Part shown: piece by piece, positions 1 through 64,000 of the stretch | How positions within the stretch are numbered: position 1 is the stretch's first letter | Layout: every line of letters begins with the position of its first letter | Virus record (IMG/VR): IMGVR_UViG_3300002220_003854 | Span: 23,967-87,966 of that record | DNA from: a virus | Lineage: Duplodnaviria; Caudoviricetes | Strand: one strand, 5' to 3' | Length of the DNA stretch: 64,000 bases | Translations under genes and position numbers: made by a program | Notes under the pieces: model-generated | Database searches by the model: none | Told to the model about the DNA's origin: nothing | Seen by the model: only the letters and a program-made list of their open reading frames with translations

Positions 1-275
1 GCCCGCTTGGTATTATCCGAAAGCCGAATCAGTTGATCATACTCCCTTGCCCACTGAACCCCACGCAACCAAACTTCTAGTTCTTCTAGTGTGCCGACGA
101 AGATGTCAACGTCACGAGAATATACGGGAAGTGATTCGCTGTCTTTGGGTTTTAGTGCGATTCGTGAACCGTACTCATTACTATTGTAATGTTTAGGGTT
201 TGCTAGCATGAACCCCAATTCATCGCATTCTTTTTCAATTCTCCGAAGAAGAAGAACGGTATTATAACCTGCCAT
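1..275 (-). CDS. hypothetical protein, runs off window edge
   Basis: Hand-translated from ATG at 275: MAGYNTVLLLRRIEKECDELGFMLANPKHY...; open to position 1. Confidence 0.7.
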   Translation of the reverse strand, partial: MAGYNTVLLLRRIEKECDELGFMLANPKHYNSNEYGSRIALKPKDSESLPVYSRDVDIFVGTLEELEVWLRGVQWAREYDQLIRLSDNTKR

Positions 276-316
276 GTTAACAATCCCTGTGAACAGCGTT
301 TGACATCTTTTCTATT

Positions 317-523
317 TTAACTCTTAAAGATTTTATCCAACACTAGTTCTGCTAGATCGGTTTCAGTTACCTCATCAAATGCGGTAGCAATCATGAGTTC
401 GTACACCACTTGAGCTTCAGTGCCCAAGACAGATAGGATATAGTTGACTTGTTTTTGGTCAGTTGCTGCCCACAGCAGGTTCGCAATATGCACTTGGAAG
501 TCATTTTTCAGTACAAGTTTCAT
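317..523 (-). CDS. hypothetical protein
   Basis: 68 aa ORF, overlaps the stop of the upstream gene. Confidence 0.65.
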   Translation of the reverse strand: MKLVLKNDFQVHIANLLWAATDQKQVNYILSVLGTEAQVVYELMIATAFDEVTETDLAELVLDKIFKS

Positions 524-1164
524 CAGATAAACACCTTTGCATAATTCAGTTGGGTTGAGTTTTCTTTGTGCGCTTTGACCTTCGCCTCTACCGTGACAAA
601 TTTGCCCAAATCAAGAAAAGCTCGGTGGGCAAAATACACAATCTGATCTTCTTTAGTGATGCAGGTTACGAAATACGTATTGTATTGTTGTGAATAATTG
701 CACTTCAGGACTTCACACTGTTCTAGACGAATTTTATTGCCAGGAACACCGATGCAGCCACCTGTTGCAAAATTAATTCGTTGATTTACTTGGTCTCTAA
801 CCGCCGTTCGTTCATACGTTGAGGGCAGAGAGCAAATAACTGCGATATCGTAATTGGCTTGAATGGTATCCCTGTTCGAGATGACCATGGCATTATTTTC
901 AAAATCATTCAGCTTAATGCCTTTAAGGATTTTGAAAGTTAGACCTTTAAAGTAGGTGCGAACTTTTTCAGCCTGGTCTCGGTCGCATTGCTGGATCAAG
1001 TCAGTTTGGCCCAAAAACAGATCGACAATTTGACGATTAGTGTCTCCCTTCTCACCTACGGGAATGAACTTCACATAATTCCCGTTAATTCGCTGAGCAG
1101 CGCAGGCTGCTGCCCACACATCGTTGGCGTCAAAATTAAATACGGAGTGTTGTTTGCGAGCCAT
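523..1164 (-). CDS. hypothetical phage protein, possible C-terminal OB-like fold
   Basis: 213 aa; beta-rich C-terminus ...FVTVEAKVKAHKENSTQLNYAKV; sigma70 promoter upstream. Confidence 0.6.
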   Translation of the reverse strand: MARKQHSVFNFDANDVWAAACAAQRINGNYVKFIPVGEKGDTNRQIVDLFLGQTDLIQQCDRDQAEKVRTYFKGLTFKILKGIKLNDFENNAMVISNRDTIQANYDIAVICSLPSTYERTAVRDQVNQRINFATGGCIGVPGNKIRLEQCEVLKCNYSQQYNTYFVTCITKEDQIVYFAHRAFLDLGKFVTVEAKVKAHKENSTQLNYAKVFI

Positions 1165-1193
1165 TATTCGTATTGCTTAATTGTGAAGAATCA

Positions 1194-1222
1194 ATTGTAC
1201 TTGTTATTGTAATTATTGTCAA
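1194..1222 (-). promoter_or_regulatory. sigma70-type early promoter
   Basis: TTGACA-17 nt-TACAAT on the minus strand. Confidence 0.75.
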
Positions 1223-1233
1223 CCCCAATGTTG

Positions 1234-1536
1234 TCAACGTACGCCACTGGTCATGTCACGAACCAGACGCTTATATCCCTCGGTACTGACTTCATATCCA
1301 GCGTTTTTGAGCATACGCTTGACATTCGGATGAATGTACCCCTTTGCGCTGAGAATGGACAGAGGAGCTTCACCATTCTCAATTTTGAGAAAGTATTCCT
1401 CAACTGTAAAGTTCTTAACCAAGAACGTCAAAAACGTAGCCTTACCACTCTTGTTGTGCTTAAATCGGGCGACAAACTTGCCACCGTATGTAACGTACTC
1501 TTGGCCAGAAAACTCAGACTTGACGAATTTAGTCAT
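1234..1536 (-). CDS. hypothetical early protein
   Basis: 100 aa ORF directly downstream of a consensus promoter. Confidence 0.7.
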   Translation of the reverse strand: MTKFVKSEFSGQEYVTYGGKFVARFKHNKSGKATFLTFLVKNFTVEEYFLKIENGEAPLSILSAKGYIHPNVKRMLKNAGYEVSTEGYKRLVRDMTSGVR

Positions 1537-1561
1537 TTACGACTCACTCAACAATAGAAGT

Positions 1562-1590
1562 ATTATATGCCCTATCTGATTTATTGTCAA
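1562..1590 (-). promoter_or_regulatory. consensus sigma70 early promoter
   Basis: TTGACA-17 nt-TATAAT, perfect match. Confidence 0.85.
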
Positions 1591-1849
1591 ATCATCAGAG
1601 GGCGGATATCCGTAACGGTGAATTTCCAATATACTGTACATTAGTATAGGTTGTATATAAAATTAAGTAGTAACATACACGTATTGTAGCATTGGGTATA
1701 CTATAGATGGGATGCCGAGACCACTGTACATAGTAAGTACATACAGAAATAACTACGAAAGCTATTATGAATAATAACGTAACTCAGGAACAAATCCATA
1801 TCTATTTCAAACGTGCCGATCTGGGCGGCAATTGCGTCCGCAATGACAT

Positions 1850-2455
1850 ATGGAAACAATAAATCAATCGCAGGTGAATATTCTATGTTGTCATGCCTGG
1901 AGTGATTTAGTAGAATTGTTAAAAACTCAACCAAAATCAATATGCGTTAACGCAGATGAATTGCAATATACTTCTTGCATAGAGATAGTAAATATGATAA
2001 ACACACTTGCTAAATTATCAGGAATCGATAAGATAACCGTGACGCTAGGTGTCAACAAAAATACTACGTTGCAGCAAGTTAAAGAGGCGCAAAAAAGCGA
2101 AATGTTTGGTATAGTACCGTCGATCAGTGACTATGACATAATCGAAACTACTAGAGGATTATGCGCCCAATGGAACAACATACCGTATTGGCCTAAACAC
2201 ATACTGGATGAATTACCTGGAGCAAAGAAACCGGCAGTAAAAGTACAGACTGAAATCAATCTGACTCCCAGACAAGAACAGATATTACACCTAATACAAG
2301 AACGCGGAGCAAGCAATAAAACGATAGCTAAAACATTGCATATAACCGAAAGCACTGTTAAATTGCACGTCGGGATAGTCCTTAAAAAATTTGGTGTAAA
2401 GAATAGGACTCAATTAGCATTATTCGGGAAAAGTAAGAATCAACAAAGTGAATGA
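1850..2455 (+). CDS. LuxR/NarL-family HTH regulator, N-terminus possibly frameshifted
   Basis: C-terminal LTPRQEQILHLI...SNKTIAKTLHITESTVKLHVGIVLKKFGVKNRTQL; overlapping short ORF 1767-1862 in an adjacent frame. Confidence 0.85.
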   Translation: METINQSQVNILCCHAWSDLVELLKTQPKSICVNADELQYTSCIEIVNMINTLAKLSGIDKITVTLGVNKNTTLQQVKEAQKSEMFGIVPSISDYDIIETTRGLCAQWNNIPYWPKHILDELPGAKKPAVKVQTEINLTPRQEQILHLIQERGASNKTIAKTLHITESTVKLHVGIVLKKFGVKNRTQLALFGKSKNQQSE

Positions 2456-2601
2456 TTGCCCCCTAAATAATTAGTTATAAAGTCTAATGTGTCTATGTGT
2501 ACTGGCTGCGTCCATTGAAATTACTTTAAGTATTATAGAGAAATGCAACTTTAGTGAATGGTTCACTATTAACGCTGTTCTCTAATTTAAGGAAAATTAA
2601 A

Positions 2602-3396
2602 ATGGCAGACGTAGATACAGCAATGCTATCAAAAGAACACAGCGACATCCGTCGTGAAGGCGCTGAGCACACCTCCGACATCCGTCGTGAAGCAGCAGAA
2701 CACCGCGCATCAATGACACAAGAAAACATGAAGGGTTTTGACCGTGTTAATGCTGATGTTCTGAGAGGAACAAATGAGATAGTTAAAGAAGGTTTGAAAG
2801 AATCTTTCAATATTCGCGGTGATGTTAAAGACAGTCGGTATGATGTGTCTGAGCGGGTTGGTAATCAAGGTGATCGCATTGTTGATAGACTAACAGAGCA
2901 TGACTCAAGGGTTGCTGCTCGTTTCTTTGACGTTGGACGTGACACACAAGACATTCGTGCTCAAATTATTTCAGCACAACAGGCAATGGTTACTGGTTTC
3001 TTGGGAGTTACTAAGGACACAGAAATTGCTGCTCTGAAGACTCAGATGGATGCTAGTAAAAATACTTCTTACATTGTTGATAAGGTCACATCAGACGGTG
3101 ACAAGACTCGTACTCTTATCAACGATCTCAAGTATCACGATCTAAACCGTGGCCTAGTAGAGCGTCAAACCGCTTTAGTAAGTGCCGAACATGAGCATCG
3201 TCACTATCGTGACCGTTGGTTAGATGGTCGTTTTGATCAAAACCAAGCACAGTTCGCTGGACAGTGGGCACAGTTGCAGAGCCAATTACAAGCATTCCAG
3301 AGTCAACTACAAGAGACTCGTCAAGGTATGGTTAATTTCGGCACTATGTCTGGTCAGTCTGGACAACAATCAAGCACTAGCAACAACGTAAGATAA
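2602..3396 (+). CDS. helical/coiled-coil protein with 11-aa N-terminal repeats
   Basis: AAGGA SD before ATG 2602; EHSDIRREGAE/HTSDIRREAAE repeats; Q-rich C-terminus. Confidence 0.8.
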   Translation: MADVDTAMLSKEHSDIRREGAEHTSDIRREAAEHRASMTQENMKGFDRVNADVLRGTNEIVKEGLKESFNIRGDVKDSRYDVSERVGNQGDRIVDRLTEHDSRVAARFFDVGRDTQDIRAQIISAQQAMVTGFLGVTKDTEIAALKTQMDASKNTSYIVDKVTSDGDKTRTLINDLKYHDLNRGLVERQTALVSAEHEHRHYRDRWLDGRFDQNQAQFAGQWAQLQSQLQAFQSQLQETRQGMVNFGTMSGQSGQQSSTSNNVR

Positions 3397-3428
3397 TCGG
3401 TTCGCTTCCGATGTGTTGTAGCAAGGTT

Positions 3429-3460
3429 GGGGCGGGCTATAAAAGGCCCGCCCCTTTTTT
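3429..3460 (+). terminator. intrinsic terminator
   Basis: GGGGCGGGC/GCCCGCCCC 9-bp stem followed by T6. Confidence 0.85.
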
Positions 3461-3475
3461 AAGATAGGAGATGCT

Positions 3476-4084
3476 ATGAATGGCCTAGAACGAAGACTAG
3501 TGGAATTGAACGAAGCACTGTTGAAATTAAATGCTGGGGAGAAATTAGACCCTAAGATATTTGATCAAGCAAGACAAGTGTTAAGTGGTGGCACTACTAT
3601 TAACACTGGGCCGGGCGATGACACTGTGATAATAAACCAAGGAGCAGGAGATGACTGTAAAGAATGTCCCCCAGGACCCCCAGGACCCCCAGGCCCTCCG
3701 GGACCTGCAGGAGAGGTTGGTCCGCCTGGAGAACCAGGCCCTCCGGGAGAATCTGGCCCTCCAGGACCTCCTGGTCCGCCTGGAGAATGTTCTAACGCAT
3801 GCAATAGAGTTTTGGTATCGCAAGACTACACTGCTAAAGTGGATGATTATTATATTGGTGTTAATAGTACTGGACCGGTTACTATCACACTTCCCTCAGA
3901 TTGTGCAAATAGTTGCGAGATTGTGGTAAAAGCTGAAATGGGACCCCCATTAGGTAATCGAAAGATTACCATAGTACCGGCTGACGAATGGCAAACTATA
4001 GACGGGTCTTCAGAGTACATAATTGAAGTTCCGTATCAGGCAGTGAATCTTATATGCAATGGAGGTGACTGGTGGATCATATAG
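3476..4084 (+). CDS. collagen-like (GPP repeat) protein with C-terminal beta domain
   Basis: About 13 G-X-Y triplets flanked by Cys; C-terminal [23 protein letters not shown] domain. Confidence 0.85.
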
Positions 4085-4518
4085 ATGTCTCTCCCACTAA
4101 TCTAGAAATATTAAGATTAGCGAAAGAATTAGCTTATAGTGACTATAATAATCGCAAAGCGGACCTGCATAACAGGTGGGTAGCAGAAAGTGATTATATG
4201 TGGAGAACCCATAAGTTGAGAGTCGCTTATCCACCCATACCATCTTTTCCATCTGAAGAAGATATAATGAAAATTGCATCTAGGTTACTTGAATTTTTAA
4301 GTATACCCAGAACTGATTTTGAAAATCAAGCTGCTATAAAGGAAGTGACAGAATTAATTTATCAGACTACTATTGATTTAGACGAAGAAAAACAAATTGT
4401 AGAACCAGTAGTATCTAACTCTACCGAATTAACTACCAAAGAAAATTCTAAAGAAGATGTAGTAGAAGTTACCAAAAACAACACCGTATTAGACAAAATC
4501 AAAAAAATATGGAAATAA
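4072..4518 (+). CDS. hypothetical protein, paralog of 5383..5652
   Basis: [14 protein letters not shown]...[19 protein letters not shown] resembles DILAMAKDYVAQDF...PEFPGLDKILETAERMYAF. Confidence 0.7.
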
Positions 4519-4534
4519 CCTTAAGGAGACTAAC

Positions 4535-4909
4535 ATGAATAATAGACCTAAAATGTTTAGAGGACCTAAACAAAACTCTAAACCCGGACACTATCCGCAA
4601 GACCGTTACTGGCCCCACGACTATCATTGGCGAAGGTATTGTAATTGGGATGACAGATACTGGGATGATGACAGATACTGGGATGATGACAGATATTATG
4701 TACAAGAGCCAATTAGAAACGCTGGACCAAGCGGACCGAGTGGCCCGAGACCAGCGAAAATGGAAGAAAGTTATTGCGATTGGTATATAACTATGGCGTA
4801 TCAACAAGGATACAAAGATGGGTTTAAAGCAGGGTTAGATTATGCAAAACAGGAAGAATCTGACACTGTAATACCTGAAACTACAGAAACTAAGGCAGAA
4901 ACTAAATGA
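4535..4909 (+). CDS. Trp/Asp/Tyr-rich repeat protein
   Basis: AAGGAG SD; WDDRY-WDDDRY-WDDDRY repeats. Confidence 0.75.
   Translation: MNNRPKMFRGPKQNSKPGHYPQDRYWPHDYHWRRYCNWDDRYWDDDRYWDDDRYYVQEPIRNAGPSGPSGPRPAKMEESYCDWYITMAYQQGYKDGFKAGLDYAKQEESDTVIPETTETKAETK
4646..4696 (+). repeat. 15/18-bp tandem coding repeat
   Basis: tgggatgacagatac tgggatgatgacagatac tgggatgatgacagatat. Confidence 0.9.
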
Positions 4910-5355
4910 GCTACTTATCTAACCCAACTAGTAAAACAGACTACGGTGTTGTCAAAGTAGGCAACTTTATAGACGTAGACACTGACGGGCTTATTTCAAG
5001 TCCTGAAATAATCGCAGGTCCTGGGGTGTCAGTAGAGTATGATATTGGGTACATCACAATATCTTCTACCGGGGCCGATTTAATTAACGTATACGGCACA
5101 ACTACTAACTATACTGCTACAATAGATGACGAATACATTGGAGTTTATAGCACTAATGCAGTTACTATCACTTTACCACCAGGAGTTAACGGTAGAGTTT
5201 ATTATGTCAAAGATGAGTATGGACAAGGTTCAGGAAAGATTACTATTCAACCTAGCTTAGGTGAAACCATCGATTCTAAACCTAATTATGTTATTAGTAT
5301 ACCTAATCAAAGTGCAGCTATGGTGTTTAGAGCAGGCATATGGCGATTGATTTAA
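4906..5355 (+). CDS. fibre/decoration-type protein sharing the C-terminal domain of the collagen ORF
   Basis: YTATIDDEYIGVYSTNAVTITLP vs [23 protein letters not shown]. Confidence 0.75.
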   Translation: MSYLSNPTSKTDYGVVKVGNFIDVDTDGLISSPEIIAGPGVSVEYDIGYITISSTGADLINVYGTTTNYTATIDDEYIGVYSTNAVTITLPPGVNGRVYYVKDEYGQGSGKITIQPSLGETIDSKPNYVISIPNQSAAMVFRAGIWRLI

Positions 5356-5384
5356 AATAAAAGGGTCCTAGGACCCTTTTATTT
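5355..5384. terminator. bidirectional terminator
   Basis: Perfect palindrome aaataaaagggtcctaggacccttttattt between convergent genes. Confidence 0.9.
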
Positions 5385-5652
5385 ATTTACGTGGGCTAGC
5401 TTGATTTACGAACGCGTACATTCGTTCGGCTGTTTCTAATATTTTATCTAAGCCTGGAAATTCTGGCATTCCCACTTTAGTAACGACTTGCCCAGTCTTG
5501 GGATCCTTTTCGACTGATGTTTCCCATCCCATATACTTGTAATGAAAATCTTGCGCCACATAATCTTTCGCCATTGCTAAGATATCTGAGCGTATTTCAT
5601 ATCCGTTCTTGTTTATTTTCAATTCTGGCATTGAAGGTAATTTGTTTTCCAT
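5383..5652 (-). CDS. hypothetical phage protein
   Basis: 89 aa, KNGYEIRSDILAMAKDY motif; GGAG SD. Confidence 0.75.
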   Translation of the reverse strand: MENKLPSMPELKINKNGYEIRSDILAMAKDYVAQDFHYKYMGWETSVEKDPKTGQVVTKVGMPEFPGLDKILETAERMYAFVNQASPRK

Positions 5653-5706
5653 TAGTGTCTCCTCATGTATGTTAATATCTATTATAGGTTTATTAAACCT
5701 ATTAGG

Positions 5707-5823
5707 TTAAAACCAATATCGATGATTTTTATACTTTGCCATTATTGCGTTTTTTCTAGATTCTATTAGAACGTCCATAAAATTGCTGAGCCAAGCATAA
5801 AATTGTTTAAATGAATTTTTCAT
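5707..5823 (-). CDS. small ORF, 38 aa (not in the ORF track)
   Basis: MKNSFKQFYAWLSNFMDVLIESRKNAIMAKYKNHRYWF; fills the operon gap. Confidence 0.55.
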   Translation of the reverse strand: MKNSFKQFYAWLSNFMDVLIESRKNAIMAKYKNHRYWF

Positions 5824-5824
5824 G

Positions 5825-5959
5825 TTAATGTCTACCTATTATTGTAATATATTCTAGCGTGAATCTTTCTATGTCAGAGATAGTCAGAGGACTCTTACTC
5901 AAAACATATTTTTCTAATTCAGTGGCATATGATTTTTCTTTGCAGAAAAAATTTAACAT
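5825..5959 (-). CDS. small ORF, 44 aa (not in the ORF track)
   Basis: MLNFFCKEKSYATELEKYVLSKSPLTISDIERFTLEYITIIGRH; abuts the next ORF. Confidence 0.55.
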   Translation of the reverse strand: MLNFFCKEKSYATELEKYVLSKSPLTISDIERFTLEYITIIGRH

Positions 5960-5973
5960 TTTCTGTAGAATAA

Positions 5974-6204
5974 TCATATCCATTTCCTAGTCTTCCACAA
6001 GGAAGCGCAATCAGGTAACATGGTTGATACTGTTGTGATAGCGGTCAATCCAGTATCGAATGCTTCTCTAGCGATATCAGCTTGTATATCCACAATGTGA
6101 TTCAATGCAGCGCTTACTTTAGAATCGCTGATGAAAGCACTAACTGCTTGTTTATTTGTTTTTTGCACCATGTCGATCATGGCATGTGTAATTGAACTAA
6201 TCAT
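5974..6204 (-). CDS. amphipathic helical protein, phasin-like (tentative)
   Basis: GGAG SD before ATG 6204; MISSITHAMIDMVQKTNKQAVSAF...; TATAAATA upstream at 6243-6250. Confidence 0.5.
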   Translation of the reverse strand: MISSITHAMIDMVQKTNKQAVSAFISDSKVSAALNHIVDIQADIAREAFDTGLTAITTVSTMLPDCASLWKTRKWI

Positions 6205-6320
6205 ATATTTTCTCCTGTGTGTGTTGAGCAATTGCTCATTCTTATTTATATGCTGCACCCGCACATAATAATAAACTATTGCGAAAAATGGGTAATTATA
6301 TAACGTCTAGGACGTGATAC

Positions 6321-6722
6321 TTAACGTAAATTGATTGATGATAGATATTCTGACAATGATCCATGCAATGACATCCACATTGCAATCTTACTATCATAAA
6401 ATCTAATGAATGGTTTATATGGTTTTGTTTTTCGATCAAGTCCTAGATAATAAGGACATTTTATCTTTTTATCCAAATCTATCAGAAATCGATATTGCCC
6501 TTGATTACTTAGTGAATAGGTATAATCAAAGTATTCGATTTCTGCTAGAGTGAATGCGACAACCCCATCATCTGTCAGTCTTAGACCAGATTGTCTTTTG
6601 GTAAACCACCATTTGCTCAGCAATGAATCAATGGGAAAATCATGATCATTGGTGAGTTCTTTGGGAATTTCAGCTAAGACAGCTTCGGTAATTTGTTCTT
6701 TTAATGACTTACTCGGCTTCAT
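6321..6722 (-). CDS. hypothetical protein
   Basis: 133 aa ORF in a tightly overlapping operon. Confidence 0.7.
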   Translation of the reverse strand: MKPSKSLKEQITEAVLAEIPKELTNDHDFPIDSLLSKWWFTKRQSGLRLTDDGVVAFTLAEIEYFDYTYSLSNQGQYRFLIDLDKKIKCPYYLGLDRKTKPYKPFIRFYDSKIAMWMSLHGSLSEYLSSINLR

Positions 6723-7008
6723 TTGGGTACACAGTAGTACCTTTATTCATAAACACCACAGAAAATTTATCTGTTTTAAACTGTGCATTCAATTTCCTAC
6801 AAAGGTTTCTAGCATGTCCCGGATTGCTAAAACTAGTTTTTTTGTATTTAGGCGTAGTGTGTGAATCTAGGTAATGCTGAGCCTTTAAGTTGATAGGTTG
6901 ATCATTATAAAACACTGCCCATATGCCAGCAGCTTCTATTATTTGATCACACTTATAAGTCTTCTTGTCTACTAGTTCTAGTAGAATTTTTGGTTGAGTC
7001 CTACTCAC
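6709..7008 (-). CDS. hypothetical protein
   Basis: 99 aa ORF, overlapping operon. Confidence 0.7.
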   Translation of the reverse strand: MSRTQPKILLELVDKKTYKCDQIIEAAGIWAVFYNDQPINLKAQHYLDSHTTPKYKKTSFSNPGHARNLCRKLNAQFKTDKFSVVFMNKGTTVYPNEAE

Positions 7009-7208
7009 TTGAAAGATCCGCCTTTAATATCTAATTTAATTACTGGCTCAACATCGGATTTCTTTTCAGTGTCTGCGAACTTGTCTGCTATTAGCTTAGC
7101 CAACTCGTCGCGTAATCCCCTGGCTTCGGATATCGGGATTACTATGTCTTTACCCTGTTTACTTTCTATTATAGAAACTTTATCAATGAACCGTTTTATA
7201 TGAATCAT
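7005..7208 (-). CDS. hypothetical protein
   Basis: 67 aa, ATGA-type overlap. Confidence 0.65.
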   Translation of the reverse strand: MIHIKRFIDKVSIIESKQGKDIVIPISEARGLRDELAKLIADKFADTEKKSDVEPVIKLDIKGGSFK

Positions 7209-7663
7209 AAGTTATTTATCTGTACTTTTGCCTCATCTTCAGTTTTAAAAGGTCCTAAGTATGCATATCGTTGAACAAAAATATACTTCGGACAAAATAC
7301 TACTTCAGTAGCTGAAGGTTGTTTCAATGCAAACCAACCTGCCGCATGATAGCATTTACTCTTGAGTGTTTTTGTATACAGATGCAATTTACGCCTTACA
7401 TCCAACATTGAATTATAAACTTTATTTGTGGTTGGATATTCTGAATACGGTAAATTAGTACCAGCACTAGGAGACTTTAAGGGTTGAAATTTAATATGAG
7501 TTTGCCGCTTAAGGTCGTTAGTGTCTTCATATTGAGTGCTGCTCCCGTGTATCTTTAAACTGACACCCGTGTTAGTTACGACAACGTTGCCTATTTTATT
7601 TTCGCCGTCAGTAACTATCCAGTATTGATCTTTAATTATAGGTTTAGCTACTAAGTTCGTCAT
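7205..7663 (-). CDS. hypothetical protein
   Basis: 152 aa with AAGGA SD. Confidence 0.7.
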   Translation of the reverse strand: MTNLVAKPIIKDQYWIVTDGENKIGNVVVTNTGVSLKIHGSSTQYEDTNDLKRQTHIKFQPLKSPSAGTNLPYSEYPTTNKVYNSMLDVRRKLHLYTKTLKSKCYHAAGWFALKQPSATEVVFCPKYIFVQRYAYLGPFKTEDEAKVQINNL

Positions 7664-7677
7664 GTGATTTTCCTTTA

Positions 7678-7941
7678 TTATGTATTTCGTAGTATATACA
7701 TGACCGCGTCTGAGTCGGGAATCCTCACCAGATCATGCGGATACTTATTATGTTCGCCGCTACTGTAGGCGCGTGCTTCTTTCAGAATTTCTTTTACACT
7801 AATCATTTTGGGATGCAGTTTTGTAACTCTACCGATCATTAGTCTGTTTTTATGCGCTACAGCTACTATAGAATCGACCGTGATTACATTACCCAATCGA
7901 TCAACGTGTTCAATCAGTTTAACACTTTTGTTAGATGTCAT
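7678..7941 (-). CDS. hypothetical protein, SH3/KOW-like beta-rich
   Basis: 87 aa, DRLGNVITVDSIVAVAHKNRLMIGRVTK. Confidence 0.6.
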   Translation of the reverse strand: MTSNKSVKLIEHVDRLGNVITVDSIVAVAHKNRLMIGRVTKLHPKMISVKEILKEARAYSSGEHNKYPHDLVRIPDSDAVMYILRNT

Positions 7942-8386
7942 TTTTAGTTAATTCGCTAATCAAAAGTAAATGGTCGTGGGCTTTTTTAACTGATGGGTTT
8001 GCCAGTAGTTTATTAGCCTCAGCGATCATGGCGTCTACACCAGCACTAGCTAGTTCACGACAGCTAGGACTAGTTAGGGTGGGCATTCTATCTGCAAATT
8101 CGTCACAGAATTTTTTCCACACTAATGCTTCATCTTTCGTAATTTTACTATGCATCGGTTTTAAGTTGCTAGCTTTGACCATAGCATCAGAAATGGCATC
8201 CAGTGCAACTTGTCCAGCTGCAATCATAGGTGCATAGTCGGGATTTACATTGTATTTTCTACTAGTAATACCAGGATTGCAAATGATTAGATGCGTCCCT
8301 TTTGGATAGCTATCTAGCCAAGCACTATCATATTCTGCAACAGGTATGTAATCGTTACCAATCTTTTCATAGTAAACTTTTTTCAT
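7931..8386 (-). CDS. hypothetical protein
   Basis: 151 aa ORF. Confidence 0.7.
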   Translation of the reverse strand: MKKVYYEKIGNDYIPVAEYDSAWLDSYPKGTHLIICNPGITSRKYNVNPDYAPMIAAGQVALDAISDAMVKASNLKPMHSKITKDEALVWKKFCDEFADRMPTLTSPSCRELASAGVDAMIAEANKLLANPSVKKAHDHLLLISELTKNDI

Positions 8387-8390
8387 TATA

Positions 8391-9392
8391 TTACTTTAGC
8401 AGTGGGCCTACGTATGGCTGACTTAGCCATCGGCTATAAGTATCAGCCTGCTCTGAGATTTTTGTGAGTTCGAACTTACCACAGAACTTAAGCAGATGCA
8501 TGCCAACTTGTCCGATAGCTACACGCTTTAGACTGTCAGTAATCGAAGTGTCTACCAAATGTTTGATATTGTCTGGCTGAGCTTTAAGATCGATTAATGT
8601 GGTATTACGTTCGTAATCATCACGAACCTTATGTTCGACTCCATTGTGGTCAGTCCATCGTTGCAGCATTAGATTGTTCCAACTAAATCCTTGCTTATGC
8701 CGATCTTCGAATGCTTCGATCAATCCAACTTTGTTTTTTGACCCTTTAGTACGAACACCGGGATAAGCAGAAAACACATTGTCAGTGGAGTCGCCGCGCA
8801 TTACTTTCTCAAAAAGTACAAACGCGGGGTCTCCTACTGTTTTGGGTAGCTTGGTCTTCTTGTCAATGACTGGCTTTCCTTTGTTATTTAGAATGCCATT
8901 GATCGTGAATAGTTCCCCTGTGATACCGTTATAGCGGGAAACCTTCTCACTAATCAATTGATCAAAGTCAGTGTCGCTGGAATTGATGATGATTTCATCG
9001 TCTGGATGAAGGTAAATAAACCGAGCGATGATATCGTCAGCTTCTGCCTGTGCTTGTCGCAATACACTGGCATTGGTCTTGTCGTTGAGAAACGTAGTAA
9101 ACTGACTATATGCATCCCAGAACAACTTATCTTCTTCGATTTCTTTTTCGGTCAGCGAAGTTTTATCAACAACGCGATTTGCCTTGTATGGCTTGTAAAA
9201 ATCTTTACGCCAACTACGGCCCTCGAGACAGAAAATAACATGGTCTACCTGGTGCGCCCTGACAACCGCATTGATCGATGCAAGTGTGATGTGTAGAGAC
9301 ATGCCTACTTTTACCCACGGGTCTTCGTTGCGAGAAGCCACATGTCGGGCCCTAAAGAAAATGTTGGCCGTGTCATTGAGAATGTACCTCAT
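8391..9392 (-). CDS. rnh: T4-like RNase H / 5'-3' exonuclease (PIN fold)
   Basis: ILNDTANIFFR, EADDIIA, NSSDTDFDQL, GDSTDNV motifs. Confidence 0.9.
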   Translation of the reverse strand: MRYILNDTANIFFRARHVASRNEDPWVKVGMSLHITLASINAVVRAHQVDHVIFCLEGRSWRKDFYKPYKANRVVDKTSLTEKEIEEDKLFWDAYSQFTTFLNDKTNASVLRQAQAEADDIIARFIYLHPDDEIIINSSDTDFDQLISEKVSRYNGITGELFTINGILNNKGKPVIDKKTKLPKTVGDPAFVLFEKVMRGDSTDNVFSAYPGVRTKGSKNKVGLIEAFEDRHKQGFSWNNLMLQRWTDHNGVEHKVRDDYERNTTLIDLKAQPDNIKHLVDTSITDSLKRVAIGQVGMHLLKFCGKFELTKISEQADTYSRWLSQPYVGPLLK

Positions 9393-9468
9393 TCAATTAT
9401 CCCATTAAAATAAAACATGCACTTATTATACTATATATGCGTTTATAAATCAAATATTTTGGTTTGAG

Positions 9469-9583
9469 ATAAATAAAAGTGTAGTTCGCGGAATGGGATT
9501 CCCAACTACTCTAATGCTTTAGGGAGCAATCAGCAATGTATTTAGATACGAGTAAAAGATGCTACGTTTATTGGATTCATTTG
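9469..9583 (+). pseudogene. remnant of a GIY-YIG-type homing endonuclease with late promoter and hairpin leader
   Basis: ATAAATA, then nested hairpin GTAGTT..GGAAT/ATTCC..AACTAC, GGAG SD, then MYLDTSKRCYVYWIHL which runs into the convergent gene. Confidence 0.5.
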
Positions 9584-10033
9584 TCAACTAACCTCTGTCC
9601 TGCCGTTACCAAGGTCCCTTGTTCTAATAATACGAATATCATCACGATTTGTAGGGTCTGCTTGGTCTTGTTCGTAGATTTCTAATGCTACATTTCGGCA
9701 CACTGTCTGAAACCATCGATCTACGATATTTTGGTCTGTGTCTTCTTTCTTGATCTTGTACCCAGCCCGAATCAGATTCAGAACAAACTTATCATTCCAA
9801 TCTAACTCGAATGACCCATTATTAATGTCAGCAGGGTCTAACTCTACCCTAACAATTGAGATATAAGGTTCATCATTGCGTGTTGCTAACTCCTTAGCAC
9901 TAAGCTCTGGTTCTTTTTTAGTTGGTTTGGGCTTTCGTGGGGCTGCTGGTTCTGGTTGTTGAGACTCAGGTGCAGGAGACGGTTGTGCATTTTCTGGTTT
10001 CTTCCTAAACCATTTAGCTATTTGTTCAAACAT
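9584..10033 (-). CDS. hypothetical protein
   Basis: 149 aa, Pro-rich N-terminal linker. Confidence 0.75.
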   Translation of the reverse strand: MFEQIAKWFRKKPENAQPSPAPESQQPEPAAPRKPKPTKKEPELSAKELATRNDEPYISIVRVELDPADINNGSFELDWNDKFVLNLIRAGYKIKKEDTDQNIVDRWFQTVCRNVALEIYEQDQADPTNRDDIRIIRTRDLGNGRTEVS

Positions 10034-10102
10034 TATTTTTGTACCTCTCGATAATAACAGAGTATTTAATTGCGATTTGTCTAATCACATAAACTTTTAT
10101 AG

Positions 10103-11137
10103 TTATACGGGTTTGCCACCAGTCCAAGTTTCGTGTAGTTTAAAGCTAGCTAAGTTTTTTGCTTTTGCTTCTACCATTACATCAGCCCAGTCCCAGTGCG
10201 ACTTAGCCCAAGCATTCACCGCATCAGACCACATGTAATCACTATGGGCACGTAGCTTTTGCTTGTTGTGACCTTTATTGATTAATGCCTGCAAGTCGGG
10301 TAAGTCAGTAGTAGAGTGACCGGTGAGTACATCTTCTCGGCTAACACTATAATGCATCGTAGGACGAATACCTCGCCAGCTGTCAATGACCATTTTAATA
10401 CGATCATCTGTAGCTTGAATGTATTCCCCGCAATTAACCCAATGATGATGGATGTCCATAACGATTGGACAAAGGTCTTTAAGCTCTAGCACAGTATCTA
10501 AGTTGTGCGTAATTTCTTCGTTTTCAATTGTAAGACAACTGCGGGCTTCGGGCGATAGTCGTTCATACGCGAGTCGAATGCCTTCGGGACCGGCTCGACC
10601 CGAAATGTGTACATTGATTTTAAAGTCTTGGAATTGTTTACCGAATCCCATCCAACGGGCCATATCAGCATGATACTCAAACTCCTTGATACTATTATTT
10701 ACTACCTCAGGTCGATCACTCGCGAGAACCACAAATTGATCAGGGTGAAATGATAGGCGTACATCATGTTTTCGTGCTAGTTCGCCAATTGGGCGGAACC
10801 ATCGTTCAAGGCTATCTTGAATATTGCGGTCTTGCCAGAAATCTGTAAATTCGGGCATGGTATAGAAACTCAACATATCACTAGTAATGCGAAGCATACG
10901 CAAGGGTTTGGGTAGTACGCTAACTACCCGTACGAGTGACATTGTGTGCAGAATATTTTCTTTTGCAACATCAAGAATCTTTTCTTCTACTTTTGCCCTA
11001 GAGTTACGCTTAGCCCATGCATAGGTTGTTCCACCGGTGCAAAGTTCTTTATCATTAGTGATTTCGCCGGTTTTGTTGAGTTCTGCCCATTTACATGCAA
11101 AACCAACCCGCTTGACTGAACTATCGAAAGAATGCAT
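10103..11137 (-). CDS. uvsE: UV-damage endonuclease
   Basis: RVGFACK, RLSFHPDQF, INVHISG, LTIENEE, DIHHHW, RAHSDY, MVEAKAKNLA motifs; TTGACA-17-TAAACT upstream. Confidence 0.92.
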   Translation of the reverse strand: MHSFDSSVKRVGFACKWAELNKTGEITNDKELCTGGTTYAWAKRNSRAKVEEKILDVAKENILHTMSLVRVVSVLPKPLRMLRITSDMLSFYTMPEFTDFWQDRNIQDSLERWFRPIGELARKHDVRLSFHPDQFVVLASDRPEVVNNSIKEFEYHADMARWMGFGKQFQDFKINVHISGRAGPEGIRLAYERLSPEARSCLTIENEEITHNLDTVLELKDLCPIVMDIHHHWVNCGEYIQATDDRIKMVIDSWRGIRPTMHYSVSREDVLTGHSTTDLPDLQALINKGHNKQKLRAHSDYMWSDAVNAWAKSHWDWADVMVEAKAKNLASFKLHETWTGGKPV

Positions 11138-11215
11138 ATTAACTGTCCACAATGATAAATAATATCTATAGTTTAACACTATTTAAAATATTTGTCAAAT
11201 AAGCGGATCTAACAC

Positions 11216-13012
11216 ATGAAATTACAAGAATTATACGAGGGGGTTGCTCCCAAACTTCCAGGTGCTGCCGGCGGAGTGCAAATAATGACTCCACAACAAT
11301 TTGTTGCCACGAACGCAGGGGATGAAGAACCTAGCTCAAAGCAAGATGACAATGAAGATATGACGGAAGGCTCAATGGCCGAAGTTGGATATTCTGATCA
11401 ATTAGGCAAATTGAATGTCCAGGATTCTGTAATTTTAGCTAGTGCTAAACAAGTCGGTACGATAAGCCAGAAACCGGTAATGAAGTACGAGCAAGGCAAC
11501 ACTACATTATTTTTCTTTACGGAAGATGACAAAATTTCGGCTCTAGTATTACTATCAGATCACAACAAATTGAGAGCAATTAAAAACTTCACTGGACAAT
11601 CTGGACAAATATATGCTTTGATAAATTACATTGTCAATATTGCTAACACCAAATTAATAATAACTCCGGATGAACCATTGACTAAAGAAGGGTTTCAGTG
11701 GGTTGCTAAATTGATTAAAAATCCTGCTGGGCTAAAAATATTAGACCTTAACGGAGAACCCGCGAATATAGATTCACTGCGCACTGAGTGGCTAAAATCA
11801 AAATCTACTCAAGGCACCGAAACCGGTAACACTGGAATAATTATCAGCGAATCGTCTCGTCAATGGAAAATGAAGCTAAAAGAAAATGAAGCTAGGCTTA
11901 TGCCACACATTTACTTTAATGTATCAACTACTAACAAGCAAGGTATCGCAGAAGCAACCAAACTCCCAGCAAGTACCCGAGAATTAAAAGGACAAGAATT
12001 ACAAGATTACCTAGATCGTATTCGCGAAAAAGAAAAAAAGAAAACTGACAAATATAAACTACCTTATATACATCGTAGTAGTGTATTAGGTTATTATAAT
12101 GAAGAAGGTAAAAAATACGACACCGACGCCATCAAGGATGCGTTGAGACAGAGACCAAAAAAACTACTAAAGCAAAACGAGAAGATGAAGCACAGTAATG
12201 GAGAATTAGAACAGTTCTTCAATATTGGATTCGCTGCATTGACCGGGGTTGCATTAGACGAACAGACAAACGAAATAATTATTGTCAATACGTGTCCTGG
12301 CGCCGGTAGTTGTAAAATAGATTGCTTTGCTATGAAGGGCGGTAAAATCCAATTTGCTGGGCCATGGTTAAGTGACGGTAGAATATTATCATTCTTGTTG
12401 AATGACCCAGATGGATTCTTTAGTAAACTAGATGCAGAGATTAAGAAAGAAGAAAAGCTGGGTGATAAAGGTGGGTATACTGTGACTATACGTTGGCATG
12501 ATGCAGGAGACTTCTTTAGCCCCGAATACACTGATTTGGCATTCAAACTTGCTAAGGCTAACCCACATGTTCTGTTTTATGCATACACAAAAATTGCTAA
12601 TGTCGTGTTAGCAGACAAACCTGCAAACTTTATAATCAACTGGAGTGAAGGTGCTCACCCAAGTCAAGAAAAACAAATCAAAGCAGGAGATCCTAGTTTA
12701 GACCAAACGAAGAACAGTCGAATCATACCAAGTAGTATGTTCTACGATTTGTTAGTTAAGGACGAAAAGAAAAACTTAGTTAAGGGTCCAGACGGCCAAT
12801 GGCAAGTGATACCTGATAAGTTACCTGAACTAAAACAACGTTTAGCAAAAGCATACAACATCAGCCCTAATAGCATATTAAGTTATAGCGAATGGGATAC
12901 AAAGGGTAAAAGAATTCCAAATATGAAATGGAATGACATCATTACCCCAGGTGAACCTGATATCACTGCGAGAGATCCTGGTGTATTGAGTACTTTGTTA
13001 TTGAAACATTAA
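11216..13012 (+). CDS. leader-bearing multidomain protein with C-terminal gp88/radical-SAM-like domain
   Basis: MKLQELYE leader; TCPGAGSCKIDCFA, IRWHDAGDF, FYAYTK. Confidence 0.75.
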   Translation: MKLQELYEGVAPKLPGAAGGVQIMTPQQFVATNAGDEEPSSKQDDNEDMTEGSMAEVGYSDQLGKLNVQDSVILASAKQVGTISQKPVMKYEQGNTTLFFFTEDDKISALVLLSDHNKLRAIKNFTGQSGQIYALINYIVNIANTKLIITPDEPLTKEGFQWVAKLIKNPAGLKILDLNGEPANIDSLRTEWLKSKSTQGTETGNTGIIISESSRQWKMKLKENEARLMPHIYFNVSTTNKQGIAEATKLPASTRELKGQELQDYLDRIREKEKKKTDKYKLPYIHRSSVLGYYNEEGKKYDTDAIKDALRQRPKKLLKQNEKMKHSNGELEQFFNIGFAALTGVALDEQTNEIIIVNTCPGAGSCKIDCFAMKGGKIQFAGPWLSDGRILSFLLNDPDGFFSKLDAEIKKEEKLGDKGGYTVTIRWHDAGDFFSPEYTDLAFKLAKANPHVLFYAYTKIANVVLADKPANFIINWSEGAHPSQEKQIKAGDPSLDQTKNSRIIPSSMFYDLLVKDEKKNLVKGPDGQWQVIPDKLPELKQRLAKAYNISPNSILSYSEWDTKGKRIPNMKWNDIITPGEPDITARDPGVLSTLLLKH

Positions 13013-13013
13013 T

Positions 13014-13826
13014 ATGAGAGCCATAGAATTTTTACAAGAATCTGAAGTCGTTCAAGAAATTGAACGTCTTGATCCTACAGATTATCAGGGAGGAAAAAAC
13101 TCCTTAAGTGATATGCAAACAGGAAAGCAAGTGAATCCTTTACCGGGCGGTAGCGGTTTACTGTATTCAATTGGTCCCGGACGACACAATCATTATGCTA
13201 TCAAACTGTGGGATCCAAAAGGTCCTGAGTTTGTCAAGGGCTACCCTAAACCTATCAGAAAACCAGATGAAGACAAGTGGGAATACCAAGATAGGATATA
13301 TCGATGGGAAGCACTACAAGCAGCCAAAAATAAAAAGATGCCCGGTCAATTAATCGGTGAATTAACGCTCGACTCTGCTTCTTATTTTCCACTAAAAGAT
13401 GCAGTGAAAGTTGATACGATTACAATAGACGAAGATTATCGCGGATTAAGCCTTGCTAAAGCTTTATATGGGATAGTATTGACTATTATGAAGCGTCCAT
13501 TGCTAGCTGGCGAGTTGCAGACACCTGGTGGTCGTAAAAATTGGGTCAGTTTAAACCAAATACCTGGTGTCGAAATGAAGGGGTATATGGTATTAAAATC
13601 GAATGACTTCACAGATGAAACAATCGACACTATTATGGGCGAACTAGGAGGACAATACATTGGTAAACATAATATTGCAGAAAAGGAATACTTTGCATTT
13701 GACGTTCAACCTAATACTACCAACCAAGAACTAGAAGCTTATGTTAAAACACGCATTAACAAGGTGTATTCTGATAGTTATCGCGATATAACAACTGGAT
13801 TATACGCGGTATGGGAAGGCCAATAA
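13014..13826 (+). CDS. leader-bearing GNAT-like acetyltransferase
   Basis: MRAIEFLQES; ITIDEDYRGLSLAKALY...QTPGGRKNW. Confidence 0.7.
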   Translation: MRAIEFLQESEVVQEIERLDPTDYQGGKNSLSDMQTGKQVNPLPGGSGLLYSIGPGRHNHYAIKLWDPKGPEFVKGYPKPIRKPDEDKWEYQDRIYRWEALQAAKNKKMPGQLIGELTLDSASYFPLKDAVKVDTITIDEDYRGLSLAKALYGIVLTIMKRPLLAGELQTPGGRKNWVSLNQIPGVEMKGYMVLKSNDFTDETIDTIMGELGGQYIGKHNIAEKEYFAFDVQPNTTNQELEAYVKTRINKVYSDSYRDITTGLYAVWEGQ

Positions 13827-13827
13827 A

Positions 13828-14307
13828 GTGAGAATCACTGAATTCGTAACTGAAGCATTTGACTCTGTGTATAAGTATGAACGCAGTATGGATAGTGGGT
13901 ATTTCTATGACAATAAAGGTAAATTAATATCTGTCATCTTTGACGAATTGAGTTCAGATTTGTATATCTGGGCTGTCTCGTTCAAAAGCGAGAATACGTT
14001 TCAGTTAACAAAAACAGGGGATCAGTTCAAGATATTAGCTACTGTTATTGCGATCATAAGAGAATGGGCTAGTCAAGCTAAACCTGCATTATTAACTTTC
14101 AGTTCTAATAAAGAAGACGGTAGCCGAAGCAAAACATATCAAGCAATGGTCAACCGACTTGCACCTACGATAGGTTATGTAGATGTAACCAATAATATAG
14201 CCTTGCTAAGAGACCAAAACAAGCAGCAGTGGGTAAATAAAGTTAGGCGCGCACATTCAAATAGTGATATTTTCGTACTAGCTAGAACTGATCAACTACT
14301 AAAATAA
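13828..14307 (+). CDS. leader-bearing hypothetical protein
   Basis: GTG start, MRITEFVTEA; DQFKILATVIAII..LTFSSNKEDGSRSKTY. Confidence 0.7.
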   Translation: MRITEFVTEAFDSVYKYERSMDSGYFYDNKGKLISVIFDELSSDLYIWAVSFKSENTFQLTKTGDQFKILATVIAIIREWASQAKPALLTFSSNKEDGSRSKTYQAMVNRLAPTIGYVDVTNNIALLRDQNKQQWVNKVRRAHSNSDIFVLARTDQLLK

Positions 14308-14316
14308 GGATAATGA

Positions 14317-14973
14317 ATGAAAATAACTGAAATTTTAACCGAAGCACAAATGTCACCTGAGATTAAAAAAATAATGGGCGATAAAGGATACAAGTATATA
14401 TCTCGGGGTCAAGACCAAGACGTTTATCTTTCCCCGGATGGAACTATTCTAAAGATATTTGGCTGGGACCGTGATAAAGGTAGCTCTGGGTTTACTAGAG
14501 CGCAAGGAAGCTTTATAGCATTTGCAAATTATTGCAAAAAAAATCCCAACAATCAGTTCTTGCCCGACTTTAGTGACTGGGCCACATTCGAATTTGATGG
14601 TAAAACATACTTGCAGATTAAAACTGAAAGATTATTTCCACTAAGTGGCGACTGGGAATATTTGGGTAACGAGCTAGGAATCTTCGTAGATAGCTACATT
14701 GAAAGGTATGGGGCTACCGAAGGATTAAAAGTATACATAGACAAATTTGAGGGCAGCCAAATTAGAAGCAGAGATCAAGCTAGCTTGATCATAATGATGC
14801 TAGGAAAAGACGGATTAACGTTATTTGCAAAGACAGTGGATGATTTGAGCAAGATAGCTAAACAAAAAGGGTATGGCTTAGATTTGCATAGTGGCAACTT
14901 TATGTTCGGTAGCGACAGTCATTTAGTAATCAATGATCCGTTCTTTACAGGAAGCTTCAGGGGCTTAACTTAA
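14317..14973 (+). CDS. leader-bearing protein-kinase-like enzyme 1
   Basis: SRGQDQDVY loop, ILKIF, DLHSGNFM, INDPF. Confidence 0.85.
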   Translation: MKITEILTEAQMSPEIKKIMGDKGYKYISRGQDQDVYLSPDGTILKIFGWDRDKGSSGFTRAQGSFIAFANYCKKNPNNQFLPDFSDWATFEFDGKTYLQIKTERLFPLSGDWEYLGNELGIFVDSYIERYGATEGLKVYIDKFEGSQIRSRDQASLIIMMLGKDGLTLFAKTVDDLSKIAKQKGYGLDLHSGNFMFGSDSHLVINDPFFTGSFRGLT

Positions 14974-15629
14974 TGAAATCAATTGAATTCACCGAAGCGG
15001 AGTCGAAAACTAGTGCTAGCAAAGAGATTAGAAGTACATTGAGAAAAGCTGGTTATAAATTATTAGGAAGCGGTGCTGATGCCACAGTGTGGGCTAAAAA
15101 ATCAGGACCTGTCACTAAGATAATAATGCCAGACGATCACCAAGGCGCCGGCAGCGCCGGCGATACTTTTATGAAGTTTTATGAATTCTGTCTAGAAAAT
15201 CAAAACATTAGCAATTTACCCAGATTCTCAGGCAACGAGGCGTCCGTATTTCAAGCAGATGGTAAAGATTATATAATGGTAACTATGGAGAGACTTAAAC
15301 CTATACCTGAAGGAAGTTTTGAAGAAGCAATGGTATGGCAACTAAGCGACTTAGCCACAAAGCGAATGACATGGAAACAAGCATTAGAAATAGTGCGCGA
15401 CCCAAATGAATGGATGACATTCGATCATAATTCTCAAATAATTGATAGGATAAATTCAATGTCTAAGAAAGACATACTAGAATATGAAGTTTTGTTTAAA
15501 TTAATGACCTTACTTTATCATAAGGGCAAAATTAATAAAGTAGGGTGGGACTTACATACCGAGAATGCCATGATGCGTGACGATGGAACCATAGTAATAA
15601 CTGACCCATGGTTCTCATTGGTAGTTTAA
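14973..15629 (+). CDS. leader-bearing protein-kinase-like enzyme 2
   Basis: LGSGADATVW, VTKII, DLHTENAM, ITDPW. Confidence 0.85.
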   Translation: MKSIEFTEAESKTSASKEIRSTLRKAGYKLLGSGADATVWAKKSGPVTKIIMPDDHQGAGSAGDTFMKFYEFCLENQNISNLPRFSGNEASVFQADGKDYIMVTMERLKPIPEGSFEEAMVWQLSDLATKRMTWKQALEIVRDPNEWMTFDHNSQIIDRINSMSKKDILEYEVLFKLMTLLYHKGKINKVGWDLHTENAMMRDDGTIVITDPWFSLVV

Positions 15630-15634
15630 CTACA

Positions 15635-16957
15635 TTACCACTCAAACAAACTTTCTTCTGCAGTGGGCACAAATGCAGGATCTTTAGATAAGTACGTATC
15701 CTCATCTGTGTATATTACCCTGAACTTATGTTTATTAGTGAGAACACTACGAATATCATCAATGCAAATAATCTTTCGATCCAACCCAGTGATATAGTCA
15801 CATAGCTTCACTGTTGTTTCATTGCAGATTCTTGCTGTATTACTGGTAGACTTTGAAGGAGCAAAATCAGTGAAACACTTATTCCATTTATGGAAGACTT
15901 GGCTTTCTTGTTGCTTCGCGTGCTTTATAGATTCTAAGTTATACCATAACTCACTAGTGTTAAAGGCTTCATATAGTTCTAACGCCCGTGTAGCCATATC
16001 CTTCTTGGTGCAAGTGTAGAAAAAATCCTGATTAAAGTTTTTAGTCCACCGTTGATTTTCTAACACTAAAGTAGGTAACTGTATGTGTTGCTCGTGGAAA
16101 GCCATACCGTAACTTTCTACGGTGCTTGGGTTGAATCCTATCCTAGCACTAGTAATAAAATCTACTTTTTCTTTCCCTACAATACTAGCACGAACATCGT
16201 ATTGCACCCCTAGTTTTTTGAGCTTATCTTCAAACTTTTTAACGCCATTCGGGCTAGTCATGACTTTAGCAGGTAATTTTGTTTGTTCGATTAAGCTTAT
16301 AAACAAATCAGGATTCTTTCCTTCTTCCCATCTACCTATGAATAGCACGCCCTCGCGGGGTTTATGATGTTCTTCCAAAAGAAGAGATTCTGTGATTGGA
16401 ATAGGTAAATGCCATGCACCGCACAGACTAAGTTCGTTAAACTTACTCTGTGTACCAACATACATCCCACTAATTTCGAGTTGCTTTCGCATCATTTCAT
16501 TAGTTGAATCCAAGAATGGATTCTTTGTATTTTTGAAAATCTGACTTTCTAAGTGTGTATAAGCTATGATTTGAATAACATCTTCTAGTCCCATGGTACT
16601 TGCTACTTGAACTGTTTCGTATGTGTTACAGATTAGCACATCATAGATGTTATGCTCTAATGCTTCGATTATTGCATTGCGAAAGTTTGCCATTCTTTCA
16701 TAGCAGAAGGTATCACCGTACATAAAAATATTACTATGATCAGTGTACCTCAATGATTCTAACGGAGCAATAACATTTGCCTTTAGTGATTTGACAAACT
16801 CATTATCATGTGGTAGTTTATCAGTGATAATATCTACTTTGATATTGTACTTATCCATTAATTCGCAAAAGCTTTTTGCAAATTGCCCTATGCCCCCATG
16901 AGGGATGAGGGTTTGATGGCTGATCAAAAACCCAATTCTTTTGTCGTAAGTTCTCAT
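15635..16957 (-). CDS. GT-B (group 1-like) glycosyltransferase
   Basis: PHGGIGQF; LFIGRWEEGKNPDLF; STVESYGMAFHE. Confidence 0.85.
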   Translation of the reverse strand: MRTYDKRIGFLISHQTLIPHGGIGQFAKSFCELMDKYNIKVDIITDKLPHDNEFVKSLKANVIAPLESLRYTDHSNIFMYGDTFCYERMANFRNAIIEALEHNIYDVLICNTYETVQVASTMGLEDVIQIIAYTHLESQIFKNTKNPFLDSTNEMMRKQLEISGMYVGTQSKFNELSLCGAWHLPIPITESLLLEEHHKPREGVLFIGRWEEGKNPDLFISLIEQTKLPAKVMTSPNGVKKFEDKLKKLGVQYDVRASIVGKEKVDFITSARIGFNPSTVESYGMAFHEQHIQLPTLVLENQRWTKNFNQDFFYTCTKKDMATRALELYEAFNTSELWYNLESIKHAKQQESQVFHKWNKCFTDFAPSKSTSNTARICNETTVKLCDYITGLDRKIICIDDIRSVLTNKHKFRVIYTDEDTYLSKDPAFVPTAEESLFEW

Positions 16958-16961
16958 TTTG

Positions 16962-17816
16962 TTACGTATTCCATGCGTTTTTGAAAATGTCACAATGAAG
17001 TCTAGCACTATAGCGCCAGCCCTTATTCATTGCCATTTCAGCAACTTTTCTAGCATTAGAGTTATATACCTCAAAAGTACCTCCAACTGGCATCAAGTAA
17101 ATTGGACCATCAAAGCCCCTTTTCTTGTACTCATTAACCGCTTCTTCCGCTTCTTGAACATCTTCTAATGTAGAGACTACGAACTTTAGATAAACAAATC
17201 CATATAGCTTATACTGCGCAATTACCTCTGGTTTTATCGCATTATCCCAAGCTTCGCCCGATGAACTAAGTTTAGGGCTAACACTGAAAGTTAATGCATG
17301 TTTTGTTCTGTTCTTTGCCCATTCAGTAAAGAATTCCCTAGATTCACTAGTAAGCATTTGCGTTCCGTTTGTTTCAAACGTCAACTCTTGTAATGATTGC
17401 ATTTTTTCATGCGAAAGAAGACTAGGATAACTGCGTTGCCAACCCAGTAAAGGTTCGCCGCCTGTGATCACTAAATGCTCATCGCACCAACGATTGTTGG
17501 GTAGTAAATCCATGATTTTATCAGCAATAGAATCGGTGCTGAGCATAGGACTAAGATGCTTGAAACGAGGATCCCATGATGCATAGGAATCGCAACCAGT
17601 ACTGACTAGTGGTAAAGATGTATATTCTTTTATATTAGCTACGTCAATACGGTGTCTTTCGTCACTCAATTGACCTTTAGGCATTCCAAATCCACTGCAG
17701 GTGAAGTTACAACCAAATGTTCGTAAGAACACGGATGGGACTCCCATGTACCTGCCTTCTCCTTGTATTGAAAAAAAAAAAAAAAGCTCGGAGACCTTTA
17801 ACTTCGAGTTATTCAT
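16962..17816 (-). CDS. queE: 7-carboxy-7-deazaguanine synthase (radical SAM)
   Basis: SIQGEGRYMGVPSVFLRTFGCNFTC...CDS, VITGGEP, ETNGT, SPK; poly-T tract near the start. Confidence 0.92.
   Translation of the reverse strand: MNNSKLKVSELFFFFSIQGEGRYMGVPSVFLRTFGCNFTCSGFGMPKGQLSDERHRIDVANIKEYTSLPLVSTGCDSYASWDPRFKHLSPMLSTDSIADKIMDLLPNNRWCDEHLVITGGEPLLGWQRSYPSLLSHEKMQSLQELTFETNGTQMLTSESREFFTEWAKNRTKHALTFSVSPKLSSSGEAWDNAIKPEVIAQYKLYGFVYLKFVVSTLEDVQEAEEAVNEYKKRGFDGPIYLMPVGGTFEVYNSNARKVAEMAMNKGWRYSARLHCDIFKNAWNT
17771..17785 (-). repeat. 15-nt homopolymer inside the queE 5' end
   Basis: A15 on the plus strand, encoding ELFFFFS where ELFYS is usual. Confidence 0.9.
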
Positions 17817-17837
17817 TTTAAATTTTCCTTTATTAAA

Positions 17838-19148
17838 TTATTTTGCTTTATTCGCTTTGTCGAATTTGTCCAAATCTAAAATTTGGTAATGATCTTTTAC
17901 TGTAGGCCATTCGTATATATTAATGTTTTTTTGCTTGTTTGTCAACTTATTTAGGCAAGGAAATAAGAACTTTTTATTTCCTAAACCAACATAGAGTGTC
18001 TTGTCAAATTGATCTTTTGGTATTTGTTTACGTTCACCAGTCAACTTGTTAATTACGTTAACTTTTCCTTTGTTAGGTCCTACATACCTAGCGCGGTTAT
18101 TATCAAATTCTTCTTTACTTACCTGGATATATGTGTTGGTAGTTTGATCCATTACTAATCGCAAGCCTTTGGTCTGCCCAACATATTCACCAGATGAAAA
18201 CTCTTTTTTTGATACTAGTACGTTATTTCCTGCTTTGTCTTTTGCTAAGACTTTTCCCTTTGTAGCAGTGAGATACCTATTACGATCTTTGTTGTATTCT
18301 TCTTTTGTTATTTGGATTGATTGATTGGTTGTTGTATCCAACACACATAGTTTACCCTTAAGAAGATGCGAGTGTATTGAATAGTGTGTATTAGCATGAT
18401 ATTCATCCAAAGATACTATGTATTTTTCTTCTGCATCGTTTATACAAGTCACTGAATGGTTTTGTATATGTTTCAGTCTTTTGTACCCGTATTCTTTGTT
18501 CTTTGTTCTTGCTTCTGATTTAGTGATTTTTAAAATGTCGTTTGTTTCTAAATCTAGAAATTGGTATCTACATAAGTTAATATCTTTATTGCCGTGAGGA
18601 AAATCCTCAAAACTTAATCTAGACTTATACCTATCCTTGTTTTCTTGGTATTCTTTAGATGTGATATAGACCCAGGTGTTACTGTGAGTATCAAATACAT
18701 ACGTCTTTCCAGTTGTGTGAAATTTGTATTTTGTTTGATTAGCGTATTCTTCTTTAGTTAAAGTGATGATATTTCCGTTTTCATCATGCACTCTAACTTT
18801 ATTTGTGGTGTGTGCTTTAAGCTGATCATATACGTCTGTCTTTAATTTTTGATATGTTCTACTGGTAATGCGTCCTTGAAATCCTTTAAATTCTAATTTA
18901 GGATTCTTGTTATTCATCTGTAAAAATGCACTTGATATCGGCAAAAAAGATGGGTATATTTTCCATAATAACCAATGAGCTAAAAAATGTTCACGCAACG
19001 TGAGTTTAATCAAATTACCAGGATCATCGGTTCCTTTCAAACATTTAGGTTGAATGTGATGTGTCTCTGTGTACTCACTTAATTCCCTAGGTTCTAATTT
19101 TCTGATATGGTCAATGAACGCTTGATACCTTTTTTTGTAATCTACCAT
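17838..19148 (-). mobile_element. free-standing HNH homing endonuclease with C-terminal repeats
   Basis: ETHHIQPKCLKGTDDPGNLIKLTLREHFLAHWLL; repeated I-x-K-E-E-Y..GKV modules; own CTAAATA and SD. Confidence 0.75.
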
Positions 19149-19257
19149 TATCCTTCTCCCTGTAATGTATTTAGCCAAGAAAAAGGATAGTTCATTCGGT
19201 AAACTTAATATCTTTTTGCAAAATGCAATCGTTCGACTCAAAGTGAATGCTAGTGTG

Positions 19258-20436
19258 TCAATATTTCGGTGCTAATACTTGTTCCGAAATTAATTTTGCT
19301 GTGTATGGTGCTAGTGTCCAGCCTAAGTGACCGTGCCCTGTATTATAGTACACACGATTGTTTCTCTTGCTTCTACATACAATGGGCATCATGTCGGGAG
19401 TCATTGGTCTGAGGCATGCCCAACTACTGTAATCGTGTGTGTTAATTCTAGGGAAATTAGTATGAACCCATTTTACTAATGGTTCTATACGGTCTCGTCT
19501 GATATCGTAGTTTTCACCAGTTAATTCGGCAGTTCCAGCAACACGGAAACGATTGCCCAAGCTTGCAGTAACTATCTTTGCTTGGTCATCAAGTAAACTG
19601 ACTTTAGGTAAATCTTGTTCATCTACTTCATTGATAGTGATACTGTAGCCTTTTACCGGATAAATTGGTAACTTGTCACCAATTTCTTTTGCTAACTTGA
19701 CGCTACCAACACCTGCACTAACAACAATGGCATTGTATTCATCTAGGGTGTGTAAGCTAGCATTATGCCCAGTCCTAAATATGACTTTGTATTTTGCACG
19801 CAAAACTTCTGATAGTTGATAACAGAATTTATGAATGTCGCCAGTCCAATCTGAAGGAGTCCAAGCTCCACCATAAATATCGTGAATATTTCGTAGAGTA
19901 GGATCTAGTGCTAATACTTCATCAGGAGATAGTAAGTCCCATTCACATCCATTATCATTATAAATGTTCTTGGCTTTTTGCGCAGATTCCCAGTAATCCT
20001 GTGACTTATAGATATGCAAGATACCAGATTTGCTTTGATCAAAACTTAGTTTCTCTTGGTCTATCAAATCATAATATAGTTTTCGTGACTCTATTCCCAA
20101 CTGTATTGTCTTAGCCGTGTTTCTAGCATAATCGTTGTTTGCTGTATGATATAAGAACTTGGCTAGCCATACTGCTTTATCCCAATCTAAGCTTGGTCTA
20201 ATCAATAGGGGTGCATCTTTCTTTAGCATCCACTTTATACCTTTGTATACATTAGCCCATGTATTCCATACTTCGCTATTACTAACGCTTACTTGTCCTC
20301 CATTGGCGAAACTAGTACGCATTGCCGGATAGCGTTCCTGCTCATATACTGTTACTTCATATCCTTCTTTGGCTAGGTAATATGCAGTAGTTACCCCTGC
20401 AATGCCAGCACCAATAACTGCTACGTTCTGTGTCAT
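19258..20436 (-). CDS. dadA: FAD-dependent D-amino acid dehydrogenase/oxidase
   Basis: VIGAGIAG, TSFANGG, PVKGYSIT, CLRPMTPD, NTGHGHLGWT. Confidence 0.88.
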   Translation of the reverse strand: MTQNVAVIGAGIAGVTTAYYLAKEGYEVTVYEQERYPAMRTSFANGGQVSVSNSEVWNTWANVYKGIKWMLKKDAPLLIRPSLDWDKAVWLAKFLYHTANNDYARNTAKTIQLGIESRKLYYDLIDQEKLSFDQSKSGILHIYKSQDYWESAQKAKNIYNDNGCEWDLLSPDEVLALDPTLRNIHDIYGGAWTPSDWTGDIHKFCYQLSEVLRAKYKVIFRTGHNASLHTLDEYNAIVVSAGVGSVKLAKEIGDKLPIYPVKGYSITINEVDEQDLPKVSLLDDQAKIVTASLGNRFRVAGTAELTGENYDIRRDRIEPLVKWVHTNFPRINTHDYSSWACLRPMTPDMMPIVCRSKRNNRVYYNTGHGHLGWTLAPYTAKLISEQVLAPKY

Positions 20437-20472
20437 ACATTAACTCCGTTGATATTATTATTCTGTACACCG

Positions 20473-21072
20473 TCAATAGTTGAAGTAATCTTCTGTTGTG
20501 GATCCTGGTCCATACCAAACTATATATCTTTTGTGCATTGTAGATTGAATTCTAGTCAAAGATTCATTTATCGTTTCATTTGGTGGTATTGCCAACCATC
20601 GTGTGTTGGGCTTGTTATCGTAAATCATGTCTGGCGTTGCGTCAGGTATGATTTCATCAGTTTGGGTATCGTACTCTACAACATCGTATCGTTGATTATT
20701 TTTAAGTCTTAGCCAAAGATTCTTTGATCCATGGGGTCCACCTGTGTTGGTAGCGTCTGACATGACTTTCACTTTATCATTCATGATAGCATAATCATAC
20801 AAGAATGTACCGTAACCCTGACCTTTATACGCTTGGGCCAATTGAGATAAAGCTACGACCCAAATATCTTTTTTGTGTTTGTATAATGATAGGTATCCCA
20901 CCAGATTATCCTTAGGATCAAAAAGACCATAATTCAATTCTGCGCCTTCATGAGTTTTTTTCAAAGTTAAATCTTTTATCTTTGTTACCGCAACTGAGTC
21001 AGCAAATTCAAATTGGAATTTATCCAAATATTCGTCTCTAGGCGGATTAGTAATGATTTCTCCTAATTTCAT
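20473..21072 (-). CDS. GNAT-like acetyltransferase with a weak leader match
   Basis: MKLGEIIT; AYKGQGYGTFLY. Confidence 0.7.
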   Translation of the reverse strand: MKLGEIITNPPRDEYLDKFQFEFADSVAVTKIKDLTLKKTHEGAELNYGLFDPKDNLVGYLSLYKHKKDIWVVALSQLAQAYKGQGYGTFLYDYAIMNDKVKVMSDATNTGGPHGSKNLWLRLKNNQRYDVVEYDTQTDEIIPDATPDMIYDNKPNTRWLAIPPNETINESLTRIQSTMHKRYIVWYGPGSTTEDYFNY

Positions 21073-21572
21073 GCAAATAGGTCTTCATTCCATTCGCGGT
21101 GACCTTCTCTAAATGCCATGTTACTTTGTGTCTCGCGTACTTCTACGCGATAACACCATAGACGTGCTGCTTCACCGGGTCCCCACATATCTGGAATGTA
21201 AACTCCATTAACATATTTGTAAATCATGTCAGCTAAACTTTCACAACCTAAATTAGGCAAGATTGTTAGTTTCATGATGCCACGTTTTTCAGCCTCTTTG
21301 TACCAATCTAAATGTGGATCTGAACTAGCTACTAAAGTAGTGTGGTCAAATTGACTCTCTAGCGTTTGCTTTAGTTCCTTCAAGCCACCATAATCTGCTG
21401 CCCAGCGGCGTGCATCTAAATCATTAGTCCCGAAATAAAACTTCATGCTAAACGCATATCCGTGCAGAAATTGACAATGACTATCGGCTTTATACTGTCT
21501 ATAGGCACATGGAAAAGCGTTGTGATACTCTTTTGTGGAAGTCCATTTATATGTTACTGGTTGATATGTCAT
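21069..21572 (-). CDS. queD: 6-carboxy-tetrahydropterin synthase
   Basis: HCQFLHGY, FDHTTL, CESLA, EVRETQSN. Confidence 0.88.
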   Translation of the reverse strand: MTYQPVTYKWTSTKEYHNAFPCAYRQYKADSHCQFLHGYAFSMKFYFGTNDLDARRWAADYGGLKELKQTLESQFDHTTLVASSDPHLDWYKEAEKRGIMKLTILPNLGCESLADMIYKYVNGVYIPDMWGPGEAARLWCYRVEVRETQSNMAFREGHREWNEDLFA

Positions 21573-21599
21573 ATTATTCTTTCGTTATTCTAATATTGA

Positions 21600-22277
21600 T
21601 TATTCAGTAAATGATACCATTCTCATGAACTCTGCTCTGGCTGCCGGATCAGTTTTGAACCCACCACCAAGCTTAGAAGTAATAGTAGAAGCCGAGGTAT
21701 CCTCAACCCCACGGGATGACACGCATAGATGAGTAGCATCGATAACAACTGCGATGTTTTCGGTTTCTAGGATGTAGCTCAGTGCATGATAAATTTGCTC
21801 AGTAAGCCGTTCTTGAATCTGTGGACGACGACTAAAATATTCAACGATTCTCGGCATTTTGCTTAGTCCTAACACCTTTTTATTAGGCACGTAAGCTATA
21901 GTAGCTTTGCCTACGATCGGCAAAATATGGTGTTCACATAACGATTGCACAGTTATGTTTCGTTCCACAACCATTTCATCGTAGTTCATTTTATTTTCTA
22001 CTGTAGTACATTTTGGGAATGCGTCGTAATCTAGTCCCCACATGGTCTCGTTTACAAACATTCGGGCTACTCTTTTAGGAGTTTCGGCAAGTGAATCGTC
22101 TGACAAATCAAGACCAAGAACATCCATGATTTGTTTGAAACTAGCTTCAATCAGAGAGATGCGGTCTTTTCGATCCAACCCGTTATGCTTTACGGGCGTT
22201 TCTACGCCCATTTTAACTAAGTGTTCGTGTACTTTGCGACCCAGTTGTGGGTCTACTTTTTGCTTATTAAATGACAT
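21600..22277 (-). CDS. folE: GTP cyclohydrolase I
   Basis: ETPKRVARM, SLCEHHILP, GLSKMPR, RRPQIQERLT, HLCVSSRGV. Confidence 0.95.
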   Translation of the reverse strand: MSFNKQKVDPQLGRKVHEHLVKMGVETPVKHNGLDRKDRISLIEASFKQIMDVLGLDLSDDSLAETPKRVARMFVNETMWGLDYDAFPKCTTVENKMNYDEMVVERNITVQSLCEHHILPIVGKATIAYVPNKKVLGLSKMPRIVEYFSRRPQIQERLTEQIYHALSYILETENIAVVIDATHLCVSSRGVEDTSASTITSKLGGGFKTDPAARAEFMRMVSFTE

Positions 22278-22292
22278 TTTTAGAATCCTTCC

Positions 22293-23147
22293 TTAATCGG
22301 ATATGAGTTTTGAAGTGTTGTCACCGTTGTGTGACAGAATGTATTTAGTCGAATCAACTAATTCTTCTATTATTTTTTCAGTGGTATATAATGGTTCATA
22401 TCCCAACTTTGCTAGTTTATCACAAGACATGTAAAATGATACTGGCTTTTGGTCAACATCATAGGTGTATTCTACCATTGACGTAGAACCAAAGTATGTC
22501 TTCGCATGAAGTACTGCATCTTTGAATAGTATTGGCTTACTATTTCCAATATTATATATTTGATTCAGTTCTCCTTTTTCCATAACTAAATTTACTGCCC
22601 TACAAAGATCAGATGCGTGAATGTAATCTCTGTAAAAATTACCACCATTAGCTAATTGGATTGGCTGATTGTTGATTAATCGTTGCACCAAGAATGTTAA
22701 TACATTCTTTTTACTAGAAGCTTTTTTGTCTCCTGGCCCAATTACGTTTGCAAACCTAAGTATTCGATACTTTATATTAAATGTTTTGCAGTATGTAATT
22801 AACAGTTGTTCGGCTGCCCTTTTGGTAATAGAGTAGAATCCTATTGGATCACACAATGAATCTTCTGAGCCTGGGGCTGGTACATTTCCGTAGACGAACC
22901 AAGAACTTGCAAAATTAAAAGTTAAATTTTTGCCCTTGCAATTTTCTAAAACTCTAATCAAATGAGTTAGATTGGTGTCTATGTCAACATAGGGGTCAGT
23001 AAATACGTTATAATTGTCAGTGGTACTTATAAGGTACAAAACTTCGTCTGTAACCGGAACCAGTGAACTGCGGTCATTTATAACCGACGAATACATCTTA
23101 GCATAATGTGATCCAATAAATCCCGTACCCCCGAAGATGTTTACCAT
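22293..23147 (-). CDS. NAD-dependent sugar epimerase/reductase (extended SDR)
   Basis: GGTGFIGS, YSITK (YxxxK), RDYIHASD. Confidence 0.88.
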   Translation of the reverse strand: MVNIFGGTGFIGSHYAKMYSSVINDRSSLVPVTDEVLYLISTTDNYNVFTDPYVDIDTNLTHLIRVLENCKGKNLTFNFASSWFVYGNVPAPGSEDSLCDPIGFYSITKRAAEQLLITYCKTFNIKYRILRFANVIGPGDKKASSKKNVLTFLVQRLINNQPIQLANGGNFYRDYIHASDLCRAVNLVMEKGELNQIYNIGNSKPILFKDAVLHAKTYFGSTSMVEYTYDVDQKPVSFYMSCDKLAKLGYEPLYTTEKIIEELVDSTKYILSHNGDNTSKLISD

Positions 23148-24412
23148 TTCTTTATAACGTCAATAATGTACTCTAACACTTTTTCGTTGTATAATGGTGT
23201 ACATCCAATAAAGAATACTCGGTCTAGTGCTAGATTAGCATTTGGATACTTCTTATAATCATCTAAGTGTTTGTATGCAGGATGCAATAATATATTGCCC
23301 CCGAAGTAATTTCGTGTTTGTATTCTATTGCCTTCGAAATGACTGACTAAGAATTCTTTCTCGTCTGAGTCTTTGCATATAATAGGTATACCAAACCAAC
23401 TCGGATCTGCATTTGCTAGTGTTTTAACTGGCGTAATGCCCACTTGATCGACTAAGTATTGTTCTATCAAATTCTTATGATACCGACGTTTAACGTCGAT
23501 TTCATTCAGCTTTGTTAGCTGCACTATTCCGACTGCTCCTTGCAAGTCTAGTGGCTTTAGATTATACCCAATATTACTGTAGATATACTTGTGATCAATT
23601 ACCTTGTCATATCCTTCTAGCCAGTAATCAAATCTTTTACCGCAAGTACCGCAACTTAGTAAGTTGTTTGCTCCCACACAATAACAGTCACGGCCCCACC
23701 ACGAAAAGCTTCTTATCATATCAATGAATAATTTGTCATTGCTAGATACCATTCCGCCTTCACCTGTGCTAATGTGATGTGCAGGATAGAATGAACAAGA
23801 CCAACTAAAGTAATATTCTGATAGGTGTTTACCATTGAACTTAGTACCTAAGCTGTCGCAATTGTCACCGATCAACAATAAATTGTGTTTGTCGCACAAT
23901 GCTTTGATATAGTCCATATCTGGCGGGTTGCCTAGCACAGGTGATACGAAAATAGCTTTGGTTTTATTTGTTATGGCATACTCTATCAAAGAAACATCAA
24001 AATTTAGAGTATCGAACTCAATATCAATAAACTTTGGAACCAGATTATTTTGTACAATGGGGGCGATTGTCGTTGGAAAACCAACGGGTGAGACAATAAT
24101 TTCTGAGCCGTCTTCCCAATTGAAATGTTTCTTTAGTGCCGTAATCATTACAAGATTGGCTGAACTCCCTGAGTTCACCATATGACTGTAGCCAACGTTA
24201 AAGGTTTTAGCGAACGCATCTTGAAACTCTAATACTTTATCACCGCTTACAATCCAAGTGCCGTTTAATACTGAATCTAATATGGCTTCTAGTTCTAAAT
24301 GATTCCAATATGGCCCGCTATACAGAACTGTATCCTTTGAGGGATCAAAGTTATCGTAGTTTTTAATATAGCTAGGTTTGTAGTGTTTACTGATTTCGGT
24401 TAAATTATACAT
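23141..24412 (-). CDS. rfbH: NDP-4-keto-6-deoxyhexose 3-dehydratase (RfbH/E1, DegT family)
   Basis: VNSGSSANL, SFYPAHHISTGEGGM with His in place of the aminotransferase Lys, WGRDCYC...CGTCGKRF Cys cluster. Confidence 0.85.
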   Translation of the reverse strand: MYNLTEISKHYKPSYIKNYDNFDPSKDTVLYSGPYWNHLELEAILDSVLNGTWIVSGDKVLEFQDAFAKTFNVGYSHMVNSGSSANLVMITALKKHFNWEDGSEIIVSPVGFPTTIAPIVQNNLVPKFIDIEFDTLNFDVSLIEYAITNKTKAIFVSPVLGNPPDMDYIKALCDKHNLLLIGDNCDSLGTKFNGKHLSEYYFSWSCSFYPAHHISTGEGGMVSSNDKLFIDMIRSFSWWGRDCYCVGANNLLSCGTCGKRFDYWLEGYDKVIDHKYIYSNIGYNLKPLDLQGAVGIVQLTKLNEIDVKRRYHKNLIEQYLVDQVGITPVKTLANADPSWFGIPIICKDSDEKEFLVSHFEGNRIQTRNYFGGNILLHPAYKHLDDYKKYPNANLALDRVFFIGCTPLYNEKVLEYIIDVIKKW

Positions 24413-25143
24413 TATTTAGGTCCAAATTCCCAACCAATTGGTTCTATTTTTATATCACCGAAGAAGTAACGGCTGTTCATGTAGATAATGGTACATATTC
24501 TTTCAGCTAAAAAAGCTAACATTCTATATTGCTTGTTCCCCGCTGTATCGATTGGTTGTATATAAGGTAGCGAATATTTGACACCCTCATATAGTTCCAA
24601 TACGGTATCAAACAAAACTTGACACATTCGATTGAACAATTCTCTGTGTGCGAAAAACATGTTACATGCTGACAAGTTATTGATCACATACAACTTATCG
24701 ATCATGTCACTAGTAATCGGTATTACATTTTTATTCGCGGCTTCTTTCAGAATGTCTAATCCCAGTTTTCCGTGACAATCCGTGTATTGTTGAGCAGTTG
24801 ACATAGAGAATCCCACGGGCGCAGAAATGTATATAGTATTATCGTTTAGTGGTGTACTGTTTATCTGGTTAGTGTCATAATATCTTCTATATTGATTGGT
24901 ACCAACAAACTCGTCGGATGTATTCTTCCACACCCAATACAAACCAGTTAAATCACCGACCCATTTGTTTAGGTGTGATATATTGTCACCTGTGTCATCA
25001 AAATAAAAATTCTTATTTTGCAGATATGTTCTATAACTGGAATTGATATCAGCCGAACCGCACATCAGATTCTTTTGATTGAATTGAGTTTTTAGATTTT
25101 CATGCAGCGGAAAACAATTACAGTATAAGGTTAAGTCAGCCAT
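24412..25143 (-). CDS. DUF4422-like polysaccharide/glycosyltransferase protein
   Basis: DDTGDNISHLN..DLTGLYWVWKN..VGTNQYRRY; FLAER. Confidence 0.7.
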   Translation of the reverse strand: MADLTLYCNCFPLHENLKTQFNQKNLMCGSADINSSYRTYLQNKNFYFDDTGDNISHLNKWVGDLTGLYWVWKNTSDEFVGTNQYRRYYDTNQINSTPLNDNTIYISAPVGFSMSTAQQYTDCHGKLGLDILKEAANKNVIPITSDMIDKLYVINNLSACNMFFAHRELFNRMCQVLFDTVLELYEGVKYSLPYIQPIDTAGNKQYRMLAFLAERICTIIYMNSRYFFGDIKIEPIGWEFGPK

Positions 25144-26318
25144 TAGTACTTCGCTTTTGGTACATATTTTCTATAATCAGTGGTCATACGTAACATTGTA
25201 TCACCCTTACCTTCTAAGATGTCACATATTCTATCAATAGTACCGTCGTTATAATCACTGATAAGACCCATCCTAGGATGTGGTTTGTCCAAAAGTTTTT
25301 CAAGTTTATTAGTTGCATCTTCAATGCTCCATGGAATATACATACGTTCATGATCGTTAGCGAATGTCTCTGGGAAACTACGATATGCTGGGTACAACAC
25401 ATTACATCCTAATGCGTCAGCTTCAGATACTGTGTTACTGACCCAGTCTTGTAAGGCACAATTGAATACTACCCTACTATTATTGACAATATTATAGTAG
25501 TCGTTTTTTTCAAGATTTTGATATATCTTTAGTATTCCGAATTCTGCTAGTTCTTTAGTTCGGGCCATATAACTAGAGTTGTTTGACTTTAGTTGACTGC
25601 CAGAACATACACAAAATTCTACATCGGTGGATGGATGCCTGCGGTGAAATTCTTCAATCAAGTCCATATAAAAATCTGGTTGCTTTTCTTGATCCCACCT
25701 GGCCGAGAACACCACTCTATATGGTCTATCACTAAAAGGGATAACAGCACTAACGCGACTTTGAACTTCATCTTTACCAAACGCGAGTCCTGATATATTA
25801 TAGATCGGTGCAGTCCACCCTGCTATTTTCATATGAGCAACCATTTCTTCGTTGGTTGCTAGGACACCGTCTACGAACTCATTAACCATCTTTTCATAGT
25901 GACCCATCCACTTTCCCATACCCCATACATGAACAAAGTCATCGGGGTCAATGGTCTGAGCAAGACAACGAACGTAAATACGAGGACGGTGTCTATTATC
26001 GAGTTGATTAAGAATATAAGGTAAGCTTTCTATACCAGGCTGAAACATATCTTCAAAATAGATAACATCTTCACTGGTAACTAGTCCAGATTTCATCATC
26101 TTAACTAGATTCATTAGTTGACTCATGCTAAAGTATGAACGACCATGTGCATCTAATACTTGACCAGTAACTATAGCTTGATCATTGCTGAGTGTTTCTC
26201 CGGGAACTAATGTATAATTGATGCCGCGACGCTTGAATACTCGCTCATTCCAATCTGTTAGTTGCAAGGTGTAGCGGGCTACATACGGCTCCGGACCTAG
26301 ATAATATAGGTTTCGCAT
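25143..26318 (-). CDS. GT-B glycosyltransferase
   Basis: VVFSARWDQEKQPDF; ALQDWVSNTVSEADALG; YRSFPE. Confidence 0.85.
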   Translation of the reverse strand: MRNLYYLGPEPYVARYTLQLTDWNERVFKRRGINYTLVPGETLSNDQAIVTGQVLDAHGRSYFSMSQLMNLVKMMKSGLVTSEDVIYFEDMFQPGIESLPYILNQLDNRHRPRIYVRCLAQTIDPDDFVHVWGMGKWMGHYEKMVNEFVDGVLATNEEMVAHMKIAGWTAPIYNISGLAFGKDEVQSRVSAVIPFSDRPYRVVFSARWDQEKQPDFYMDLIEEFHRRHPSTDVEFCVCSGSQLKSNNSSYMARTKELAEFGILKIYQNLEKNDYYNIVNNSRVVFNCALQDWVSNTVSEADALGCNVLYPAYRSFPETFANDHERMYIPWSIEDATNKLEKLLDKPHPRMGLISDYNDGTIDRICDILEGKGDTMLRMTTDYRKYVPKAKY

Positions 26319-26329
26319 TAATTAATCCT

Positions 26330-26581
26330 TTAATTAAATTTTATTTGTGCCAAAAGGCATATGTCATTAGATAGATTGTGTATCTTGCACACAATGTTAC
26401 TTTGGATAAAATATGATTCATCCTGACTTTTTTCTACTATGATTATATCACGGTTGAACGTTGTTTCAATATTGCATTTGCCCTCGGTAACATAAAAAAT
26501 AGTGTCATGACTATTTTTTATCACTAGTGCATTATTGGGTTCTATCACTGTAACGGACAGTTTATGTATTGATCTTGTCAT
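26330..26581 (-). CDS. small cupin-like protein (tentative)
   Basis: 83 aa beta-rich; FYVTEGKC. Confidence 0.5.
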   Translation of the reverse strand: MTRSIHKLSVTVIEPNNALVIKNSHDTIFYVTEGKCNIETTFNRDIIIVEKSQDESYFIQSNIVCKIHNLSNDICLLAQIKFN

Positions 26582-26657
26582 AATTTTATATTACATATGG
26601 CAAGAAAGGTTGGTACCAACCTTTCTTGTAAGCACTTCATGGAAAGTTTTTTACGCT

Positions 26658-26867
26658 TTACTCCACTTTCGCGCCGATTTCCCACATGTTTTTTACCGGC
26701 TTGCCTGTGATATATTTAGCAAACTGCCGATATGCATGACTTTTATTACTGTATAGTTCTGACTCATCGTACTTGTAACCATACTCCCTGCAGAAATCTA
26801 AATACTTTTCTAGATCATCAAACAGTTGGGTTACGCGAGGATTTGATTGATGAATAATTTTTGCCAT
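26658..26867 (-). CDS. hypothetical protein
   Basis: 69 aa with GGAG SD. Confidence 0.75.
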   Translation of the reverse strand: MAKIIHQSNPRVTQLFDDLEKYLDFCREYGYKYDESELYSNKSHAYRQFAKYITGKPVKNMWEIGAKVE

Positions 26868-26877
26868 GATATGCTCC

Positions 26878-27327
26878 TTAGATAGCTAGTTGTTGGCTTG
26901 GTTGATAACAGTTGTAAGTAATTGTGGCGCCATTTTCACCATCCTCACTTACAGTGATTTGAATATCACGTCCGGGATAACGAGTGGATATTTCTTCATA
27001 TAAATCATCTGATATCATTTCACAAGATTTGTAATTCAATTGTAACACACCTTGATACAGCTTTTCAAGCCATCGTTTAAATTGAATAAATTCAATGTCC
27101 CGATCATTATGAAATACTTGAATTCCTACATTAAAGTGAAAAACATGCCGATGAGGATAAGCCAAAAAGCTCACATCATATTCGTCACCTGACGCAAGAT
27201 TTGGATCGGTTGCAGCATCTGGGTACTTATGAATACCTTCTCGTTGATACTGCACAAAGATCATACGCTTCGCATTCTCTTTAATTCTACTTCGTTTTTC
27301 TACTAAAATTTGTTCACGTTGGTCCAT
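26878..27327 (-). CDS. second QueD-like T-fold protein (DpdL candidate)
   Basis: LAYPHRHVF matches LxxxHRHxF; DIEFIQFK; SCEMIS; VSEDGENG. Confidence 0.65.
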   Translation of the reverse strand: MDQREQILVEKRSRIKENAKRMIFVQYQREGIHKYPDAATDPNLASGDEYDVSFLAYPHRHVFHFNVGIQVFHNDRDIEFIQFKRWLEKLYQGVLQLNYKSCEMISDDLYEEISTRYPGRDIQITVSEDGENGATITYNCYQPSQQLAI

Positions 27328-27330
27328 TAT

Positions 27331-27546
27331 TTACCTGTCTTCATCAAAATTAACACGTTCATGTTCTTCATCCCATTGAAGCCTATACAATGCTGATAAG
27401 CTACTTTGTGCATGAAGCCGTTGTTCAATCAATTTAATACGCTGTTCTTTATTACCTTTTTCAGCGCCAAGTTCCAATGCATTAAGCTGAGAGTCAATTA
27501 CTCGTAATTTATCAGTTAATTCATCAATCTTACCTTTATAATCCAT
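27331..27546 (-). CDS. small coiled-coil protein
   Basis: 71 aa heptad pattern. Confidence 0.65.
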   Translation of the reverse strand: MDYKGKIDELTDKLRVIDSQLNALELGAEKGNKEQRIKLIEQRLHAQSSLSALYRLQWDEEHERVNFDEDR

Positions 27547-29150
27547 TATAACACCTCAAATAGTTTGTTGAATGATTCTTCACTGTTGATGGTACCTAGT
27601 ACTACTGGATTAATATCTTCAATGATCTTTGTCATTTCATCGTCTGAATCTTCGTCTTCGGTTAGTGACTCTGATTCACCAAAGTGATCATTATAATGAG
27701 TCCTAGCATTAGTTAGTTTTTTGCCACTAAATCCTTGACTCCCTGACCTCATTTGATTCCACAGCGTCTCGTGTGATTCTATCAGAGTTAGACTGCTAAC
27801 TCTATCATTTAGGCTAAAGATTTCATCTATAATGTCACCGAATCGCACACGCTCAAAGTTCTCATTCATAATCATTTTGGGTACTATCCCCTGTTCATAT
27901 TTACGATTAGCTTCTTGCACAGCCGAAATGTGTTGATATACGTTATGTGCTTGAATTAATGTATAACTTAGGGTGTCCCAACTAGTCTTAGTCTCTTTGC
28001 CGTGCTGTCCCAAAAATCCATGCCCGCGATAACATAAATCACCCATCGTCATTAACTCTGTAATAGGGCTATCTGTGAATTGCTTATGGATACCGTCTGC
28101 TAATACTGCATCCCTAAATTTTCTAGTGTCGCCTGCATAACCTTTATCTTCTGCTGTTTTTTCCATACTGTATGCCCACTTTTTATTATGTTCAATACTA
28201 GTATTAAAGTACGCTAAGCCTTTCGCTGCGCTAAAGAATGGACTAGCACAGTCAAATGTTATTTGAAATTTCGGATTATGGTATTTACGTATGGCTTTTT
28301 GTACATCAGTGAAAAACAATGCATATTCCATTATGCTTACACCTAAGCAGTGTAACAAATCATGTTTGCCCGGAACTAGTAACCCATCATGCACGATATG
28401 AACTAATCGTCGTAACAGCAGACCAACATCAATTTTATTTTGACCGCCAAATGCCCAACCATTGAAGTGCGTCTCTGGGTATACCGTAGGATCACAATAT
28501 TTCTTCATTTCCTGATACCAAGAATCGCTTTCAGTGCGATTAGATCCCTGCATTACATTCAAAAACTTACATTTACCAGTTCGGTTTCTAATGAAATATT
28601 CATTGTTGATGTGAGTGGCTGTTATAGCTTCATTGATATCATGAATGCCATGTAACGGTATTGCTTTTTTATTCAAAAAAGATTGACTGGGAACGTCGAG
28701 ACACATTCCGTAATCCATGTAAGTGTCCATCCACTTTAGTACTTGCTTCCGTTTTTCTAGCGCTTTTGGACAATTGGGATCTTTCCAATCAGCTGGCCAC
28801 TGACCCTTAAGAATCTGAAACCCCCCACTGTCACCCAACATAAAGGTACCTTCTTCGCGGTCACGAATGATGCTTTCTTTTGGATCATCATCTGTTGGAT
28901 CAAGATTGGCATGCCCTGCACTATATAGTCCCCACTTATATGTATACAACCCTTCTTGGCTATTCAAGAAGTTTAGCTTCTCTACATCTCCGTTAAACTT
29001 CGCAGGGATTCTATTAAGGTCAAAATACTGTTCGCCCCCGCGCTGCTTACCTAATCCGGCAATAAAGAAACTAGACACTGCTGGCAAAAACAGTGCCCAA
29101 TCTTCTTTTTGCTTACTTGATAAATTAATTTGTTCCTGGTTTAAATTCAT
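27546..29150 (-). CDS. dpdA: DNA-guanine transglycosylase (TGT-like)
   Basis: GDSGGFQ, MCLDVP, NVMQG, GWAFGG, HCLGVS, ITFDCASPF; located with folE/queD/queE. Confidence 0.8.
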   Translation of the reverse strand: MNLNQEQINLSSKQKEDWALFLPAVSSFFIAGLGKQRGGEQYFDLNRIPAKFNGDVEKLNFLNSQEGLYTYKWGLYSAGHANLDPTDDDPKESIIRDREEGTFMLGDSGGFQILKGQWPADWKDPNCPKALEKRKQVLKWMDTYMDYGMCLDVPSQSFLNKKAIPLHGIHDINEAITATHINNEYFIRNRTGKCKFLNVMQGSNRTESDSWYQEMKKYCDPTVYPETHFNGWAFGGQNKIDVGLLLRRLVHIVHDGLLVPGKHDLLHCLGVSIMEYALFFTDVQKAIRKYHNPKFQITFDCASPFFSAAKGLAYFNTSIEHNKKWAYSMEKTAEDKGYAGDTRKFRDAVLADGIHKQFTDSPITELMTMGDLCYRGHGFLGQHGKETKTSWDTLSYTLIQAHNVYQHISAVQEANRKYEQGIVPKMIMNENFERVRFGDIIDEIFSLNDRVSSLTLIESHETLWNQMRSGSQGFSGKKLTNARTHYNDHFGESESLTEDEDSDDEMTKIIEDINPVVLGTINSEESFNKLFEVL

Positions 29151-29508
29151 TTTTTACCAATGTTTGCACTAGACGTATTTGTTCTTCTTTTTCTTTGATC
29201 TGATCCATAAGGATTTTTATAGTTGGATGAGTCTCAGAAAGAAGATTACGTTCTATTTCTTCTTGTCGTTTTTCACGAGCCCATTCAAGTAATACTACGG
29301 CTTCATTGTCTAGTTCTACCGTAGCATATGAAGAATTTAGGTTGACCCAGGTTATTCCATCGTAAACTTTCAGACATTGCTCATTCAAATCATACATTAC
29401 GCTACCACTTAAATGCGATCCGTGTGAGTAAGACTTAGTAATTGGGGAATTGAAAGCTAACCCGCCCTGAACAACGACAAATCTTCCAGCTGCTATACCC
29501 GTTATCAT
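29125..29508 (-). CDS. hypothetical protein
   Basis: 127 aa in operon. Confidence 0.65.
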   Translation of the reverse strand: MITGIAAGRFVVVQGGLAFNSPITKSYSHGSHLSGSVMYDLNEQCLKVYDGITWVNLNSSYATVELDNEAVVLLEWAREKRQEEIERNLLSETHPTIKILMDQIKEKEEQIRLVQTLVKNEFKPGTN

Positions 29509-30230
29509 TTTGCATGTGCTGGTAATAGGTATCGATAAACCGCGATCCCACTGTCTACTGAAATTTCTGCTACCCCTTGATCAGATATTTTTACGATCTT
29601 ATCACCTGGCAAATCTAGGATTGCGGTAAACACTTTTACTGGCCACATTAGACTTCTACTCAGCTTACCCTTTATACCTTGATGGAATACGAAGTTACCA
29701 TTATGTGTGCTAGGATCACCAAAATTAATCTTTAACTCAGTGTTATCTGTTTTCACAGAAAAGTGTTGTTCTTCGCTGTTTGCGGTAGCTTGCTTTTTCA
29801 GTCGAATAATACTTGCAACGCTGGGCTCAAACTCAATGTTCCAAGTGGCTCCCTTGAATTGAACATTCTTTACTTTTTCTTCGATTATAGACTTTGCCAT
29901 CAACCGATAGTCATTTACGAAATCTTTGTTTTTAGTTTCAAAATGAATAAACCTAGGGGTCTGATCTTGTGCGTCTCGCATTAATGTTACATTACTTTCG
30001 TTATTGTACTCATCAAATCCAAGAATGGTTTTTAACTTAGGAAGATTTGGCATACCAAATGTTCCGATAAAATCAGCAGATGGGTTTTTAAATGTCCCCA
30101 TAACAATAACTGATTTGTCTTCTGCTATAGCATTTATGCTCGTTTCTTTATCAGTTCCTGATATTTTGATCAGGTCAATGACACCCAATCCATGCGTGTG
30201 CGCAATCAAATCGTTTAAATAATCTTTCAT
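29505..30230 (-). CDS. probable sliding clamp (gp45/PCNA-like)
   Basis: 241 aa, alternating beta/alpha pattern, directly downstream of PolB. Confidence 0.55.
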   Translation of the reverse strand: MKDYLNDLIAHTHGLGVIDLIKISGTDKETSINAIAEDKSVIVMGTFKNPSADFIGTFGMPNLPKLKTILGFDEYNNESNVTLMRDAQDQTPRFIHFETKNKDFVNDYRLMAKSIIEEKVKNVQFKGATWNIEFEPSVASIIRLKKQATANSEEQHFSVKTDNTELKINFGDPSTHNGNFVFHQGIKGKLSRSLMWPVKVFTAILDLPGDKIVKISDQGVAEISVDSGIAVYRYLLPAHAK

Positions 30231-30309
30231 TTTTTTCCTTTATATTATATTTAGGAGTTAGTATATGTTGTGTACTATATACAAATCCTTGACGAAAAGC
30301 AATAGCAAC

Positions 30310-33021
30310 TTAGCCGAACGTAAACAACTCGTCTATAGTAGTATTGGTGATTGTGTTCTGTCGAAGATCCCAATTCAACACCCCTAGCAAGTTCTCTATC
30401 TTTTCATCAATTAAAATTTTCTCCATTTCAGCATCGTCAAACGGCAATTCCTTGAACCAAGACGGCAACCGTAGTTCGTCTGTTGGATATGCGATACTAG
30501 TGAACCCTAAGGGGTTAGATCGTAACTTACACACTACAATCTTCATGCCATCAACTATTTTCATAGAGTAGTTATCACTATTAACTTTCCTCAAATAATT
30601 ATAATTTAGCGCAGCACGTACATGACCGGGCATATTAGCCTTTCCAGTCTGACTCTTTAGTTCTTTTTCACCATAACTGGTTAGATTATTAACTGACTTA
30701 GGTGAACCCTTAGTCCAAGAATCTTGCTCAGTTAGAACTCGTTTAAATTCCTTGATCTGTTCGATGATATCTTCTCTGGTGTTTCCAGCTAATACTCTTT
30801 CTAGGATATTCATCAAAAAGTCTTGTACTTGTTTGGGAGTGTCTGCGCGCTTTAGGTCTAGACCCATTGCTTTGATTTTACCTTGTTTGCCATCAACGTC
30901 TAATCTTTTACCCTCTTTATCAAAGATATTGATTGCATAACGCTTGCGCACAATAAAGATTGCTCTGTCACCAATTAATTCTCTACCTGCTTTAATGATG
31001 GATCCGTTTTTTCTAGGAGCATGAAATGCGCGTTCCATAAAAGCAGGAAAGCTAGCATTTGCTTGCTCTGCAATAGTATCGTAAATTTGCACGCAAATTT
31101 CTTTATTCCAATCTAGGTCGCCAGCTTTTATTTGTTCCTGTAAAGCAGGATATGCGGTAAAATAACAACTATCAGTATCTGAGTAAATCACTGCCGGTCC
31201 TTCATGATTATAATCACCGGTGATAATCTCATTGATTTGGCTATTCATGTGTTTAACAATTTGCCTACCTGACAACGTTACTGATTGACCGATACGCTTG
31301 TCATAAAATCTACAATGTTCGTTTAACAATGCACCGTATGCAGAATTAAGCAAAATTTTTCGCACTAATTGTCGCTTATCCCAGTACTCTTTATCAGCAT
31401 CGGTTTTCGCTTCTCTTAGATTCTGTTGCATTACTTTACGACCAGAATACCACTTAGATAATAGTCCTGGAATTACTCCTTCTTGCTCATACGTAAAGAT
31501 GGTGCCGTTTGCACTCAGCATCCATGGCTTATGGCTATCAAAGATCAATTTCCAGATTTCTGCCGCGGACATTTCTACGCTACGACCATCTTCATAGTCT
31601 ATAGTTAGAATTGTACCGCGCTCTTGATTTATAATAGCAGTGTATTCTAAACTACCGAATAACCCGGCCCATAGAATACTACCAGTTACTTCGTCCGAAA
31701 CATCTTTACGCCTTTTCTTTTCACTTGCAAGTTTTCTACCCTTGTCATGCATGTATTGATTTGTTAGGGTTTGTCTGACTTGCCCGACAATGGTTTCTGG
31801 GGCCATGTTAAGAGCGCGGATAGCTGACGGGTATAGACTGTTGATGTCAACTGCCCCGACGTACTCGTGGATGCCCCTTTTGGGAGTAGCAACATAGGCA
31901 CCTGCCGCTTGCTGTTCGTCATTCTTCACTTCCTTTCGTTTTTTATCCGGAACTATTAAACCTCGCTCATGTGCTTCGTTCATAATTGCCATTTCAATCA
32001 TGGCAACTGAACCCATTACTGTAGGCAGTAATACTGTATTTTCATGCGCGAGAGCATTTGCAAGATCCAAAAACTTTAACTTGTTGTGGATCTTGACTAA
32101 GAGCATGGTATCTTGTCTATTATAGACAACAAACTTCATAAAGTCTTTGTTGTAAAGTTGGTCTAGTGTACCTTCATATTGAGTTTTATTTTCCCCCACT
32201 TCCATTTCACCAATAGAGTCTAGTTTATACGAATGCCTAGATTCATAGTTATACTTTTTATAAAGTTGCAAATAGTCCATATGAACTCTACCTACTAGAT
32301 CGTAAGTAGTTTCTTCTTTACCGAAACGTTCGTATGTTCTAGCCTTTGGTAATTGTCCAAGCAAACAAAACTTACGAGTATCATCCTTACTCATTATTCT
32401 AGTGACACGGTTAACCATATATGGTATATCGTATCCTTCAGAGTTCCAACCAGTCAATACATCTGCATCCTCAATAAGTTGAAAAAATGTCTCAAGCATT
32501 GCCACTTCATCACGAAACAATATAGTGTTTGGCAATTCTTTGATAAGATCATTTGCAGTTTCGTCTGTCATTCCATGTGGAGGAATTACTAAGGTAACCA
32601 GTTGATCTAGCCAATCTAGGTATAAACTAATCGCTGTAATTTTATTGAATGGGTCACTGGTCGGGCTAAATCCTTTTTCAGGGTTAAAATCAACTTCGAT
32701 GTCAAGGAAGCATGTATGTAGTTTTGGGGAGTCAACACCTAAGTAATTCTCACTTAAGCACCTGAATATAGGATTCACATCACTCTCAAACAACTTCTTA
32801 GATGAGTGAATCCTTTTCTCTTTTTCGAACTCGCTACGCTTACGTGTACTAAACCTAGATACGGTATCTCCGTAAATACTACGATATTTGCCTTTCGGGT
32901 CAGAGTAATACAAAGTATAGTTAGCTGGATATTCTTTATATGTTCGCTTGCCGTCAGGCGTTCTTTCTACGACATAGATACGGTCGCTGTCTTTATCTAA
33001 TACTGCATCAATATAACTCAA
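30310..33021 (-). CDS. polB: family B DNA polymerase
   Basis: DIEVD exonuclease, WNSEGYDIPY, DINSLYPS, KILLNSAYG, YSDTDS, KRY. Confidence 0.97.
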   Translation of the reverse strand: MSYIDAVLDKDSDRIYVVERTPDGKRTYKEYPANYTLYYSDPKGKYRSIYGDTVSRFSTRKRSEFEKEKRIHSSKKLFESDVNPIFRCLSENYLGVDSPKLHTCFLDIEVDFNPEKGFSPTSDPFNKITAISLYLDWLDQLVTLVIPPHGMTDETANDLIKELPNTILFRDEVAMLETFFQLIEDADVLTGWNSEGYDIPYMVNRVTRIMSKDDTRKFCLLGQLPKARTYERFGKEETTYDLVGRVHMDYLQLYKKYNYESRHSYKLDSIGEMEVGENKTQYEGTLDQLYNKDFMKFVVYNRQDTMLLVKIHNKLKFLDLANALAHENTVLLPTVMGSVAMIEMAIMNEAHERGLIVPDKKRKEVKNDEQQAAGAYVATPKRGIHEYVGAVDINSLYPSAIRALNMAPETIVGQVRQTLTNQYMHDKGRKLASEKKRRKDVSDEVTGSILWAGLFGSLEYTAIINQERGTILTIDYEDGRSVEMSAAEIWKLIFDSHKPWMLSANGTIFTYEQEGVIPGLLSKWYSGRKVMQQNLREAKTDADKEYWDKRQLVRKILLNSAYGALLNEHCRFYDKRIGQSVTLSGRQIVKHMNSQINEIITGDYNHEGPAVIYSDTDSCYFTAYPALQEQIKAGDLDWNKEICVQIYDTIAEQANASFPAFMERAFHAPRKNGSIIKAGRELIGDRAIFIVRKRYAINIFDKEGKRLDVDGKQGKIKAMGLDLKRADTPKQVQDFLMNILERVLAGNTREDIIEQIKEFKRVLTEQDSWTKGSPKSVNNLTSYGEKELKSQTGKANMPGHVRAALNYNYLRKVNSDNYSMKIVDGMKIVVCKLRSNPLGFTSIAYPTDELRLPSWFKELPFDDAEMEKILIDEKIENLLGVLNWDLRQNTITNTTIDELFTFG

Positions 33022-33304
33022 TTAACATCCTTGTTAGTCCAATACTATCAATTACAATCAATAACAGATAGTTAGCAATCATGCCGAAGCTTCTTCTAGA
33101 GTACGCAGCCCAAGCATATAGCATACATCCTGCAATCCACACAGGATATATCATTAGAAGGGGTGGTTTAGGCACTGTAAATGCCATAGTCAAAGCACAG
33201 CCAATACTAATGAGCCAAGCTAAGATTTCTACACCGAATCTATATGGATGGCTTTTCCAGTCTTCACGAATCCAACTGAATATGCCAATCAAATGACGGT
33301 TCAA
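33008..33304 (-). CDS. small membrane protein
   Basis: Three hydrophobic segments. Confidence 0.7.
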   Translation of the reverse strand: MNRHLIGIFSWIREDWKSHPYRFGVEILAWLISIGCALTMAFTVPKPPLLMIYPVWIAGCMLYAWAAYSRRSFGMIANYLLLIVIDSIGLTRMLIELY

Positions 33305-33564
33305 AGAGTTTTTCCCACAGCCTCAAGAATCTCGTTAAGTTCCTCGTGGTCTTTATTTGATTGGGTCAACGTTGCTTTATGGGCCACCCTAATTGCTTTT
33401 TTAAGAATACTAGGTTTGATTTCTAGTTCTTCTGCTACAGCTTTGATGGTATCACTAAGACCTTCTTGCAATGTATCAATTTCATGCATGGTAGCCATGC
33501 CCTCATTGACCAAAGTCTTTAGCTTGATTTTAGCGTCACCGGAAAGATTACTTACACTTGTCAT
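33301..33564 (-). CDS. DsbA/GapR-like dsDNA-binding protein
   Basis: EIDTLQEGLSDTIKAVAEELEIKPSILKKAIRVAHK. Confidence 0.65.
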   Translation of the reverse strand: MTSVSNLSGDAKIKLKTLVNEGMATMHEIDTLQEGLSDTIKAVAEELEIKPSILKKAIRVAHKATLTQSNKDHEELNEILEAVGKTL

Positions 33565-33595
33565 TATTTCTCCTTAAAGTATTAATATATATGAA

Positions 33596-34186
33596 TCAGA
33601 TTTGTTTTTCAACAATTTTTTTAACCGTTAAGTGAATCCCAGGATTCACCTTCACCACATGCGGCATCATTTCATGCCTGATATAATTTCGAGTATATTT
33701 GGTATCATCGTTGCTTAGATCGTGGCACCATTCAATGTTTTTTCTGGTACACCAGTTAACGAACTCTTGCTTCCTAGTTGTCAAAAACGGGCGAATAATA
33801 TCTTTATTACGCAAAGGAATTACCTTGGGAGTTCCGTGCATACACCCCCATAGATATGTTTCAACGCAATCATCCAAATGATGACAGGTTACAACTGTTC
33901 CTAACTTATACAGAAAGTTATACCGTTCTTTTCGCCAAAATTCTTCCTGTGATTCGGCTTTGTCCTTGCTTCGCAAGGTCGTTCCCCATAGCATGGGTAA
34001 ATGTCGTTCGTTGCAGAATTTAGCAACGAATTCCATTGCCCTGTCGCTGTTTTCGGTTCCATGATGGAAGAACGCACACGTTACGTCGTGTTTTCTGCTT
34101 AAAAAATCTACCACCGCGACACTATCCACGCCCCCACTAAAGGCGACTGTGATTTGTTTGGGTAAAGGTAATAGCAACTTTAACAT
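33596..34186 (-). CDS. tilS: tRNA(Ile)-lysidine synthetase, short form
   Basis: AFSGGVDS PP-loop, HHLDDCVET, IRPFL, DLSN..YTRNYIRH; TTGACA-17-TATCAT upstream. Confidence 0.88.
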   Translation of the reverse strand: MLKLLLPLPKQITVAFSGGVDSVAVVDFLSRKHDVTCAFFHHGTENSDRAMEFVAKFCNERHLPMLWGTTLRSKDKAESQEEFWRKERYNFLYKLGTVVTCHHLDDCVETYLWGCMHGTPKVIPLRNKDIIRPFLTTRKQEFVNWCTRKNIEWCHDLSNDDTKYTRNYIRHEMMPHVVKVNPGIHLTVKKIVEKQI

Positions 34187-34230
34187 AAGATGCATGATAC
34201 ATGATCTTACATTATTTGTCAATGATTAAA

Positions 34231-34611
34231 TCAATTAATGGTAAACTCTTTGTCCGGAGTATAAAAGTTTGGTTTACGCATGATAGTTTTAGCAACCAAT
34301 TCTTTGTGATTGGCTCTATCTTTGATGACGAACGGCAAGTTAATCTTAGTCAATAAATCTTTCATCACGGCCTCTGGATCATCCATAGATGCAATCTTTT
34401 TACCGTTACGCTCATATTCTTTTTTGAATAACCGAATTAGTTCTGCCGCTGTTATAGGCTTGCCGTTTCTTTCGTCATTTACTCTTTCTAAGAAATGTTT
34501 AGAGAAGTTAACATCGACTCCCAATGATTTCCATAAGCTATCAGCGAACCTTTCCACTTGGGCTAGTTCACTAAAGGATATTTCTTCTTTCATAAATTCT
34601 TTTGCTCTCAT
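34231..34611 (-). CDS. leader-bearing small protein
   Basis: MRAKEFMKEE; FSKHFLERVNDERN. Confidence 0.75.
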   Translation of the reverse strand: MRAKEFMKEEISFSELAQVERFADSLWKSLGVDVNFSKHFLERVNDERNGKPITAAELIRLFKKEYERNGKKIASMDDPEAVMKDLLTKINLPFVIKDRANHKELVAKTIMRKPNFYTPDKEFTIN

Positions 34612-35738
34612 TGGAATATGTTCCTATTCTGTTTGCCGTATATTTTTATAAGTTTTCCAGCTACCATGTCAGCTAATAATTCTATTGGACTGCCTGGATA
34701 ACTACTACCGGGTTTTATCATATCTAATTCACCCTGCCTAACATGAGTTAATTCATGTGCTACAGTTCGTAGTATATCGACTAAATTTCTATTTTTAGCA
34801 TAAACCCAAATTTTGTCATCACCCACTGTATGCCCGCCAGTATGATGATTTGTTCTCGCTTCGACAGTGTCCATACTCAATACCACTTTGGGTTGTGTCT
34901 GTAAGTTTAGCTTAGAAGATGCCCAATTCGTAAATTTCTCTACTTCTTTTTGTAAATTAGAGTGGGTTGTATTTTCTTTTAACAACTTTGTCCCCACATT
35001 GAAATTATCGGGCTTGATTAATGCAATATACGATAGCGTTTTCTCTAACTCATTGCTGTTATTAAACATCAAGGTGTTTATCAAATCGTTACCTAGCTCA
35101 GTTGTACTAAACTCATACTTATCCGGGAACACAGTTCCGTCATCAAATTCAATTTGCTTAACGCCGGCGTCGTCGTGAACAACGTTTACTATAGTTTTTG
35201 GATTTTTAAATCCCCTGCAAATCACTGTACGAGAATAAATGTCTGCAATAATTTGCAATATACAGATCGATGAACCAACTTTGATATTGGCGACATTAGA
35301 ATTTGATATTTTTTTAAGTTGGGAATAAAAAGAAGTTAATTCGTCATTAACATCTTCATTCAGAGTATCTAATAGGTTGTTAGTCCATTCAGTGACTACA
35401 TTTATTTTAGGAGTTCCATAATACTCTCTAGTTAGTCGAGAATAAAATTCTCTGATTTCAGAAATATTGTTGTCCTTGCCTGTTCTTTTTAGTCGAGGTT
35501 TTTTTATGTCATTAGAAGTAAATGAGGTTTCATCTAGTTTATTCTTTATCCAGTGATCTGGTGTGTTTTTGTACTTTTTAACAAACAAGTCATGCAATGC
35601 TTTACCGGTGATATCATGTTTAGCTGCTATTTTTTGCATCAACCGGTCAATAGTATTGTAGTCATGTTTTTTCAGACTAGGTAATTTTGTTGCTAATTCA
35701 CTAGCAGCAGATTCTAAAATAAATTCAGTTGACTTCAT
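34608..35738 (-). CDS. leader-bearing multidomain protein with C-terminal HExxH motif
   Basis: MKSTEFILES; LRTVAHELTHVRQ; ATAAATA just upstream. Confidence 0.75.
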   Translation of the reverse strand: MKSTEFILESAASELATKLPSLKKHDYNTIDRLMQKIAAKHDITGKALHDLFVKKYKNTPDHWIKNKLDETSFTSNDIKKPRLKRTGKDNNISEIREFYSRLTREYYGTPKINVVTEWTNNLLDTLNEDVNDELTSFYSQLKKISNSNVANIKVGSSICILQIIADIYSRTVICRGFKNPKTIVNVVHDDAGVKQIEFDDGTVFPDKYEFSTTELGNDLINTLMFNNSNELEKTLSYIALIKPDNFNVGTKLLKENTTHSNLQKEVEKFTNWASSKLNLQTQPKVVLSMDTVEARTNHHTGGHTVGDDKIWVYAKNRNLVDILRTVAHELTHVRQGELDMIKPGSSYPGSPIELLADMVAGKLIKIYGKQNRNIFQ

Positions 35739-35767
35739 AGTTATATTTATCACCAGTGCTTATGTTT

Positions 35768-36199
35768 TCAGCACCAAGACTTTTTTGCTTCGCCGAAGTA
35801 AGGTCTAGCTAATCCACGTTGAATTAATAATCCACGTAAGCTTTTTCCGTCTAATATAACGTCACCCAATACTCTTCCGCCGTATTTGTCCCATCCCATA
35901 AGCATTATCTGACGATGCTGTGCGCTTGCAATCATTTGAGTTGTAAATTGCGTAGCTTGTTTTCCCTTTTCTGCTTCTAATGCACATTTAGCTTTGGCTC
36001 CTTTTTCAGGGGTATCCACTCCGTAGATTCTAAGTGCTAGTTCTGATTTCAACGGAGAAGGTAAAAATTCAGCTTTAAATGCTACTGTATCACCGTCTAT
36101 TACTCTAGTGATAGGATAGTTGTATAATACACCTGACGGATCCGCGAACACAGATGTAGATAGAAATAGCAAAAAGATAATTAGTTTTTTCATAATCAT
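35768..36199 (-). CDS. thermonuclease (SNase-like) with signal peptide
   Basis: RVIDGDT, LRIYGVDTPE, DKYGGRVLG. Confidence 0.9.
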   Translation of the reverse strand: MIMKKLIIFLLFLSTSVFADPSGVLYNYPITRVIDGDTVAFKAEFLPSPLKSELALRIYGVDTPEKGAKAKCALEAEKGKQATQFTTQMIASAQHRQIMLMGWDKYGGRVLGDVILDGKSLRGLLIQRGLARPYFGEAKKSWC

Positions 36200-36209
36200 G
36201 ACAATAAAA

Positions 36210-36283
36210 GGCTCACTTTAGAGGTTAGAGTAGCGAGTTCTTCCCTCAAGCCAGCAGCCGGCTATTCGGTCCTAAGCGAATTC
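36210..36283 (-). ncRNA. candidate structured RNA in the nuclease 5' leader
   Basis: Closing stem TTCGCTTAG/CTAAAGTGAG enclosing hairpin AGCC-GGCTGCT-GGCT; GC-rich island downstream of ATAAATA. Confidence 0.45.
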
Positions 36284-36301
36284 ATCCAATGATTATATTT
36301 A

Positions 36302-36721
36302 TCAACTGATTTTTACTTTCTGCAATACATTACTAATTAATGTAAACTGGTTAGCTAACTTTTTATAGAACAGTTCAGGTGGTCTGCTAGTCCAAGCCCT
36401 ATGCTCTAACGCTATTTTTCCCATATCGATATAGTAGTTTTTACTTGGCCAACGACGACTATTCAATGCTAAGCCGTCGATCAATAAACATTCTTCTGCT
36501 ATTTCTTGAAAATGCTGTTTTCTAATTTCACCTGATTTGTTTGTAGCTGCTAGCATTCTAATTGCTATAGTATCGGCTGGAATGTTTGGATTTTCCATAT
36601 ATTTGGCAAACGTATGGACCACGAATGCTTCTACTTCATGTTCTAAATTTATGCTAGCTTTACACTCTGCTTCAAGTATTACCTCGTAACTATATTTCAC
36701 ATAGGTTAAAAAATGTTTCAT
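36302..36721 (-). CDS. hypothetical protein
   Basis: 139 aa ORF. Confidence 0.7.
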   Translation of the reverse strand: MKHFLTYVKYSYEVILEAECKASINLEHEVEAFVVHTFAKYMENPNIPADTIAIRMLAATNKSGEIRKQHFQEIAEECLLIDGLALNSRRWPSKNYYIDMGKIALEHRAWTSRPPELFYKKLANQFTLISNVLQKVKIS

Positions 36722-36750
36722 AGACTTAGCAATCAGTAGAGAGTGGCATC

Positions 36751-37623
36751 TTACATTAAGAATATCTGGCCAACACTGCTAGCCAATACATCATCGAACA
36801 TCAATTCCATGTCTCTGGCAAGCATCTCACTGGCATTATTGCGTTCACTTTCGTCTCTGAATTCAGGTTTGATATTCATGTATTTTGTGGGAGTGCCCCA
36901 TGCTTTACGTCCATAACCTAAATTAGTAGGTAATGAGTTAAATGTAACTTTGCCAGTACCTAAATATTGTGCAAATATTTCATATAAGAATTCATATGGT
37001 CTTTTTATATCGTTGCTGCGGCTACTACGTTGTGTACCGATAGCATTGAATAATGCATTATACTCTGGTGTTAGGTCAAATTGCATTGATCCCTGTGATT
37101 GAAAACCGCCCCGTCTTTGTGATATTTTACCGTAAAATTCTGCTAGAGTATTATTTACTGCATTGAAGAAATGTTTTTCGGCTTCAGTCCAGGCATGCCA
37201 CTTTGCGTTTTTTCTCGCGCCTGCTTGTATGGCATGCCCAAATCTATGCGCCATCATCCAGGGCGTTAGCATTACTTTTCTATCGCCCTGGTTTCCTACA
37301 TATACTACAGTAATAGCATCTTCACTTCCGTTAACTATTTCTGATGCTTGATCTCCGAATATTTTTGTAACCTGATCCGGGGTCATTGGTCCATATTCAC
37401 TATATTTACCGGTGCCGGGAACATTGCTGAAGAACAAGCGAAAATCATAAGGAGTTTGTTCAAAAAACTTAGTAGCCTTTTCTATATTTTTAGGATGCGG
37501 TACTAACTTTTTATCAGGGCCACGAAATGGACCAGGTTTGGTAAAGTCGCCAAACGTCTTATAAGTCGATAACGCCATTTCATCGACATTACTCATCTCT
37601 TTTATAAATTCAGTTGATTTCAT
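36751..37623 (-). CDS. leader-bearing protein with HxxxH metal-binding motif
   Basis: MKSTEFIKEM; TPWMMAHRFGHAI; EFLYEIFAQY. Confidence 0.7.
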   Translation of the reverse strand: MKSTEFIKEMSNVDEMALSTYKTFGDFTKPGPFRGPDKKLVPHPKNIEKATKFFEQTPYDFRLFFSNVPGTGKYSEYGPMTPDQVTKIFGDQASEIVNGSEDAITVVYVGNQGDRKVMLTPWMMAHRFGHAIQAGARKNAKWHAWTEAEKHFFNAVNNTLAEFYGKISQRRGGFQSQGSMQFDLTPEYNALFNAIGTQRSSRSNDIKRPYEFLYEIFAQYLGTGKVTFNSLPTNLGYGRKAWGTPTKYMNIKPEFRDESERNNASEMLARDMELMFDDVLASSVGQIFLM

Positions 37624-39299
37624 GTTATAACCCTATACCCAAATCCTGCGGGACTAGATCGTCCGATTCTAGTCAAGAAACTATTAAATCCTAGCCGAGC
37701 ACTTTCTTGATCGTTTGCCCTAGCTATAAAAGTACCAAGACTTGTGTTAGGGTCAGATACTAAATAAACTTCGTATCTTTGATTGCCTGCGCCTGCGGTA
37801 TTAGTTGGAGCAACTTCTGGTTGAGTTATACCTTTGCGTTTTTCTTGGGCAGTTCTGATCAAGCTAATTAGTTGTGCTTTTGGTAGCTCGCCGGCAGCAT
37901 AATTTGCAAAGTATGCAAGAATGTCATTGTTAGATTTTGGTTGTAATAATACATATAGTTTCTTTAAATAATCTTTGCGAAACTTATTCGGATCGCATGC
38001 TGCGTCTAATGCAACTACAAATCTCAACAATGTGTTTTCTAATTTAGATATGTCTTCATCTAACCAATTGCCGCCTGGACTACGAAATTCTACATAACCA
38101 TCATGCGTATTAATGCTAGTATATTTGTCCGTCATACCAGTATGAATCAATTTAGAAGCCAACACCGACAGGCCTGATTTCATTTTATCTAAAACTTCGC
38201 CGACTCTGGCTGGGTTGTTACTTATGAACGTACCAATCTTTTGTGCCGCACTTTTAGCGTATGCATTACCCATTCTGTTATACTGATCTAATACGTACTC
38301 GTCACCTAATAACAACGCTAACTTTACGTAATCTAACTTTTCTATTGAGAAATTAGGTACGCTTACATTCATATGTAATCCAGTAGATTCGTTAGTATAA
38401 CAACCCTTGTCTTTAGCCCAAGCTACGATCTTGTTTAAGTCGATTAACATCGCATCAATGGGCAAGGGCGGGCTGACGAATTCTAATCCACCATCATTAC
38501 TCTCGTCCGGGTCAAGACTGCTATCTGGTTCAATGACATATTGATCAGGCTTTCGTTCTGCTCCATGATATGTTGTCGAATATTCTACTTTACGACCTAT
38601 CGCTGTACTGAATTCGTTTGCTACGGTTTTGACATCTAACTCCATATCACCCTGAGGAGAAGTCCAATGTGGCCAAATTAAATCATACTGGGATTCTACA
38701 TCCTGCATAGAATTTATGCCTTGGTCTCGTAACCAATCTGTTTCAGAAGGCTCCTCTACACTTTCTCGCCATGAGTCGTAAGCTCTATTGTACAGCCGAC
38801 CTTGATCTTCCCATTCACTGTCGAGCCATTCTTCTTTTAGTTCCTCAACTCTTTTTTGCACCTTCTCGTCGTCAGGGTCTGTTATCTCTAATTCTTCCAT
38901 GGCTGTTTCAATGGCGTCTTCTTCGTCAAAGTAATCTTCTACGTATTCGTTAAATTCATCTCGTCCTTCTGAATTCCATTGTTCAACTATTTGCTCTTCC
39001 GCCCATTCTTGATATTCGTTCTCCAGGTCTCTTATCACCCGCCGCACTGCACTTGAGCTATTATACTCCCCTGCGAAAAAATTATAAATATCGGCAAAAT
39101 CTACTACTCGTTCGTCTTGATCGTAATCGCGTTCTTGGTCAACATCTTCGTCTTCAATTGCTATGTCAGGAACAATCATTTCAAATTCCATACCAGCTAA
39201 TGCATTAGTTTGTGCGGCAAGTTTTCTTAGGTTACTAGGACTCATTACTACTTCGTCTAGTAACTGCGGGGTTTCAATGACAAATTCTTTAAATCGCAT
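37620..39299 (-). CDS. leader-bearing putative amidoligase (COOH-NH2 ligase) with acidic insert
   Basis: MRFKEFVIET; GMEFE, EPDSSL, GLEFVSPPL, STGLHMNVS, KYTSIN, VEFRSPGG. Confidence 0.8.
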   Translation of the reverse strand: MRFKEFVIETPQLLDEVVMSPSNLRKLAAQTNALAGMEFEMIVPDIAIEDEDVDQERDYDQDERVVDFADIYNFFAGEYNSSSAVRRVIRDLENEYQEWAEEQIVEQWNSEGRDEFNEYVEDYFDEEDAIETAMEELEITDPDDEKVQKRVEELKEEWLDSEWEDQGRLYNRAYDSWRESVEEPSETDWLRDQGINSMQDVESQYDLIWPHWTSPQGDMELDVKTVANEFSTAIGRKVEYSTTYHGAERKPDQYVIEPDSSLDPDESNDGGLEFVSPPLPIDAMLIDLNKIVAWAKDKGCYTNESTGLHMNVSVPNFSIEKLDYVKLALLLGDEYVLDQYNRMGNAYAKSAAQKIGTFISNNPARVGEVLDKMKSGLSVLASKLIHTGMTDKYTSINTHDGYVEFRSPGGNWLDEDISKLENTLLRFVVALDAACDPNKFRKDYLKKLYVLLQPKSNNDILAYFANYAAGELPKAQLISLIRTAQEKRKGITQPEVAPTNTAGAGNQRYEVYLVSDPNTSLGTFIARANDQESARLGFNSFLTRIGRSSPAGFGYRVIT

Positions 39300-39314
39300 A
39301 TGGCTTAACTTTTA

Positions 39315-39965
39315 TCATGATCCGTCACCTGCATAGAACGGATCACTGATTACAATATGTCCGTCGCTACCTAGCATGAAGTTACCACTGTGTAAATCTA
39401 AATACCTTAATCCTAGCTTTTTGCCTAATTTCATTAAATCATAAATAGTATCCCATAGCATGTTAAGCCCATCTTCGCCTAAATGCATGACCAATTGCTC
39501 AGTTTCTTTAGAAGTATAGGCTCTTGCCATGAGGTCAGATAAGAATTTTTTTCTATCATCAGGAGTCGCAAAGCGTTCAGCGCGATCAGCAATCACTGAT
39601 AATACCTCATTCCACCCGGCTGCAGCACCTGTAAAAGGAAACAATCTTTCCATTTTAATCTGCAGATAAGTTCGACCATTGAACTGAAACGTTGCCCAAT
39701 CTGTAAAGTTTGGCAGAAATGGATTGGTTGGATGAGCGAGACAGTAATCTGCGTAAGCTTTAAATATTTTCTGACTTTTTGTAAGTTGTGACACTCCCCC
39801 ACCAGACTGACGACTTGAACCAAATATCTTCAATATCATTCCGTCTGGGGCTAGATATGCAGCTTGATCAACGCCACTGCTCAAATATTTATATCCTTTG
39901 TCTACTAAAATCTTCTTGATATCAGGATCCATATAAGATTCTAATAATATTTCTTGAATTTTCAT
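39315..39965 (-). CDS. leader-bearing protein-kinase-like enzyme 3
   Basis: MKIQEILLES; SSGVDQAAY, ILKIF, DLHSGNFM, ISDPF; paralog of 14317. Confidence 0.85.
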   Translation of the reverse strand: MKIQEILLESYMDPDIKKILVDKGYKYLSSGVDQAAYLAPDGMILKIFGSSRQSGGGVSQLTKSQKIFKAYADYCLAHPTNPFLPNFTDWATFQFNGRTYLQIKMERLFPFTGAAAGWNEVLSVIADRAERFATPDDRKKFLSDLMARAYTSKETEQLVMHLGEDGLNMLWDTIYDLMKLGKKLGLRYLDLHSGNFMLGSDGHIVISDPFYAGDGS

Positions 39966-40405
39966 TATTCTCGGCCCTTCTTAAGAATAGACCTAATAAA
40001 CCAAGCCTTCTTTCCATATAAGTCTTGCAGTTCAGCCATGAAATTAGCTACACCTTGCTCATTTTCTGTAGTTGCTTCGTTGAATATAGTTATTGCGCAT
40101 TGAATCATTTTTTCAATGTCATCTAATGTTTCCGCAAACATCAACTCTGCGCGAGGAATCTTTGTTTGGTCTTGAATAAATGTTAGTTCTGCGTACCGCT
40201 GAAGACTGCCCGGAGTATAAGAACCTAAAATTCTTATATACTCAGCAATTCTATCTATGGTGCCGTTTACATCATTATATAAATCATCATAAAATTTGTG
40301 GTATTCTAAGAAATTAGACCCCTCCACACACCAATGGAAATTTTGTGCTTTTATGGCAAAGCTTTGTGTACTAGCGAGTAGTATCTTTAAACTGTCAGTG
40401 AGCAT
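39965..40405 (-). CDS. dps: Dps ferritin-like protein
   Basis: KAQNFHWCVEGSNFLEYHKFYDDLY...DRIAEYIRILG...KKAWFIRS. Confidence 0.92.
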   Translation of the reverse strand: MLTDSLKILLASTQSFAIKAQNFHWCVEGSNFLEYHKFYDDLYNDVNGTIDRIAEYIRILGSYTPGSLQRYAELTFIQDQTKIPRAELMFAETLDDIEKMIQCAITIFNEATTENEQGVANFMAELQDLYGKKAWFIRSILKKGRE

Positions 40406-40407
40406 TG

Positions 40408-42186
40408 TTAAACCTCATTTGGATATTTATTACCCCCTTCATTTTGAAGGCCTTTCACGATTGAACTTTCTTTCTTCATTGGCACGCAATTAGGTACAGT
40501 TTTGCCATTCTTCTTTTTAGTGCCGACAGGCGAATACCCTTTCCAGCATGGGTTGTCAGTCTTTAAATTTTCATCTAGTAGAGTTCTCAATAGACTTTTT
40601 GCATTCTTTAAATCATCGAATCCACTAGTGCCCTGACCGCGCACTCGCATTCCATTTTTATCTAATACTTCATACCAAGTCTTACCAAATTTATCGGTAT
40701 ACTTCCTAATCTTTGGTTTTGGTTCAGACTCTTCCACTAAACCTTTCTTATCAGAAAGCTGTATATTGTAAAAATTAACAGGCATCAATAATGACTTGCT
40801 TTTTCGGCTTATTTCATTTTCTCGTAGCTTGTCGCCAAATACCATATTCTCACTTATAACTATCCCAGTAGACCCGGGTTCCCCAGACTCTCGTGACTTA
40901 ATCCATTCTTGTTTTAATGATGAGCTATCGACTTGATTGCCGTTTTGGTCTTTGATTGTCAATCCTCGCGGTGATTTGATCAAATGCAAAAGCCACTTAA
41001 TTCCTTCAGAGGTCATCGGTTCGTCTGGGGATATAGTAATTTTTTTGCCCTTTACATGAACCAAAAATCCAAGCAACGCTCTAACTACTCCGGCTGCTTG
41101 CGTGAAGTTTTTTATATTTTTTAAATGGTCATTTTTAAATCCAAGAAACGCAGATGGTTTACCATCTACTACTAGAAAGTATACTTTTTCGGATCCAGTT
41201 AAAGCTAACATCACCTCATTACCTTCAATCTTACCAATTACTTTACCAATCTTTAGTAAATTGTCAGAAGAATAGTTGCTGGTATCTAATTTGTCTGCAT
41301 ACCCCAATTCGCTTAATTGACTTTCTGCTACACTTAACTCTTTGATTCCTTGAATTTCATCTGGGCCAGCTAACTCAAAATTATATTTCAACGACATTAT
41401 ATTTCTAAATTTATCATACGAATTAGTATTGTCAAAAAAGAAAGTTACAGCAACCAGTTTATCAGATATATGCTTATTAGGAAACTCGGTTTCTCGTCCG
41501 TCACTTAATCTTACTCTAAACATGTTACCGTTTTTTTCTAACAAAGTTACTATGGCAGGATATTGCAACTGCATTACTTTATTATTCACCATACCTAAAA
41601 CAGCAGTTATGTATTTTTTGTTCTTAGCTAATGGGGATGACATAGCAGATAACGAAGAAAAATAATCAGCAGTTTTCTTATCATTAGATTCAAAAAGATT
41701 AGTGTTACTAGTGAAATATGTTTCAACTATCTCCAATCTCTCCTTCATCCCAATGCCATCGTAATCTGTCCAATTGAACTGTTTTACTTTACCTTCACTC
41801 AAATCACCGGAATACATTTGTTTCATTTCATCCCAGTAATCATACATGTCTTTGTAGCCGTGTTTCTTTGCGGCTCTAGTAATCAAATCACCAACTTTAA
41901 AATCCTCAATGCCATGCTTTTTAAACCACGGTATCAACCAATCGATTGGGTCGCCGTCGGGAAAAACCTGTCCAACTACGTCTTCGACCTTACGCCAGAT
42001 AGTATCTAATGTTAGTTTTGGTTTGGCAGGCTGCGGCGCTGCAGGCACCTTCTTAAATTGATCAGCGTAAGCCTTCATTTGCATACGATTGTCGTATGCT
42101 TTTTTCTTAGCCCAATTTTTGGGGTCATCCGGATTGAATGGATACCCGCTACCCACGGCTTCAGTTATAAACTCGCATGACTTCAT
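40408..42186 (-). CDS. leader-bearing modular protein
   Basis: MKSCEFITEA (likely true start); module shared with 11216; C-terminal PCWKGY..VPNCVP. Confidence 0.75.
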   Translation of the reverse strand: MKSCEFITEAVGSGYPFNPDDPKNWAKKKAYDNRMQMKAYADQFKKVPAAPQPAKPKLTLDTIWRKVEDVVGQVFPDGDPIDWLIPWFKKHGIEDFKVGDLITRAAKKHGYKDMYDYWDEMKQMYSGDLSEGKVKQFNWTDYDGIGMKERLEIVETYFTSNTNLFESNDKKTADYFSSLSAMSSPLAKNKKYITAVLGMVNNKVMQLQYPAIVTLLEKNGNMFRVRLSDGRETEFPNKHISDKLVAVTFFFDNTNSYDKFRNIMSLKYNFELAGPDEIQGIKELSVAESQLSELGYADKLDTSNYSSDNLLKIGKVIGKIEGNEVMLALTGSEKVYFLVVDGKPSAFLGFKNDHLKNIKNFTQAAGVVRALLGFLVHVKGKKITISPDEPMTSEGIKWLLHLIKSPRGLTIKDQNGNQVDSSSLKQEWIKSRESGEPGSTGIVISENMVFGDKLRENEISRKSKSLLMPVNFYNIQLSDKKGLVEESEPKPKIRKYTDKFGKTWYEVLDKNGMRVRGQGTSGFDDLKNAKSLLRTLLDENLKTDNPCWKGYSPVGTKKKNGKTVPNCVPMKKESSIVKGLQNEGGNKYPNEV

Positions 42187-42187
42187 G

Positions 42188-43117
42188 TTAATCTTTCTTC
42201 TTAGTGTGCTGAGGTAAACCTTTATGTTTGGTTTTAGCGAAGTCTTCTGCATCGCTTTTCTTCATAGTCTTCGCTACTTTTGCGACTTCTTTACTAGGAG
42301 CTTTTTCTCCCTTTTGAGTAGCATGAACCATTCCCATGAATTTTTGCTGTGCTTTGCTTACTGCTTTCTCGTTAATTTTAGCTTCGCCGACACCACCACC
42401 TGCGATAACACCTTCATTGGCTACGACAAAGGCGTTCAATGCTTTTGCTACGATTGGTGCTAAATCATGTTTGACACACTCTAACACACTATTACCCCTG
42501 CTATCACTGACCCATAAACCTTCCGACTTGAAGGGCGGTCTGAAAGCACTCAGTGGAGTATTGGCTGTGTTTTTTCCATGCAAGCCCGGCTTTAATCTAG
42601 TACCCTTATCTGGGCTTATTATTTTGTCTTGTTCGTCTAGTTTAGCTTCTTCGACTTTCTCTGGCTTTTTGTCGGGTTGTTTTGCCATTGATTGCCGTAT
42701 TTCTTGCTTGGTCTTACCATACTTCTCTTTGAACTCTTTGTCAGTCAATCCATCTGGCCCTGTCTTCAGATCCATTGCCAATTGCTTTACTTTGCCTTCG
42801 TTGATGCTGGTTTCTTTTTCAGGCTTATTCCCCATAGACTTACGCATTTCTTGCTTGGTCTTACCATACTTCTCTTTGAACTCTTTGTCAGTCAATCCAT
42901 CTGGCCCCGTCTTTAGATCCATTGCCAATTGCTTTACTTTGCCTTCATTAATACTGTTAGCATAAGGACCTTTTTTTTGATTGCCTGACATTACTTTGTC
43001 AATAGTTTTCAAGCCGCGAACGTCTGGTCTCTTGTTCATTTCTCCCATTGGCTTAGCCACAGTGGCTACACTTCCTGCAGTAGTAGCCATTTCATTAATA
43101 ATTTGATTGATTTTCAT
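42188..43117 (-). CDS. leader-bearing basic protein with 49-aa tandem duplication and DUF3008-like tail
   Basis: MKINQIINEM; SINEGKVKQLAMDLKTGPDG twice; SKAQQKFMG..AKTKHKGLP. Confidence 0.75.
   Translation of the reverse strand: MKINQIINEMATTAGSVATVAKPMGEMNKRPDVRGLKTIDKVMSGNQKKGPYANSINEGKVKQLAMDLKTGPDGLTDKEFKEKYGKTKQEMRKSMGNKPEKETSINEGKVKQLAMDLKTGPDGLTDKEFKEKYGKTKQEIRQSMAKQPDKKPEKVEEAKLDEQDKIISPDKGTRLKPGLHGKNTANTPLSAFRPPFKSEGLWVSDSRGNSVLECVKHDLAPIVAKALNAFVVANEGVIAGGGVGEAKINEKAVSKAQQKFMGMVHATQKGEKAPSKEVAKVAKTMKKSDAEDFAKTKHKGLPQHTKKKD
42698..42952 (-). repeat. 147-nt-period tandem duplication
   Basis: Near-identical copies starting at about 42701 and 42848. Confidence 0.9.
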
Positions 43118-43160
43118 GTAAGTCCCGATATATTAGTGTATTTATCAAAATACCATTTAA

Positions 43161-44267
43161 TCAGAACTTACCATTTGGATTCGCCGTCGGCGGAATACCA
43201 GCCCTACTAGTATACATATTAAATGCTTTAGCATTCTTTTTAATACTGTCAGGCTTTACGTCTACTGTTAATGCAGTTTTGAATCTGGGATCATTTTTTT
43301 CCTTCTCGGAAGGAATATAACCAGACGCTTCTTCTAAGTTAGCGCCAATAAGCTTTGTATAATAGCCAGGATCTTCTGCCAAATGATCTAACGCGATTTC
43401 CCTTGCGATTTGTTCATCTTTGGTGTGTTCAAGTTCAACTTGAATACCTTTAAACAATTGATCTAATATATGTTCTCTGCTGACTTTATGCTTATTAACT
43501 AAATCACTGATTGTAGGAGTAGGCTTACTAAGAACATTATTCTCTGTAGCGTACATATTTTCTACACTAAGGCTCTTGCTATGTAACTTATCTCTTAATG
43601 CATATAATTTAGTGATGTACCCTTGACTACGCACCATCTTATAAGCTAGATTTTCAGGGCCGAATTCACCTGCCTTATCTAGCCCAGCCTGTCTGTAGTT
43701 TCGTATCTTCTTTAAGACTTTATTAACTTTGTCTACATCTTCTGATTCTAAAGTACGAACAATCAATTGGTATAACTTATTGTACTTTGATTTAGTTGAT
43801 ATCTGGTCTAGATTGGCTCTGCGTTTTACAGGTAACTTCAACCATTTGTCTGATAACACACTGTACTCACCTAAGCTAATTACAGGTTCGTTGCTATCTT
43901 GTACGTACAATTCAACTGGTACACCGCGAATAGTTATATCGTGATTATCATTGTATATATTCTTTTTAGCGGTGAACAATTCTTGATAAACTTCATTGTT
44001 TTCGAATTTTGATAAGTCAATGATTATATGTAAATCTAAATCACTGTGGGAGGTATATGAAAAAGCAGCATTCGATCCTGAAATCGTAATATCTTTTACA
44101 TCTAAATTAGATACACCTAATTCTTCCATGAAATCTTCAGCAATGATTAGTAGTTGCTTTTTTACATCTGGGCGTAGGCGTTGTCCTATCCAAAGCTTTG
44201 GATTCAGTGTGTCGTGAAACTTGATAGCGTCACTCATCTTGAAAGATTCTAAGGTTTTAATGTCCAT
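43161..44267 (-). CDS. Pol-beta-superfamily nucleotidyltransferase fused to a DUF5661-like domain
   Basis: ISGSNAAFSYTSHSDLDLHI; VELYVQD; KGIQVELEHTKD..IALDHLAEDPGYYTKL. Confidence 0.75.
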   Translation of the reverse strand: MDIKTLESFKMSDAIKFHDTLNPKLWIGQRLRPDVKKQLLIIAEDFMEELGVSNLDVKDITISGSNAAFSYTSHSDLDLHIIIDLSKFENNEVYQELFTAKKNIYNDNHDITIRGVPVELYVQDSNEPVISLGEYSVLSDKWLKLPVKRRANLDQISTKSKYNKLYQLIVRTLESEDVDKVNKVLKKIRNYRQAGLDKAGEFGPENLAYKMVRSQGYITKLYALRDKLHSKSLSVENMYATENNVLSKPTPTISDLVNKHKVSREHILDQLFKGIQVELEHTKDEQIAREIALDHLAEDPGYYTKLIGANLEEASGYIPSEKEKNDPRFKTALTVDVKPDSIKKNAKAFNMYTSRAGIPPTANPNGKF

Positions 44268-44302
44268 ACTCTATTTATTGCACTTGCAAGGTGGCATGGT
44301 AT

Positions 44303-44326
44303 AAAGCCCCTTTCGGGGCCTTGTTT
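44303..44326 (-). terminator. hairpin terminator
   Basis: GCCCC-GAAA-GGGGC followed by TTT. Confidence 0.65.
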
Positions 44327-45221
44327 ACGTTAATTCTTTTCCAGTTTGATCAACTAACTGAACTTTGTTTGCCCTTATCTGTTCTTCTAGATACATAGGT
44401 CCTATAGTATTCATTAAATGTTGTTGGTTTTCTTGACAGAACACGTAAGATCCACTGTGGCGCAATAGAACGCGTTTATCCACATAAATTTTACCACCTA
44501 AGTCACGCCAGTTCTCGCAGGCTGTCCAATCTTCGGAGTAGTAACGGTTCTGACGAACTGCTGTATCAAAGTATGTTTTTAGGTATTTATCATATTTTGG
44601 ATCTATGCCAATGTCATTCTTGTATGGTTTTACTGCAGGATGATTATTCATCTTTTCGAAGACATGCTTTTTCATGAGCAAGAATCCTGTGCCGGCTTTA
44701 CTAACTTCTTGTAGACCATCTGGACCTTCTTCTGCTCCGTCGAATCCGTTCACGACCCATTTAATGGGCATAGTTTTCATTGGATACAATCCACCTATGA
44801 TATCAACATCACGATTTAGTAGAACCAATAGATGCCATGGTTCCCAACCAATATCAGCGTCAATGAACATTAAATGAGTTGCATCTGGCATATCTAAGAA
44901 TTTAGCAGTTAATGTGTTTCTAGCCCGACTGATCAATGATTCATTGACCATTGTTTCTAGTGTCCAATCAAGCCCTAGTTGTCTTGCAGTATTAGCCCAC
45001 TTAATGAAGCTCATGAATGTCGATTCAGTGAGCATCCCGCCATAGCAAGGCATTGAAATATGAACTCTAGTTTTCTTTAGAAAATCCACATTCACCTGCA
45101 CTTGGCCAGGCTGTAGTTTTTGTTCTTCTTTTGGCTGCTCTGTTACTGCGGCGGATTGTTCAACTACTTCTTGTAGTTGTTCAACTGGTACTGTCTTTTT
45201 GGATGATTTTCTTGTTGCCAT
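44325..45221 (-). CDS. GT-A-like glycosyltransferase
   Basis: SMPCYGG, ESLISRARN, HLMFIDADIGW, GTGFLLM, YYSEDW. Confidence 0.8.
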   Translation of the reverse strand: MATRKSSKKTVPVEQLQEVVEQSAAVTEQPKEEQKLQPGQVQVNVDFLKKTRVHISMPCYGGMLTESTFMSFIKWANTARQLGLDWTLETMVNESLISRARNTLTAKFLDMPDATHLMFIDADIGWEPWHLLVLLNRDVDIIGGLYPMKTMPIKWVVNGFDGAEEGPDGLQEVSKAGTGFLLMKKHVFEKMNNHPAVKPYKNDIGIDPKYDKYLKTYFDTAVRQNRYYSEDWTACENWRDLGGKIYVDKRVLLRHSGSYVFCQENQQHLMNTIGPMYLEEQIRANKVQLVDQTGKELT

Positions 45222-45272
45222 GTATTCCTCGTAAAAATATACAACTATTTAATTACGAGGAACAGTATCAAA

Positions 45273-46697
45273 TTATTTTTCTTCGAGGTAGTCTATAGTT
45301 TCTGAAATATTAGATTTGGATATCATACTTTTAATTTGTGAAACATCTTTCTTAAGATTTTCTATTTCTTTATCCTGCATGACATCTTCTTCTTCGCTGT
45401 GCTTTAATGCACGTTGAACAAATTTGATAAAAGCTTGCTGCTTAGTGGGTGCATTAGGATAATGCTGTTGAGCATATCTTAGTAACTCATCAGTCTCAAT
45501 ATCACCCTTCATGAAAAGGTCTTCTTTATCTCCGGGGCCTTTTTGCTCAGTGATGTGATTCCTGATAGATAGGTCCCCACTAGCTTGCAAAGTTAATAAA
45601 GTGACAGCTTGGGCCGCGGATCTTTTATCACCAAAGAATGCACTATACATTAAATGATGTCCTTTGTATTCTGCATTTTCTGTTCTTGGCCATACGTCAG
45701 TAGGATCATTATTGAATTCAAATTGCTTAATACTACGATCACTCGGATCTCTGAATATCTTTGTTATTGTTTTTGGTGTGAGAAAACCCCAAAGCTCTAC
45801 TGAATCTCCTTGTAGTTGAGCATTAATAATGGCAACTTTGTTACCAACTTTGATGTTCAATGCGTCAAATTGATCTACTTTTTTCAATAGAGACAAAAAC
45901 TGCTTACCACCTGCAACATGAGTTGATTCATTAATTGAGTTTTTGGTAGCGGCAAAAATAGTAGAACATACTGTATAATGCCTGTTATGACTTGATATAG
46001 GCACACCGTCTAACCTGAGATTTTTAGCAAATTTAATAGAATGCTCTTTTAGCTCAGTTTCTGAATCTAGTTGCTTAACAAATAGTTTGTTTTTACCTTC
46101 GGATACTTCTAGTGGCGCGCCCATAATTTCATCGAACATACCAACGACATTTTGTGCTAGTTTGGGATTCTTTTGTGCGACAGGGTATAAACTCATTACT
46201 AGTGCAGTCTTACGCGTGTCGTTTAGTGTAGGCCATGCTTTGCGAATTTGCGTGGCGCTTGTTATACCAGGCCCAAACTCAACAGTGGGCAAGTATTCTA
46301 AATACGCATGCTTGCCAAATGGTTGTACATTCTTTCCAGTCCACGGCTGAAAGTATGCAGGACTTCCGTCTTTCTTTACACCGCCTGGTTTAGGTTGTTC
46401 ATTACGATCTTTTTCACTGCGAACAAAAACTAAAACATCTTTGTTAGGATCGTATTGTTGTGTTATCTCTCTAGCTTGAAAGGGGCTCTTGACTTGAACG
46501 AAATGTCCTGGTTCAACTCCTGCCAATTTAGCTAATTTTTCTTTCAGTGCGAACGGGAAAGGTCTTTCGCTTTGATCATTAGTTGCGGCTACATATACAT
46601 CAGCATCAGGAAATGCTTTTTTTGCAGATTGATACAACGCATAATGACCGGCGTGAAATGGGTGATAACCACCCGGTTGAATAACGATAAGACTCAT
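45273..46697 (-). CDS. HIGH-motif nucleotidyl/cytidylyltransferase with accessory modules
   Basis: GGYHPFHAGHY; ITSATQIR; C-terminal module shared with 34608. Confidence 0.75.
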   Translation of the reverse strand: MSLIVIQPGGYHPFHAGHYALYQSAKKAFPDADVYVAATNDQSERPFPFALKEKLAKLAGVEPGHFVQVKSPFQAREITQQYDPNKDVLVFVRSEKDRNEQPKPGGVKKDGSPAYFQPWTGKNVQPFGKHAYLEYLPTVEFGPGITSATQIRKAWPTLNDTRKTALVMSLYPVAQKNPKLAQNVVGMFDEIMGAPLEVSEGKNKLFVKQLDSETELKEHSIKFAKNLRLDGVPISSHNRHYTVCSTIFAATKNSINESTHVAGGKQFLSLLKKVDQFDALNIKVGNKVAIINAQLQGDSVELWGFLTPKTITKIFRDPSDRSIKQFEFNNDPTDVWPRTENAEYKGHHLMYSAFFGDKRSAAQAVTLLTLQASGDLSIRNHITEQKGPGDKEDLFMKGDIETDELLRYAQQHYPNAPTKQQAFIKFVQRALKHSEEEDVMQDKEIENLKKDVSQIKSMISKSNISETIDYLEEK

Positions 46698-46698
46698 G

Positions 46699-47085
46699 TT
46701 AGTATGATAATTTGATATAGTTGACTGTGCCAGCAGAGAAATTTTCGATTTTTGCTCTCATATACACAAAGTTACCTTCTACATTTGTATAGGTAGATAT
46801 ATCCGACGCTATTTTGGGTGCAGAATTCGCAGAAGCGGCTGCATTGGCTGCTAGTGTGTATACTTTAAACCAATCACTAGATGTAGGGTTAGTTGCTAGT
46901 GTGGCTTCTAGCACTATGTTCCCGGTTACGCCGGTTAATTTGATAGCGGATGTTTGTAGGTCTTTGTTGCCCAAATAATAGGCTGCGGCTGGATTTGTAT
47001 TTCCAGTCACTGTGTATGGTGCACCATTTCCTGGGTTCTGGTAAGAAGTCTCAGGTAAGAGTATTAGTGTAGTAGCTTGAGGCAT
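46699..47085 (-). CDS. probable virion structural protein
   Basis: 128 aa, beta-rich, T/N/A/G-rich. Confidence 0.55.
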   Translation of the reverse strand: MPQATTLILLPETSYQNPGNGAPYTVTGNTNPAAAYYLGNKDLQTSAIKLTGVTGNIVLEATLATNPTSSDWFKVYTLAANAAASANSAPKIASDISTYTNVEGNFVYMRAKIENFSAGTVNYIKLSY

Positions 47086-47252
47086 TATGCTTTCACTACT
47101 TCCACAATAACATTCTCACCTACCAGTTCTTGAACTAGCTGTTCTATTGAACTATGAACTTCGGGCGAAATTATGGTATAAATTTCTGCTTCCGTGTCTT
47201 TAACCAGTTTACTTAATTTTATTACTACTACATCTTCACATATTTTAGCCAT
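47085..47252 (-). CDS. small ORF, 55 aa (not in the ORF track)
   Basis: MAKICEDVVVIKLSKLVKD...VEVVKA; GGAG SD; TAATG overlap; ATAAATA upstream. Confidence 0.7.
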   Translation of the reverse strand: MAKICEDVVVIKLSKLVKDTEAEIYTIISPEVHSSIEQLVQELVGENVIVEVVKA

Positions 47253-47295
47253 GATAAATACTCCACGTTAAGTATTTATCATTTTTTTAAATTAC

Positions 47296-48021
47296 TTAAG
47301 TATGTTTTTCTAACTTGAATTTTTTGCCCATCAAATTAGGATAACATAAAGCTAGATAACTCGACATGCTTGCATCGTCGTAGTCTATAAAGTAGGAAGA
47401 ATTGCACCAATGTCTCTTCCAGTAACTTCTATTAGCACTAGTTAAATTGACCCAGTCAATAAGAGACCGAGATGGCTTCAATGCCTTATTTCTAGCTAGA
47501 AAATCCCTAAACTCGTCGGTGAATCCAGTCGCAACTTTTGTAACTTTTAGATAAACTCGAAACTTGCTTTTAGGTTCTCTGGCGAAGAATTTCACATTTG
47601 AAGATTGACCTACTTGAGCTTCAGTAAAGTCGATCATCATATTATTTTGCCAGTGCTTGATGTCATCCAAGAATGATATATTATTTGAAAAAAATGCAAC
47701 AGTGCCGCCCTCACGCCTAATCGAAAACTCATTAGGAGTTCCCCGCAAAGTCTTACATTTATCTTTCAAAGAGATGAAATTTTTTATCAGACCCGAGTGA
47801 TCTGTTAAATGCTGCACCATCGATGGGTTACCATCGAAACGCATTGTTATATAGGTTTCCCATTCTTCTACTGTAGAAGAAGAACCAATATACTTGAATC
47901 CGATGAATCGAACTCTAGCGCGGTATCTGTATTTTCCCCAATACAATGAGCTTCTGCGTTCACAAAAGTCTATTGTATTGGCTGGAGAAATTACATTAGT
48001 TAAGTTCAATGATGCCGTCAT
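47296..48021 (-). CDS. hypothetical protein
   Basis: 241 aa with two similar YR/FRxxxK halves. Confidence 0.65.
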   Translation of the reverse strand: MTASLNLTNVISPANTIDFCERRSSLYWGKYRYRARVRFIGFKYIGSSSTVEEWETYITMRFDGNPSMVQHLTDHSGLIKNFISLKDKCKTLRGTPNEFSIRREGGTVAFFSNNISFLDDIKHWQNNMMIDFTEAQVGQSSNVKFFAREPKSKFRVYLKVTKVATGFTDEFRDFLARNKALKPSRSLIDWVNLTSANRSYWKRHWCNSSYFIDYDDASMSSYLALCYPNLMGKKFKLEKHT

Positions 48022-50263
48022 CGTTTACTTTACCAGTTATTTTTGCACCCACGTTAAAGGCAATTTGATTGTCATCATCTAATGTGACGTTGATGCTCAC
48101 ATTTTTGATTCTCTCAAACAAAATTTTCTTTGACAATGGAACCCTAATAAGTTCATCGATTTTTCTAGACAAAGGTCTTGCCCCCATTTTCTTGTCATAT
48201 CCAACCTCTACTAGATGTTGCACAACTTCTTCAGACAAGTTCAGGCTGATATTGTATTTGGTTTCTAACTGAACTTTTAATTCTTCTGAAAACTTAACAA
48301 TGATCTTCTTAATTGCCAAGTTATCAAGTTTCTTAAATTTAGAAACCAAATCTAATCGATTTCTGAATTCCGGCTTAAAGAATTCTTTCATTGATTTATC
48401 ATCTTCACCAATTTTTTCCGTACTACCGAAACCGATATTGTTTCGTTCACTGTCTGCGCTACCTAAATTACTAGTCAATATAATAATAGTATTCTTTGCG
48501 TTTACTTTTTTACCATTACTACCAGTAAGCGATCCTTCATCTAATAATTGAAGGAAAATGTTAAAGATGTCAGGATGAGCTTTTTCTACTTCATCAAATA
48601 ACATTATGCTGTGTGGATTTTTAGATAAGTCGCTGATCAATCGTCCACCCTGAACTTGATTGTCACCGAAACCTACGTACCCCGGTGGTGGACCAATCAA
48701 GCTACTCACACTATGTTTCTCACTGTACTCTGACATGTCATACTTCAGCAATGGCATGTCCAAATGTTTACTTAGTAGTTTTGCGGTTTCTGTCTTACCT
48801 GTACCAGTGGGCCCTAAGAATAAGAAGCTAGCCATTGGCTTAGTTTCTGAATTAATTCCAGCAAAAGATACGTAGACACGTTCTAGAATTTGATTGATAG
48901 TGTCATCTTGTCCATATAGTTTACTCTTAATGTTTAATTCTAGATTAGTAATTCTGCTAAAATTATCGCCGTTAAGTTTATCTGCAGGTACCCCAGTGTA
49001 TTTCTCTACTTGCTCGTAGACTAGGTCTTTAGTGATAGATACATCTTTGTTCATTAATACTCGTTGCTTTGCACATGCAGCATCTAACAGATCAATCGAC
49101 TTGTCTGGGTTCTTTCTATCGTGGATATAACGTGTAGCTGAATCCACCGCTGCAGTAATTGCGTCGTCGGTTATAGTAACGGAGTGAAATTCTTCTAATC
49201 GACTTGCCAGCCCCTTCAATATTTTAATAGTAGAGTCATGAGACGGTTCATCAATCCCTATCTTGTAGAATCGTCGCATTAATGCTCGGTCTTTTTCGAA
49301 GCTTTCATAAAATTCTTCCCAAGTGGTACTTGCAATCACTTTCAACGTTCCTTTTGTAATTGCAGGTTTGATCATGTTCGCAAAATCAACTGAGCCAGTC
49401 GTACTACTGCCTGAGTTCTGCATAGTGTGTGCTTCATCAATGAACAGAATAGCTTTCTTTTTAGTGTTCAATGCTTCTATAACATTTTTTACTTTTTCTT
49501 CGAAATCACCGCGATATTTACTACCTGCCAACAAGCTACTTACTTCCAATGAGTATAATTCATGATCTTGCAAGAATTCAGGTACCTTAGTTTCATATAT
49601 CGCCTGTGCAAGACCTTCTGCGATTGCTGTTTTGCCCACCCCCGGATCGCCGACCATCAAAACATTCGACTTAAACTTTTTAGCTAAAACGTTGATAATT
49701 GATTCTAGTTCGCTAGATCGCCCAATCATCGGCTCTAGTCGACCTTCGCTAGCTTGTTGAGTTAAGTTCACTGTATACTCACTTAGGATTTCATCTGCCT
49801 GAGATTCGGTCAGACTAGTAGAACGCTCAGAGTTCTTATATGTCTGCTGCCAATGGTGAACGAATTCCGTTTTACTAATACCATACTTCAATAGAAAATA
49901 ATGAGCGTGACTATTACCCTCAGTAGCAATGCTCAAATAAAGATCAATCGTAGTTACTTTGCTACGACCAGTGAAAAGTACTTGGGTAATGCTACGATTC
50001 ATTACTCGTTCTAGAGAATTAGTTTTTCTGGGTATTACATTTTCGTCTTCAGATTCAATTGCATGAAGTCCGTTTAGATACGCATGTATTTCTTGTGTCA
50101 TAAGTTCTACATCTGCACCAAAAGAACTCAATGACTTTTTAAAAGGCTGGTGATTGACCAAAGCTAATAGTAAATGTTCAATAGTAACATATTGGTGCTT
50201 TTTCTCTTTGGCATAGATTGCTGCCTGCTCGATAATGTTTTCAATGTCTGGTGAATTTATCAT
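47996..50263 (-). CDS. clpA: ClpA-like AAA+ chaperone/unfoldase
   Basis: Clp N-domain, GDPGVGKT, FIDEAH, GPTGTGKT, FDEVEKAHP, GARPL. Confidence 0.95.
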   Translation of the reverse strand: MINSPDIENIIEQAAIYAKEKKHQYVTIEHLLLALVNHQPFKKSLSSFGADVELMTQEIHAYLNGLHAIESEDENVIPRKTNSLERVMNRSITQVLFTGRSKVTTIDLYLSIATEGNSHAHYFLLKYGISKTEFVHHWQQTYKNSERSTSLTESQADEILSEYTVNLTQQASEGRLEPMIGRSSELESIINVLAKKFKSNVLMVGDPGVGKTAIAEGLAQAIYETKVPEFLQDHELYSLEVSSLLAGSKYRGDFEEKVKNVIEALNTKKKAILFIDEAHTMQNSGSSTTGSVDFANMIKPAITKGTLKVIASTTWEEFYESFEKDRALMRRFYKIGIDEPSHDSTIKILKGLASRLEEFHSVTITDDAITAAVDSATRYIHDRKNPDKSIDLLDAACAKQRVLMNKDVSITKDLVYEQVEKYTGVPADKLNGDNFSRITNLELNIKSKLYGQDDTINQILERVYVSFAGINSETKPMASFLFLGPTGTGKTETAKLLSKHLDMPLLKYDMSEYSEKHSVSSLIGPPPGYVGFGDNQVQGGRLISDLSKNPHSIMLFDEVEKAHPDIFNIFLQLLDEGSLTGSNGKKVNAKNTIIILTSNLGSADSERNNIGFGSTEKIGEDDKSMKEFFKPEFRNRLDLVSKFKKLDNLAIKKIIVKFSEELKVQLETKYNISLNLSEEVVQHLVEVGYDKKMGARPLSRKIDELIRVPLSKKILFERIKNVSINVTLDDDNQIAFNVGAKITGKVNDDGIIELN

Positions 50264-51045
50264 ACTTTGCCTTTTGATTTTAAAATGATTTTGATGATTT
50301 CGTCATCTATATTATCAGGAATATAGGGCTTAATCAATATTATTTGGTTCCCGTATGCATTATTAGTATTGGGTATAGGCATCCCGTGCCCTGCAATTTT
50401 TAATTGCATATGAGGTTGTGTTTTGGGTGGAATAGAAATTTCAATTGATTTACCTGATATCGTCAGAAAATCAAATGTGCAACCTACTATCAAGTCTAAA
50501 ACAGATATAGACTGAGTGTAATACAAATCATTGTTTCTACGTTCAAATTTTAAACTTGGATGTATTCTAAACTCTACTATTAGTGTAGCATTGTCTAGAA
50601 TTTTATCAAATCGAAGTTGATTCCCGTGATCTACACCTTTTGGTACGTCAATGTTAATTACTTTTACACCATGTGGCGTAGTCATCTTTAACACTTTGCT
50701 AACCCCGGTGTACGCTTCATCTAATGAGAGGTCCACAGTTGTTCTAAACAGTTGTGATCCTGATGCCCTTTGACTAAACATTTGACCAAATATCTCATTT
50801 ATGTCAAAGCCTTGCTGATGAAAATTAAATCCACCTGGAAATCCGTTGAACTGGGGCTGAGGATTATCGTGTTGCTGTCTTTTTTCTGGGTCTATTAAGT
50901 GCTCATATGCAGTCTGTATAGTTTGAAATGTAGCAGTGTCACCGCCCTTATCGGGATGGTTCAAACTAGCTAGTTTTCTATAAGCTTTCTTTATTTCTTC
51001 AGGGGTTGCGTTTTTACTAACGCCCAATGTCTCGTAATAATTCAT
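50260..51045 (-). CDS. dnaJ: DnaJ-class chaperone without zinc finger
   Basis: NYYETLGV, HPDKGG, G/F-rich linker, C-terminal domain. Confidence 0.9.
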   Translation of the reverse strand: MNYYETLGVSKNATPEEIKKAYRKLASLNHPDKGGDTATFQTIQTAYEHLIDPEKRQQHDNPQPQFNGFPGGFNFHQQGFDINEIFGQMFSQRASGSQLFRTTVDLSLDEAYTGVSKVLKMTTPHGVKVINIDVPKGVDHGNQLRFDKILDNATLIVEFRIHPSLKFERRNNDLYYTQSISVLDLIVGCTFDFLTISGKSIEISIPPKTQPHMQLKIAGHGMPIPNTNNAYGNQIILIKPYIPDNIDDEIIKIILKSKGKV

Positions 51046-51082
51046 GTTGATCGCAAACCTTAGCTGCTGTAATCAATATTTA

Positions 51083-51553
51083 TTACGTTTTTCCCTCTAG
51101 CTTTTCTTTCGTTCTACCATATGCTGCGATACCCAATACTGCTCCCATAGCAACATGGTATAAACCAGCACCCTGTAATGTTAATGGTTGCCATTGTTGT
51201 GTTACATTACCTTGATCCATTGCTTGCAATATAGACCATAATATGGGAAATAAGATAAAGTCAACTGTGCAAGTTATCATATAAATAAATGCCATTAATG
51301 GGCGCCATTTTTTATTTATCCAGTCTGAATTATCATTGAGTACCAAAACTTCTGCATTCTGTGCTGCATTGTCACCAGCTTTGTTTAACTGAGTGGTATC
51401 AGTGTAACTACGAGCTACTTCAATAAATCTATCAGGATTAATAAAAGGAGATTGGTTCATGGCATAATCATTCTCTAGCTCTTTTTGCACATCATCATTA
51501 ATAGCAACTGGTTGTTCTATTGTTGATTTTTTTGGCAATATAGTAGTTGGCAT
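51083..51553 (-). CDS. 3TM holin-like membrane protein
   Basis: WRPLMAFIY...LGIAAYGRTKEK. Confidence 0.65.
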   Translation of the reverse strand: MPTTILPKKSTIEQPVAINDDVQKELENDYAMNQSPFINPDRFIEVARSYTDTTQLNKAGDNAAQNAEVLVLNDNSDWINKKWRPLMAFIYMITCTVDFILFPILWSILQAMDQGNVTQQWQPLTLQGAGLYHVAMGAVLGIAAYGRTKEKLEGKT

Positions 51554-51556
51554 GAG

Positions 51557-52105
51557 TCACAATCCTGCCATTGCTTTTATATTCTTAATGTAGGCATCTT
51601 CAGAATGAATATCTTTGTGACTCAATCCTGCGATTTTTCTTACTTCATTTAATTCTTCTTCGTTTTCTTGATCTGTTTTATACAAGTTGGGATTTAGAAT
51701 AATGACCTGTTTTAATATTTGTTCGTCAGCGTCGTATTCTTCGTCGTCCACCCTAACTGTCCATTGAGTTAATTTTATATTAGTTAGTGTTTTTAAATCT
51801 TTTAATAGGTCTATTATTCTCGCAGTAGCAGATGATCGGCGACTAAGTTCAACGAATACCAAGAACTTACCTACTTCTACTTCGCCCTCACTCAAACTTG
51901 AGTCTAATACCCAATCATACCCTCTTTCAAACCAGTCTACTAAATCTTGACCAGCCTTTTCAGCTTTCACTTCAAACGCTAATGTAATGATATCTTTATC
52001 TTTACCCATTTTAGCTACGTACTCATCTACTGACAATACGGGTTCTACTAGATTTTCCATGTCATGGAAATCTAATCCTTCATTGATAACTTGTTTCTTA
52101 TTCAT
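51557..52105 (-). CDS. hypothetical protein
   Basis: 182 aa acidic ORF. Confidence 0.75.
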   Translation of the reverse strand: MNKKQVINEGLDFHDMENLVEPVLSVDEYVAKMGKDKDIITLAFEVKAEKAGQDLVDWFERGYDWVLDSSLSEGEVEVGKFLVFVELSRRSSATARIIDLLKDLKTLTNIKLTQWTVRVDDEEYDADEQILKQVIILNPNLYKTDQENEEELNEVRKIAGLSHKDIHSEDAYIKNIKAMAGL

Positions 52106-52110
52106 ATTAA

Positions 52111-52725
52111 TTACATTGGTTGCATTCCGGGTGCTGCCCCGGCAGGCGCCATATTAAAATCAGGCATTTGAGCAGGACCCCCTGCTTCAGTATTTTCTTG
52201 TTGCGTATTTTCTTTGTCTAGATCATTAGCATATGCATTTTCTATTTCTTCTAAATCAATTGTTTGATCGGCAAGTTCAATTGATCCTTCTTTGATATCA
52301 TTCATTAAGTCTTTAGGCATTTCGATTTTGACAAACCAAACAACTTGCTCTATCATCTTTGGGTATCTGGTGCCTTGAACGTAATCGTCATAATTTTTAA
52401 CTTCGACTGGAACTTTTATTTTTGACTTAACGAACTGAATATCACAACCGATTGCGAGTAACCGTTTAATTCCACTAGGGTCGGGCATCAACTTATGTGG
52501 CCACATGAAGGTACAAGAAACTATATATCTTTTAGAATCCGGACCTTGAACTAATTCACCCAGTTCCCAATTTTTATATGCATATAGGTCTGCTTCATCA
52601 AGCACGCGCTCAAAGTCTAGCAAGGTAGACATAGTTCCATCACTTGTGTATATACCCTTTATCGTACTTACGATACTAAGGAAGTCTATGTCGTCAAAAA
52701 AGTTGTCAGCGGATTTTTTAATCAT
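52111..52725 (-). CDS. hypothetical protein
   Basis: 204 aa; ATAAATA directly upstream. Confidence 0.75.
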   Translation of the reverse strand: MIKKSADNFFDDIDFLSIVSTIKGIYTSDGTMSTLLDFERVLDEADLYAYKNWELGELVQGPDSKRYIVSCTFMWPHKLMPDPSGIKRLLAIGCDIQFVKSKIKVPVEVKNYDDYVQGTRYPKMIEQVVWFVKIEMPKDLMNDIKEGSIELADQTIDLEEIENAYANDLDKENTQQENTEAGGPAQMPDFNMAPAGAAPGMQPM

Positions 52726-52921
52726 TTACTATTTATCAAAAGCAATTATTATTGAACCATTACTTTCTATTAAATTTCGAACGAACTGTCTACTCAAAAA
52801 TTTACAGCACAGCCTAATATTTATCAAAAATGTTTACATTATGATTATGTGTATATTGGTTACGCGAGGCATTTAAATAACATATGAGTTCAGTGAATTC
52901 ATAGTTCAAAAGGAGACCAAT

Positions 52922-53707
52922 TTGTCCAAGAGAAAAACAAGCGCGGTACGAAACAGAGAAGATAATCGCTTCACACCATTGAAAAATACACAAGATATAA
53001 AAACATTTTACATGCATGAGTCAAAAACAATAGATTTTAATCAGGTACAACCAAAGCCTAAACAAAGAAAACCTATTGACCTCATTCCAAAGTCTGTTAA
53101 TCAGGAGAAATATATCTTGTCACTAATGGATGATGAAGTAGATATCGTAGTTGTTTCGGGCCCAGCTGGAACTGGTAAGACTTATTTAGCAATGATTGCT
53201 GCCATCAAAGCATTACGCGAAAGAAAAGTTGATCGTATTGTTTTATCTAGACCGATGGTCGGCGCTGATGACGAAAAGATCGGGTTTTTACCCGGAGACG
53301 TAAATCAAAAAATGGAACCATGGGTTTTGCCCATGATTGACGTACTTAGGGAGTATTATTCTGTCAAAGAAATCGCACAAATGCTAGATGAGCAAGTTAT
53401 TGAAATTGCGCCGTTGGCATTTATAAGAGGTAGGACATTCAAGCACAGTTGGATTATAGTAGACGAATGCCAGAATGTTACACCCAACGTAATGAAAGCT
53501 ATACTGACACGTATTGGTGTTGGTAGTAAAATAGTAATCACCGGCGATACTGAGCAAGCCGATCGCAAAACACCGCAAAACGGATTGCTGGATTTGACCG
53601 AACGACTACACCAAACCCAAGTTCCGGGTATGGTGACTTGTAAATTTGATTTACGTGATGTACAGAGACACAGGATAATTGAACACGTATTAAGGATGTA
53701 TTCATAA
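52922..53707 (+). CDS. phoH: PhoH-like ATPase
   Basis: GPAGTGKT, IGFLPG, FIRGRTF, DECQN, LTRIG, GDTEQ. Confidence 0.93.
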   Translation: MSKRKTSAVRNREDNRFTPLKNTQDIKTFYMHESKTIDFNQVQPKPKQRKPIDLIPKSVNQEKYILSLMDDEVDIVVVSGPAGTGKTYLAMIAAIKALRERKVDRIVLSRPMVGADDEKIGFLPGDVNQKMEPWVLPMIDVLREYYSVKEIAQMLDEQVIEIAPLAFIRGRTFKHSWIIVDECQNVTPNVMKAILTRIGVGSKIVITGDTEQADRKTPQNGLLDLTERLHQTQVPGMVTCKFDLRDVQRHRIIEHVLRMYS

Positions 53708-53708
53708 C

Positions 53709-53734
53709 AAAAACGGGGCATATGCCCCGTTTTT
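53709..53734. terminator. bidirectional terminator
   Basis: Palindrome aaaaacggggcatatgccccgttttt. Confidence 0.9.
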
Positions 53735-54000
53735 CACTTAGACTTAGCTGTAATAACTGCTTCCTTTTCTAGCTGATCTACTAGATTAGGATAAATCTTT
53801 TTATAGTAACTATGCATTTTTTGCCAATCAGTGTCAACTGGCTTGCCTTCAATAATGCATTTTTCTATTTTTTGATTAGCGTAATCTAAGATTACATTGC
53901 AAGTTTGTAGATCAGATGTTTTTAACCTTTTGGAAACAGAAACTTGCTCATCTATTTGCCCCCCCGGTTTTCTAAAAAATTGAATTAATAAATAACGAAT
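53734..54000 (-). CDS. 88-aa protein with apparent ATT start (not in the ORF track)
   Basis: AAGGAG 7 nt before ATT; (M)RYLLIQFFRKPGGQIDEQVSVSKRLK... Confidence 0.65.
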   Translation of the reverse strand: MRYLLIQFFRKPGGQIDEQVSVSKRLKTSDLQTCNVILDYANQKIEKCIIEGKPVDTDWQKMHSYYKKIYPNLVDQLEKEAVITAKSK

Positions 54001-54015
54001 AATATATCTCCTTAA

Positions 54016-54942
54016 TTATAACGTCGTCAATTCGCACATCGTAGCTGCGATTGAGATTTCTGGAATACCCACTAGTGGCAGACTAGCTAACCCATTTCTA
54101 ATAGTTATAATTGCTGCATCTTTCTTTTCTTGAGTAGTACCCCACAAATCTAAGTTATCATATGCCCAGCGATACACATCGTCAATTCGGGTAGGATACA
54201 AACTGATGAATTGTAGAATTTGCTTTCTACCTTCGATTATTTTGCCATTTTTGAATAACTGAACTGTTTCAGTCAGCATCGCATGTTCATCTGATGTACT
54301 CGATTGAGGAGGTAATAGTTTACCCCCAGAGCTATTTACCTGCAACTGGTTTAGGCATTTTCTAAGATCAGGGTAAGTTCCACGAATATAACTGTCGAGT
54401 GTATCTAGCTCGAATTCGATATTCTCATGGACTAATACTGTCGCAGCCCGCGCAGTGAATTCTGTCATATCTGTCTTAGTGATATGAAATTCATGACATC
54501 GTGATTTTAACGCTGGAATAATCTTATACTGATAATTGCATGTAAGAATATACCTAACAGTCATATGATATGCTTCCATATCATTACGCAATGCAGCTTG
54601 GGCCGGTTGGGTCAAAAAATCTGCTTCATCAAGTAGAACTATTTTGAATTTACCAAATGGCATCGTTTGAACAAAGCTGTTAATCTTGTCTCGCAAGTTA
54701 TCGATGCCATTTTCTCGACTCGCGTTGATTTCTAGCGTGTCGTATTCTTCAATGCCAAGCTCATGTATCAACACTTTAGCTAGTGTGGTTTTTCCCGTAC
54801 CAGGATCACCCGAAAGTAAAAGATGAGGAATTGATTCATCTTTGATCCATTGTTGAACTAGTTTTCGTTGTCTATCATCAACGAAAACATATTCGTCTAC
54901 TGTTTTAGGTCTAAATTTTTCAACCCACAAATTGTGTTTCAT
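54016..54942 (-). CDS. clamp loader ATPase subunit (RFC small/gp44-like)
   Basis: WVEKFRPKT, GDPGTGKTT, INASRENG, LDEADFLT, SRC. Confidence 0.93.
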   Translation of the reverse strand: MKHNLWVEKFRPKTVDEYVFVDDRQRKLVQQWIKDESIPHLLLSGDPGTGKTTLAKVLIHELGIEEYDTLEINASRENGIDNLRDKINSFVQTMPFGKFKIVLLDEADFLTQPAQAALRNDMEAYHMTVRYILTCNYQYKIIPALKSRCHEFHITKTDMTEFTARAATVLVHENIEFELDTLDSYIRGTYPDLRKCLNQLQVNSSGGKLLPPQSSTSDEHAMLTETVQLFKNGKIIEGRKQILQFISLYPTRIDDVYRWAYDNLDLWGTTQEKKDAAIITIRNGLASLPLVGIPEISIAATMCELTTL

Positions 54943-55232
54943 GATGCTAGTGTAGTGTAAGTAATGAGATGGCTGATCGCTTGACCCAAATCTTGATCTT
55001 TGGTAACAATATGTAGCTGCGGGGTATTTCTAATACTGTCATATGTCCTGACTTCTACTATAGTACCACCGTGCGCTGGATATACCACAAACGTAATTCC
55101 AGGACCATCGGGCGTTCGGACTGGAGACATGCTTGACATGCTTTCTTTTCCCGGGCGGAGGTAGTCTTTTTCGTCACCTGGAGCTAACGCGGCGCGGCAG
55201 CGCCTGACAAACCAATCATTTAACCATTTCAT
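54939..55232 (-). CDS. hypothetical protein
   Basis: 97 aa in operon. Confidence 0.65.
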   Translation of the reverse strand: MKWLNDWFVRRCRAALAPGDEKDYLRPGKESMSSMSPVRTPDGPGITFVVYPAHGGTIVEVRTYDSIRNTPQLHIVTKDQDLGQAISHLITYTTLAS

Positions 55233-55233
55233 T

Positions 55234-55599
55234 TTATATAACCTTATCGCTCATTGTGGTGTCATTTACAGGTTCATCACTGACCAAAAGTACATCATTA
55301 TTATCTACTTTACGTATTGTATGGTTGCCTGTGTCATCCGCTATTTTAACACCTCTAGTCCATCTACCATGACTAATTAGGATATATTGACCAACTTTTA
55401 CGTCCTTTTGTTCAGGACCAACCGCATATACTTTAGCCCAACGGGGTCTGATACCTGAACTCTTGGTATCATCATTCAACAACACTATTCCACCTGAACT
55501 CAACCGTTCATCGAAATTCATATCACTGACTATGATAGAATCATTAAGAGGATGCAGTTTTTTAACTACATGCGGTTGATATGCTAGCTTCTTTTCCAT
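55234..55599 (-). CDS. groES: GroES-like co-chaperonin
   Basis: LHPLNDSIIV, SSGGIVL, VYAVGP, VKVGQYI. Confidence 0.85.
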   Translation of the reverse strand: MEKKLAYQPHVVKKLHPLNDSIIVSDMNFDERLSSGGIVLLNDDTKSSGIRPRWAKVYAVGPEQKDVKVGQYILISHGRWTRGVKIADDTGNHTIRKVDNNDVLLVSDEPVNDTTMSDKVI

Positions 55600-55961
55600 T
55601 AATACTTTCCCATCTCAGATGCTTTGATCTGTTCTATTTCTAGTTCATCATTCAATGATTGTTCTAATTCTTTTTCTATGTCTGTCAATTCTTCCATGAC
55701 CTCGTTTTTAACAGGTGCATGGTTAGCGACTGGTTTAGCTTGACGCTGGTTTTTAACGTGCTGCGCTGACCTATTTCCTATAGTCTGTGTATATGCCTTA
55801 TTGACTTTACTTGTGGCAGGAACTATAACCTTACCATTAGCATCAATTGTGTCGCCTCTAGAGTTAACGTTCATGTTACCCACTGCTCTCACTTTTTCAT
55901 TTTTGGCCGCTAGTGCTGACATGTCAACTGGCTTTCCTAATGCGGTTCTGTACATACCCAT
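55599..55961 (-). CDS. hypothetical protein
   Basis: 120 aa with GGAG SD. Confidence 0.75.
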   Translation of the reverse strand: MGMYRTALGKPVDMSALAAKNEKVRAVGNMNVNSRGDTIDANGKVIVPATSKVNKAYTQTIGNRSAQHVKNQRQAKPVANHAPVKNEVMEELTDIEKELEQSLNDELEIEQIKASEMGKY

Positions 55962-55971
55962 AATTTTCTCC

Positions 55972-56478
55972 TTATTTTAAAAATTCTTCAATTGGTAAAT
56001 CGAAATACAAACTATCTATCTTATGAATCCCTATCAAATACAATACATAGCTAGCAACCGAGCTTCCACGACCTACGCCCCATACAATATTGTGTTTGCG
56101 CATAGTATCTACTAAGTATTTTAAATACCTAAGTAAATCAAACATATCGCGGTCTTGATACAAGATCAATTCTGCACCAGCACGCTGCAATTCAGCTTCC
56201 GTCTTGCATTGGTCTAACACATATTTGGCTATATCGAGAGATTTATATTCCTGTGGCATCAACCACTCTGCCCTAGTTTCTATGTCGAATTGTTCTAACG
56301 ACTGGGTAGATTGTTGATATTCTACTAAGTTTGGTGTAGCCCCGTTAAACAATTCTTCCGGTATTTCAATTTTTTGGTTAGTAAAAATATACTTAAAGTC
56401 TATACCCGGATTCTTCATTAGAAGTTCACAAAGATCGTCTTCAGTGTATATTAGTTGTCCATACATATCTATTTTCAT
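55972..56478 (-). CDS. stand-alone fragment resembling DNA polymerase III alpha subunit
   Basis: YLKYLVDTMRKHNIVWGVGRGSSVASYVLYLIGIHKID. Confidence 0.8.
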   Translation of the reverse strand: MKIDMYGQLIYTEDDLCELLMKNPGIDFKYIFTNQKIEIPEELFNGATPNLVEYQQSTQSLEQFDIETRAEWLMPQEYKSLDIAKYVLDQCKTEAELQRAGAELILYQDRDMFDLLRYLKYLVDTMRKHNIVWGVGRGSSVASYVLYLIGIHKIDSLYFDLPIEEFLK

Positions 56479-56523
56479 AACTGCTATGATAGCAACTATT
56501 GAGGTAATTGCAAGACATTCGGT

Positions 56524-57114
56524 TCATTTATCCAAATGTATATACACTATACCGTTACATTTCTCGTCACTTTGTTTCCAAGACAACCCAATAGATGTCC
56601 AATCGCTAGGTTCTTTCTTTATTTCTACGACCTTTTTATTTTCTATTTTGATTTTATCAGTGATCGAATTTGATGAATTCAGCCACCAAGCATTTTTGAT
56701 ATGGAAACAATCATGGTCATCCCCGTCTGATACGTAAAAACTTACACCGTCATTGAACGACGATTTGATTTTTATTTTAGAGGCGTACAATCTACCTTCA
56801 GTAATGTGATTTATTTTTTGTAACACCAATGCTGCTATGATCTGATCATATGGGTCGTCAGGTAGGATACAAACTTTTAATTTGGCTTTTGCGTAATTAT
56901 CTATTACAGCTTTGTGTTTAGTGTTGACGAATACTGAATTCTCTAAACAGTCTGAGAACAGATAATTTATCCGGGATATAGCAATGCGTTGCTCTTCTGG
57001 TATCTCAGTGACCACATCTAGATGTACCGTTAGTTCATATGAGTTTATTCGGTACATGTCTTCGAAATGTAGACCTGCCAAGAAAAAAAACTCTTTAGAA
57101 ACTTTAGCGCTCAT
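56524..57114 (-). CDS. hypothetical protein
   Basis: 196 aa ORF. Confidence 0.7.
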   Translation of the reverse strand: MSAKVSKEFFFLAGLHFEDMYRINSYELTVHLDVVTEIPEEQRIAISRINYLFSDCLENSVFVNTKHKAVIDNYAKAKLKVCILPDDPYDQIIAALVLQKINHITEGRLYASKIKIKSSFNDGVSFYVSDGDDHDCFHIKNAWWLNSSNSITDKIKIENKKVVEIKKEPSDWTSIGLSWKQSDEKCNGIVYIHLDK

Positions 57115-57344
57115 TTTTCGGTTTGAATATTAATTTTAGTCTGAATGTTTTGTTTTTTAATCATGTCATCCATTTTCTTTGAGTATTCTGTTCTATAACT
57201 TTCTAAAACCATCAATAATTGATGTATTAATGGTCCGTTTTGAGTTCTATACGCAAAGTTCAATTTATTATTTATAGTTGAAATATTCGTTTGTAGCTCG
57301 TCTAAAGTCTTAGCAGACAGGTCAGTTATAAATGGGTGTTGCAT
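57111..57344 (-). CDS. small coiled-coil protein
   Basis: 77 aa; ATAAATA upstream. Confidence 0.7.
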   Translation of the reverse strand: MQHPFITDLSAKTLDELQTNISTINNKLNFAYRTQNGPLIHQLLMVLESYRTEYSKKMDDMIKKQNIQTKINIQTEK

Positions 57345-57356
57345 AACAAATATTTA

Positions 57357-58640
57357 TTACCAAGCCGATAGAGCCGATCTTTTCCATATATCTGACCCAA
57401 TGTAAATGGTTGCTGTACAACTTCCGGTGGCAGTAGATAAATCAACTACTGAATCTGCTACTCCATTAGTTCTAGATCGACTGACTGTTATTGTAGTGCC
57501 TGAGGGTATAGTCTTGACATAATACACAGTATTAGCTGTAATCCCTCCAAACGTATCACCTATAAAAATCACTGGATAATTTATTTGCAGCCCAGTTGTA
57601 TTGTTTAATGTTATGACGTTAGTAGTTGCCGTAGTGTTAGTAACTATTTTAACATAAGTAGTTGCATCGTATGTATCGGTGCATATATAGGTGTAAGATA
57701 CTGGATTCCCGAACATTGCACTAGTTGGGCTAGAGTTTCCAGCTAAGTTAACATTGGCTCCACCAACAGTAGAAGAAACTGTGAATGTAGTATTAGAAAC
57801 AACATTACGCACAAAATAGGTGTTTCCTATTGCAATATTTGCTTCCATACTCACGCCGGTAAACACAATCGGCAAGTCTTTATATATTTGAGACGTATCC
57901 ACTGTCGTAAAGTAATCCGCTGCGTTAGTATTACCAATGGTTAGTTGATTATAAGTTTCTCCTAGCGCTATTGTACCCGAAACATCTCCTGGTAATCCAG
58001 TTGGAGGAGGAGTACGCTTTTGTATTTGAGTAGAAATTCTAGGTCTATTATATGGTTCAATTACTACTGAATTTCCACAATCCACTGAACTTAATCGATA
58101 ATCTAATTGTGTCACCTGATTTGGTACTGTCACCGTGGGTACGTTAGCGATATTTGAATAATTTTCTAACGTAGTTACTCCAAAGTTATTATTCGCGAAA
58201 ACTACTTGACTAGGAAAAGATATATAAGCATTGCTGTTACTGATAGATAATTGAAGTTCGATATTACTTTGTGTCCCCACAGGGGCCCATCCACCGAACT
58301 GAAGAGTCACATTGCCTGCTACAGTGCCGTATTGCACATCACCTAACGTAGCATCTATTAGAACTGTACCTGACAACGAATTACCTAAATTATAAGTCGT
58401 GGCCCTAAAACCTAAGGTAGATGCATTACTTATTAATGCATTACCCATATCATTGTTTAGTGATGTGTTCGCGAGTGCAGACTTTAATATTACTTTGTTT
58501 TGCAAGTCTGATATCTCGGTACTTGCAACATTTAAGTTATTTTTAATTGAGGTGAAATTATCTCGAAAGCCCTGTGAATTATTATTCACCCCAGGTATAG
58601 GGTAATTGACATCGATGCCGTTAGTATTAATTGTACTCAT
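57357..58640 (-). CDS. virion tail/baseplate-associated structural protein
   Basis: N/T/S-rich; N-terminal NNSQGFRDNFTSIKNNL; two repeated VFxG..ANTxYxV modules; TATAAATA upstream. Confidence 0.65.
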   Translation of the reverse strand: MSTINTNGIDVNYPIPGVNNNSQGFRDNFTSIKNNLNVASTEISDLQNKVILKSALANTSLNNDMGNALISNASTLGFRATTYNLGNSLSGTVLIDATLGDVQYGTVAGNVTLQFGGWAPVGTQSNIELQLSISNSNAYISFPSQVVFANNNFGVTTLENYSNIANVPTVTVPNQVTQLDYRLSSVDCGNSVVIEPYNRPRISTQIQKRTPPPTGLPGDVSGTIALGETYNQLTIGNTNAADYFTTVDTSQIYKDLPIVFTGVSMEANIAIGNTYFVRNVVSNTTFTVSSTVGGANVNLAGNSSPTSAMFGNPVSYTYICTDTYDATTYVKIVTNTTATTNVITLNNTTGLQINYPVIFIGDTFGGITANTVYYVKTIPSGTTITVSRSRTNGVADSVVDLSTATGSCTATIYIGSDIWKRSALSAW

Positions 58641-58668
58641 AAGTTGTATTCCATGTATTATTTATATA

Positions 58669-61176
58669 TCAAGAGTTGTCAGGTAAAATTGTTGCTCTGG
58701 GAAACAAAACATAAAAATCTTTACTGTTAATGGGATTTGGCGCAGGTGTTGCACTAGGTAGCCCTGTCCACGCGGGCGGCACTGCACTGTTGTCGTAATT
58801 ATATGTCAACGTCTTATTCACAGCGAATCGGTCTAAGTTAAATCCAATTTGATTTAATGTATACGGCTTACCGGCAGAATTTGTCCACATTGTTTCTATA
58901 TTTTCTTTTATTGTAGCAGAGAACCCTGGCTTAGTATAGCAAATAACCCAAGCTTGAACATACCCTAATGTACTACCATCTGATTGTTGACTAGTCATCC
59001 ATAAGGGTAATAACCTACTGTCATCTTCTAGACCCAATACTTGTGCGACTCTGTTTCTCATGTTCGGTAAACTATTAGGATATAATATTCTAGTAGACCC
59101 CGGAGACAAACTAGTATAGTAGTCCTGAGATAATACATTTACATAACTAGTATAAATGTCAGTTGCACTACTGTACCACGGCCCCAAGTTTAAATTTATT
59201 CGCCTAGGCCAAGATATTTCTTGGCTCACACTGATTCCCTTAGGATTTATCAAGTCATCAATGATCTGACTATACACCACTTCGTATATAGTCTCCCCAA
59301 ATTCATTTTTAGCCACTGCCGTTTTTAATTCGCCCAGTGTAATATTTCTATTATAATGGTTCTTAGTAACTGAGTCCAAGTATTGATTTATATCGCTAGC
59401 ATATATACCGTACGCATGTTCATATGTTACGCTAGTTGCTTTTCCAAAAAAAGCATCACTTGGTCTATATAGATATTCTGGCGGAATTATAGAATCATCA
59501 GTTAACAATGTTTCTAATATTTTTCTATTAGAGATAGACGGAGTTGCTTTGATATAAACTGTGTCAGTTGGATGTTCAAACACTTTTTGCACAGATAATT
59601 TAAAGGTTTTATCTGAGGTGACTAAAGGATAGTCCGGTGAGTATGCACGAATGGTGAAACTAAACTCAGAAATACCACCCAGAGGTAATAAGTTGCTATT
59701 GGGTTCATCTGCTACGTATCCTACTATTTCTCCGTTTGACAAAAGAGTTAATGTTGAGGGAAGAGAGCCGTCTACTAAACTATATTCTAGTGGAACGTCT
59801 GCATTTGCTAAAACATTTTTGGTGCATATAGTACTTGTCAATAACGTACCCAAATTGCTAGGAGTTACCCAAGTCACATCGGGAGTAATAACATTAGATA
59901 TGTTAAATTTAAAATTGAAGGTTGAACTTTTTATCGCTGGATTAGAAATTTTATGTGCTATCACACTGAATGAGTACTGGGTAAGGTTTGGTTCTGTGAC
60001 TATCGGGGTTCCTGTAATCCATCCAGTATTTAAATTACCACTCAACCCGTCTGGGAGTCCAGAAAATTCATACTGTAAGTTCGTACCATCAAAATCATGT
60101 CCTATTACTTTAAACGAAAAGTAATCCCCGGCGGTGAACGTACCCATAAACGCGCTTTCGTTACTAGGATATGTAGTACCATCTATCTCATTAGGTAATA
60201 AGTAATATCCGTAGTAAGAATCAGCCGAACTTAAGTTGATCTTAGGGGGTCTAGTATTATAAATAGTAGGTTTTCGATTATTTGCTAGTAACCCGGGTCC
60301 TCCCTGATTATTAGGAGTACGCTGATTAGTGACAGTTATTGAATAGGATGCCATATATGTACCCAATGGGCTACGAAGTATGGTATTAAAATTATAAGTT
60401 TTTATAGTAGGTTGGCCAATGGTAATGTTTGGAAGGTATGCAACCATAAAGCCTATCGCAGTAACTAATTGGACAACAGAACCATCTTGCGTAGCAGCTA
60501 TTGTAAAATTTGTGTTAGACACAACTGTTTTAATGTAATAAGTCAACGATGAAGACAGTCCCCCTATTAACGTTCCTGAAAATCTTATTGGTCTGCCAAG
60601 TCTAAACCCCGCAGTACTTAAACAGGTTAACTCATTAGTTGACCCATTGGTGCCAGTGATTGTAGAATTTATGTCGTATAAAGTTAAAGTTTCAATGGGG
60701 GGTTCAGCATATCCCCTAATTAGTCCAGTGCTATTCATTTCTAATCCAGGGGGTAACGCTCCATCTAGGACATTAATTTCTATAGGATTTGAAGGTATTG
60801 GATTATCATAGCTTAGCTGTAATTCTACCCACGTGCTGTCGTTCACACTTAAAATATTTCCAGGGGGTGTAGTAAGCTTTGGCGACACAAAACCAGTTAC
60901 AGTCATCGAGAACGTTCGGTCTTTGATGTTGTTCAAATTATCAGTTACTCTTACTGTAAACAGCATAGAAGATTCTTCTGTGGCTAAATCAGGTGTACCT
61001 GTGATTAACCCGAACGTAGTAATAGTTAATCCACTGGGTAATGAACCACTCAATAACTTGTACGTCACGGCTGTTGCAGGCAATGCCGGCAATGCAGTCA
61101 ACTGCACAGATAGTGGAATTAATGCTGGAAATCCGCCTAACGTTCCTGCAGGGGTAATCCAAGTGGGTTGTATCAT
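58669..61176 (-). CDS. structural protein with putative Ig (He_PIG-like) repeats, baseplate-wedge-like
   Basis: Repeated GSLPSGLT..GLITGTP motifs. Confidence 0.7.
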   Translation of the reverse strand: MIQPTWITPAGTLGGFPALIPLSVQLTALPALPATAVTYKLLSGSLPSGLTITTFGLITGTPDLATEESSMLFTVRVTDNLNNIKDRTFSMTVTGFVSPKLTTPPGNILSVNDSTWVELQLSYDNPIPSNPIEINVLDGALPPGLEMNSTGLIRGYAEPPIETLTLYDINSTITGTNGSTNELTCLSTAGFRLGRPIRFSGTLIGGLSSSLTYYIKTVVSNTNFTIAATQDGSVVQLVTAIGFMVAYLPNITIGQPTIKTYNFNTILRSPLGTYMASYSITVTNQRTPNNQGGPGLLANNRKPTIYNTRPPKINLSSADSYYGYYLLPNEIDGTTYPSNESAFMGTFTAGDYFSFKVIGHDFDGTNLQYEFSGLPDGLSGNLNTGWITGTPIVTEPNLTQYSFSVIAHKISNPAIKSSTFNFKFNISNVITPDVTWVTPSNLGTLLTSTICTKNVLANADVPLEYSLVDGSLPSTLTLLSNGEIVGYVADEPNSNLLPLGGISEFSFTIRAYSPDYPLVTSDKTFKLSVQKVFEHPTDTVYIKATPSISNRKILETLLTDDSIIPPEYLYRPSDAFFGKATSVTYEHAYGIYASDINQYLDSVTKNHYNRNITLGELKTAVAKNEFGETIYEVVYSQIIDDLINPKGISVSQEISWPRRINLNLGPWYSSATDIYTSYVNVLSQDYYTSLSPGSTRILYPNSLPNMRNRVAQVLGLEDDSRLLPLWMTSQQSDGSTLGYVQAWVICYTKPGFSATIKENIETMWTNSAGKPYTLNQIGFNLDRFAVNKTLTYNYDNSAVPPAWTGLPSATPAPNPINSKDFYVLFPRATILPDNS

Positions 61177-61178
61177 TT

Positions 61179-61799
61179 TTAACCTTTGAAATGCGCAATT
61201 GCTATTTTATAGTGATGTAGTCTGTCCTCTAACCCTATAGTTCCGCCATTAATTCTTCTGGTCAACGTTATAAAATCATTAGCATCACAGAAGCGATTTA
61301 GTTTATTAGTATCCCAAAACCAGCCTGCACTAGCAGTCGCGCCGCTAGGGGTCTCTAGATATTTTATAGTATCATCTAATGTCATGTTCAATGATTCTGC
61401 AAATTTAGTATAATTTTCTCTTCCAGTAAGCTGAATGAGTCCTCGACCCCTAAATTTCCATCCATCACCAGATGTTTCATCACCGTTTCGCATCCTATTC
61501 GCGTATACTCTATTTGCTATCTTCTCCGGATTTCTTTCATATTGTTTCGCTATAGCTTCTGTGGGAAAATACTTCTTAAACGTTGTTAATAGTCCTCTGG
61601 AACTATAGTTTAAATTTTCTATAATCGCATTGAATCCCGCGGATTCATGTGCGATTTGAGCCAAGAATCCAGAAACTCGATTAGTGTTTTCGAACATATC
61701 GTAGTATTCTGCCACAGTGTTCAATGGCTCTACGTAACCCTCTAATATTGTTTTTTTAGTTTTAGGGCATATTTTTTGTAATAGTTCTAATGTAATCAT
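61179..61799 (-). CDS. glycoside hydrolase family 19 lysin
   Basis: FLAQIAHESAGF, ENLNYS, FRGRGLIQLTGRENY, INGG..GLEDR. Confidence 0.92.
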   Translation of the reverse strand: MITLELLQKICPKTKKTILEGYVEPLNTVAEYYDMFENTNRVSGFLAQIAHESAGFNAIIENLNYSSRGLLTTFKKYFPTEAIAKQYERNPEKIANRVYANRMRNGDETSGDGWKFRGRGLIQLTGRENYTKFAESLNMTLDDTIKYLETPSGATASAGWFWDTNKLNRFCDANDFITLTRRINGGTIGLEDRLHHYKIAIAHFKG

Positions 61800-61802
61800 G
61801 AT

Positions 61803-64000
61803 TTATTCCAAATTTAAGACTGTTCTGATTTCGCTGATTAATTGTTCATGGCGAGACAATATATTGGTTTGCTCTTTAATGGCTTCAATTAATAGCCCGA
61901 TTAAACTTCCATAACTAACACTTTTTTGCCCAGACTCATCAGTAGAGACAATTTCAGGAACGATTTGTTCAATTTCTTGAGCAATAACACCCATGCTAGC
62001 TTTGCCGTTATCTGCCCATTTAAATCGTACTCCCCTCAATCCCATTACTAAACTTATAGCAGATTGAATAGTTTCTACTTCTTGTTTCTTCGTCAAATCG
62101 GACAATGAATTAAAATCAGTTGCATTTAATTGCCCAGTACTAGGATTGAAGTACAATTTACTAGAAGATACATTTGCGGCTGCGATAGAGCCAGATGTCG
62201 CAGTAGTGATAGGGACATAATATGTGGCATTAGTTGTGGTATCGTTCGTGATTGTTATGCCGGCACTGATAGTAGACCAAGTCTGGTCACCTCTTAAATA
62301 CGTTTGGTTATTTGCTGTGCCAGTAGCTAATCTAGCGGTTGGCACAGTACCACTAGCCAGATTAGTTGCGTTTAATGCAGTGATACTAGAGCCGTTAGCA
62401 GTGACCACTCCACTAACATTCAACGTACCGGTTATATTAGCACCTGTGCCAGTTACAACTACTATGTTTGCATTTCCTGCAGAAGAAATATTTATATTTC
62501 CATTAGCACTTGGCATTCGGATGTTAGACGTACCGTTTGCAAAAATACCTATTAAATTGCCACCTGTTATATTACCAGTTACTGATAACGAAGTTAAAGT
62601 GCCGGTACTAGTTATATTGGGTTGTGATGATGTAGTTAGCGTGCCAGCAACCAAAGTGCCAGATAAGTTACCTGCGTTTATGTTACCCGAAACAACCAAA
62701 CTTGTTAAAGTGCCAGTACTTGTTATATTTGGTTGTGTAGCAGTTGTTAGTGTACCCGTAACTAAAGTACCAGTTAAGTTGCCGCCTGTTATATTACCAG
62801 TCACAGACAATGAAGTTAGCGTGCCAGTACTTGTTATATTGGGTTGCGCTGCTGTAGTTAAAGTACCAGTAATGAAGTTCGCAGATACTAAATTACCCAA
62901 ACTAGCATTCCCGCCAGTAATGTTTCCGCTGACATCCATTGTACCGGTTATATTAACACCTGTGCCAGTTACAACTACTATGTTTGCATTTCCTGCAGAA
63001 GAAATATTTATATTTCCATTAGCACTTGGCATTCGGATGTTAGACGTACCGTTTGCAAAAATACCAAATAAGTTACTACCAGTGATATTTCCTGCATTGA
63101 TTGCACCGTTAACAATTAAGCTAGTCAATGACCCGAGACTGGTTATGTTAGGTTGTGCAGCAGTAGTTAATGTGCCACTTATTAAGTTGGCGCCAGTTAT
63201 GTTTCCGTTAATAGCTAACGCGCCTGGAATCGCTACTGCGCCTGTTGTTTTATTAAAAGTAAATCCTGAGTTGCCCCCAAAGCTAGAATTATCATTAAAC
63301 TGAATTTGTGTATTAGCGCCGCCTGTAGGACTGAAGGCACCAGAAGTCCAACTTAAATCATTGGCACCATTAGTTGTTAAGTAAAAATTGTTTGAGCCAC
63401 CTGAAATCTTGACGTTAGCAACTGATCCCAGTGTCGTGACTCCATTAACTGTTAGTTGAGTCAATGTGCCTAGACTGGTTATGTTACTTTGCGCAGGTAA
63501 AGTAACATTTCCATTTAAATTACCCTGAATCGTGGCAGAAGAGATAGTACCAGACACACTCATGTTTCCCGAAACATTAACGCTATTAGCTGTCACTACC
63601 ATGACGTTCGGGTTTCCGCCAATCGATACTCTAACATTTGAATTTAAATCAACTGCAACATTACTATTTCCATTAACAATTTGCGTTCCTGCAGACACAG
63701 AAATATTAGTCAATAGACTTCCGTCACCTGAGAAAAAGTTAGCAGTGACCAAATTTCCCAAAGTTGCGTTAGCACCTGATATGTTACCAGTCGCACTGAG
63801 CAATCCATTAGAAATTAAATTAGCGCCAGTTATGTTACCAGTAGCACTGATCAATCCACCAGTGATTAAATTGGCACCTGATATGTTACCAGTAGTACTG
63901 ATTAATCCATTAGACGTGATATTACCAGTCGCAGCGATCAATCCGCCAGTGATTAAATTAGCACCTGTTATATTGCCAGTAGCACTGATCAATCCACTAG
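61803..64000 (-). CDS. tail fibre with C-terminal intramolecular chaperone (S74-like); 5' end outside the window
   Basis: GNITG/AQPNITS repeats; SDLTKKQEV...GVIAQEIEQIVPEIV...LIEAIKE. Confidence 0.88.
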   Translation of the reverse strand, partial: SGLISATGNITGANLITGGLIAATGNITSNGLISTTGNISGANLITGGLISATGNITGANLISNGLLSATGNISGANATLGNLVTANFFSGDGSLLTNISVSAGTQIVNGNSNVAVDLNSNVRVSIGGNPNVMVVTANSVNVSGNMSVSGTISSATIQGNLNGNVTLPAQSNITSLGTLTQLTVNGVTTLGSVANVKISGGSNNFYLTTNGANDLSWTSGAFSPTGGANTQIQFNDNSSFGGNSGFTFNKTTGAVAIPGALAINGNITGANLISGTLTTAAQPNITSLGSLTSLIVNGAINAGNITGSNLFGIFANGTSNIRMPSANGNINISSAGNANIVVVTGTGVNITGTMDVSGNITGGNASLGNLVSANFITGTLTTAAQPNITSTGTLTSLSVTGNITGGNLTGTLVTGTLTTATQPNITSTGTLTSLVVSGNINAGNLSGTLVAGTLTTSSQPNITSTGTLTSLSVTGNITGGNLIGIFANGTSNIRMPSANGNINISSAGNANIVVVTGTGANITGTLNVSGVVTANGSSITALNATNLASGTVPTARLATGTANNQTYLRGDQTWSTISAGITITNDTTTNATYYVPITTATSGSIAAANVSSSKLYFNPSTGQLNATDFNSLSDLTKKQEVETIQSAISLVMGLRGVRFKWADNGKASMGVIAQEIEQIVPEIVSTDESGQKSVSYGSLIGLLIEAIKEQTNILSRHEQLISEIRTVLNLE
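62425..63065 (-). repeat. about 125-nt near-exact internal duplication in the fibre gene (516-nt spacing)
   Basis: 62441-62549 is identical to 62957-63065. Confidence 0.85.

Follow-up and report, generated by a model that had tools for sequence, protein, structure and literature searches.

Twelve genes of a 64,000-nt stretch of phage DNA (the window), and one further gene upstream of it on the same contig, begin with a short N-terminal leader, M-[KR]-x-x-E-[FIL]-Φ-x-E, and we consider it likely that this leader, in the form M-[KR]-x-x-E-[FIL]-[ILV]-x-E, serves as a capsid targeting sequence (CTS) of the T4 type and doubles as a propeptide. The phage probably carries in its capsid a kit of enzymes whose members can be predicted from sequence. 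The source contig of 87,966 bp (~88 kb) is 25% complete by CheckV and represents roughly one quarter of a ~350-kb jumbo phage that is kin to Agrobacterium phage Atu_ph07. Coordinates are those of the window unless marked as contig coordinates. The initial annotation had suggested a T4-like tag from the N-termini, and this idea now draws on lines of evidence that are independent but indirect, namely the match to T4, the Φ-x-E ending, the head module of relatives and the virion proteome of Atu_ph07. A literature search found no paper describing such a tag in this phage group.

Recurrence of the leader

The motif was searched as M[KR]..[EQ][FIL].{1,2}E in six frames of the whole 87,966-bp contig. 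Twelve of the 13 matches lie at or near an ORF start (first or second Met), in ORFs of 110-598 aa, 11 of them within the window and one upstream of it, and the sole internal match is at 15171; with the GTG-start gene at 13828 included, the window has 12. The 12 tagged N-termini listed by the initial annotation are all there, each at its start position, and two of them (35738 and 42186) begin at ATGs slightly within longer possible ORFs, each directly 3' of the upstream gene's stop. The enrichment test for which that annotation had called gives 0.08 expected N-terminal matches, based on the motif's internal rate in the contig's own proteins, versus 12 scored in the automatic gene set (Poisson p ~1e-22; the contig total is 13 once the GTG start at 13828 is counted). 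In 2000 rounds of shuffling residues 2-31 within each protein, 0.04 matches arose on average and never more than 2. Also borne out is the absence of the tag from replication and metabolic genes, as the DNA polymerase, the clamp loader, the deazaguanine/sugar cluster and the other metabolic genes in the window lack it. The carriers and variants are listed below, with a slash after the final Glu of each predicted cut site.

A11216, 11216-13012, plus strand: 598 aa, tag MKLQELYE/G; multi-module, GNAT-like-fold domain X (residues 55-245) then GP88 domain (PF17338, residues 317-481); internal Φ-x-E junctions GSMAE/V and KQGIAE/A
B13014, 13014-13826, plus strand: 270 aa, tag MRAIEFLQE/S, retained in orthologues; weak GNAT hint only; module found inside giant ORFs of two relatives (~1,130 aa into that of L043, ~1,460 aa into that of L042)
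C13828, 13828-14307, plus strand: 159 aa, GTG start, tag (M)RITEFVTE/AFD; weak match to DUF6934, below cut-off
D14317, 14317-14973, plus strand: 218 aa, tag MKITEILTE/A; compact protein kinase (phrog_15752, T7 gp0.7-like), terminating just past DLHSGN ... NDPF
E14973, 14973-15629, plus strand: 218 aa, tag MKSIEFTE/A; compact kinase paralogue
F34611, 34231-34611, minus strand: 126 aa, tag MRAKEFMKE/E; matches the C-terminal end of the phrog_23027 profile (602 positions)
G35738, 34608-35738, minus strand: 376 aa, tag MKSTEFILE/S; C-terminal zincin-like metallopeptidase module (residues 243-376); 170-aa insert, missing from its 190-aa orthologues
H37623, 36751-37623, minus strand: 290 aa, tag MKSTEFIKE/M
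I39299, 37620-39299, minus strand: 559 aa, tag MRFKEFVIE/T, second site LLDE/V; probable Amidoligase_2-type enzyme
J39965, 39315-39965, minus strand: 216 aa, tag MKIQEILLE/S; compact kinase, 50% identical to D14317
K42186, 40408-42186, minus strand: 592 aa, tag MKSCEFITE/A; multi-module, GNAT-like-fold domain X (residues 290-485) flanked by SVAE/S and GLVE/E
L43117, 42188-43117, minus strand: 309 aa, tag MKINQIINE/M; Lys-rich, two tandem repeats of ~49 aa each, both opening with SINE/G (candidate basic internal peptides); DUF3008-like C-terminal region, below the Pfam cut-off (phrog_30268, E=7.5e-21)
M44267, 43161-44267, minus strand: 368 aa, Pol-β nucleotidyltransferase plus DUF5661; variant N-terminus MDIKTLES
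O52105, 51557-52105, minus strand: 182 aa, variant tag MNKKQVINE/G; matches phrog_13138 'virion structural protein'

Only D14317, E14973 and J39965 are paralogues among the tag carriers. A11216 and K42186 have an internal domain in common and do not share their N-termini, and the remaining carriers show no mutual similarity except the tag, for ~9 unrelated protein bodies in all; paralogy accounts for little of the tag's recurrence. Three weaker matches had also been put forward. The N-terminus at 52105 can plausibly be taken as a variant, given that the homologous protein of Atu_ph07 is found in virions, while that at 44267 is conserved (MNIxELDS in relatives) but differs from the tag, its gene corresponding to the first module of the relatives' polyproteins. 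The match at 21072 (MKLGEIITN) is without the final Glu, lies within a DNA-modification cluster and is probably due to chance.

Conservation of the leader and its match to T4

Across related viral contigs the leader is found on 180 ORFs in 80 loci, and the orthologues that B, C, D/E/J, G, I and L have in contigs of only 25-70% identity retain it. The search left residue 7 (P3 of the cut site) free, yet it is I, L or V in 95 of 99 distinct leaders, and the leader therefore ends in the T4 prohead-protease site Φ-x-E; in the window, P3 is L, I, V, M or F in all 12 carriers. Positions 2, 3, 5 and 6 are conserved like the cut site (R/K, Ala in 54 of 99, E and F, respectively), and the leader is under selection at the protein level. 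In T4, the CTS on IPI, IPII and IPIII is removed by the prohead protease gp21 (Mullaney and Black, 1996; reviewed in PMC9026906, PMC3012670), its role and its processing are established (PMC9026906, PMC3012670, PMC5694885), and the targeting function resides in the N-terminal positions of the leader (PMC9026906). The N-termini of IPII and IPIII are MKTYQEFIAE/A, and T4 gp23 is cut at LTE/A; the window tag is one residue shorter than the IPII/IPIII sequence and otherwise matches it.

Module borders in polyproteins of sister phages

The modules of the window are mostly separate genes (A11216 and K42186 have two to three modules each). Relatives encode giant ORFs of 1,243-2,006 aa in which nucleotidyltransferase, zincin, DUF5661, amidoligase and further modules are fused, and Φ-x-E lies at the module borders of these polyproteins (~1,200-2,000 residues). 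The C13828 module, for example, is either standalone with a tag or embedded after ..ITE/AFDQPY, ..LTE/AFDKPY or ..VNE/AFDQPY, to be compared with MRITEFVTE/AFDSVY in the window. The embedded kinase module has ..VKE/AQMAP where the window has MKITEILTE/AQMSP, and the embedded amidoligase junction is SLRQEFALLE.. versus MRFKEFVIE.. in the window. A linker [KQ]GVAE/G is repeated up to eight times in database polyproteins. The tagged genes are split versions of the giant polyproteins of sister phages, a point missed by the initial annotation.

Enzyme families of the predicted cargo

The three compact kinases D14317, E14973 and J39965 are supported by their matches to phrog_15752 (E = 1e-7, 6e-13 and 1e-8) and by conservation in all three of LDLHSGN with NDPF, TDPW or SDPF. 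I39299 has no match in Pfam by hmmscan, and its tentative assignment as an Amidoligase_2-type protein draws on its nearest ESM Atlas clusters (score 0.96, 216-217 of 256 features), in which 81-83% of members carry PF12224, and on the motifs GMEFE, GLEFVSPP, GLHINVS and IEFRSPGG, which are invariant across 18 orthologues. M44267 has the Pol-β nucleotidyltransferase motif GS-x11-DLD, and the zincin-like module of G35738 has an invariant HExxH plus E. With two GNAT-like-fold modules, these complete the supported cargo. The earlier list of enzymes is upheld for the kinases, the amidoligase, the zincin-like peptidase and, as GNAT-like modules, the acetyltransferase. No radical-SAM-like carrier was found, the only candidate for that claim being the Cys-rich GP88 domain in A11216; QueE (16962-17816) has no tag. 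The Pol-β nucleotidyltransferase had not been named in that list.

Head genes of relatives and late promoters

No protease, scaffold or capsid gene was found on this contig, and since it is only 25% complete, it is relatives that provide the link to a gp21-type protease. The search for such a protease suggested by the initial annotation was successful in these: Atu_ph07 and the complete or near-complete genomes G001-G004 encode a Peptidase_S77 protein (E 1e-22 to 1e-28) and Gp23, and the T4-type head module of complete relatives comprises portal, core proteins, a protease of the gp21 family, scaffold and gp23. In G001 the genes follow one another as in T4: the portal is followed by a small core protein (MKLFEMFDQ), then an acidic protein, the protease, the scaffold and the major capsid protein (MCP), and LLAE/SSAG in its MCP is, as judged by eye, the apparent counterpart of the T4 gp23 cut site. 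The small protein adjacent to the portal in G001 and in Atu_ph07 (gp199, found in virions) has a leader of the same kind.

Some observations count against the T4-type reading. The tagged genes of G001 (186-201 kb) are not adjacent to its head module (3-9 kb), and the Rak2-like phage phAPEC6 has an S77 protease, with no clear leader family found in it. Most tagged genes have no T4 late-promoter motif upstream. TAAATA, which had been proposed as their late promoter, has 72 occurrences in the window and is found before non-tagged genes (~13) more often than before tagged ones (4, counting the variant at 44267), so that this proposal is not sustained; TATAAATA precedes only the gene starting at 58640.

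Virion proteome of Atu_ph07

Association with virions is seen in the cultured relative Atu_ph07 only. When mass and gene order were used to assign its ORFs to the published proteome (Attai 2018, Table S5), 19 of the 21 ORFs with an equivalent N-terminal leader were present, 12 of the 19 belonging to one paralogue family, against a background of ~20% (Fisher p of 5e-12 per ORF and 5e-5 with paralogues collapsed to ~10 families). The homologues of I39299 (gp196, 14 peptides) and O52105 (gp305, 2 peptides) are included. It should be noted that the virions were PEG-purified only and that a RecA-like protein, SSB, topoisomerase and RNR are also listed, so the proteome, which does not distinguish head from tail, indicates virion association and is not proof of a location in the head interior. 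Leader removal is a prediction, as the published table is without peptide positions. Shifts of gel bands hint at processing of multi-module proteins: gp63 (41 kDa) was found with 29-31-kDa proteins, matching a cut at SITE/T, and gp53 (87 kDa) runs mostly at ~20 kDa.

Proposed mechanism

We propose that the leader binds the scaffolding core while the head is being assembled, whereby the tagged protein would be enclosed in the prohead. A prohead protease of the gp21 family (Peptidase_S77) would then cut after the final Glu of Φ-x-E, and also at the Φ-x-E sites between the modules of multi-module carriers, and the freed enzymes would remain in the DNA-filled head and exit with the DNA at infection. 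The predicted cargo matches the 'polyvalent' injected-protein repertoire: compact kinases, Pol-β nucleotidyltransferase, GNAT-like modules, zincin peptidase, amidoligase and small basic peptides. Sister phages encode these modules as one polyprotein, this phage in separate genes, each with its own leader. Core binding, cleavage, ejection and action on the host are steps that we infer. A broader hypothesis, to which we give about even chances, is that the leader and the Φ-x-E linkers form a portable code that sets capsid entry and cut places across a large Atu_ph07-related clade of uncultured freshwater and soil jumbo phages, such that polyvalent polyproteins could be broken up into genes that each have their own address, or be reassembled from such genes. 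If that is true, the prohead protease would be the releasing enzyme for an exchangeable effector kit.

If the tag works as in T4, the set of proteins that a jumbo phage delivers with its DNA could be read from sequence for a large environmental phage group. The set predicted here consists of at least 13 proteins, and host-modifying enzymes are prominent in it (kinases, nucleotidyltransferase, acyltransferase-like modules, amidoligase and peptidase). The proposal brings together the T4 CTS and the injected proteins termed 'polyvalent', ideas that are separate in the literature searched, and the joining mechanism would be the gp21-type cut at Φ-x-E. Because Atu_ph07 is cultured and its proteome already published, the idea is directly testable. 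A naturally occurring short tag for packaging, available in new phage hosts, would also help to load capsids with proteins.

Alternative readings

It is possible, if unlikely, that the conserved part is a protease site left from polyprotein ancestry and that packaging is set otherwise, for example by co-assembly with a carrier, in which case M-[KR]-x-x-E-F would have no address role and either the S77 protease or a zincin peptidase from the cargo itself would cut at Φ-x-E. Embedded modules C and D indeed keep Φ-x-E only, without M[KR]xxEF, a conserved HExxH zincin module accompanies the cargo and could be the processing enzyme instead, and self-processing of polyvalent proteins by such peptidases was proposed by Iyer et al. 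2017 (PMC5512222). A cut site alone, however, leaves the conservation of positions 2, 3, 5 and 6 unexplained, and it is those N-terminal positions that do the targeting in T4 (PMC9026906); moreover, the embedded amidoligase junction still has R-x-E-F.

We regard it as quite improbable that the leader is an address to the tail, baseplate or whisker, or a recognition tag for a phage ClpX-type unfoldase or other chaperone. The contig encodes an apparent ClpX-like protein (contig 18821-20011, judged from its N-terminal sequence only), jumbo-phage ClpX/ClpA were suggested to move proteins during assembly (Iyer et al., 2021), and the Atu_ph07 proteome would suit a tail location as well as a head one. 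Against this, the tag closely matches one whose targeting to the T4 head core has been demonstrated by experiment, the portal-adjacent small protein of G001 and Atu_ph07 bears a like leader, and the enzymatic cargo is unlike tail parts.

The chances are very slim that the signal acts at the nucleic-acid level, as a 5' coding stretch that boosts translation initiation or as a recombination handle for gene cassettes, the latter modelled on a proposal for polymorphic internal-protein loci. For many tagged genes no Shine-Dalgarno sequence is obvious and the start is closely coupled to the preceding stop, and module shuffling is rampant in this phage group. Nevertheless, residues are kept while codons vary (AAA/AAG, AGA/CGA, GAA/GAG, TTT/TTC), the leader persists where the carrier proteins are only 25-70% identical, homologous Φ-x-E junctions lie deep within ORFs where there is no initiation, and the tag is predictive of virion proteins in Atu_ph07. 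Chance or simple paralogy, for which the three kinases and the shared domain of two other carriers might speak, is already refuted by the excess over expectation, the ~9 unrelated bodies and retention across 80 loci.

Comparison with known systems

The reading that we favor, a T4-type CTS, agrees with T4 in the N-terminal position of the leader, its length of 8-10 residues and its pattern (M-K-x-x-(x)-E-F-Φ-x-E in T4, M-[KR]-x-x-E-F-Φ-x-E here), in the Φ-x-E end followed mostly by a small residue, in the use of unrelated protein bodies as carriers, and in the homologues of T4 portal, core proteins, gp21, gp22 and gp23 in the lineage. It differs in the shorter leader and in the number of carriers, at least 13 on a quarter genome versus three internal proteins in T4. 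T4 Alt is counted with the internal proteins as a further CTS carrier. The cargo here is mostly enzyme modules whereas that of T4 is small basic proteins, and the carriers here are interchangeable with giant polyproteins, their head loading being a prediction.

Polyvalent proteins of phages and conjugative elements, as described by Iyer, Burroughs, Anand, de Souza and Aravind 2017 (PMC5512222), are likewise predicted to enter the capsid and to be injected. They include C-lobe-less kinases, Pol-β nucleotidyltransferases, GNATs and zincin-like peptidases, all of which have counterparts in the window, GNAT as a GNAT-like fold, and they occur as stand-alone 'cassette' versions beside a large gene, giant multi-domain proteins being encoded by relatives of this phage also. 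They have two to 15 effector domains per polypeptide, whereas the window modules are mostly separate genes with a T4-type leader each, and the borders here have a regular Φ-x-E (often GVAE/G) that points to a gp21-type protease; neither the Φ-x-E site nor an amidoligase module was found in the searched passages of that paper.

The φKZ-like giants (φKZ, 201φ2-1, SPN3US; PMC5694885, PMC7411985) are jumbo phages with many head-packed proteins and a T4-related prohead protease that cuts after Glu (x-x-E), in some proteins at several sites. Unlike here, their motif is (A/S/G)-x-E rather than Φ-x-E, their propeptides are mostly >100 residues with no common short leader, and the phage lineage differs. 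Finally, the kinases D, E and J give matches to the PHROG family that takes its name from T7 gp0.7 (E 1e-7 to 6e-13) and retain the DLHxxN and D-P-F catalytic motifs, but gp0.7 is made after infection and unpackaged, whereas these kinases are ~215 aa, end just past the DFG-like motif and have a leader of the putative head-loading type.

A leader shared by otherwise dissimilar genes

The window is the final 64 kb of an 87,966-bp IMG/VR virus contig. CheckV rates the contig as 25% complete, so that the full genome would measure some 350 kb; GC content is ~38%. Near and distant DNA searches returned no DNA-level match to any cultured phage, and the phage was placed through protein-level searches only: its DNA polymerase shares 47-48% identity with the enzymes of Sinorhizobium phage Phosso and Agrobacterium phage Atu_ph07, compared with 42-43% for Rak2-like jumbo phages.

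The leader is a nine-residue N-terminus of the form M-[KR]-x-x-E-[FIL]-Φ-x-E, with a presumed cut after the final Glu (marked here by a slash). The initial annotation listed twelve such N-termini, and all were recovered in a sequence check; we name the genes by start position (A11216, B13014, C13828, D14317, E14973, F34611, G35738, H37623, I39299, J39965, K42186, and L43117). When all six reading frames of the full contig were scanned with the regular expression M[KR]..[EQ][FIL].{1,2}E, 13 matches resulted, 12 of them N-terminal in ORFs of 110-598 aa (at the first Met or the second) and just one internal. One N-terminal match (MKYDELFE) lies upstream of the window, and C13828, with a GTG start, is a further carrier beyond these matches. 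The internal rate of the motif predicts 0.08 N-terminal matches (Poisson p ~1e-22), and shuffling of residues 2-31 gave at most two. In an all-against-all BLAST, the only paralogues among the carriers were three ~217-aa proteins, while A11216 and K42186 have an internal domain in common; for the remaining carriers the tag is the sole similarity, and the leader codons differ at positions where the residues are kept. The leader pattern is real, and it is kept at the protein level across related contigs. The weaker match that had been listed at 21072 is probably due to chance, and the proposal that the tagged genes lie mostly behind TAAATA late promoters did not hold when tested on the window.

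Conservation and comparison with T4

With I39299 (559 aa) as query we collected 80 related viral loci, on contigs of up to 524 kb, containing 180 motif-initiated ORFs, most commonly of the form MRAxEF[VIL]xE. The tag is kept by orthologues of B13014, C13828, the kinases described below, G35738, I39299, and L43117 at 25-70% identity. Among 99 distinct nine-residue leaders, from a search that left residue 7 unconstrained, this residue was I, L, or V in 95, so that the leader terminates in hydrophobic-x-Glu, the site of T4 prohead protease gp21; residue 3 was Ala in 54 and residue 10 Ala or Ser in 35.

In T4, IPII and IPIII begin MKTYQEFIAE/A and IPI begins MKTFKEF, and gp23 is cut at LTE/AEIGG. 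The first 10 residues of IPIII are enough for head targeting, with residues 4 and 7 mainly responsible for targeting and residues 8 and 10 for processing, and this capsid targeting sequence (CTS) has been suggested as a possible general loading route for diverse proteins in T4-like phages (reviews PMC9026906, PMC3012670). The leader described here is one residue shorter than the T4 CTS but its pattern is otherwise identical. No prohead protease was found on the 88-kb fragment, which is roughly a quarter of the genome; Peptidase_S77 and Gp23 are encoded by Atu_ph07 and by four near-complete relatives with an I39299 homologue. In one of these (G001, 352 kb) the portal gene is followed by those for a 74-aa protein beginning MKLFEMFDQ, an acidic protein, the protease, the scaffold, and the major capsid protein, the last containing LLAE/SSAG at a position that by eye matches the T4 cut site. 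In the T4-like cyanophage S-CRM01 of Synechococcus (L158, 96.2-101.9 kb), neighbors of a nucleotidyltransferase homologue begin MKKLDQFLTE and MKLFNQFFKE, N-termini from which CTS-like leaders may be wider in the T4 superfamily. Our search of the open-access literature found no paper linking the CTS to Atu_ph07-like or Rak2-like phages.

Tagged proteins in Atu_ph07 virions

In Atu_ph07 a counterpart of this leader, with the form M[KR]W..[QE]L[TN]E or MRL.[DE]LLE, opens 21 ORFs. In the virion proteome of this phage (Supplementary Table S5, Attai et al., 2018), whose entries we paired with ORFs on the basis of calculated mass and order of the genes, 19 of the 21 are present against a background of ~140/681 (Fisher p 5e-12), in a table that derives from PEG-purified particles, includes some obvious non-structural proteins, and gives no peptide positions. 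After collapse of paralogues, 8 of ~10 families are present (p 5e-5). Among the table's entries are the I39299 homologue gp196 (14 unique peptides), the 77-aa gp199, which adjoins the portal and starts MKLTELF, and gp305 (2 peptides), the homologue of O52105, which has the variant N-terminus MNKKQVINE.

Eleven of the leader-bearing genes form a tandem array at 39.5-52.2 kb (L138) and, together with gp408, make up twelve tagged ORFs of one ~255-aa module family, all found in virions (gp53-gp63, gp408). To this module gp53 adds a P-loop module after VTE/G, and gp63 (41.4 kDa) a GNAT-like module, its order being leader, GNAT-like module, ..SITE/T, and array module. On gels, gp63 is at its most abundant in the band that contains the array proteins of 29-31 kDa, gp53 (87 kDa) at the position of ~20-kDa proteins, and gp482 and gp483 (32-34 kDa) at that of ~14-kDa proteins, which hints at cutting.

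The Rak2-like phage phAPEC6, scanned as a second proteome test, was unusable because it showed no clear leader family and no carrier homologues, and the RsoM2USA proteome, which covers 10 abundant bands only, lacks the amidoligase homologue ORF26. A second N-terminal type, M..[LI]RK.[IL]N[IL][ILV].ES, occurs on the Atu_ph07 virion proteins gp33, gp206, and gp594 (sites 165987 and 424790) as well as on P0005 and P0006, two polyproteins from the database. Neither this contig nor G001 has it.

Predicted functions of the carriers

Pfam and NCBIfam searches of the carriers returned almost nothing. D14317, E14973, and J39965 match a PHROG of T7 gp0.7-type kinases, keep LDLHSGN and DPF, and end directly after, and are thus kinases without a C-lobe. 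I39299 is a predicted amidoligase, since PF12224 is found in 81-83% of the members of its ESM Atlas neighbors and its orthologues share invariant motifs; a profile of the amidoligase orthologues found no solved structure by sequence. M44267, with the variant N-terminus MDIKTLES, has the Pol-β motif GS-x11-DLD, and its cyanophage homologues are annotated as nucleotidyltransferases. The C-terminal module of G35738, in which HExxH and a Glu are invariant in 32 sequences, gives a model (pLDDT 82) similar to the minimal zincins Wss1, abylysin, and selecase, and the domain common to A11216 and K42186 (domain X) is modeled with a GNAT-like fold (pLDDT 77). The fold searches gave consistent classes with weak E-values (0.003-0.04), and these zincin-like and GNAT-like assignments are of fold, not of family membership.

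L43117 (42188-43117, minus strand) is Lys-rich, ends in a DUF3008-like region, and contains two tandem repeats of ~49 aa (residues 54-97 and 103-146), each starting SINE/G; it is a candidate source of small, basic internal peptides of the kind that T4 heads contain. Searches assigned no function to B13014, C13828, F34611, or H37623. A match of H37623 to ATLF was weak (17%) and was set aside, other Atlas matches being to unnamed clusters. The initial annotation had counted a radical-SAM-like enzyme among the cargo, and none was found among the tagged genes.

Split and fused forms of the same modules

Many relatives encode several modules in a row within a single ORF of 1,243-2,006 aa: M44267-type nucleotidyltransferase, G35738-type HExxH module, DUF5661, in some cases the C13828 module, and I39299 amidoligase, with the B13014 module further along. 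Other ORFs have kinase modules embedded in them. Immediately before each embedded module is a Φ-x-E:

Junctions of embedded modules in relatives and the corresponding leaders in the window
C13828 module: ..ITE/AFDQPY, ..LTE/AFDKPY, ..VNE/AFDQPY; in the window, MRITEFVTE/AFDSVY
Kinase: ..VKE/AQMAP; in the window, MKITEILTE/AQMSP
Amidoligase: SLRQEFALLE..; in the window, MRFKEFVIE..

Database homologues of domain X are likewise polyproteins, with [KQ]GVAE/G between modules up to eight times per protein, and A11216 and K42186 themselves contain junctions of this type. On the evidence of these junctions, the end of the leader and the processing site between modules are homologous, and the tagged genes correspond to a polyprotein taken apart.

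Polyvalent proteins, which are predicted to be packaged in the capsid and injected, include kinases without a C-lobe (Iyer et al., 2017), and their domain set is the same as that of the tagged cargo, these kinases included. In our judgment the best interpretation, and a probable one, is that the pattern is a T4-type tag for head loading and processing, carried by a split set of polyvalent effectors, and we infer that the tagged proteins are packaged, cleaved, and injected.

Neighboring genes

Contig 18821-20011, minus strand, upstream of the window: ClpX-like ATPase, 396 aa, with a zinc-finger-like N-terminus (CSFCG)
Window 15635-29150, minus strand, downstream of the polymerase: sugar-nucleotide, glycosyltransferase-like, and 7-deazaguanine pathway genes
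Window 33596-34222, minus strand, immediately downstream of the tagged block: PP-loop gene (TilS-like, PF01171, E 4.5e-33)
Window 35768-36199, minus strand, inside the tagged block, no leader: staphylococcal-nuclease-like (PF00565, E 6.5e-10)
Window 39965-40405, minus strand, inside the tagged block, no leader: ferritin/Dps-like (PF00210, E 1e-15)
Window 45273-46697, minus strand, no leader: protein of 474 aa whose N-terminal part has an HxGH nucleotidyltransferase motif

The ClpX-like ATPase is a possible handler of the tagged proteins, and the hydrophobic N-terminus of the staphylococcal-nuclease-like protein suggests a signal peptide. The middle module of the 474-aa protein (residues 267-370) matches an insert in G35738 (residues 137-240), and its database orthologue P0004 (48% identity) has the GNAT-like domain X in that place, a difference that reads as a module swap at a PLEVSE/G junction.

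Follow-up and report, generated by a model that had tools for sequence, protein, structure and literature searches.

The window analysed here, a stretch of 64,000 nucleotides, belongs to an 88-kb contig from an uncultured T4-like jumbo phage, which represents about 25% of a genome, and it carries three genes for small putative protein kinases. K1 (14317 to 14973) and K2 (14973 to 15629) lie on the + strand, the stop codon of the first and the start codon of the second overlapping by one base, and each encodes 218 amino acids; K3 (39315 to 39965, - strand) encodes 216. K1 is a predicted minimal protein kinase of the T7 gp0.7 (T7K) family, K2 a divergent paralogue and K3 a close paralogue of K1. 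These coordinates and lengths agree exactly with the first-pass annotation of the three ORFs, and the paralogy that it proposed is real: K1 and K3 are 50% identical over 215 amino acids (E 2e-71), and K2 shares 30% of its residues with K1 (E 3e-20) and 27% with K3 (E 1e-17), the range across comparisons being 27 to 31%.

The motifs that it had listed, a Gly-loop, a beta3 lysine, DLHxxN and D-P-aromatic, are genuine and conserved in an alignment of 27 family sequences, in which the invariant columns are G24, Y25, G31 and D33 of the Gly loop, K46 (the beta3 lysine), E104, R105, the catalytic-loop residues D189-L190-H191-x-x-N194, and D207-P208 followed by F or W. In K1 the catalytic loop reads D189-L-H-S-G-N194, with G31/D33 and K46 upstream and D207-P-F downstream; K2 has DLHTEN, then DPW, and K3 DLHSGN, then DPF. 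Identity between K1 and K3 is 27% in the helical lobe, against 60 to 71% in the N-lobe and catalytic loop. The differences among the three proteins, which lie mostly in the helical lobe, may alter substrate range or regulation; this concentration of the divergence is the one observation behind the earlier suggestion that the kinases are diversified for different targets.

Leader peptides in the contig

Each kinase begins with a short leader: MKITEILTE in K1 (residues 1 to 9, encoded at 14317 to 14343, + strand), where the structural model is unstructured and of low confidence and a cut is predicted after E9; MKSIEFTE in K2, with a predicted cut before AESKT; and MKIQEILLE in K3. All three are thus tagged, as had been noticed in the first reading of the sequence, with the correction that the leader of K2 is shorter by one residue than those of K1 and K3. 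The consensus, M-[KR]-x-x-E-[FI]-x(1-2)-E, is near the T4 capsid targeting sequence MKTYQEFIAE, and a peptide of this kind, about 10 residues long and N-terminal, is found here on unrelated proteins. The leaders end in L-T-E (K1), F-T-E (K2) and L-L-E (K3), in keeping with the gp21-type (I/L)-x-E.

Thirteen ORFs of the 88-kb contig, 12 with an ATG start and one with GTG, carry the leader, namely K1 to K3 and 10 others. The corresponding DNA pattern occurs 10 times in the contig, and a reversed control pattern not at all. At the protein level, every match but one lies at most 25 codons past an in-frame stop, so that the leaders stand at ORF starts, at a frequency far above chance. The exception, MKFYEFCLE at 15171, is internal to K2, in the part that aligns with the helix after strand beta3 of the K1 model; it was discarded as a leader. 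A Sec or Tat signal was ruled out, the leader being acidic and amphipathic, not hydrophobic, and so was a recombination cassette, since the codons used for the leader vary from gene to gene. This variation points to selection on the peptide and not on the RNA.

The tagged genes are grouped. Directly 5' of K1 lies a tight string of three leader ORFs on the + strand (11216 to 14307): 11216-13012, with a GP88 domain; 13014-13826, with a weak, sub-threshold GNAT match; and 13828-14307, which starts with GTG and has a DUF6934 match near threshold. A second cluster (34231 to 43117, - strand) surrounds K3 and comprises the leader ORFs 34231-34611, 34608-35738, 36751-37623, 37620-39299, 39315-39965 (K3 itself), 40408-42186 and 42188-43117, interspersed with an untagged SNase-like nuclease gene (35768-36199), an untagged ORF (36302-36721) and an untagged Dps/ferritin-like gene (39965-40405). 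As for expression signals, the T4 late-promoter motif TATAAATA was found 9 times against 8.9 expected, which is no enrichment, and scans of both leader clusters for sigma-70 promoters and terminators stayed at the level of shuffled sequence.

Kinship with the T7 gp0.7 kinase

No Pfam or NCBIfam family is matched above its cut-off by K1, K2 or K3. A megablast of positions 13000 to 17000 against deposited phages gave zero matches; with K2 as the query, tblastn returned one T7-like kinase at E 8e-4 and nothing else, and a sequence search of the PDB returned noise alone. A search for related loci with a single protein also found nothing, and an alignment query was needed. All three proteins match PHROG 15752 (E 1.1e-7, 6.4e-13 and 1.2e-8 for K1 to K3), which T7 gp0.7 matches too (E 1.7e-46). 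When the family profile was compared by hhalign with individual kinases, the probability was 97.3% (E 2e-11) with that of Salmonella phage Munch, 95.9% (E 6e-9) with the kinase in the gp0.7 position of Enterobacter phage EP1, and 78.7%, over the N-lobe only, with T7 gp0.7. The motifs align one to one, DLHSGNFMF...INDPF in K1 with DMHSGNIMF...ITDPV in T7.

The Gly-rich loop, the beta3 lysine and D-x-H-x-x-N are intact, and the DFG-like DPV motif of the family is present in a modified form: D207-P208 is invariant and F or W replaces the valine, a residue that is missing or less conserved in the T7K homologues of jumbo phages (PMC13645617). The C-terminal shut-off (SO) domain is absent, K1 to K3 ending about 10 residues past DPF or DPW. 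The published jumbo-phage homologues are also without it (PMC13645617), and the SO domain characterises the Autographiviridae subgroup; it is not a general feature of the kinase domain family. Judged by their sequences, K1 to K3 are true members of the T7 gp0.7 (T7K) family, with intact catalytic residues.

The fold is consistent with this assignment. The AlphaFold model of K1 (pLDDT 87.3, pTM 0.83; residues 1 to 8 below pLDDT 50) matches protein kinases, beginning at the N-lobe, as far as the DFG position and stops there; both the model and the alignments end at the DFG equivalent, residue 212 of 218. The complete C-lobe of Hanks-type kinases (activation segment, APE motif, helices F to I) is absent from all three proteins, which have neither a Pkinase nor an APH match in Pfam. 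The best solved structures found by Foldseek are all protein-kinase-like folds, with APH(2'') and FN3K ranking alongside PknB with comparable E-values. VIA, which ranks protein kinases highest, gave Z values of up to 9.8, with Mps1 and SRPK1, for K1 residues 18 to 212, corresponding to the part of these enzymes up to the DFG motif; the best viral fold matches are T7-like "protein kinase" entries.

Leader and predicted cut site in homologues and relatives

In most K1-type homologues the leader begins at residue 1. Among K2-type proteins it is found in 71 of the 150 listed representatives, including multidomain fusions with a C-terminal kinase, and it stands at the extreme N-terminus regardless of domain make-up. 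In the fusion protein P0005, a homologue of ORF 34231-34611 (69% identity) and a K1-type kinase share one leader, at the N-terminus. Of 177 homologues, 106 have an [ILVMF]-x-E-[AGS] site at a constant distance, 14 or 18 residues, ahead of the Gly-loop anchor, compared with 7% of control windows; junctions such as ELDE/AES and IIE/AEE (the slash marks the predicted cut) exemplify it, and the same hydrophobic-x-Glu/Ala site also borders the kinase domain inside fusion proteins. The view that the leader behaves like a T4-type signal for capsid targeting and cleavage, although a prediction, is supported: the leader is a self-contained module at the N-terminus of unrelated proteins, the cut-site motif delimits the kinase domain even in fusions, and in a cultured relative (Atu_ph07, below) leader ORFs are strongly enriched among the virion proteins.

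In T4, ipII and ipIII both start with MKTYQEFIAE, as read from the T4 record; replacing the final Glu of this leader by Asp prevents its cleavage but still permits loading. These 10 residues are enough for packaging, residues 4 and 7 serving in targeting and residues 8 and 10 in processing (PMC9026906). The 88-kb contig, about a quarter of a genome, holds no S77 protease, capsid or other head genes. Uncultured relatives with 56 to 65% DNA polymerase identity have both a T4 gp21-type protease of the S77 family (E about 1e-27) and a capsid protein of the Gp23 type; the protease occurs in four of five related records, and in the cultured relative Atu_ph07 it is gp204. In record G003, the N-terminus of the capsid protein and the scaffold are rich in sites of the protease type.

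Atu_ph07 offers a comparison with a published virion proteome. With a regex that also matches K1 to K3, 19 of its 23 leader ORFs are virion proteins, against a baseline of 140 out of 714 (p = 5.5e-11), a value that overstates independence, as 12 of the 19 belong to one contiguous gene block (gp53-gp63). There is no kinase among these 19 proteins, and the family profile found none in Phosso, Atu_ph07, XaC1, GAP32 or Vibrio phage 2.275.O. In the same five cultured phages, the strict leader DNA pattern gave 0 to 4 matches, against 0 to 2 for the control, a marginal enrichment.

Interpretation and comparison with known systems

The reading towards which we lean, with some reserve, is that K1 to K3 are minimal T7K kinases that are loaded into the head by their leaders, cut there, ejected with the DNA and set upon host proteins. 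Since their start tag resembles the head-loading tag of T4, they probably travel with the DNA in finished form. The proteins would be Ser/Thr(/Tyr) kinases made of an N-lobe, a helical lobe, the D-L-H-x-x-N loop and DP[F/W] in place of DFG, with neither an activation segment nor the T7 shut-off domain. Synthesized with a leader of 8 to 9 residues of the T4 capsid-targeting type, the proenzymes would dock into the scaffolding core of the prohead, where the prohead protease would cut the leader off behind Glu8 or Glu9. The resulting kinases, about 24 kDa in size when mature, would remain in the DNA-filled head, be ejected with the genome and phosphorylate proteins of the host ahead of all phage gene expression; the most plausible effect would be to blunt defence systems and redirect the host machinery, as T7K does. 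The first-pass annotation had also proposed pre-packaged kinases that act before phage transcription, and that interpretation is borne out in part, namely in the T7 gp0.7 homology, the intact catalytic motifs and the T4-like character of the leader. One objection to the packaging model is that a hyperpromiscuous kinase, if produced late together with structural proteins, might interfere with assembly unless it were held inactive.

It seems unlikely that the three are active T7K-type kinases that are expressed in the ordinary way in the infected cell and never packaged, the leader having another role, either as an element of translation or stability, or as a propeptide that silences toxic enzymes until a phage protease cleaves it in the cytoplasm. 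Such an account would suit the untagged T7K and Munch-type kinases, with their early-gene positions, the clusters without a detected late promoter, and a contig (about 25% of a genome) devoid of head genes. Against it stand the near identity of the leader to the T4 capsid targeting sequence, the codon-level variation that argues for peptide selection, the action of the T4 S77 protease within proheads (PMC9026906), and the success of the same regex in predicting virion presence in Atu_ph07 (19 of 23, largely one gene block). Improbable, too, is the idea that packaged kinases act on phage components, either during assembly or immediately after ejection, with co-packaged cargo, scaffold or internal proteins as their substrates, for instance to activate or release other leader-tagged enzymes. 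The kinases are indeed embedded among leader-tagged genes and fused to such modules in relatives, and T7K does phosphorylate phage proteins; yet its targets, as the closest characterised relative, are mainly host proteins (PMC13645617), a precedent is lacking and the supply of ATP in a sealed capsid is doubtful. Very improbable, finally, are phosphotransferases of the APH/CotS/FN3K type for small molecules or nucleic acids, perhaps tied to the DNA-modification genes between the clusters: APH(2''), FN3K, APH(9) and YtaA are among the top solved Foldseek matches, the peptide-binding C-lobe of ePKs is absent and deazaguanine and sugar genes lie at about 15.6 to 29 kb, but the homology is specifically to T7K, a proven protein kinase of the same truncated architecture, VIA puts protein kinases first, the viral fold neighbours are T7-like kinases, and K1 to K3 lie outside the modification operon.

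Packaged and injected kinases would fit what is known of T7K, which phosphorylates host proteins broadly and, by this mass phosphorylation, disarms many bacterial defences, according to a 2026 study (PMC13645617). A wider proposal is plausible rather than probable: the capsids of this clade of uncultured jumbo phages may deliver ready-made T7K-type kinases, three diverged copies of which would blanket-phosphorylate the host defence and expression machinery, and the leader and junction code would predict the injected set. If true, these would be the first virion-injected phage protein kinases; host phosphorylation would occur within seconds of DNA entry and counter-defence would precede phage gene expression, a timing logic unlike that of T7. 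The leader and the hydrophobic-x-Glu/Ala junction would be a readable code for the whole set of injected enzymes, providing a simple sequence test for injected proteins in uncultured T4-type giant phages, and the short leader could become a means of packing enzymes into phage heads. The T4 Alt protein, an ADP-ribosyltransferase, is packaged and injected and modifies host proteins; K1 to K3 would be its kinase counterpart.

T7 gp0.7 (T7K; PHROG 2828) and its Autographiviridae relatives (PHROG 15752) share with K1 to K3 a homologous kinase domain, with G-[YF]-K-x-L-G-x-G, the beta3 lysine, F-x-x-C in the next helix, D-[LM]-H-S-G-N-[FI]-M and I-[NTS]-D-P, and both domains stop soon after DP. K1 to K3 differ in having no C-terminal shut-off/DNA-binding domain and in ending with DPF or DPW instead of DPV. 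The T7K gene lies in the early region at the left end of a 40-kb podophage genome, and the protein has no leader, whereas here three paralogues, each with a capsid-targeting-like leader, are found in a jumbo phage of the T4 superfamily. [quoted passage not shown] Like K1 to K3, they are stand-alone proteins, of about 213 amino acids, without a shut-off domain, from phages of about 350 kb. The Munch kinase, however, starts with MTKQEIFKH and has neither a leader nor a hydrophobic-x-Glu/Ala boundary, and its gene lies within a run of small early-type ORFs; packaging is therefore not a trait of the family.

The T4 internal proteins IPI-III and Alt, which are unrelated to one another, share a short N-terminal M-K-...-E-F-I-x-E peptide with an (I/L)-x-E end, which gp21 cuts. 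Their leader is one or two residues longer than those described here, and the T4 cargo consists of small basic proteins, as against kinases and about 10 other proteins; packaging is demonstrated for the T4 proteins and presumed for K1 to K3. The kinase domains of polyvalent proteins (PF18762), which have lost their C-terminal subdomain and for which delivery together with the phage DNA was predicted (Iyer et al. 2017, PMC5512222), are truncated as are K1 to K3, and K2 relatives also occur inside multidomain proteins, with Zeta-toxin-like P-loop, NTase, NT5C and DUF6934 modules. The lineage of K1 to K3 is nevertheless T7K-like, and their score with PF18762 is far under the threshold (12.9 bits, E 0.11, over the Gly loop only for K1, with a cut-off of 27; no match for K2 and K3). 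The route of delivery would differ as well, being of the MuF type for the polyvalent proteins and, as predicted here, by a T4-type leader and a prohead protease for the kinases.

Membership of K1-K3 in the T7 kinase family

Three paralogous kinase ORFs lie in the window, exactly at the positions and with the lengths reported by the first-pass annotation: K1 (14317-14973, + strand, 218 aa), K2 (14973-15629, + strand, 218 aa), whose start shares one base with the K1 stop, and K3 (39315-39965, - strand, 216 aa). K1 and K3, described there as close paralogs, are 50% identical (E 2e-71) and stand on opposite strands, while K2 shares 30% identity with K1 and 27% with K3. All three do carry the announced leader, a short N-terminal peptide of the M-[KR]-x-x-E type (MKITEILTE, MKSIEFTE and MKIQEILLE, respectively).

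Searches of Pfam, NCBIfam and PDB sequences gave nothing above threshold for K1-K3. The three proteins match PHROG 15752, annotated 'protein kinase; inhibitor of host transcription', with E-values of 1.1e-7, 6.4e-13 and 1.2e-8, the match covering almost all of K2 and of K3. The gp0.7 sequence in the T7 record is a member of PHROG 2828 that likewise matches PHROG 15752 (1.7e-46). A family profile (A1) made from an alignment of 27 sequences matched the annotated kinase of the Salmonella jumbo phage Munch with 97.3% probability, the gp0.7-position kinase of the T7-like Enterobacter phage EP1 with 95.9% and, over the N-lobe only, T7 gp0.7 with 78.7%. The motifs correspond one-to-one: GFKMLGNG, VIKV, AFC, DMHSGNIMF and ITDPV in T7; GYKYISRG, ILKI, NYC, DLHSGNFMF and INDPF in K1. 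The same alignment bears out that the Gly-loop, the beta3 Lys, DLHxxN and the D-P-aromatic motif are kept in all three paralogs. Its invariant residues are G24, Y25, G31, D33, G42, K46, I47, C73, L82, Y98, E104, R105, D189, L190, H191, N194, M196, V204, D207 and P208. Since the corresponding positions are invariant across the family, the predicted ATP-binding Lys, catalytic Asp, metal-binding Asn and DFG-equivalent Asp are retained in K1-K3. At the sequence level, homology to the T7 kinase family is solid.

A confident AlphaFold model of K1, computed on the A1 alignment (mean pLDDT 87.3, pTM 0.83), retrieved only protein-kinase-like folds from the PDB with Foldseek (PknB, APH(2''), FN3K, VRK2 and a lanthipeptide-synthetase kinase). 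VIA-align gave its top ranks to protein kinases of the eukaryotic type (Mps1, Z 9.8; SRPK1, 9.5; then CDKL1, MARK and PKR), residues 18 to about 212 of the model aligning with the part of the targets that extends from the N-lobe to the DFG position. The K1 chain ends after that position, without an activation segment and without helices F to I, and its second lobe consists of three long helices (111-184) that precede the catalytic loop. T7 gp0.7 and the EP1 kinase have the same architecture and likewise end soon after the DP. The nearest predicted viral structures are uncultured-phage proteins, among them a 412-aa protein with an N-acetyltransferase-superfamily (NAT_SF) annotation (TM 0.71), followed by T7-like 'protein kinase' entries and a RaK2 protein. 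Because of this homology and common architecture, and because experiments have established the T7 enzyme as a highly promiscuous Ser/Thr/Tyr kinase (PMC13645617), K1-K3 can be filed as members of the T7 kinase-domain family, and we infer that protein is their substrate. The leader is predicted to lie outside the K1 fold, since residues 1-8 are the sole part of the model with pLDDT below 50.

The leader and the genes that carry it

The sequence that the leader resembles is the capsid targeting sequence of T4, MKTYQEFIAE, which heads both ipII and ipIII in the T4 record; the E-F-I-x-E core is common to both, and the leader is shorter by one or two residues. With these ten residues alone, foreign proteins can be packaged in the T4 head; residues 4 and 7 function in targeting, and residues 8 and 10 (I-x-E) in cleavage by gp21 (PMC9026906).

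The entire 88-kb record was scanned in six frames for M-[KR]-x-x-[EQ]-[FILMV]-x(1-3)-E with a minimum of 60 open codons behind it. There were 13 matches, 12 of them at ORF starts (within 25 codons of an upstream stop); the remaining one, inside K2, was rejected as a chance match. Besides these 12 ATG ORFs, the GTG-start ORF at 13828 (MRITEFVTE) is a thirteenth leader gene. It forms, together with 11 of the 12, two tight same-strand strings at 11216-15629 (+) and 34231-43117 (-), the twelfth ATG ORF lying upstream of the window. The degenerate leader DNA pattern occurs 10 times in the contig versus 0 for the reversed control, and among four complete relatives it occurs 6-9 times in each of G001-G003 and twice in G005. 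Selection appears to act on the leader as a peptide, because its codons differ (AAA, AGA, CGA; GAA, GAG). The bodies of the leader proteins bear no relation to one another: they include a GP88-domain protein, a weak sub-threshold GNAT match, a near-threshold DUF6934, the kinases and several of unknown family.

It is the GTG-start ORF (13828-14307, +) that matches DUF6934, with 26.6 bits where the cut-off is 27. In a relative, the 1349-aa protein P0132, of NTase-NT5C-kinase make-up, has this domain at its C-terminal end, likewise just under the Pfam cut-off. A region of about 200 aa recurs in two leader proteins, 11216-13012 (+) and 40408-42186 (-), at 37% identity (E 3e-37). It occupies residues 49-249 of one protein and residues 286-488 of the other, a sign that modules are shuffled among these putative cargo proteins. 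An SNase-like protein inside the second string (35768-36199, -; Pfam SNase E 6e-10; PHROG 452 endonuclease) has, in place of a leader, a hydrophobic, signal-peptide-like start (MIMKKLIIFLLFLSTSVFA) and may be a secreted or periplasmic nuclease. Between the two strings (15635-29150, -) lies a radical-SAM QueE-like ORF (16962-17816).

Promoter and terminator scans of both leader clusters stayed at shuffle level. The T4 late-promoter motif TATAAATA is at chance level in the contig, and none is found upstream of the leader clusters; one exact copy (58659-58666, -) lies within the short gap directly upstream of a 427-aa ORF (57357-58640), in a region that looks like tail or fibre genes.

The record is part of the genome of an uncultured jumbo phage in the T4 superfamily, because its DNA polymerase (30310-33021, -) is 48% identical to that of Sinorhizobium phage Phosso, 47% to that of Agrobacterium phage Atu_ph07, 43% to those of the Rak2-like phages GAP32, CBB and 121Q, and 65%, 60%, 60% and 56% to those of the uncultured 321-425 kb records G003, G001, G002 and G005. 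The window covers bases 23967-87966 of this IMG/VR virus record of 87,966 bases, whose completeness CheckV puts at about 25%; neither an S77 protease nor a Gp23 capsid gene was found in the fragment. A Peptidase_S77 gene is present in four of five related records (E about 1e-27), and a Gp23-type capsid gene in all three tested. The head module of G003 runs portal, acidic protein, protease, scaffold, capsid protein; the scaffold has 25 hydrophobic-x-Glu sites and the N terminus of the capsid protein has LLE, LLE and ILE sites. The acidic 275-aa protein (223721-224548), between the portal and the prohead protease, starts MNKFEQLIE and is a putative core or scaffold-associated protein with a leader-like N terminus. 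Next to its DNA polymerase G003 carries its leader genes together with a kinase-containing protein of 1087 aa and a Dps-like gene, an arrangement like that of the window. In the window, the Dps/ferritin-like gene (39965-40405, -; Pfam Ferritin E 1e-15; PHROG 3636) lies directly upstream of K3 and has no leader. The neighbourhood of the leader cluster seems conserved, since a homologous-looking gene also follows the G003 cluster (74602-75003).

Predicted kinase release, and virion proteins of a cultured relative

The K1-type homologues, 69 clusters, are all metagenomic, and most have the leader at residue 1. The K2 type, clustered at 50% identity, has 447 representatives, many of them longer proteins with a C-terminal kinase domain; among the best-scoring 150, the ones examined, a strict leader stands at the start of 71. 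P0073 has the order leader, Zeta-toxin-like P-loop domain, kinase, and P0132 the order NTase, NT5C, kinase, DUF6934. In P0005, a homologue of window ORF 34231-34611 (69% identity) is fused to a K1-type kinase (65%) behind one N-terminal leader, while in the window the same two modules are separate genes, each with its own leader, which argues that the leader belongs to the polypeptide and not to the domain.

Fusion junctions directly before the kinase domain read ELDE|AES, ELVE|AEA, EIEE|AES, IIE|AEE, VDE|AEE, VAE|AEV and the like. The motif [ILVMF]-x-E-[AGS] is found 8-26 residues before the Gly-loop anchor in 106 of 177 homologues (all those with a recognisable anchor), versus 7.0% of control windows, at a fixed distance of 14 residues in the K1 type (65 cases) and 18 in the K2 type (31 cases). 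The motif is the rule by which T4 gp21 cuts, which suggests that release of the kinase domain would occur at the same point, whether behind a leader or behind another domain. Both the leader and the hydrophobic-x-Glu|Ala boundary are absent from the kinases of Munch and T7.

An untagged 368-aa protein of the window (43161-44267, -; DUF5661; PHROG 36119) starts with MDIKTLESFKMSDAIKFH. Relatives have kinase-containing proteins of 1087-1519 aa that begin with the same N terminus (G003 67037-70300, P0132 and P0186), so the long protein may have been split into separate genes in this phage.

Virion data come from the cultured phage Atu_ph07 (490 kb, 714 ORFs; MF403008.1), for which 140 entries are listed in Table S5 of PMC6102473; these were paired with ORFs via molecular weight and map position. 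With a regex that K1, K2 and K3 satisfy, ^M[KR]xx[EQD][LIFMV]x(1-2)E, 19 of 23 matching ORFs are on the virion list (hypergeometric p = 5.5e-11), although 11 of the 19 fall in one contiguous block (gp53-gp63) and are possibly not independent; outside it, 8 of 12 are virion proteins. The block (41820-50592) consists of eleven consecutive genes whose products, mostly ~29-31 kDa and all in the published proteome, start with M[KR]W.QL.E or a close variant; the original paper makes no comment on this common N terminus (PMC6102473). Atu_ph07 has a gp21 homologue, gp204, and a family profile search found no K1-K3 family kinase in it.

The proposal that these are pre-packaged kinases, acting on defence or translation before any phage transcription, is supported in part, namely for kinase homology and for a leader that behaves like a portable targeting and cleavage signal.

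Paralog divergence and known systems

Identity between K1 and K3 is 60% in the N-lobe and 71% over the stretch that runs from the catalytic loop to DPF, but drops to 27% in the helical lobe (residues 106-184), which is also the part least conserved in the family as a whole. This concentration of their divergence in the helical lobe hints faintly that the three kinases might, as had been proposed, have diversified for different targets.

The paper on the T7 kinase (PMC13645617) does not mention packaging, and a literature search found no paper that connects kinases with a capsid targeting sequence. Iyer et al. (2017; PMC5512222) described a different lineage of kinases without a C-lobe, which occur in polyvalent proteins, and predicted their injection; K1 matches the corresponding Pfam family far under threshold. 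T4 packages and injects the enzyme Alt, besides its capsid-targeted internal proteins (PMC9026906). Against this background, what is new here is narrow but real: a T7-type kinase lineage, in three copies, with what appear to be a T4-type loading tag and cut site.
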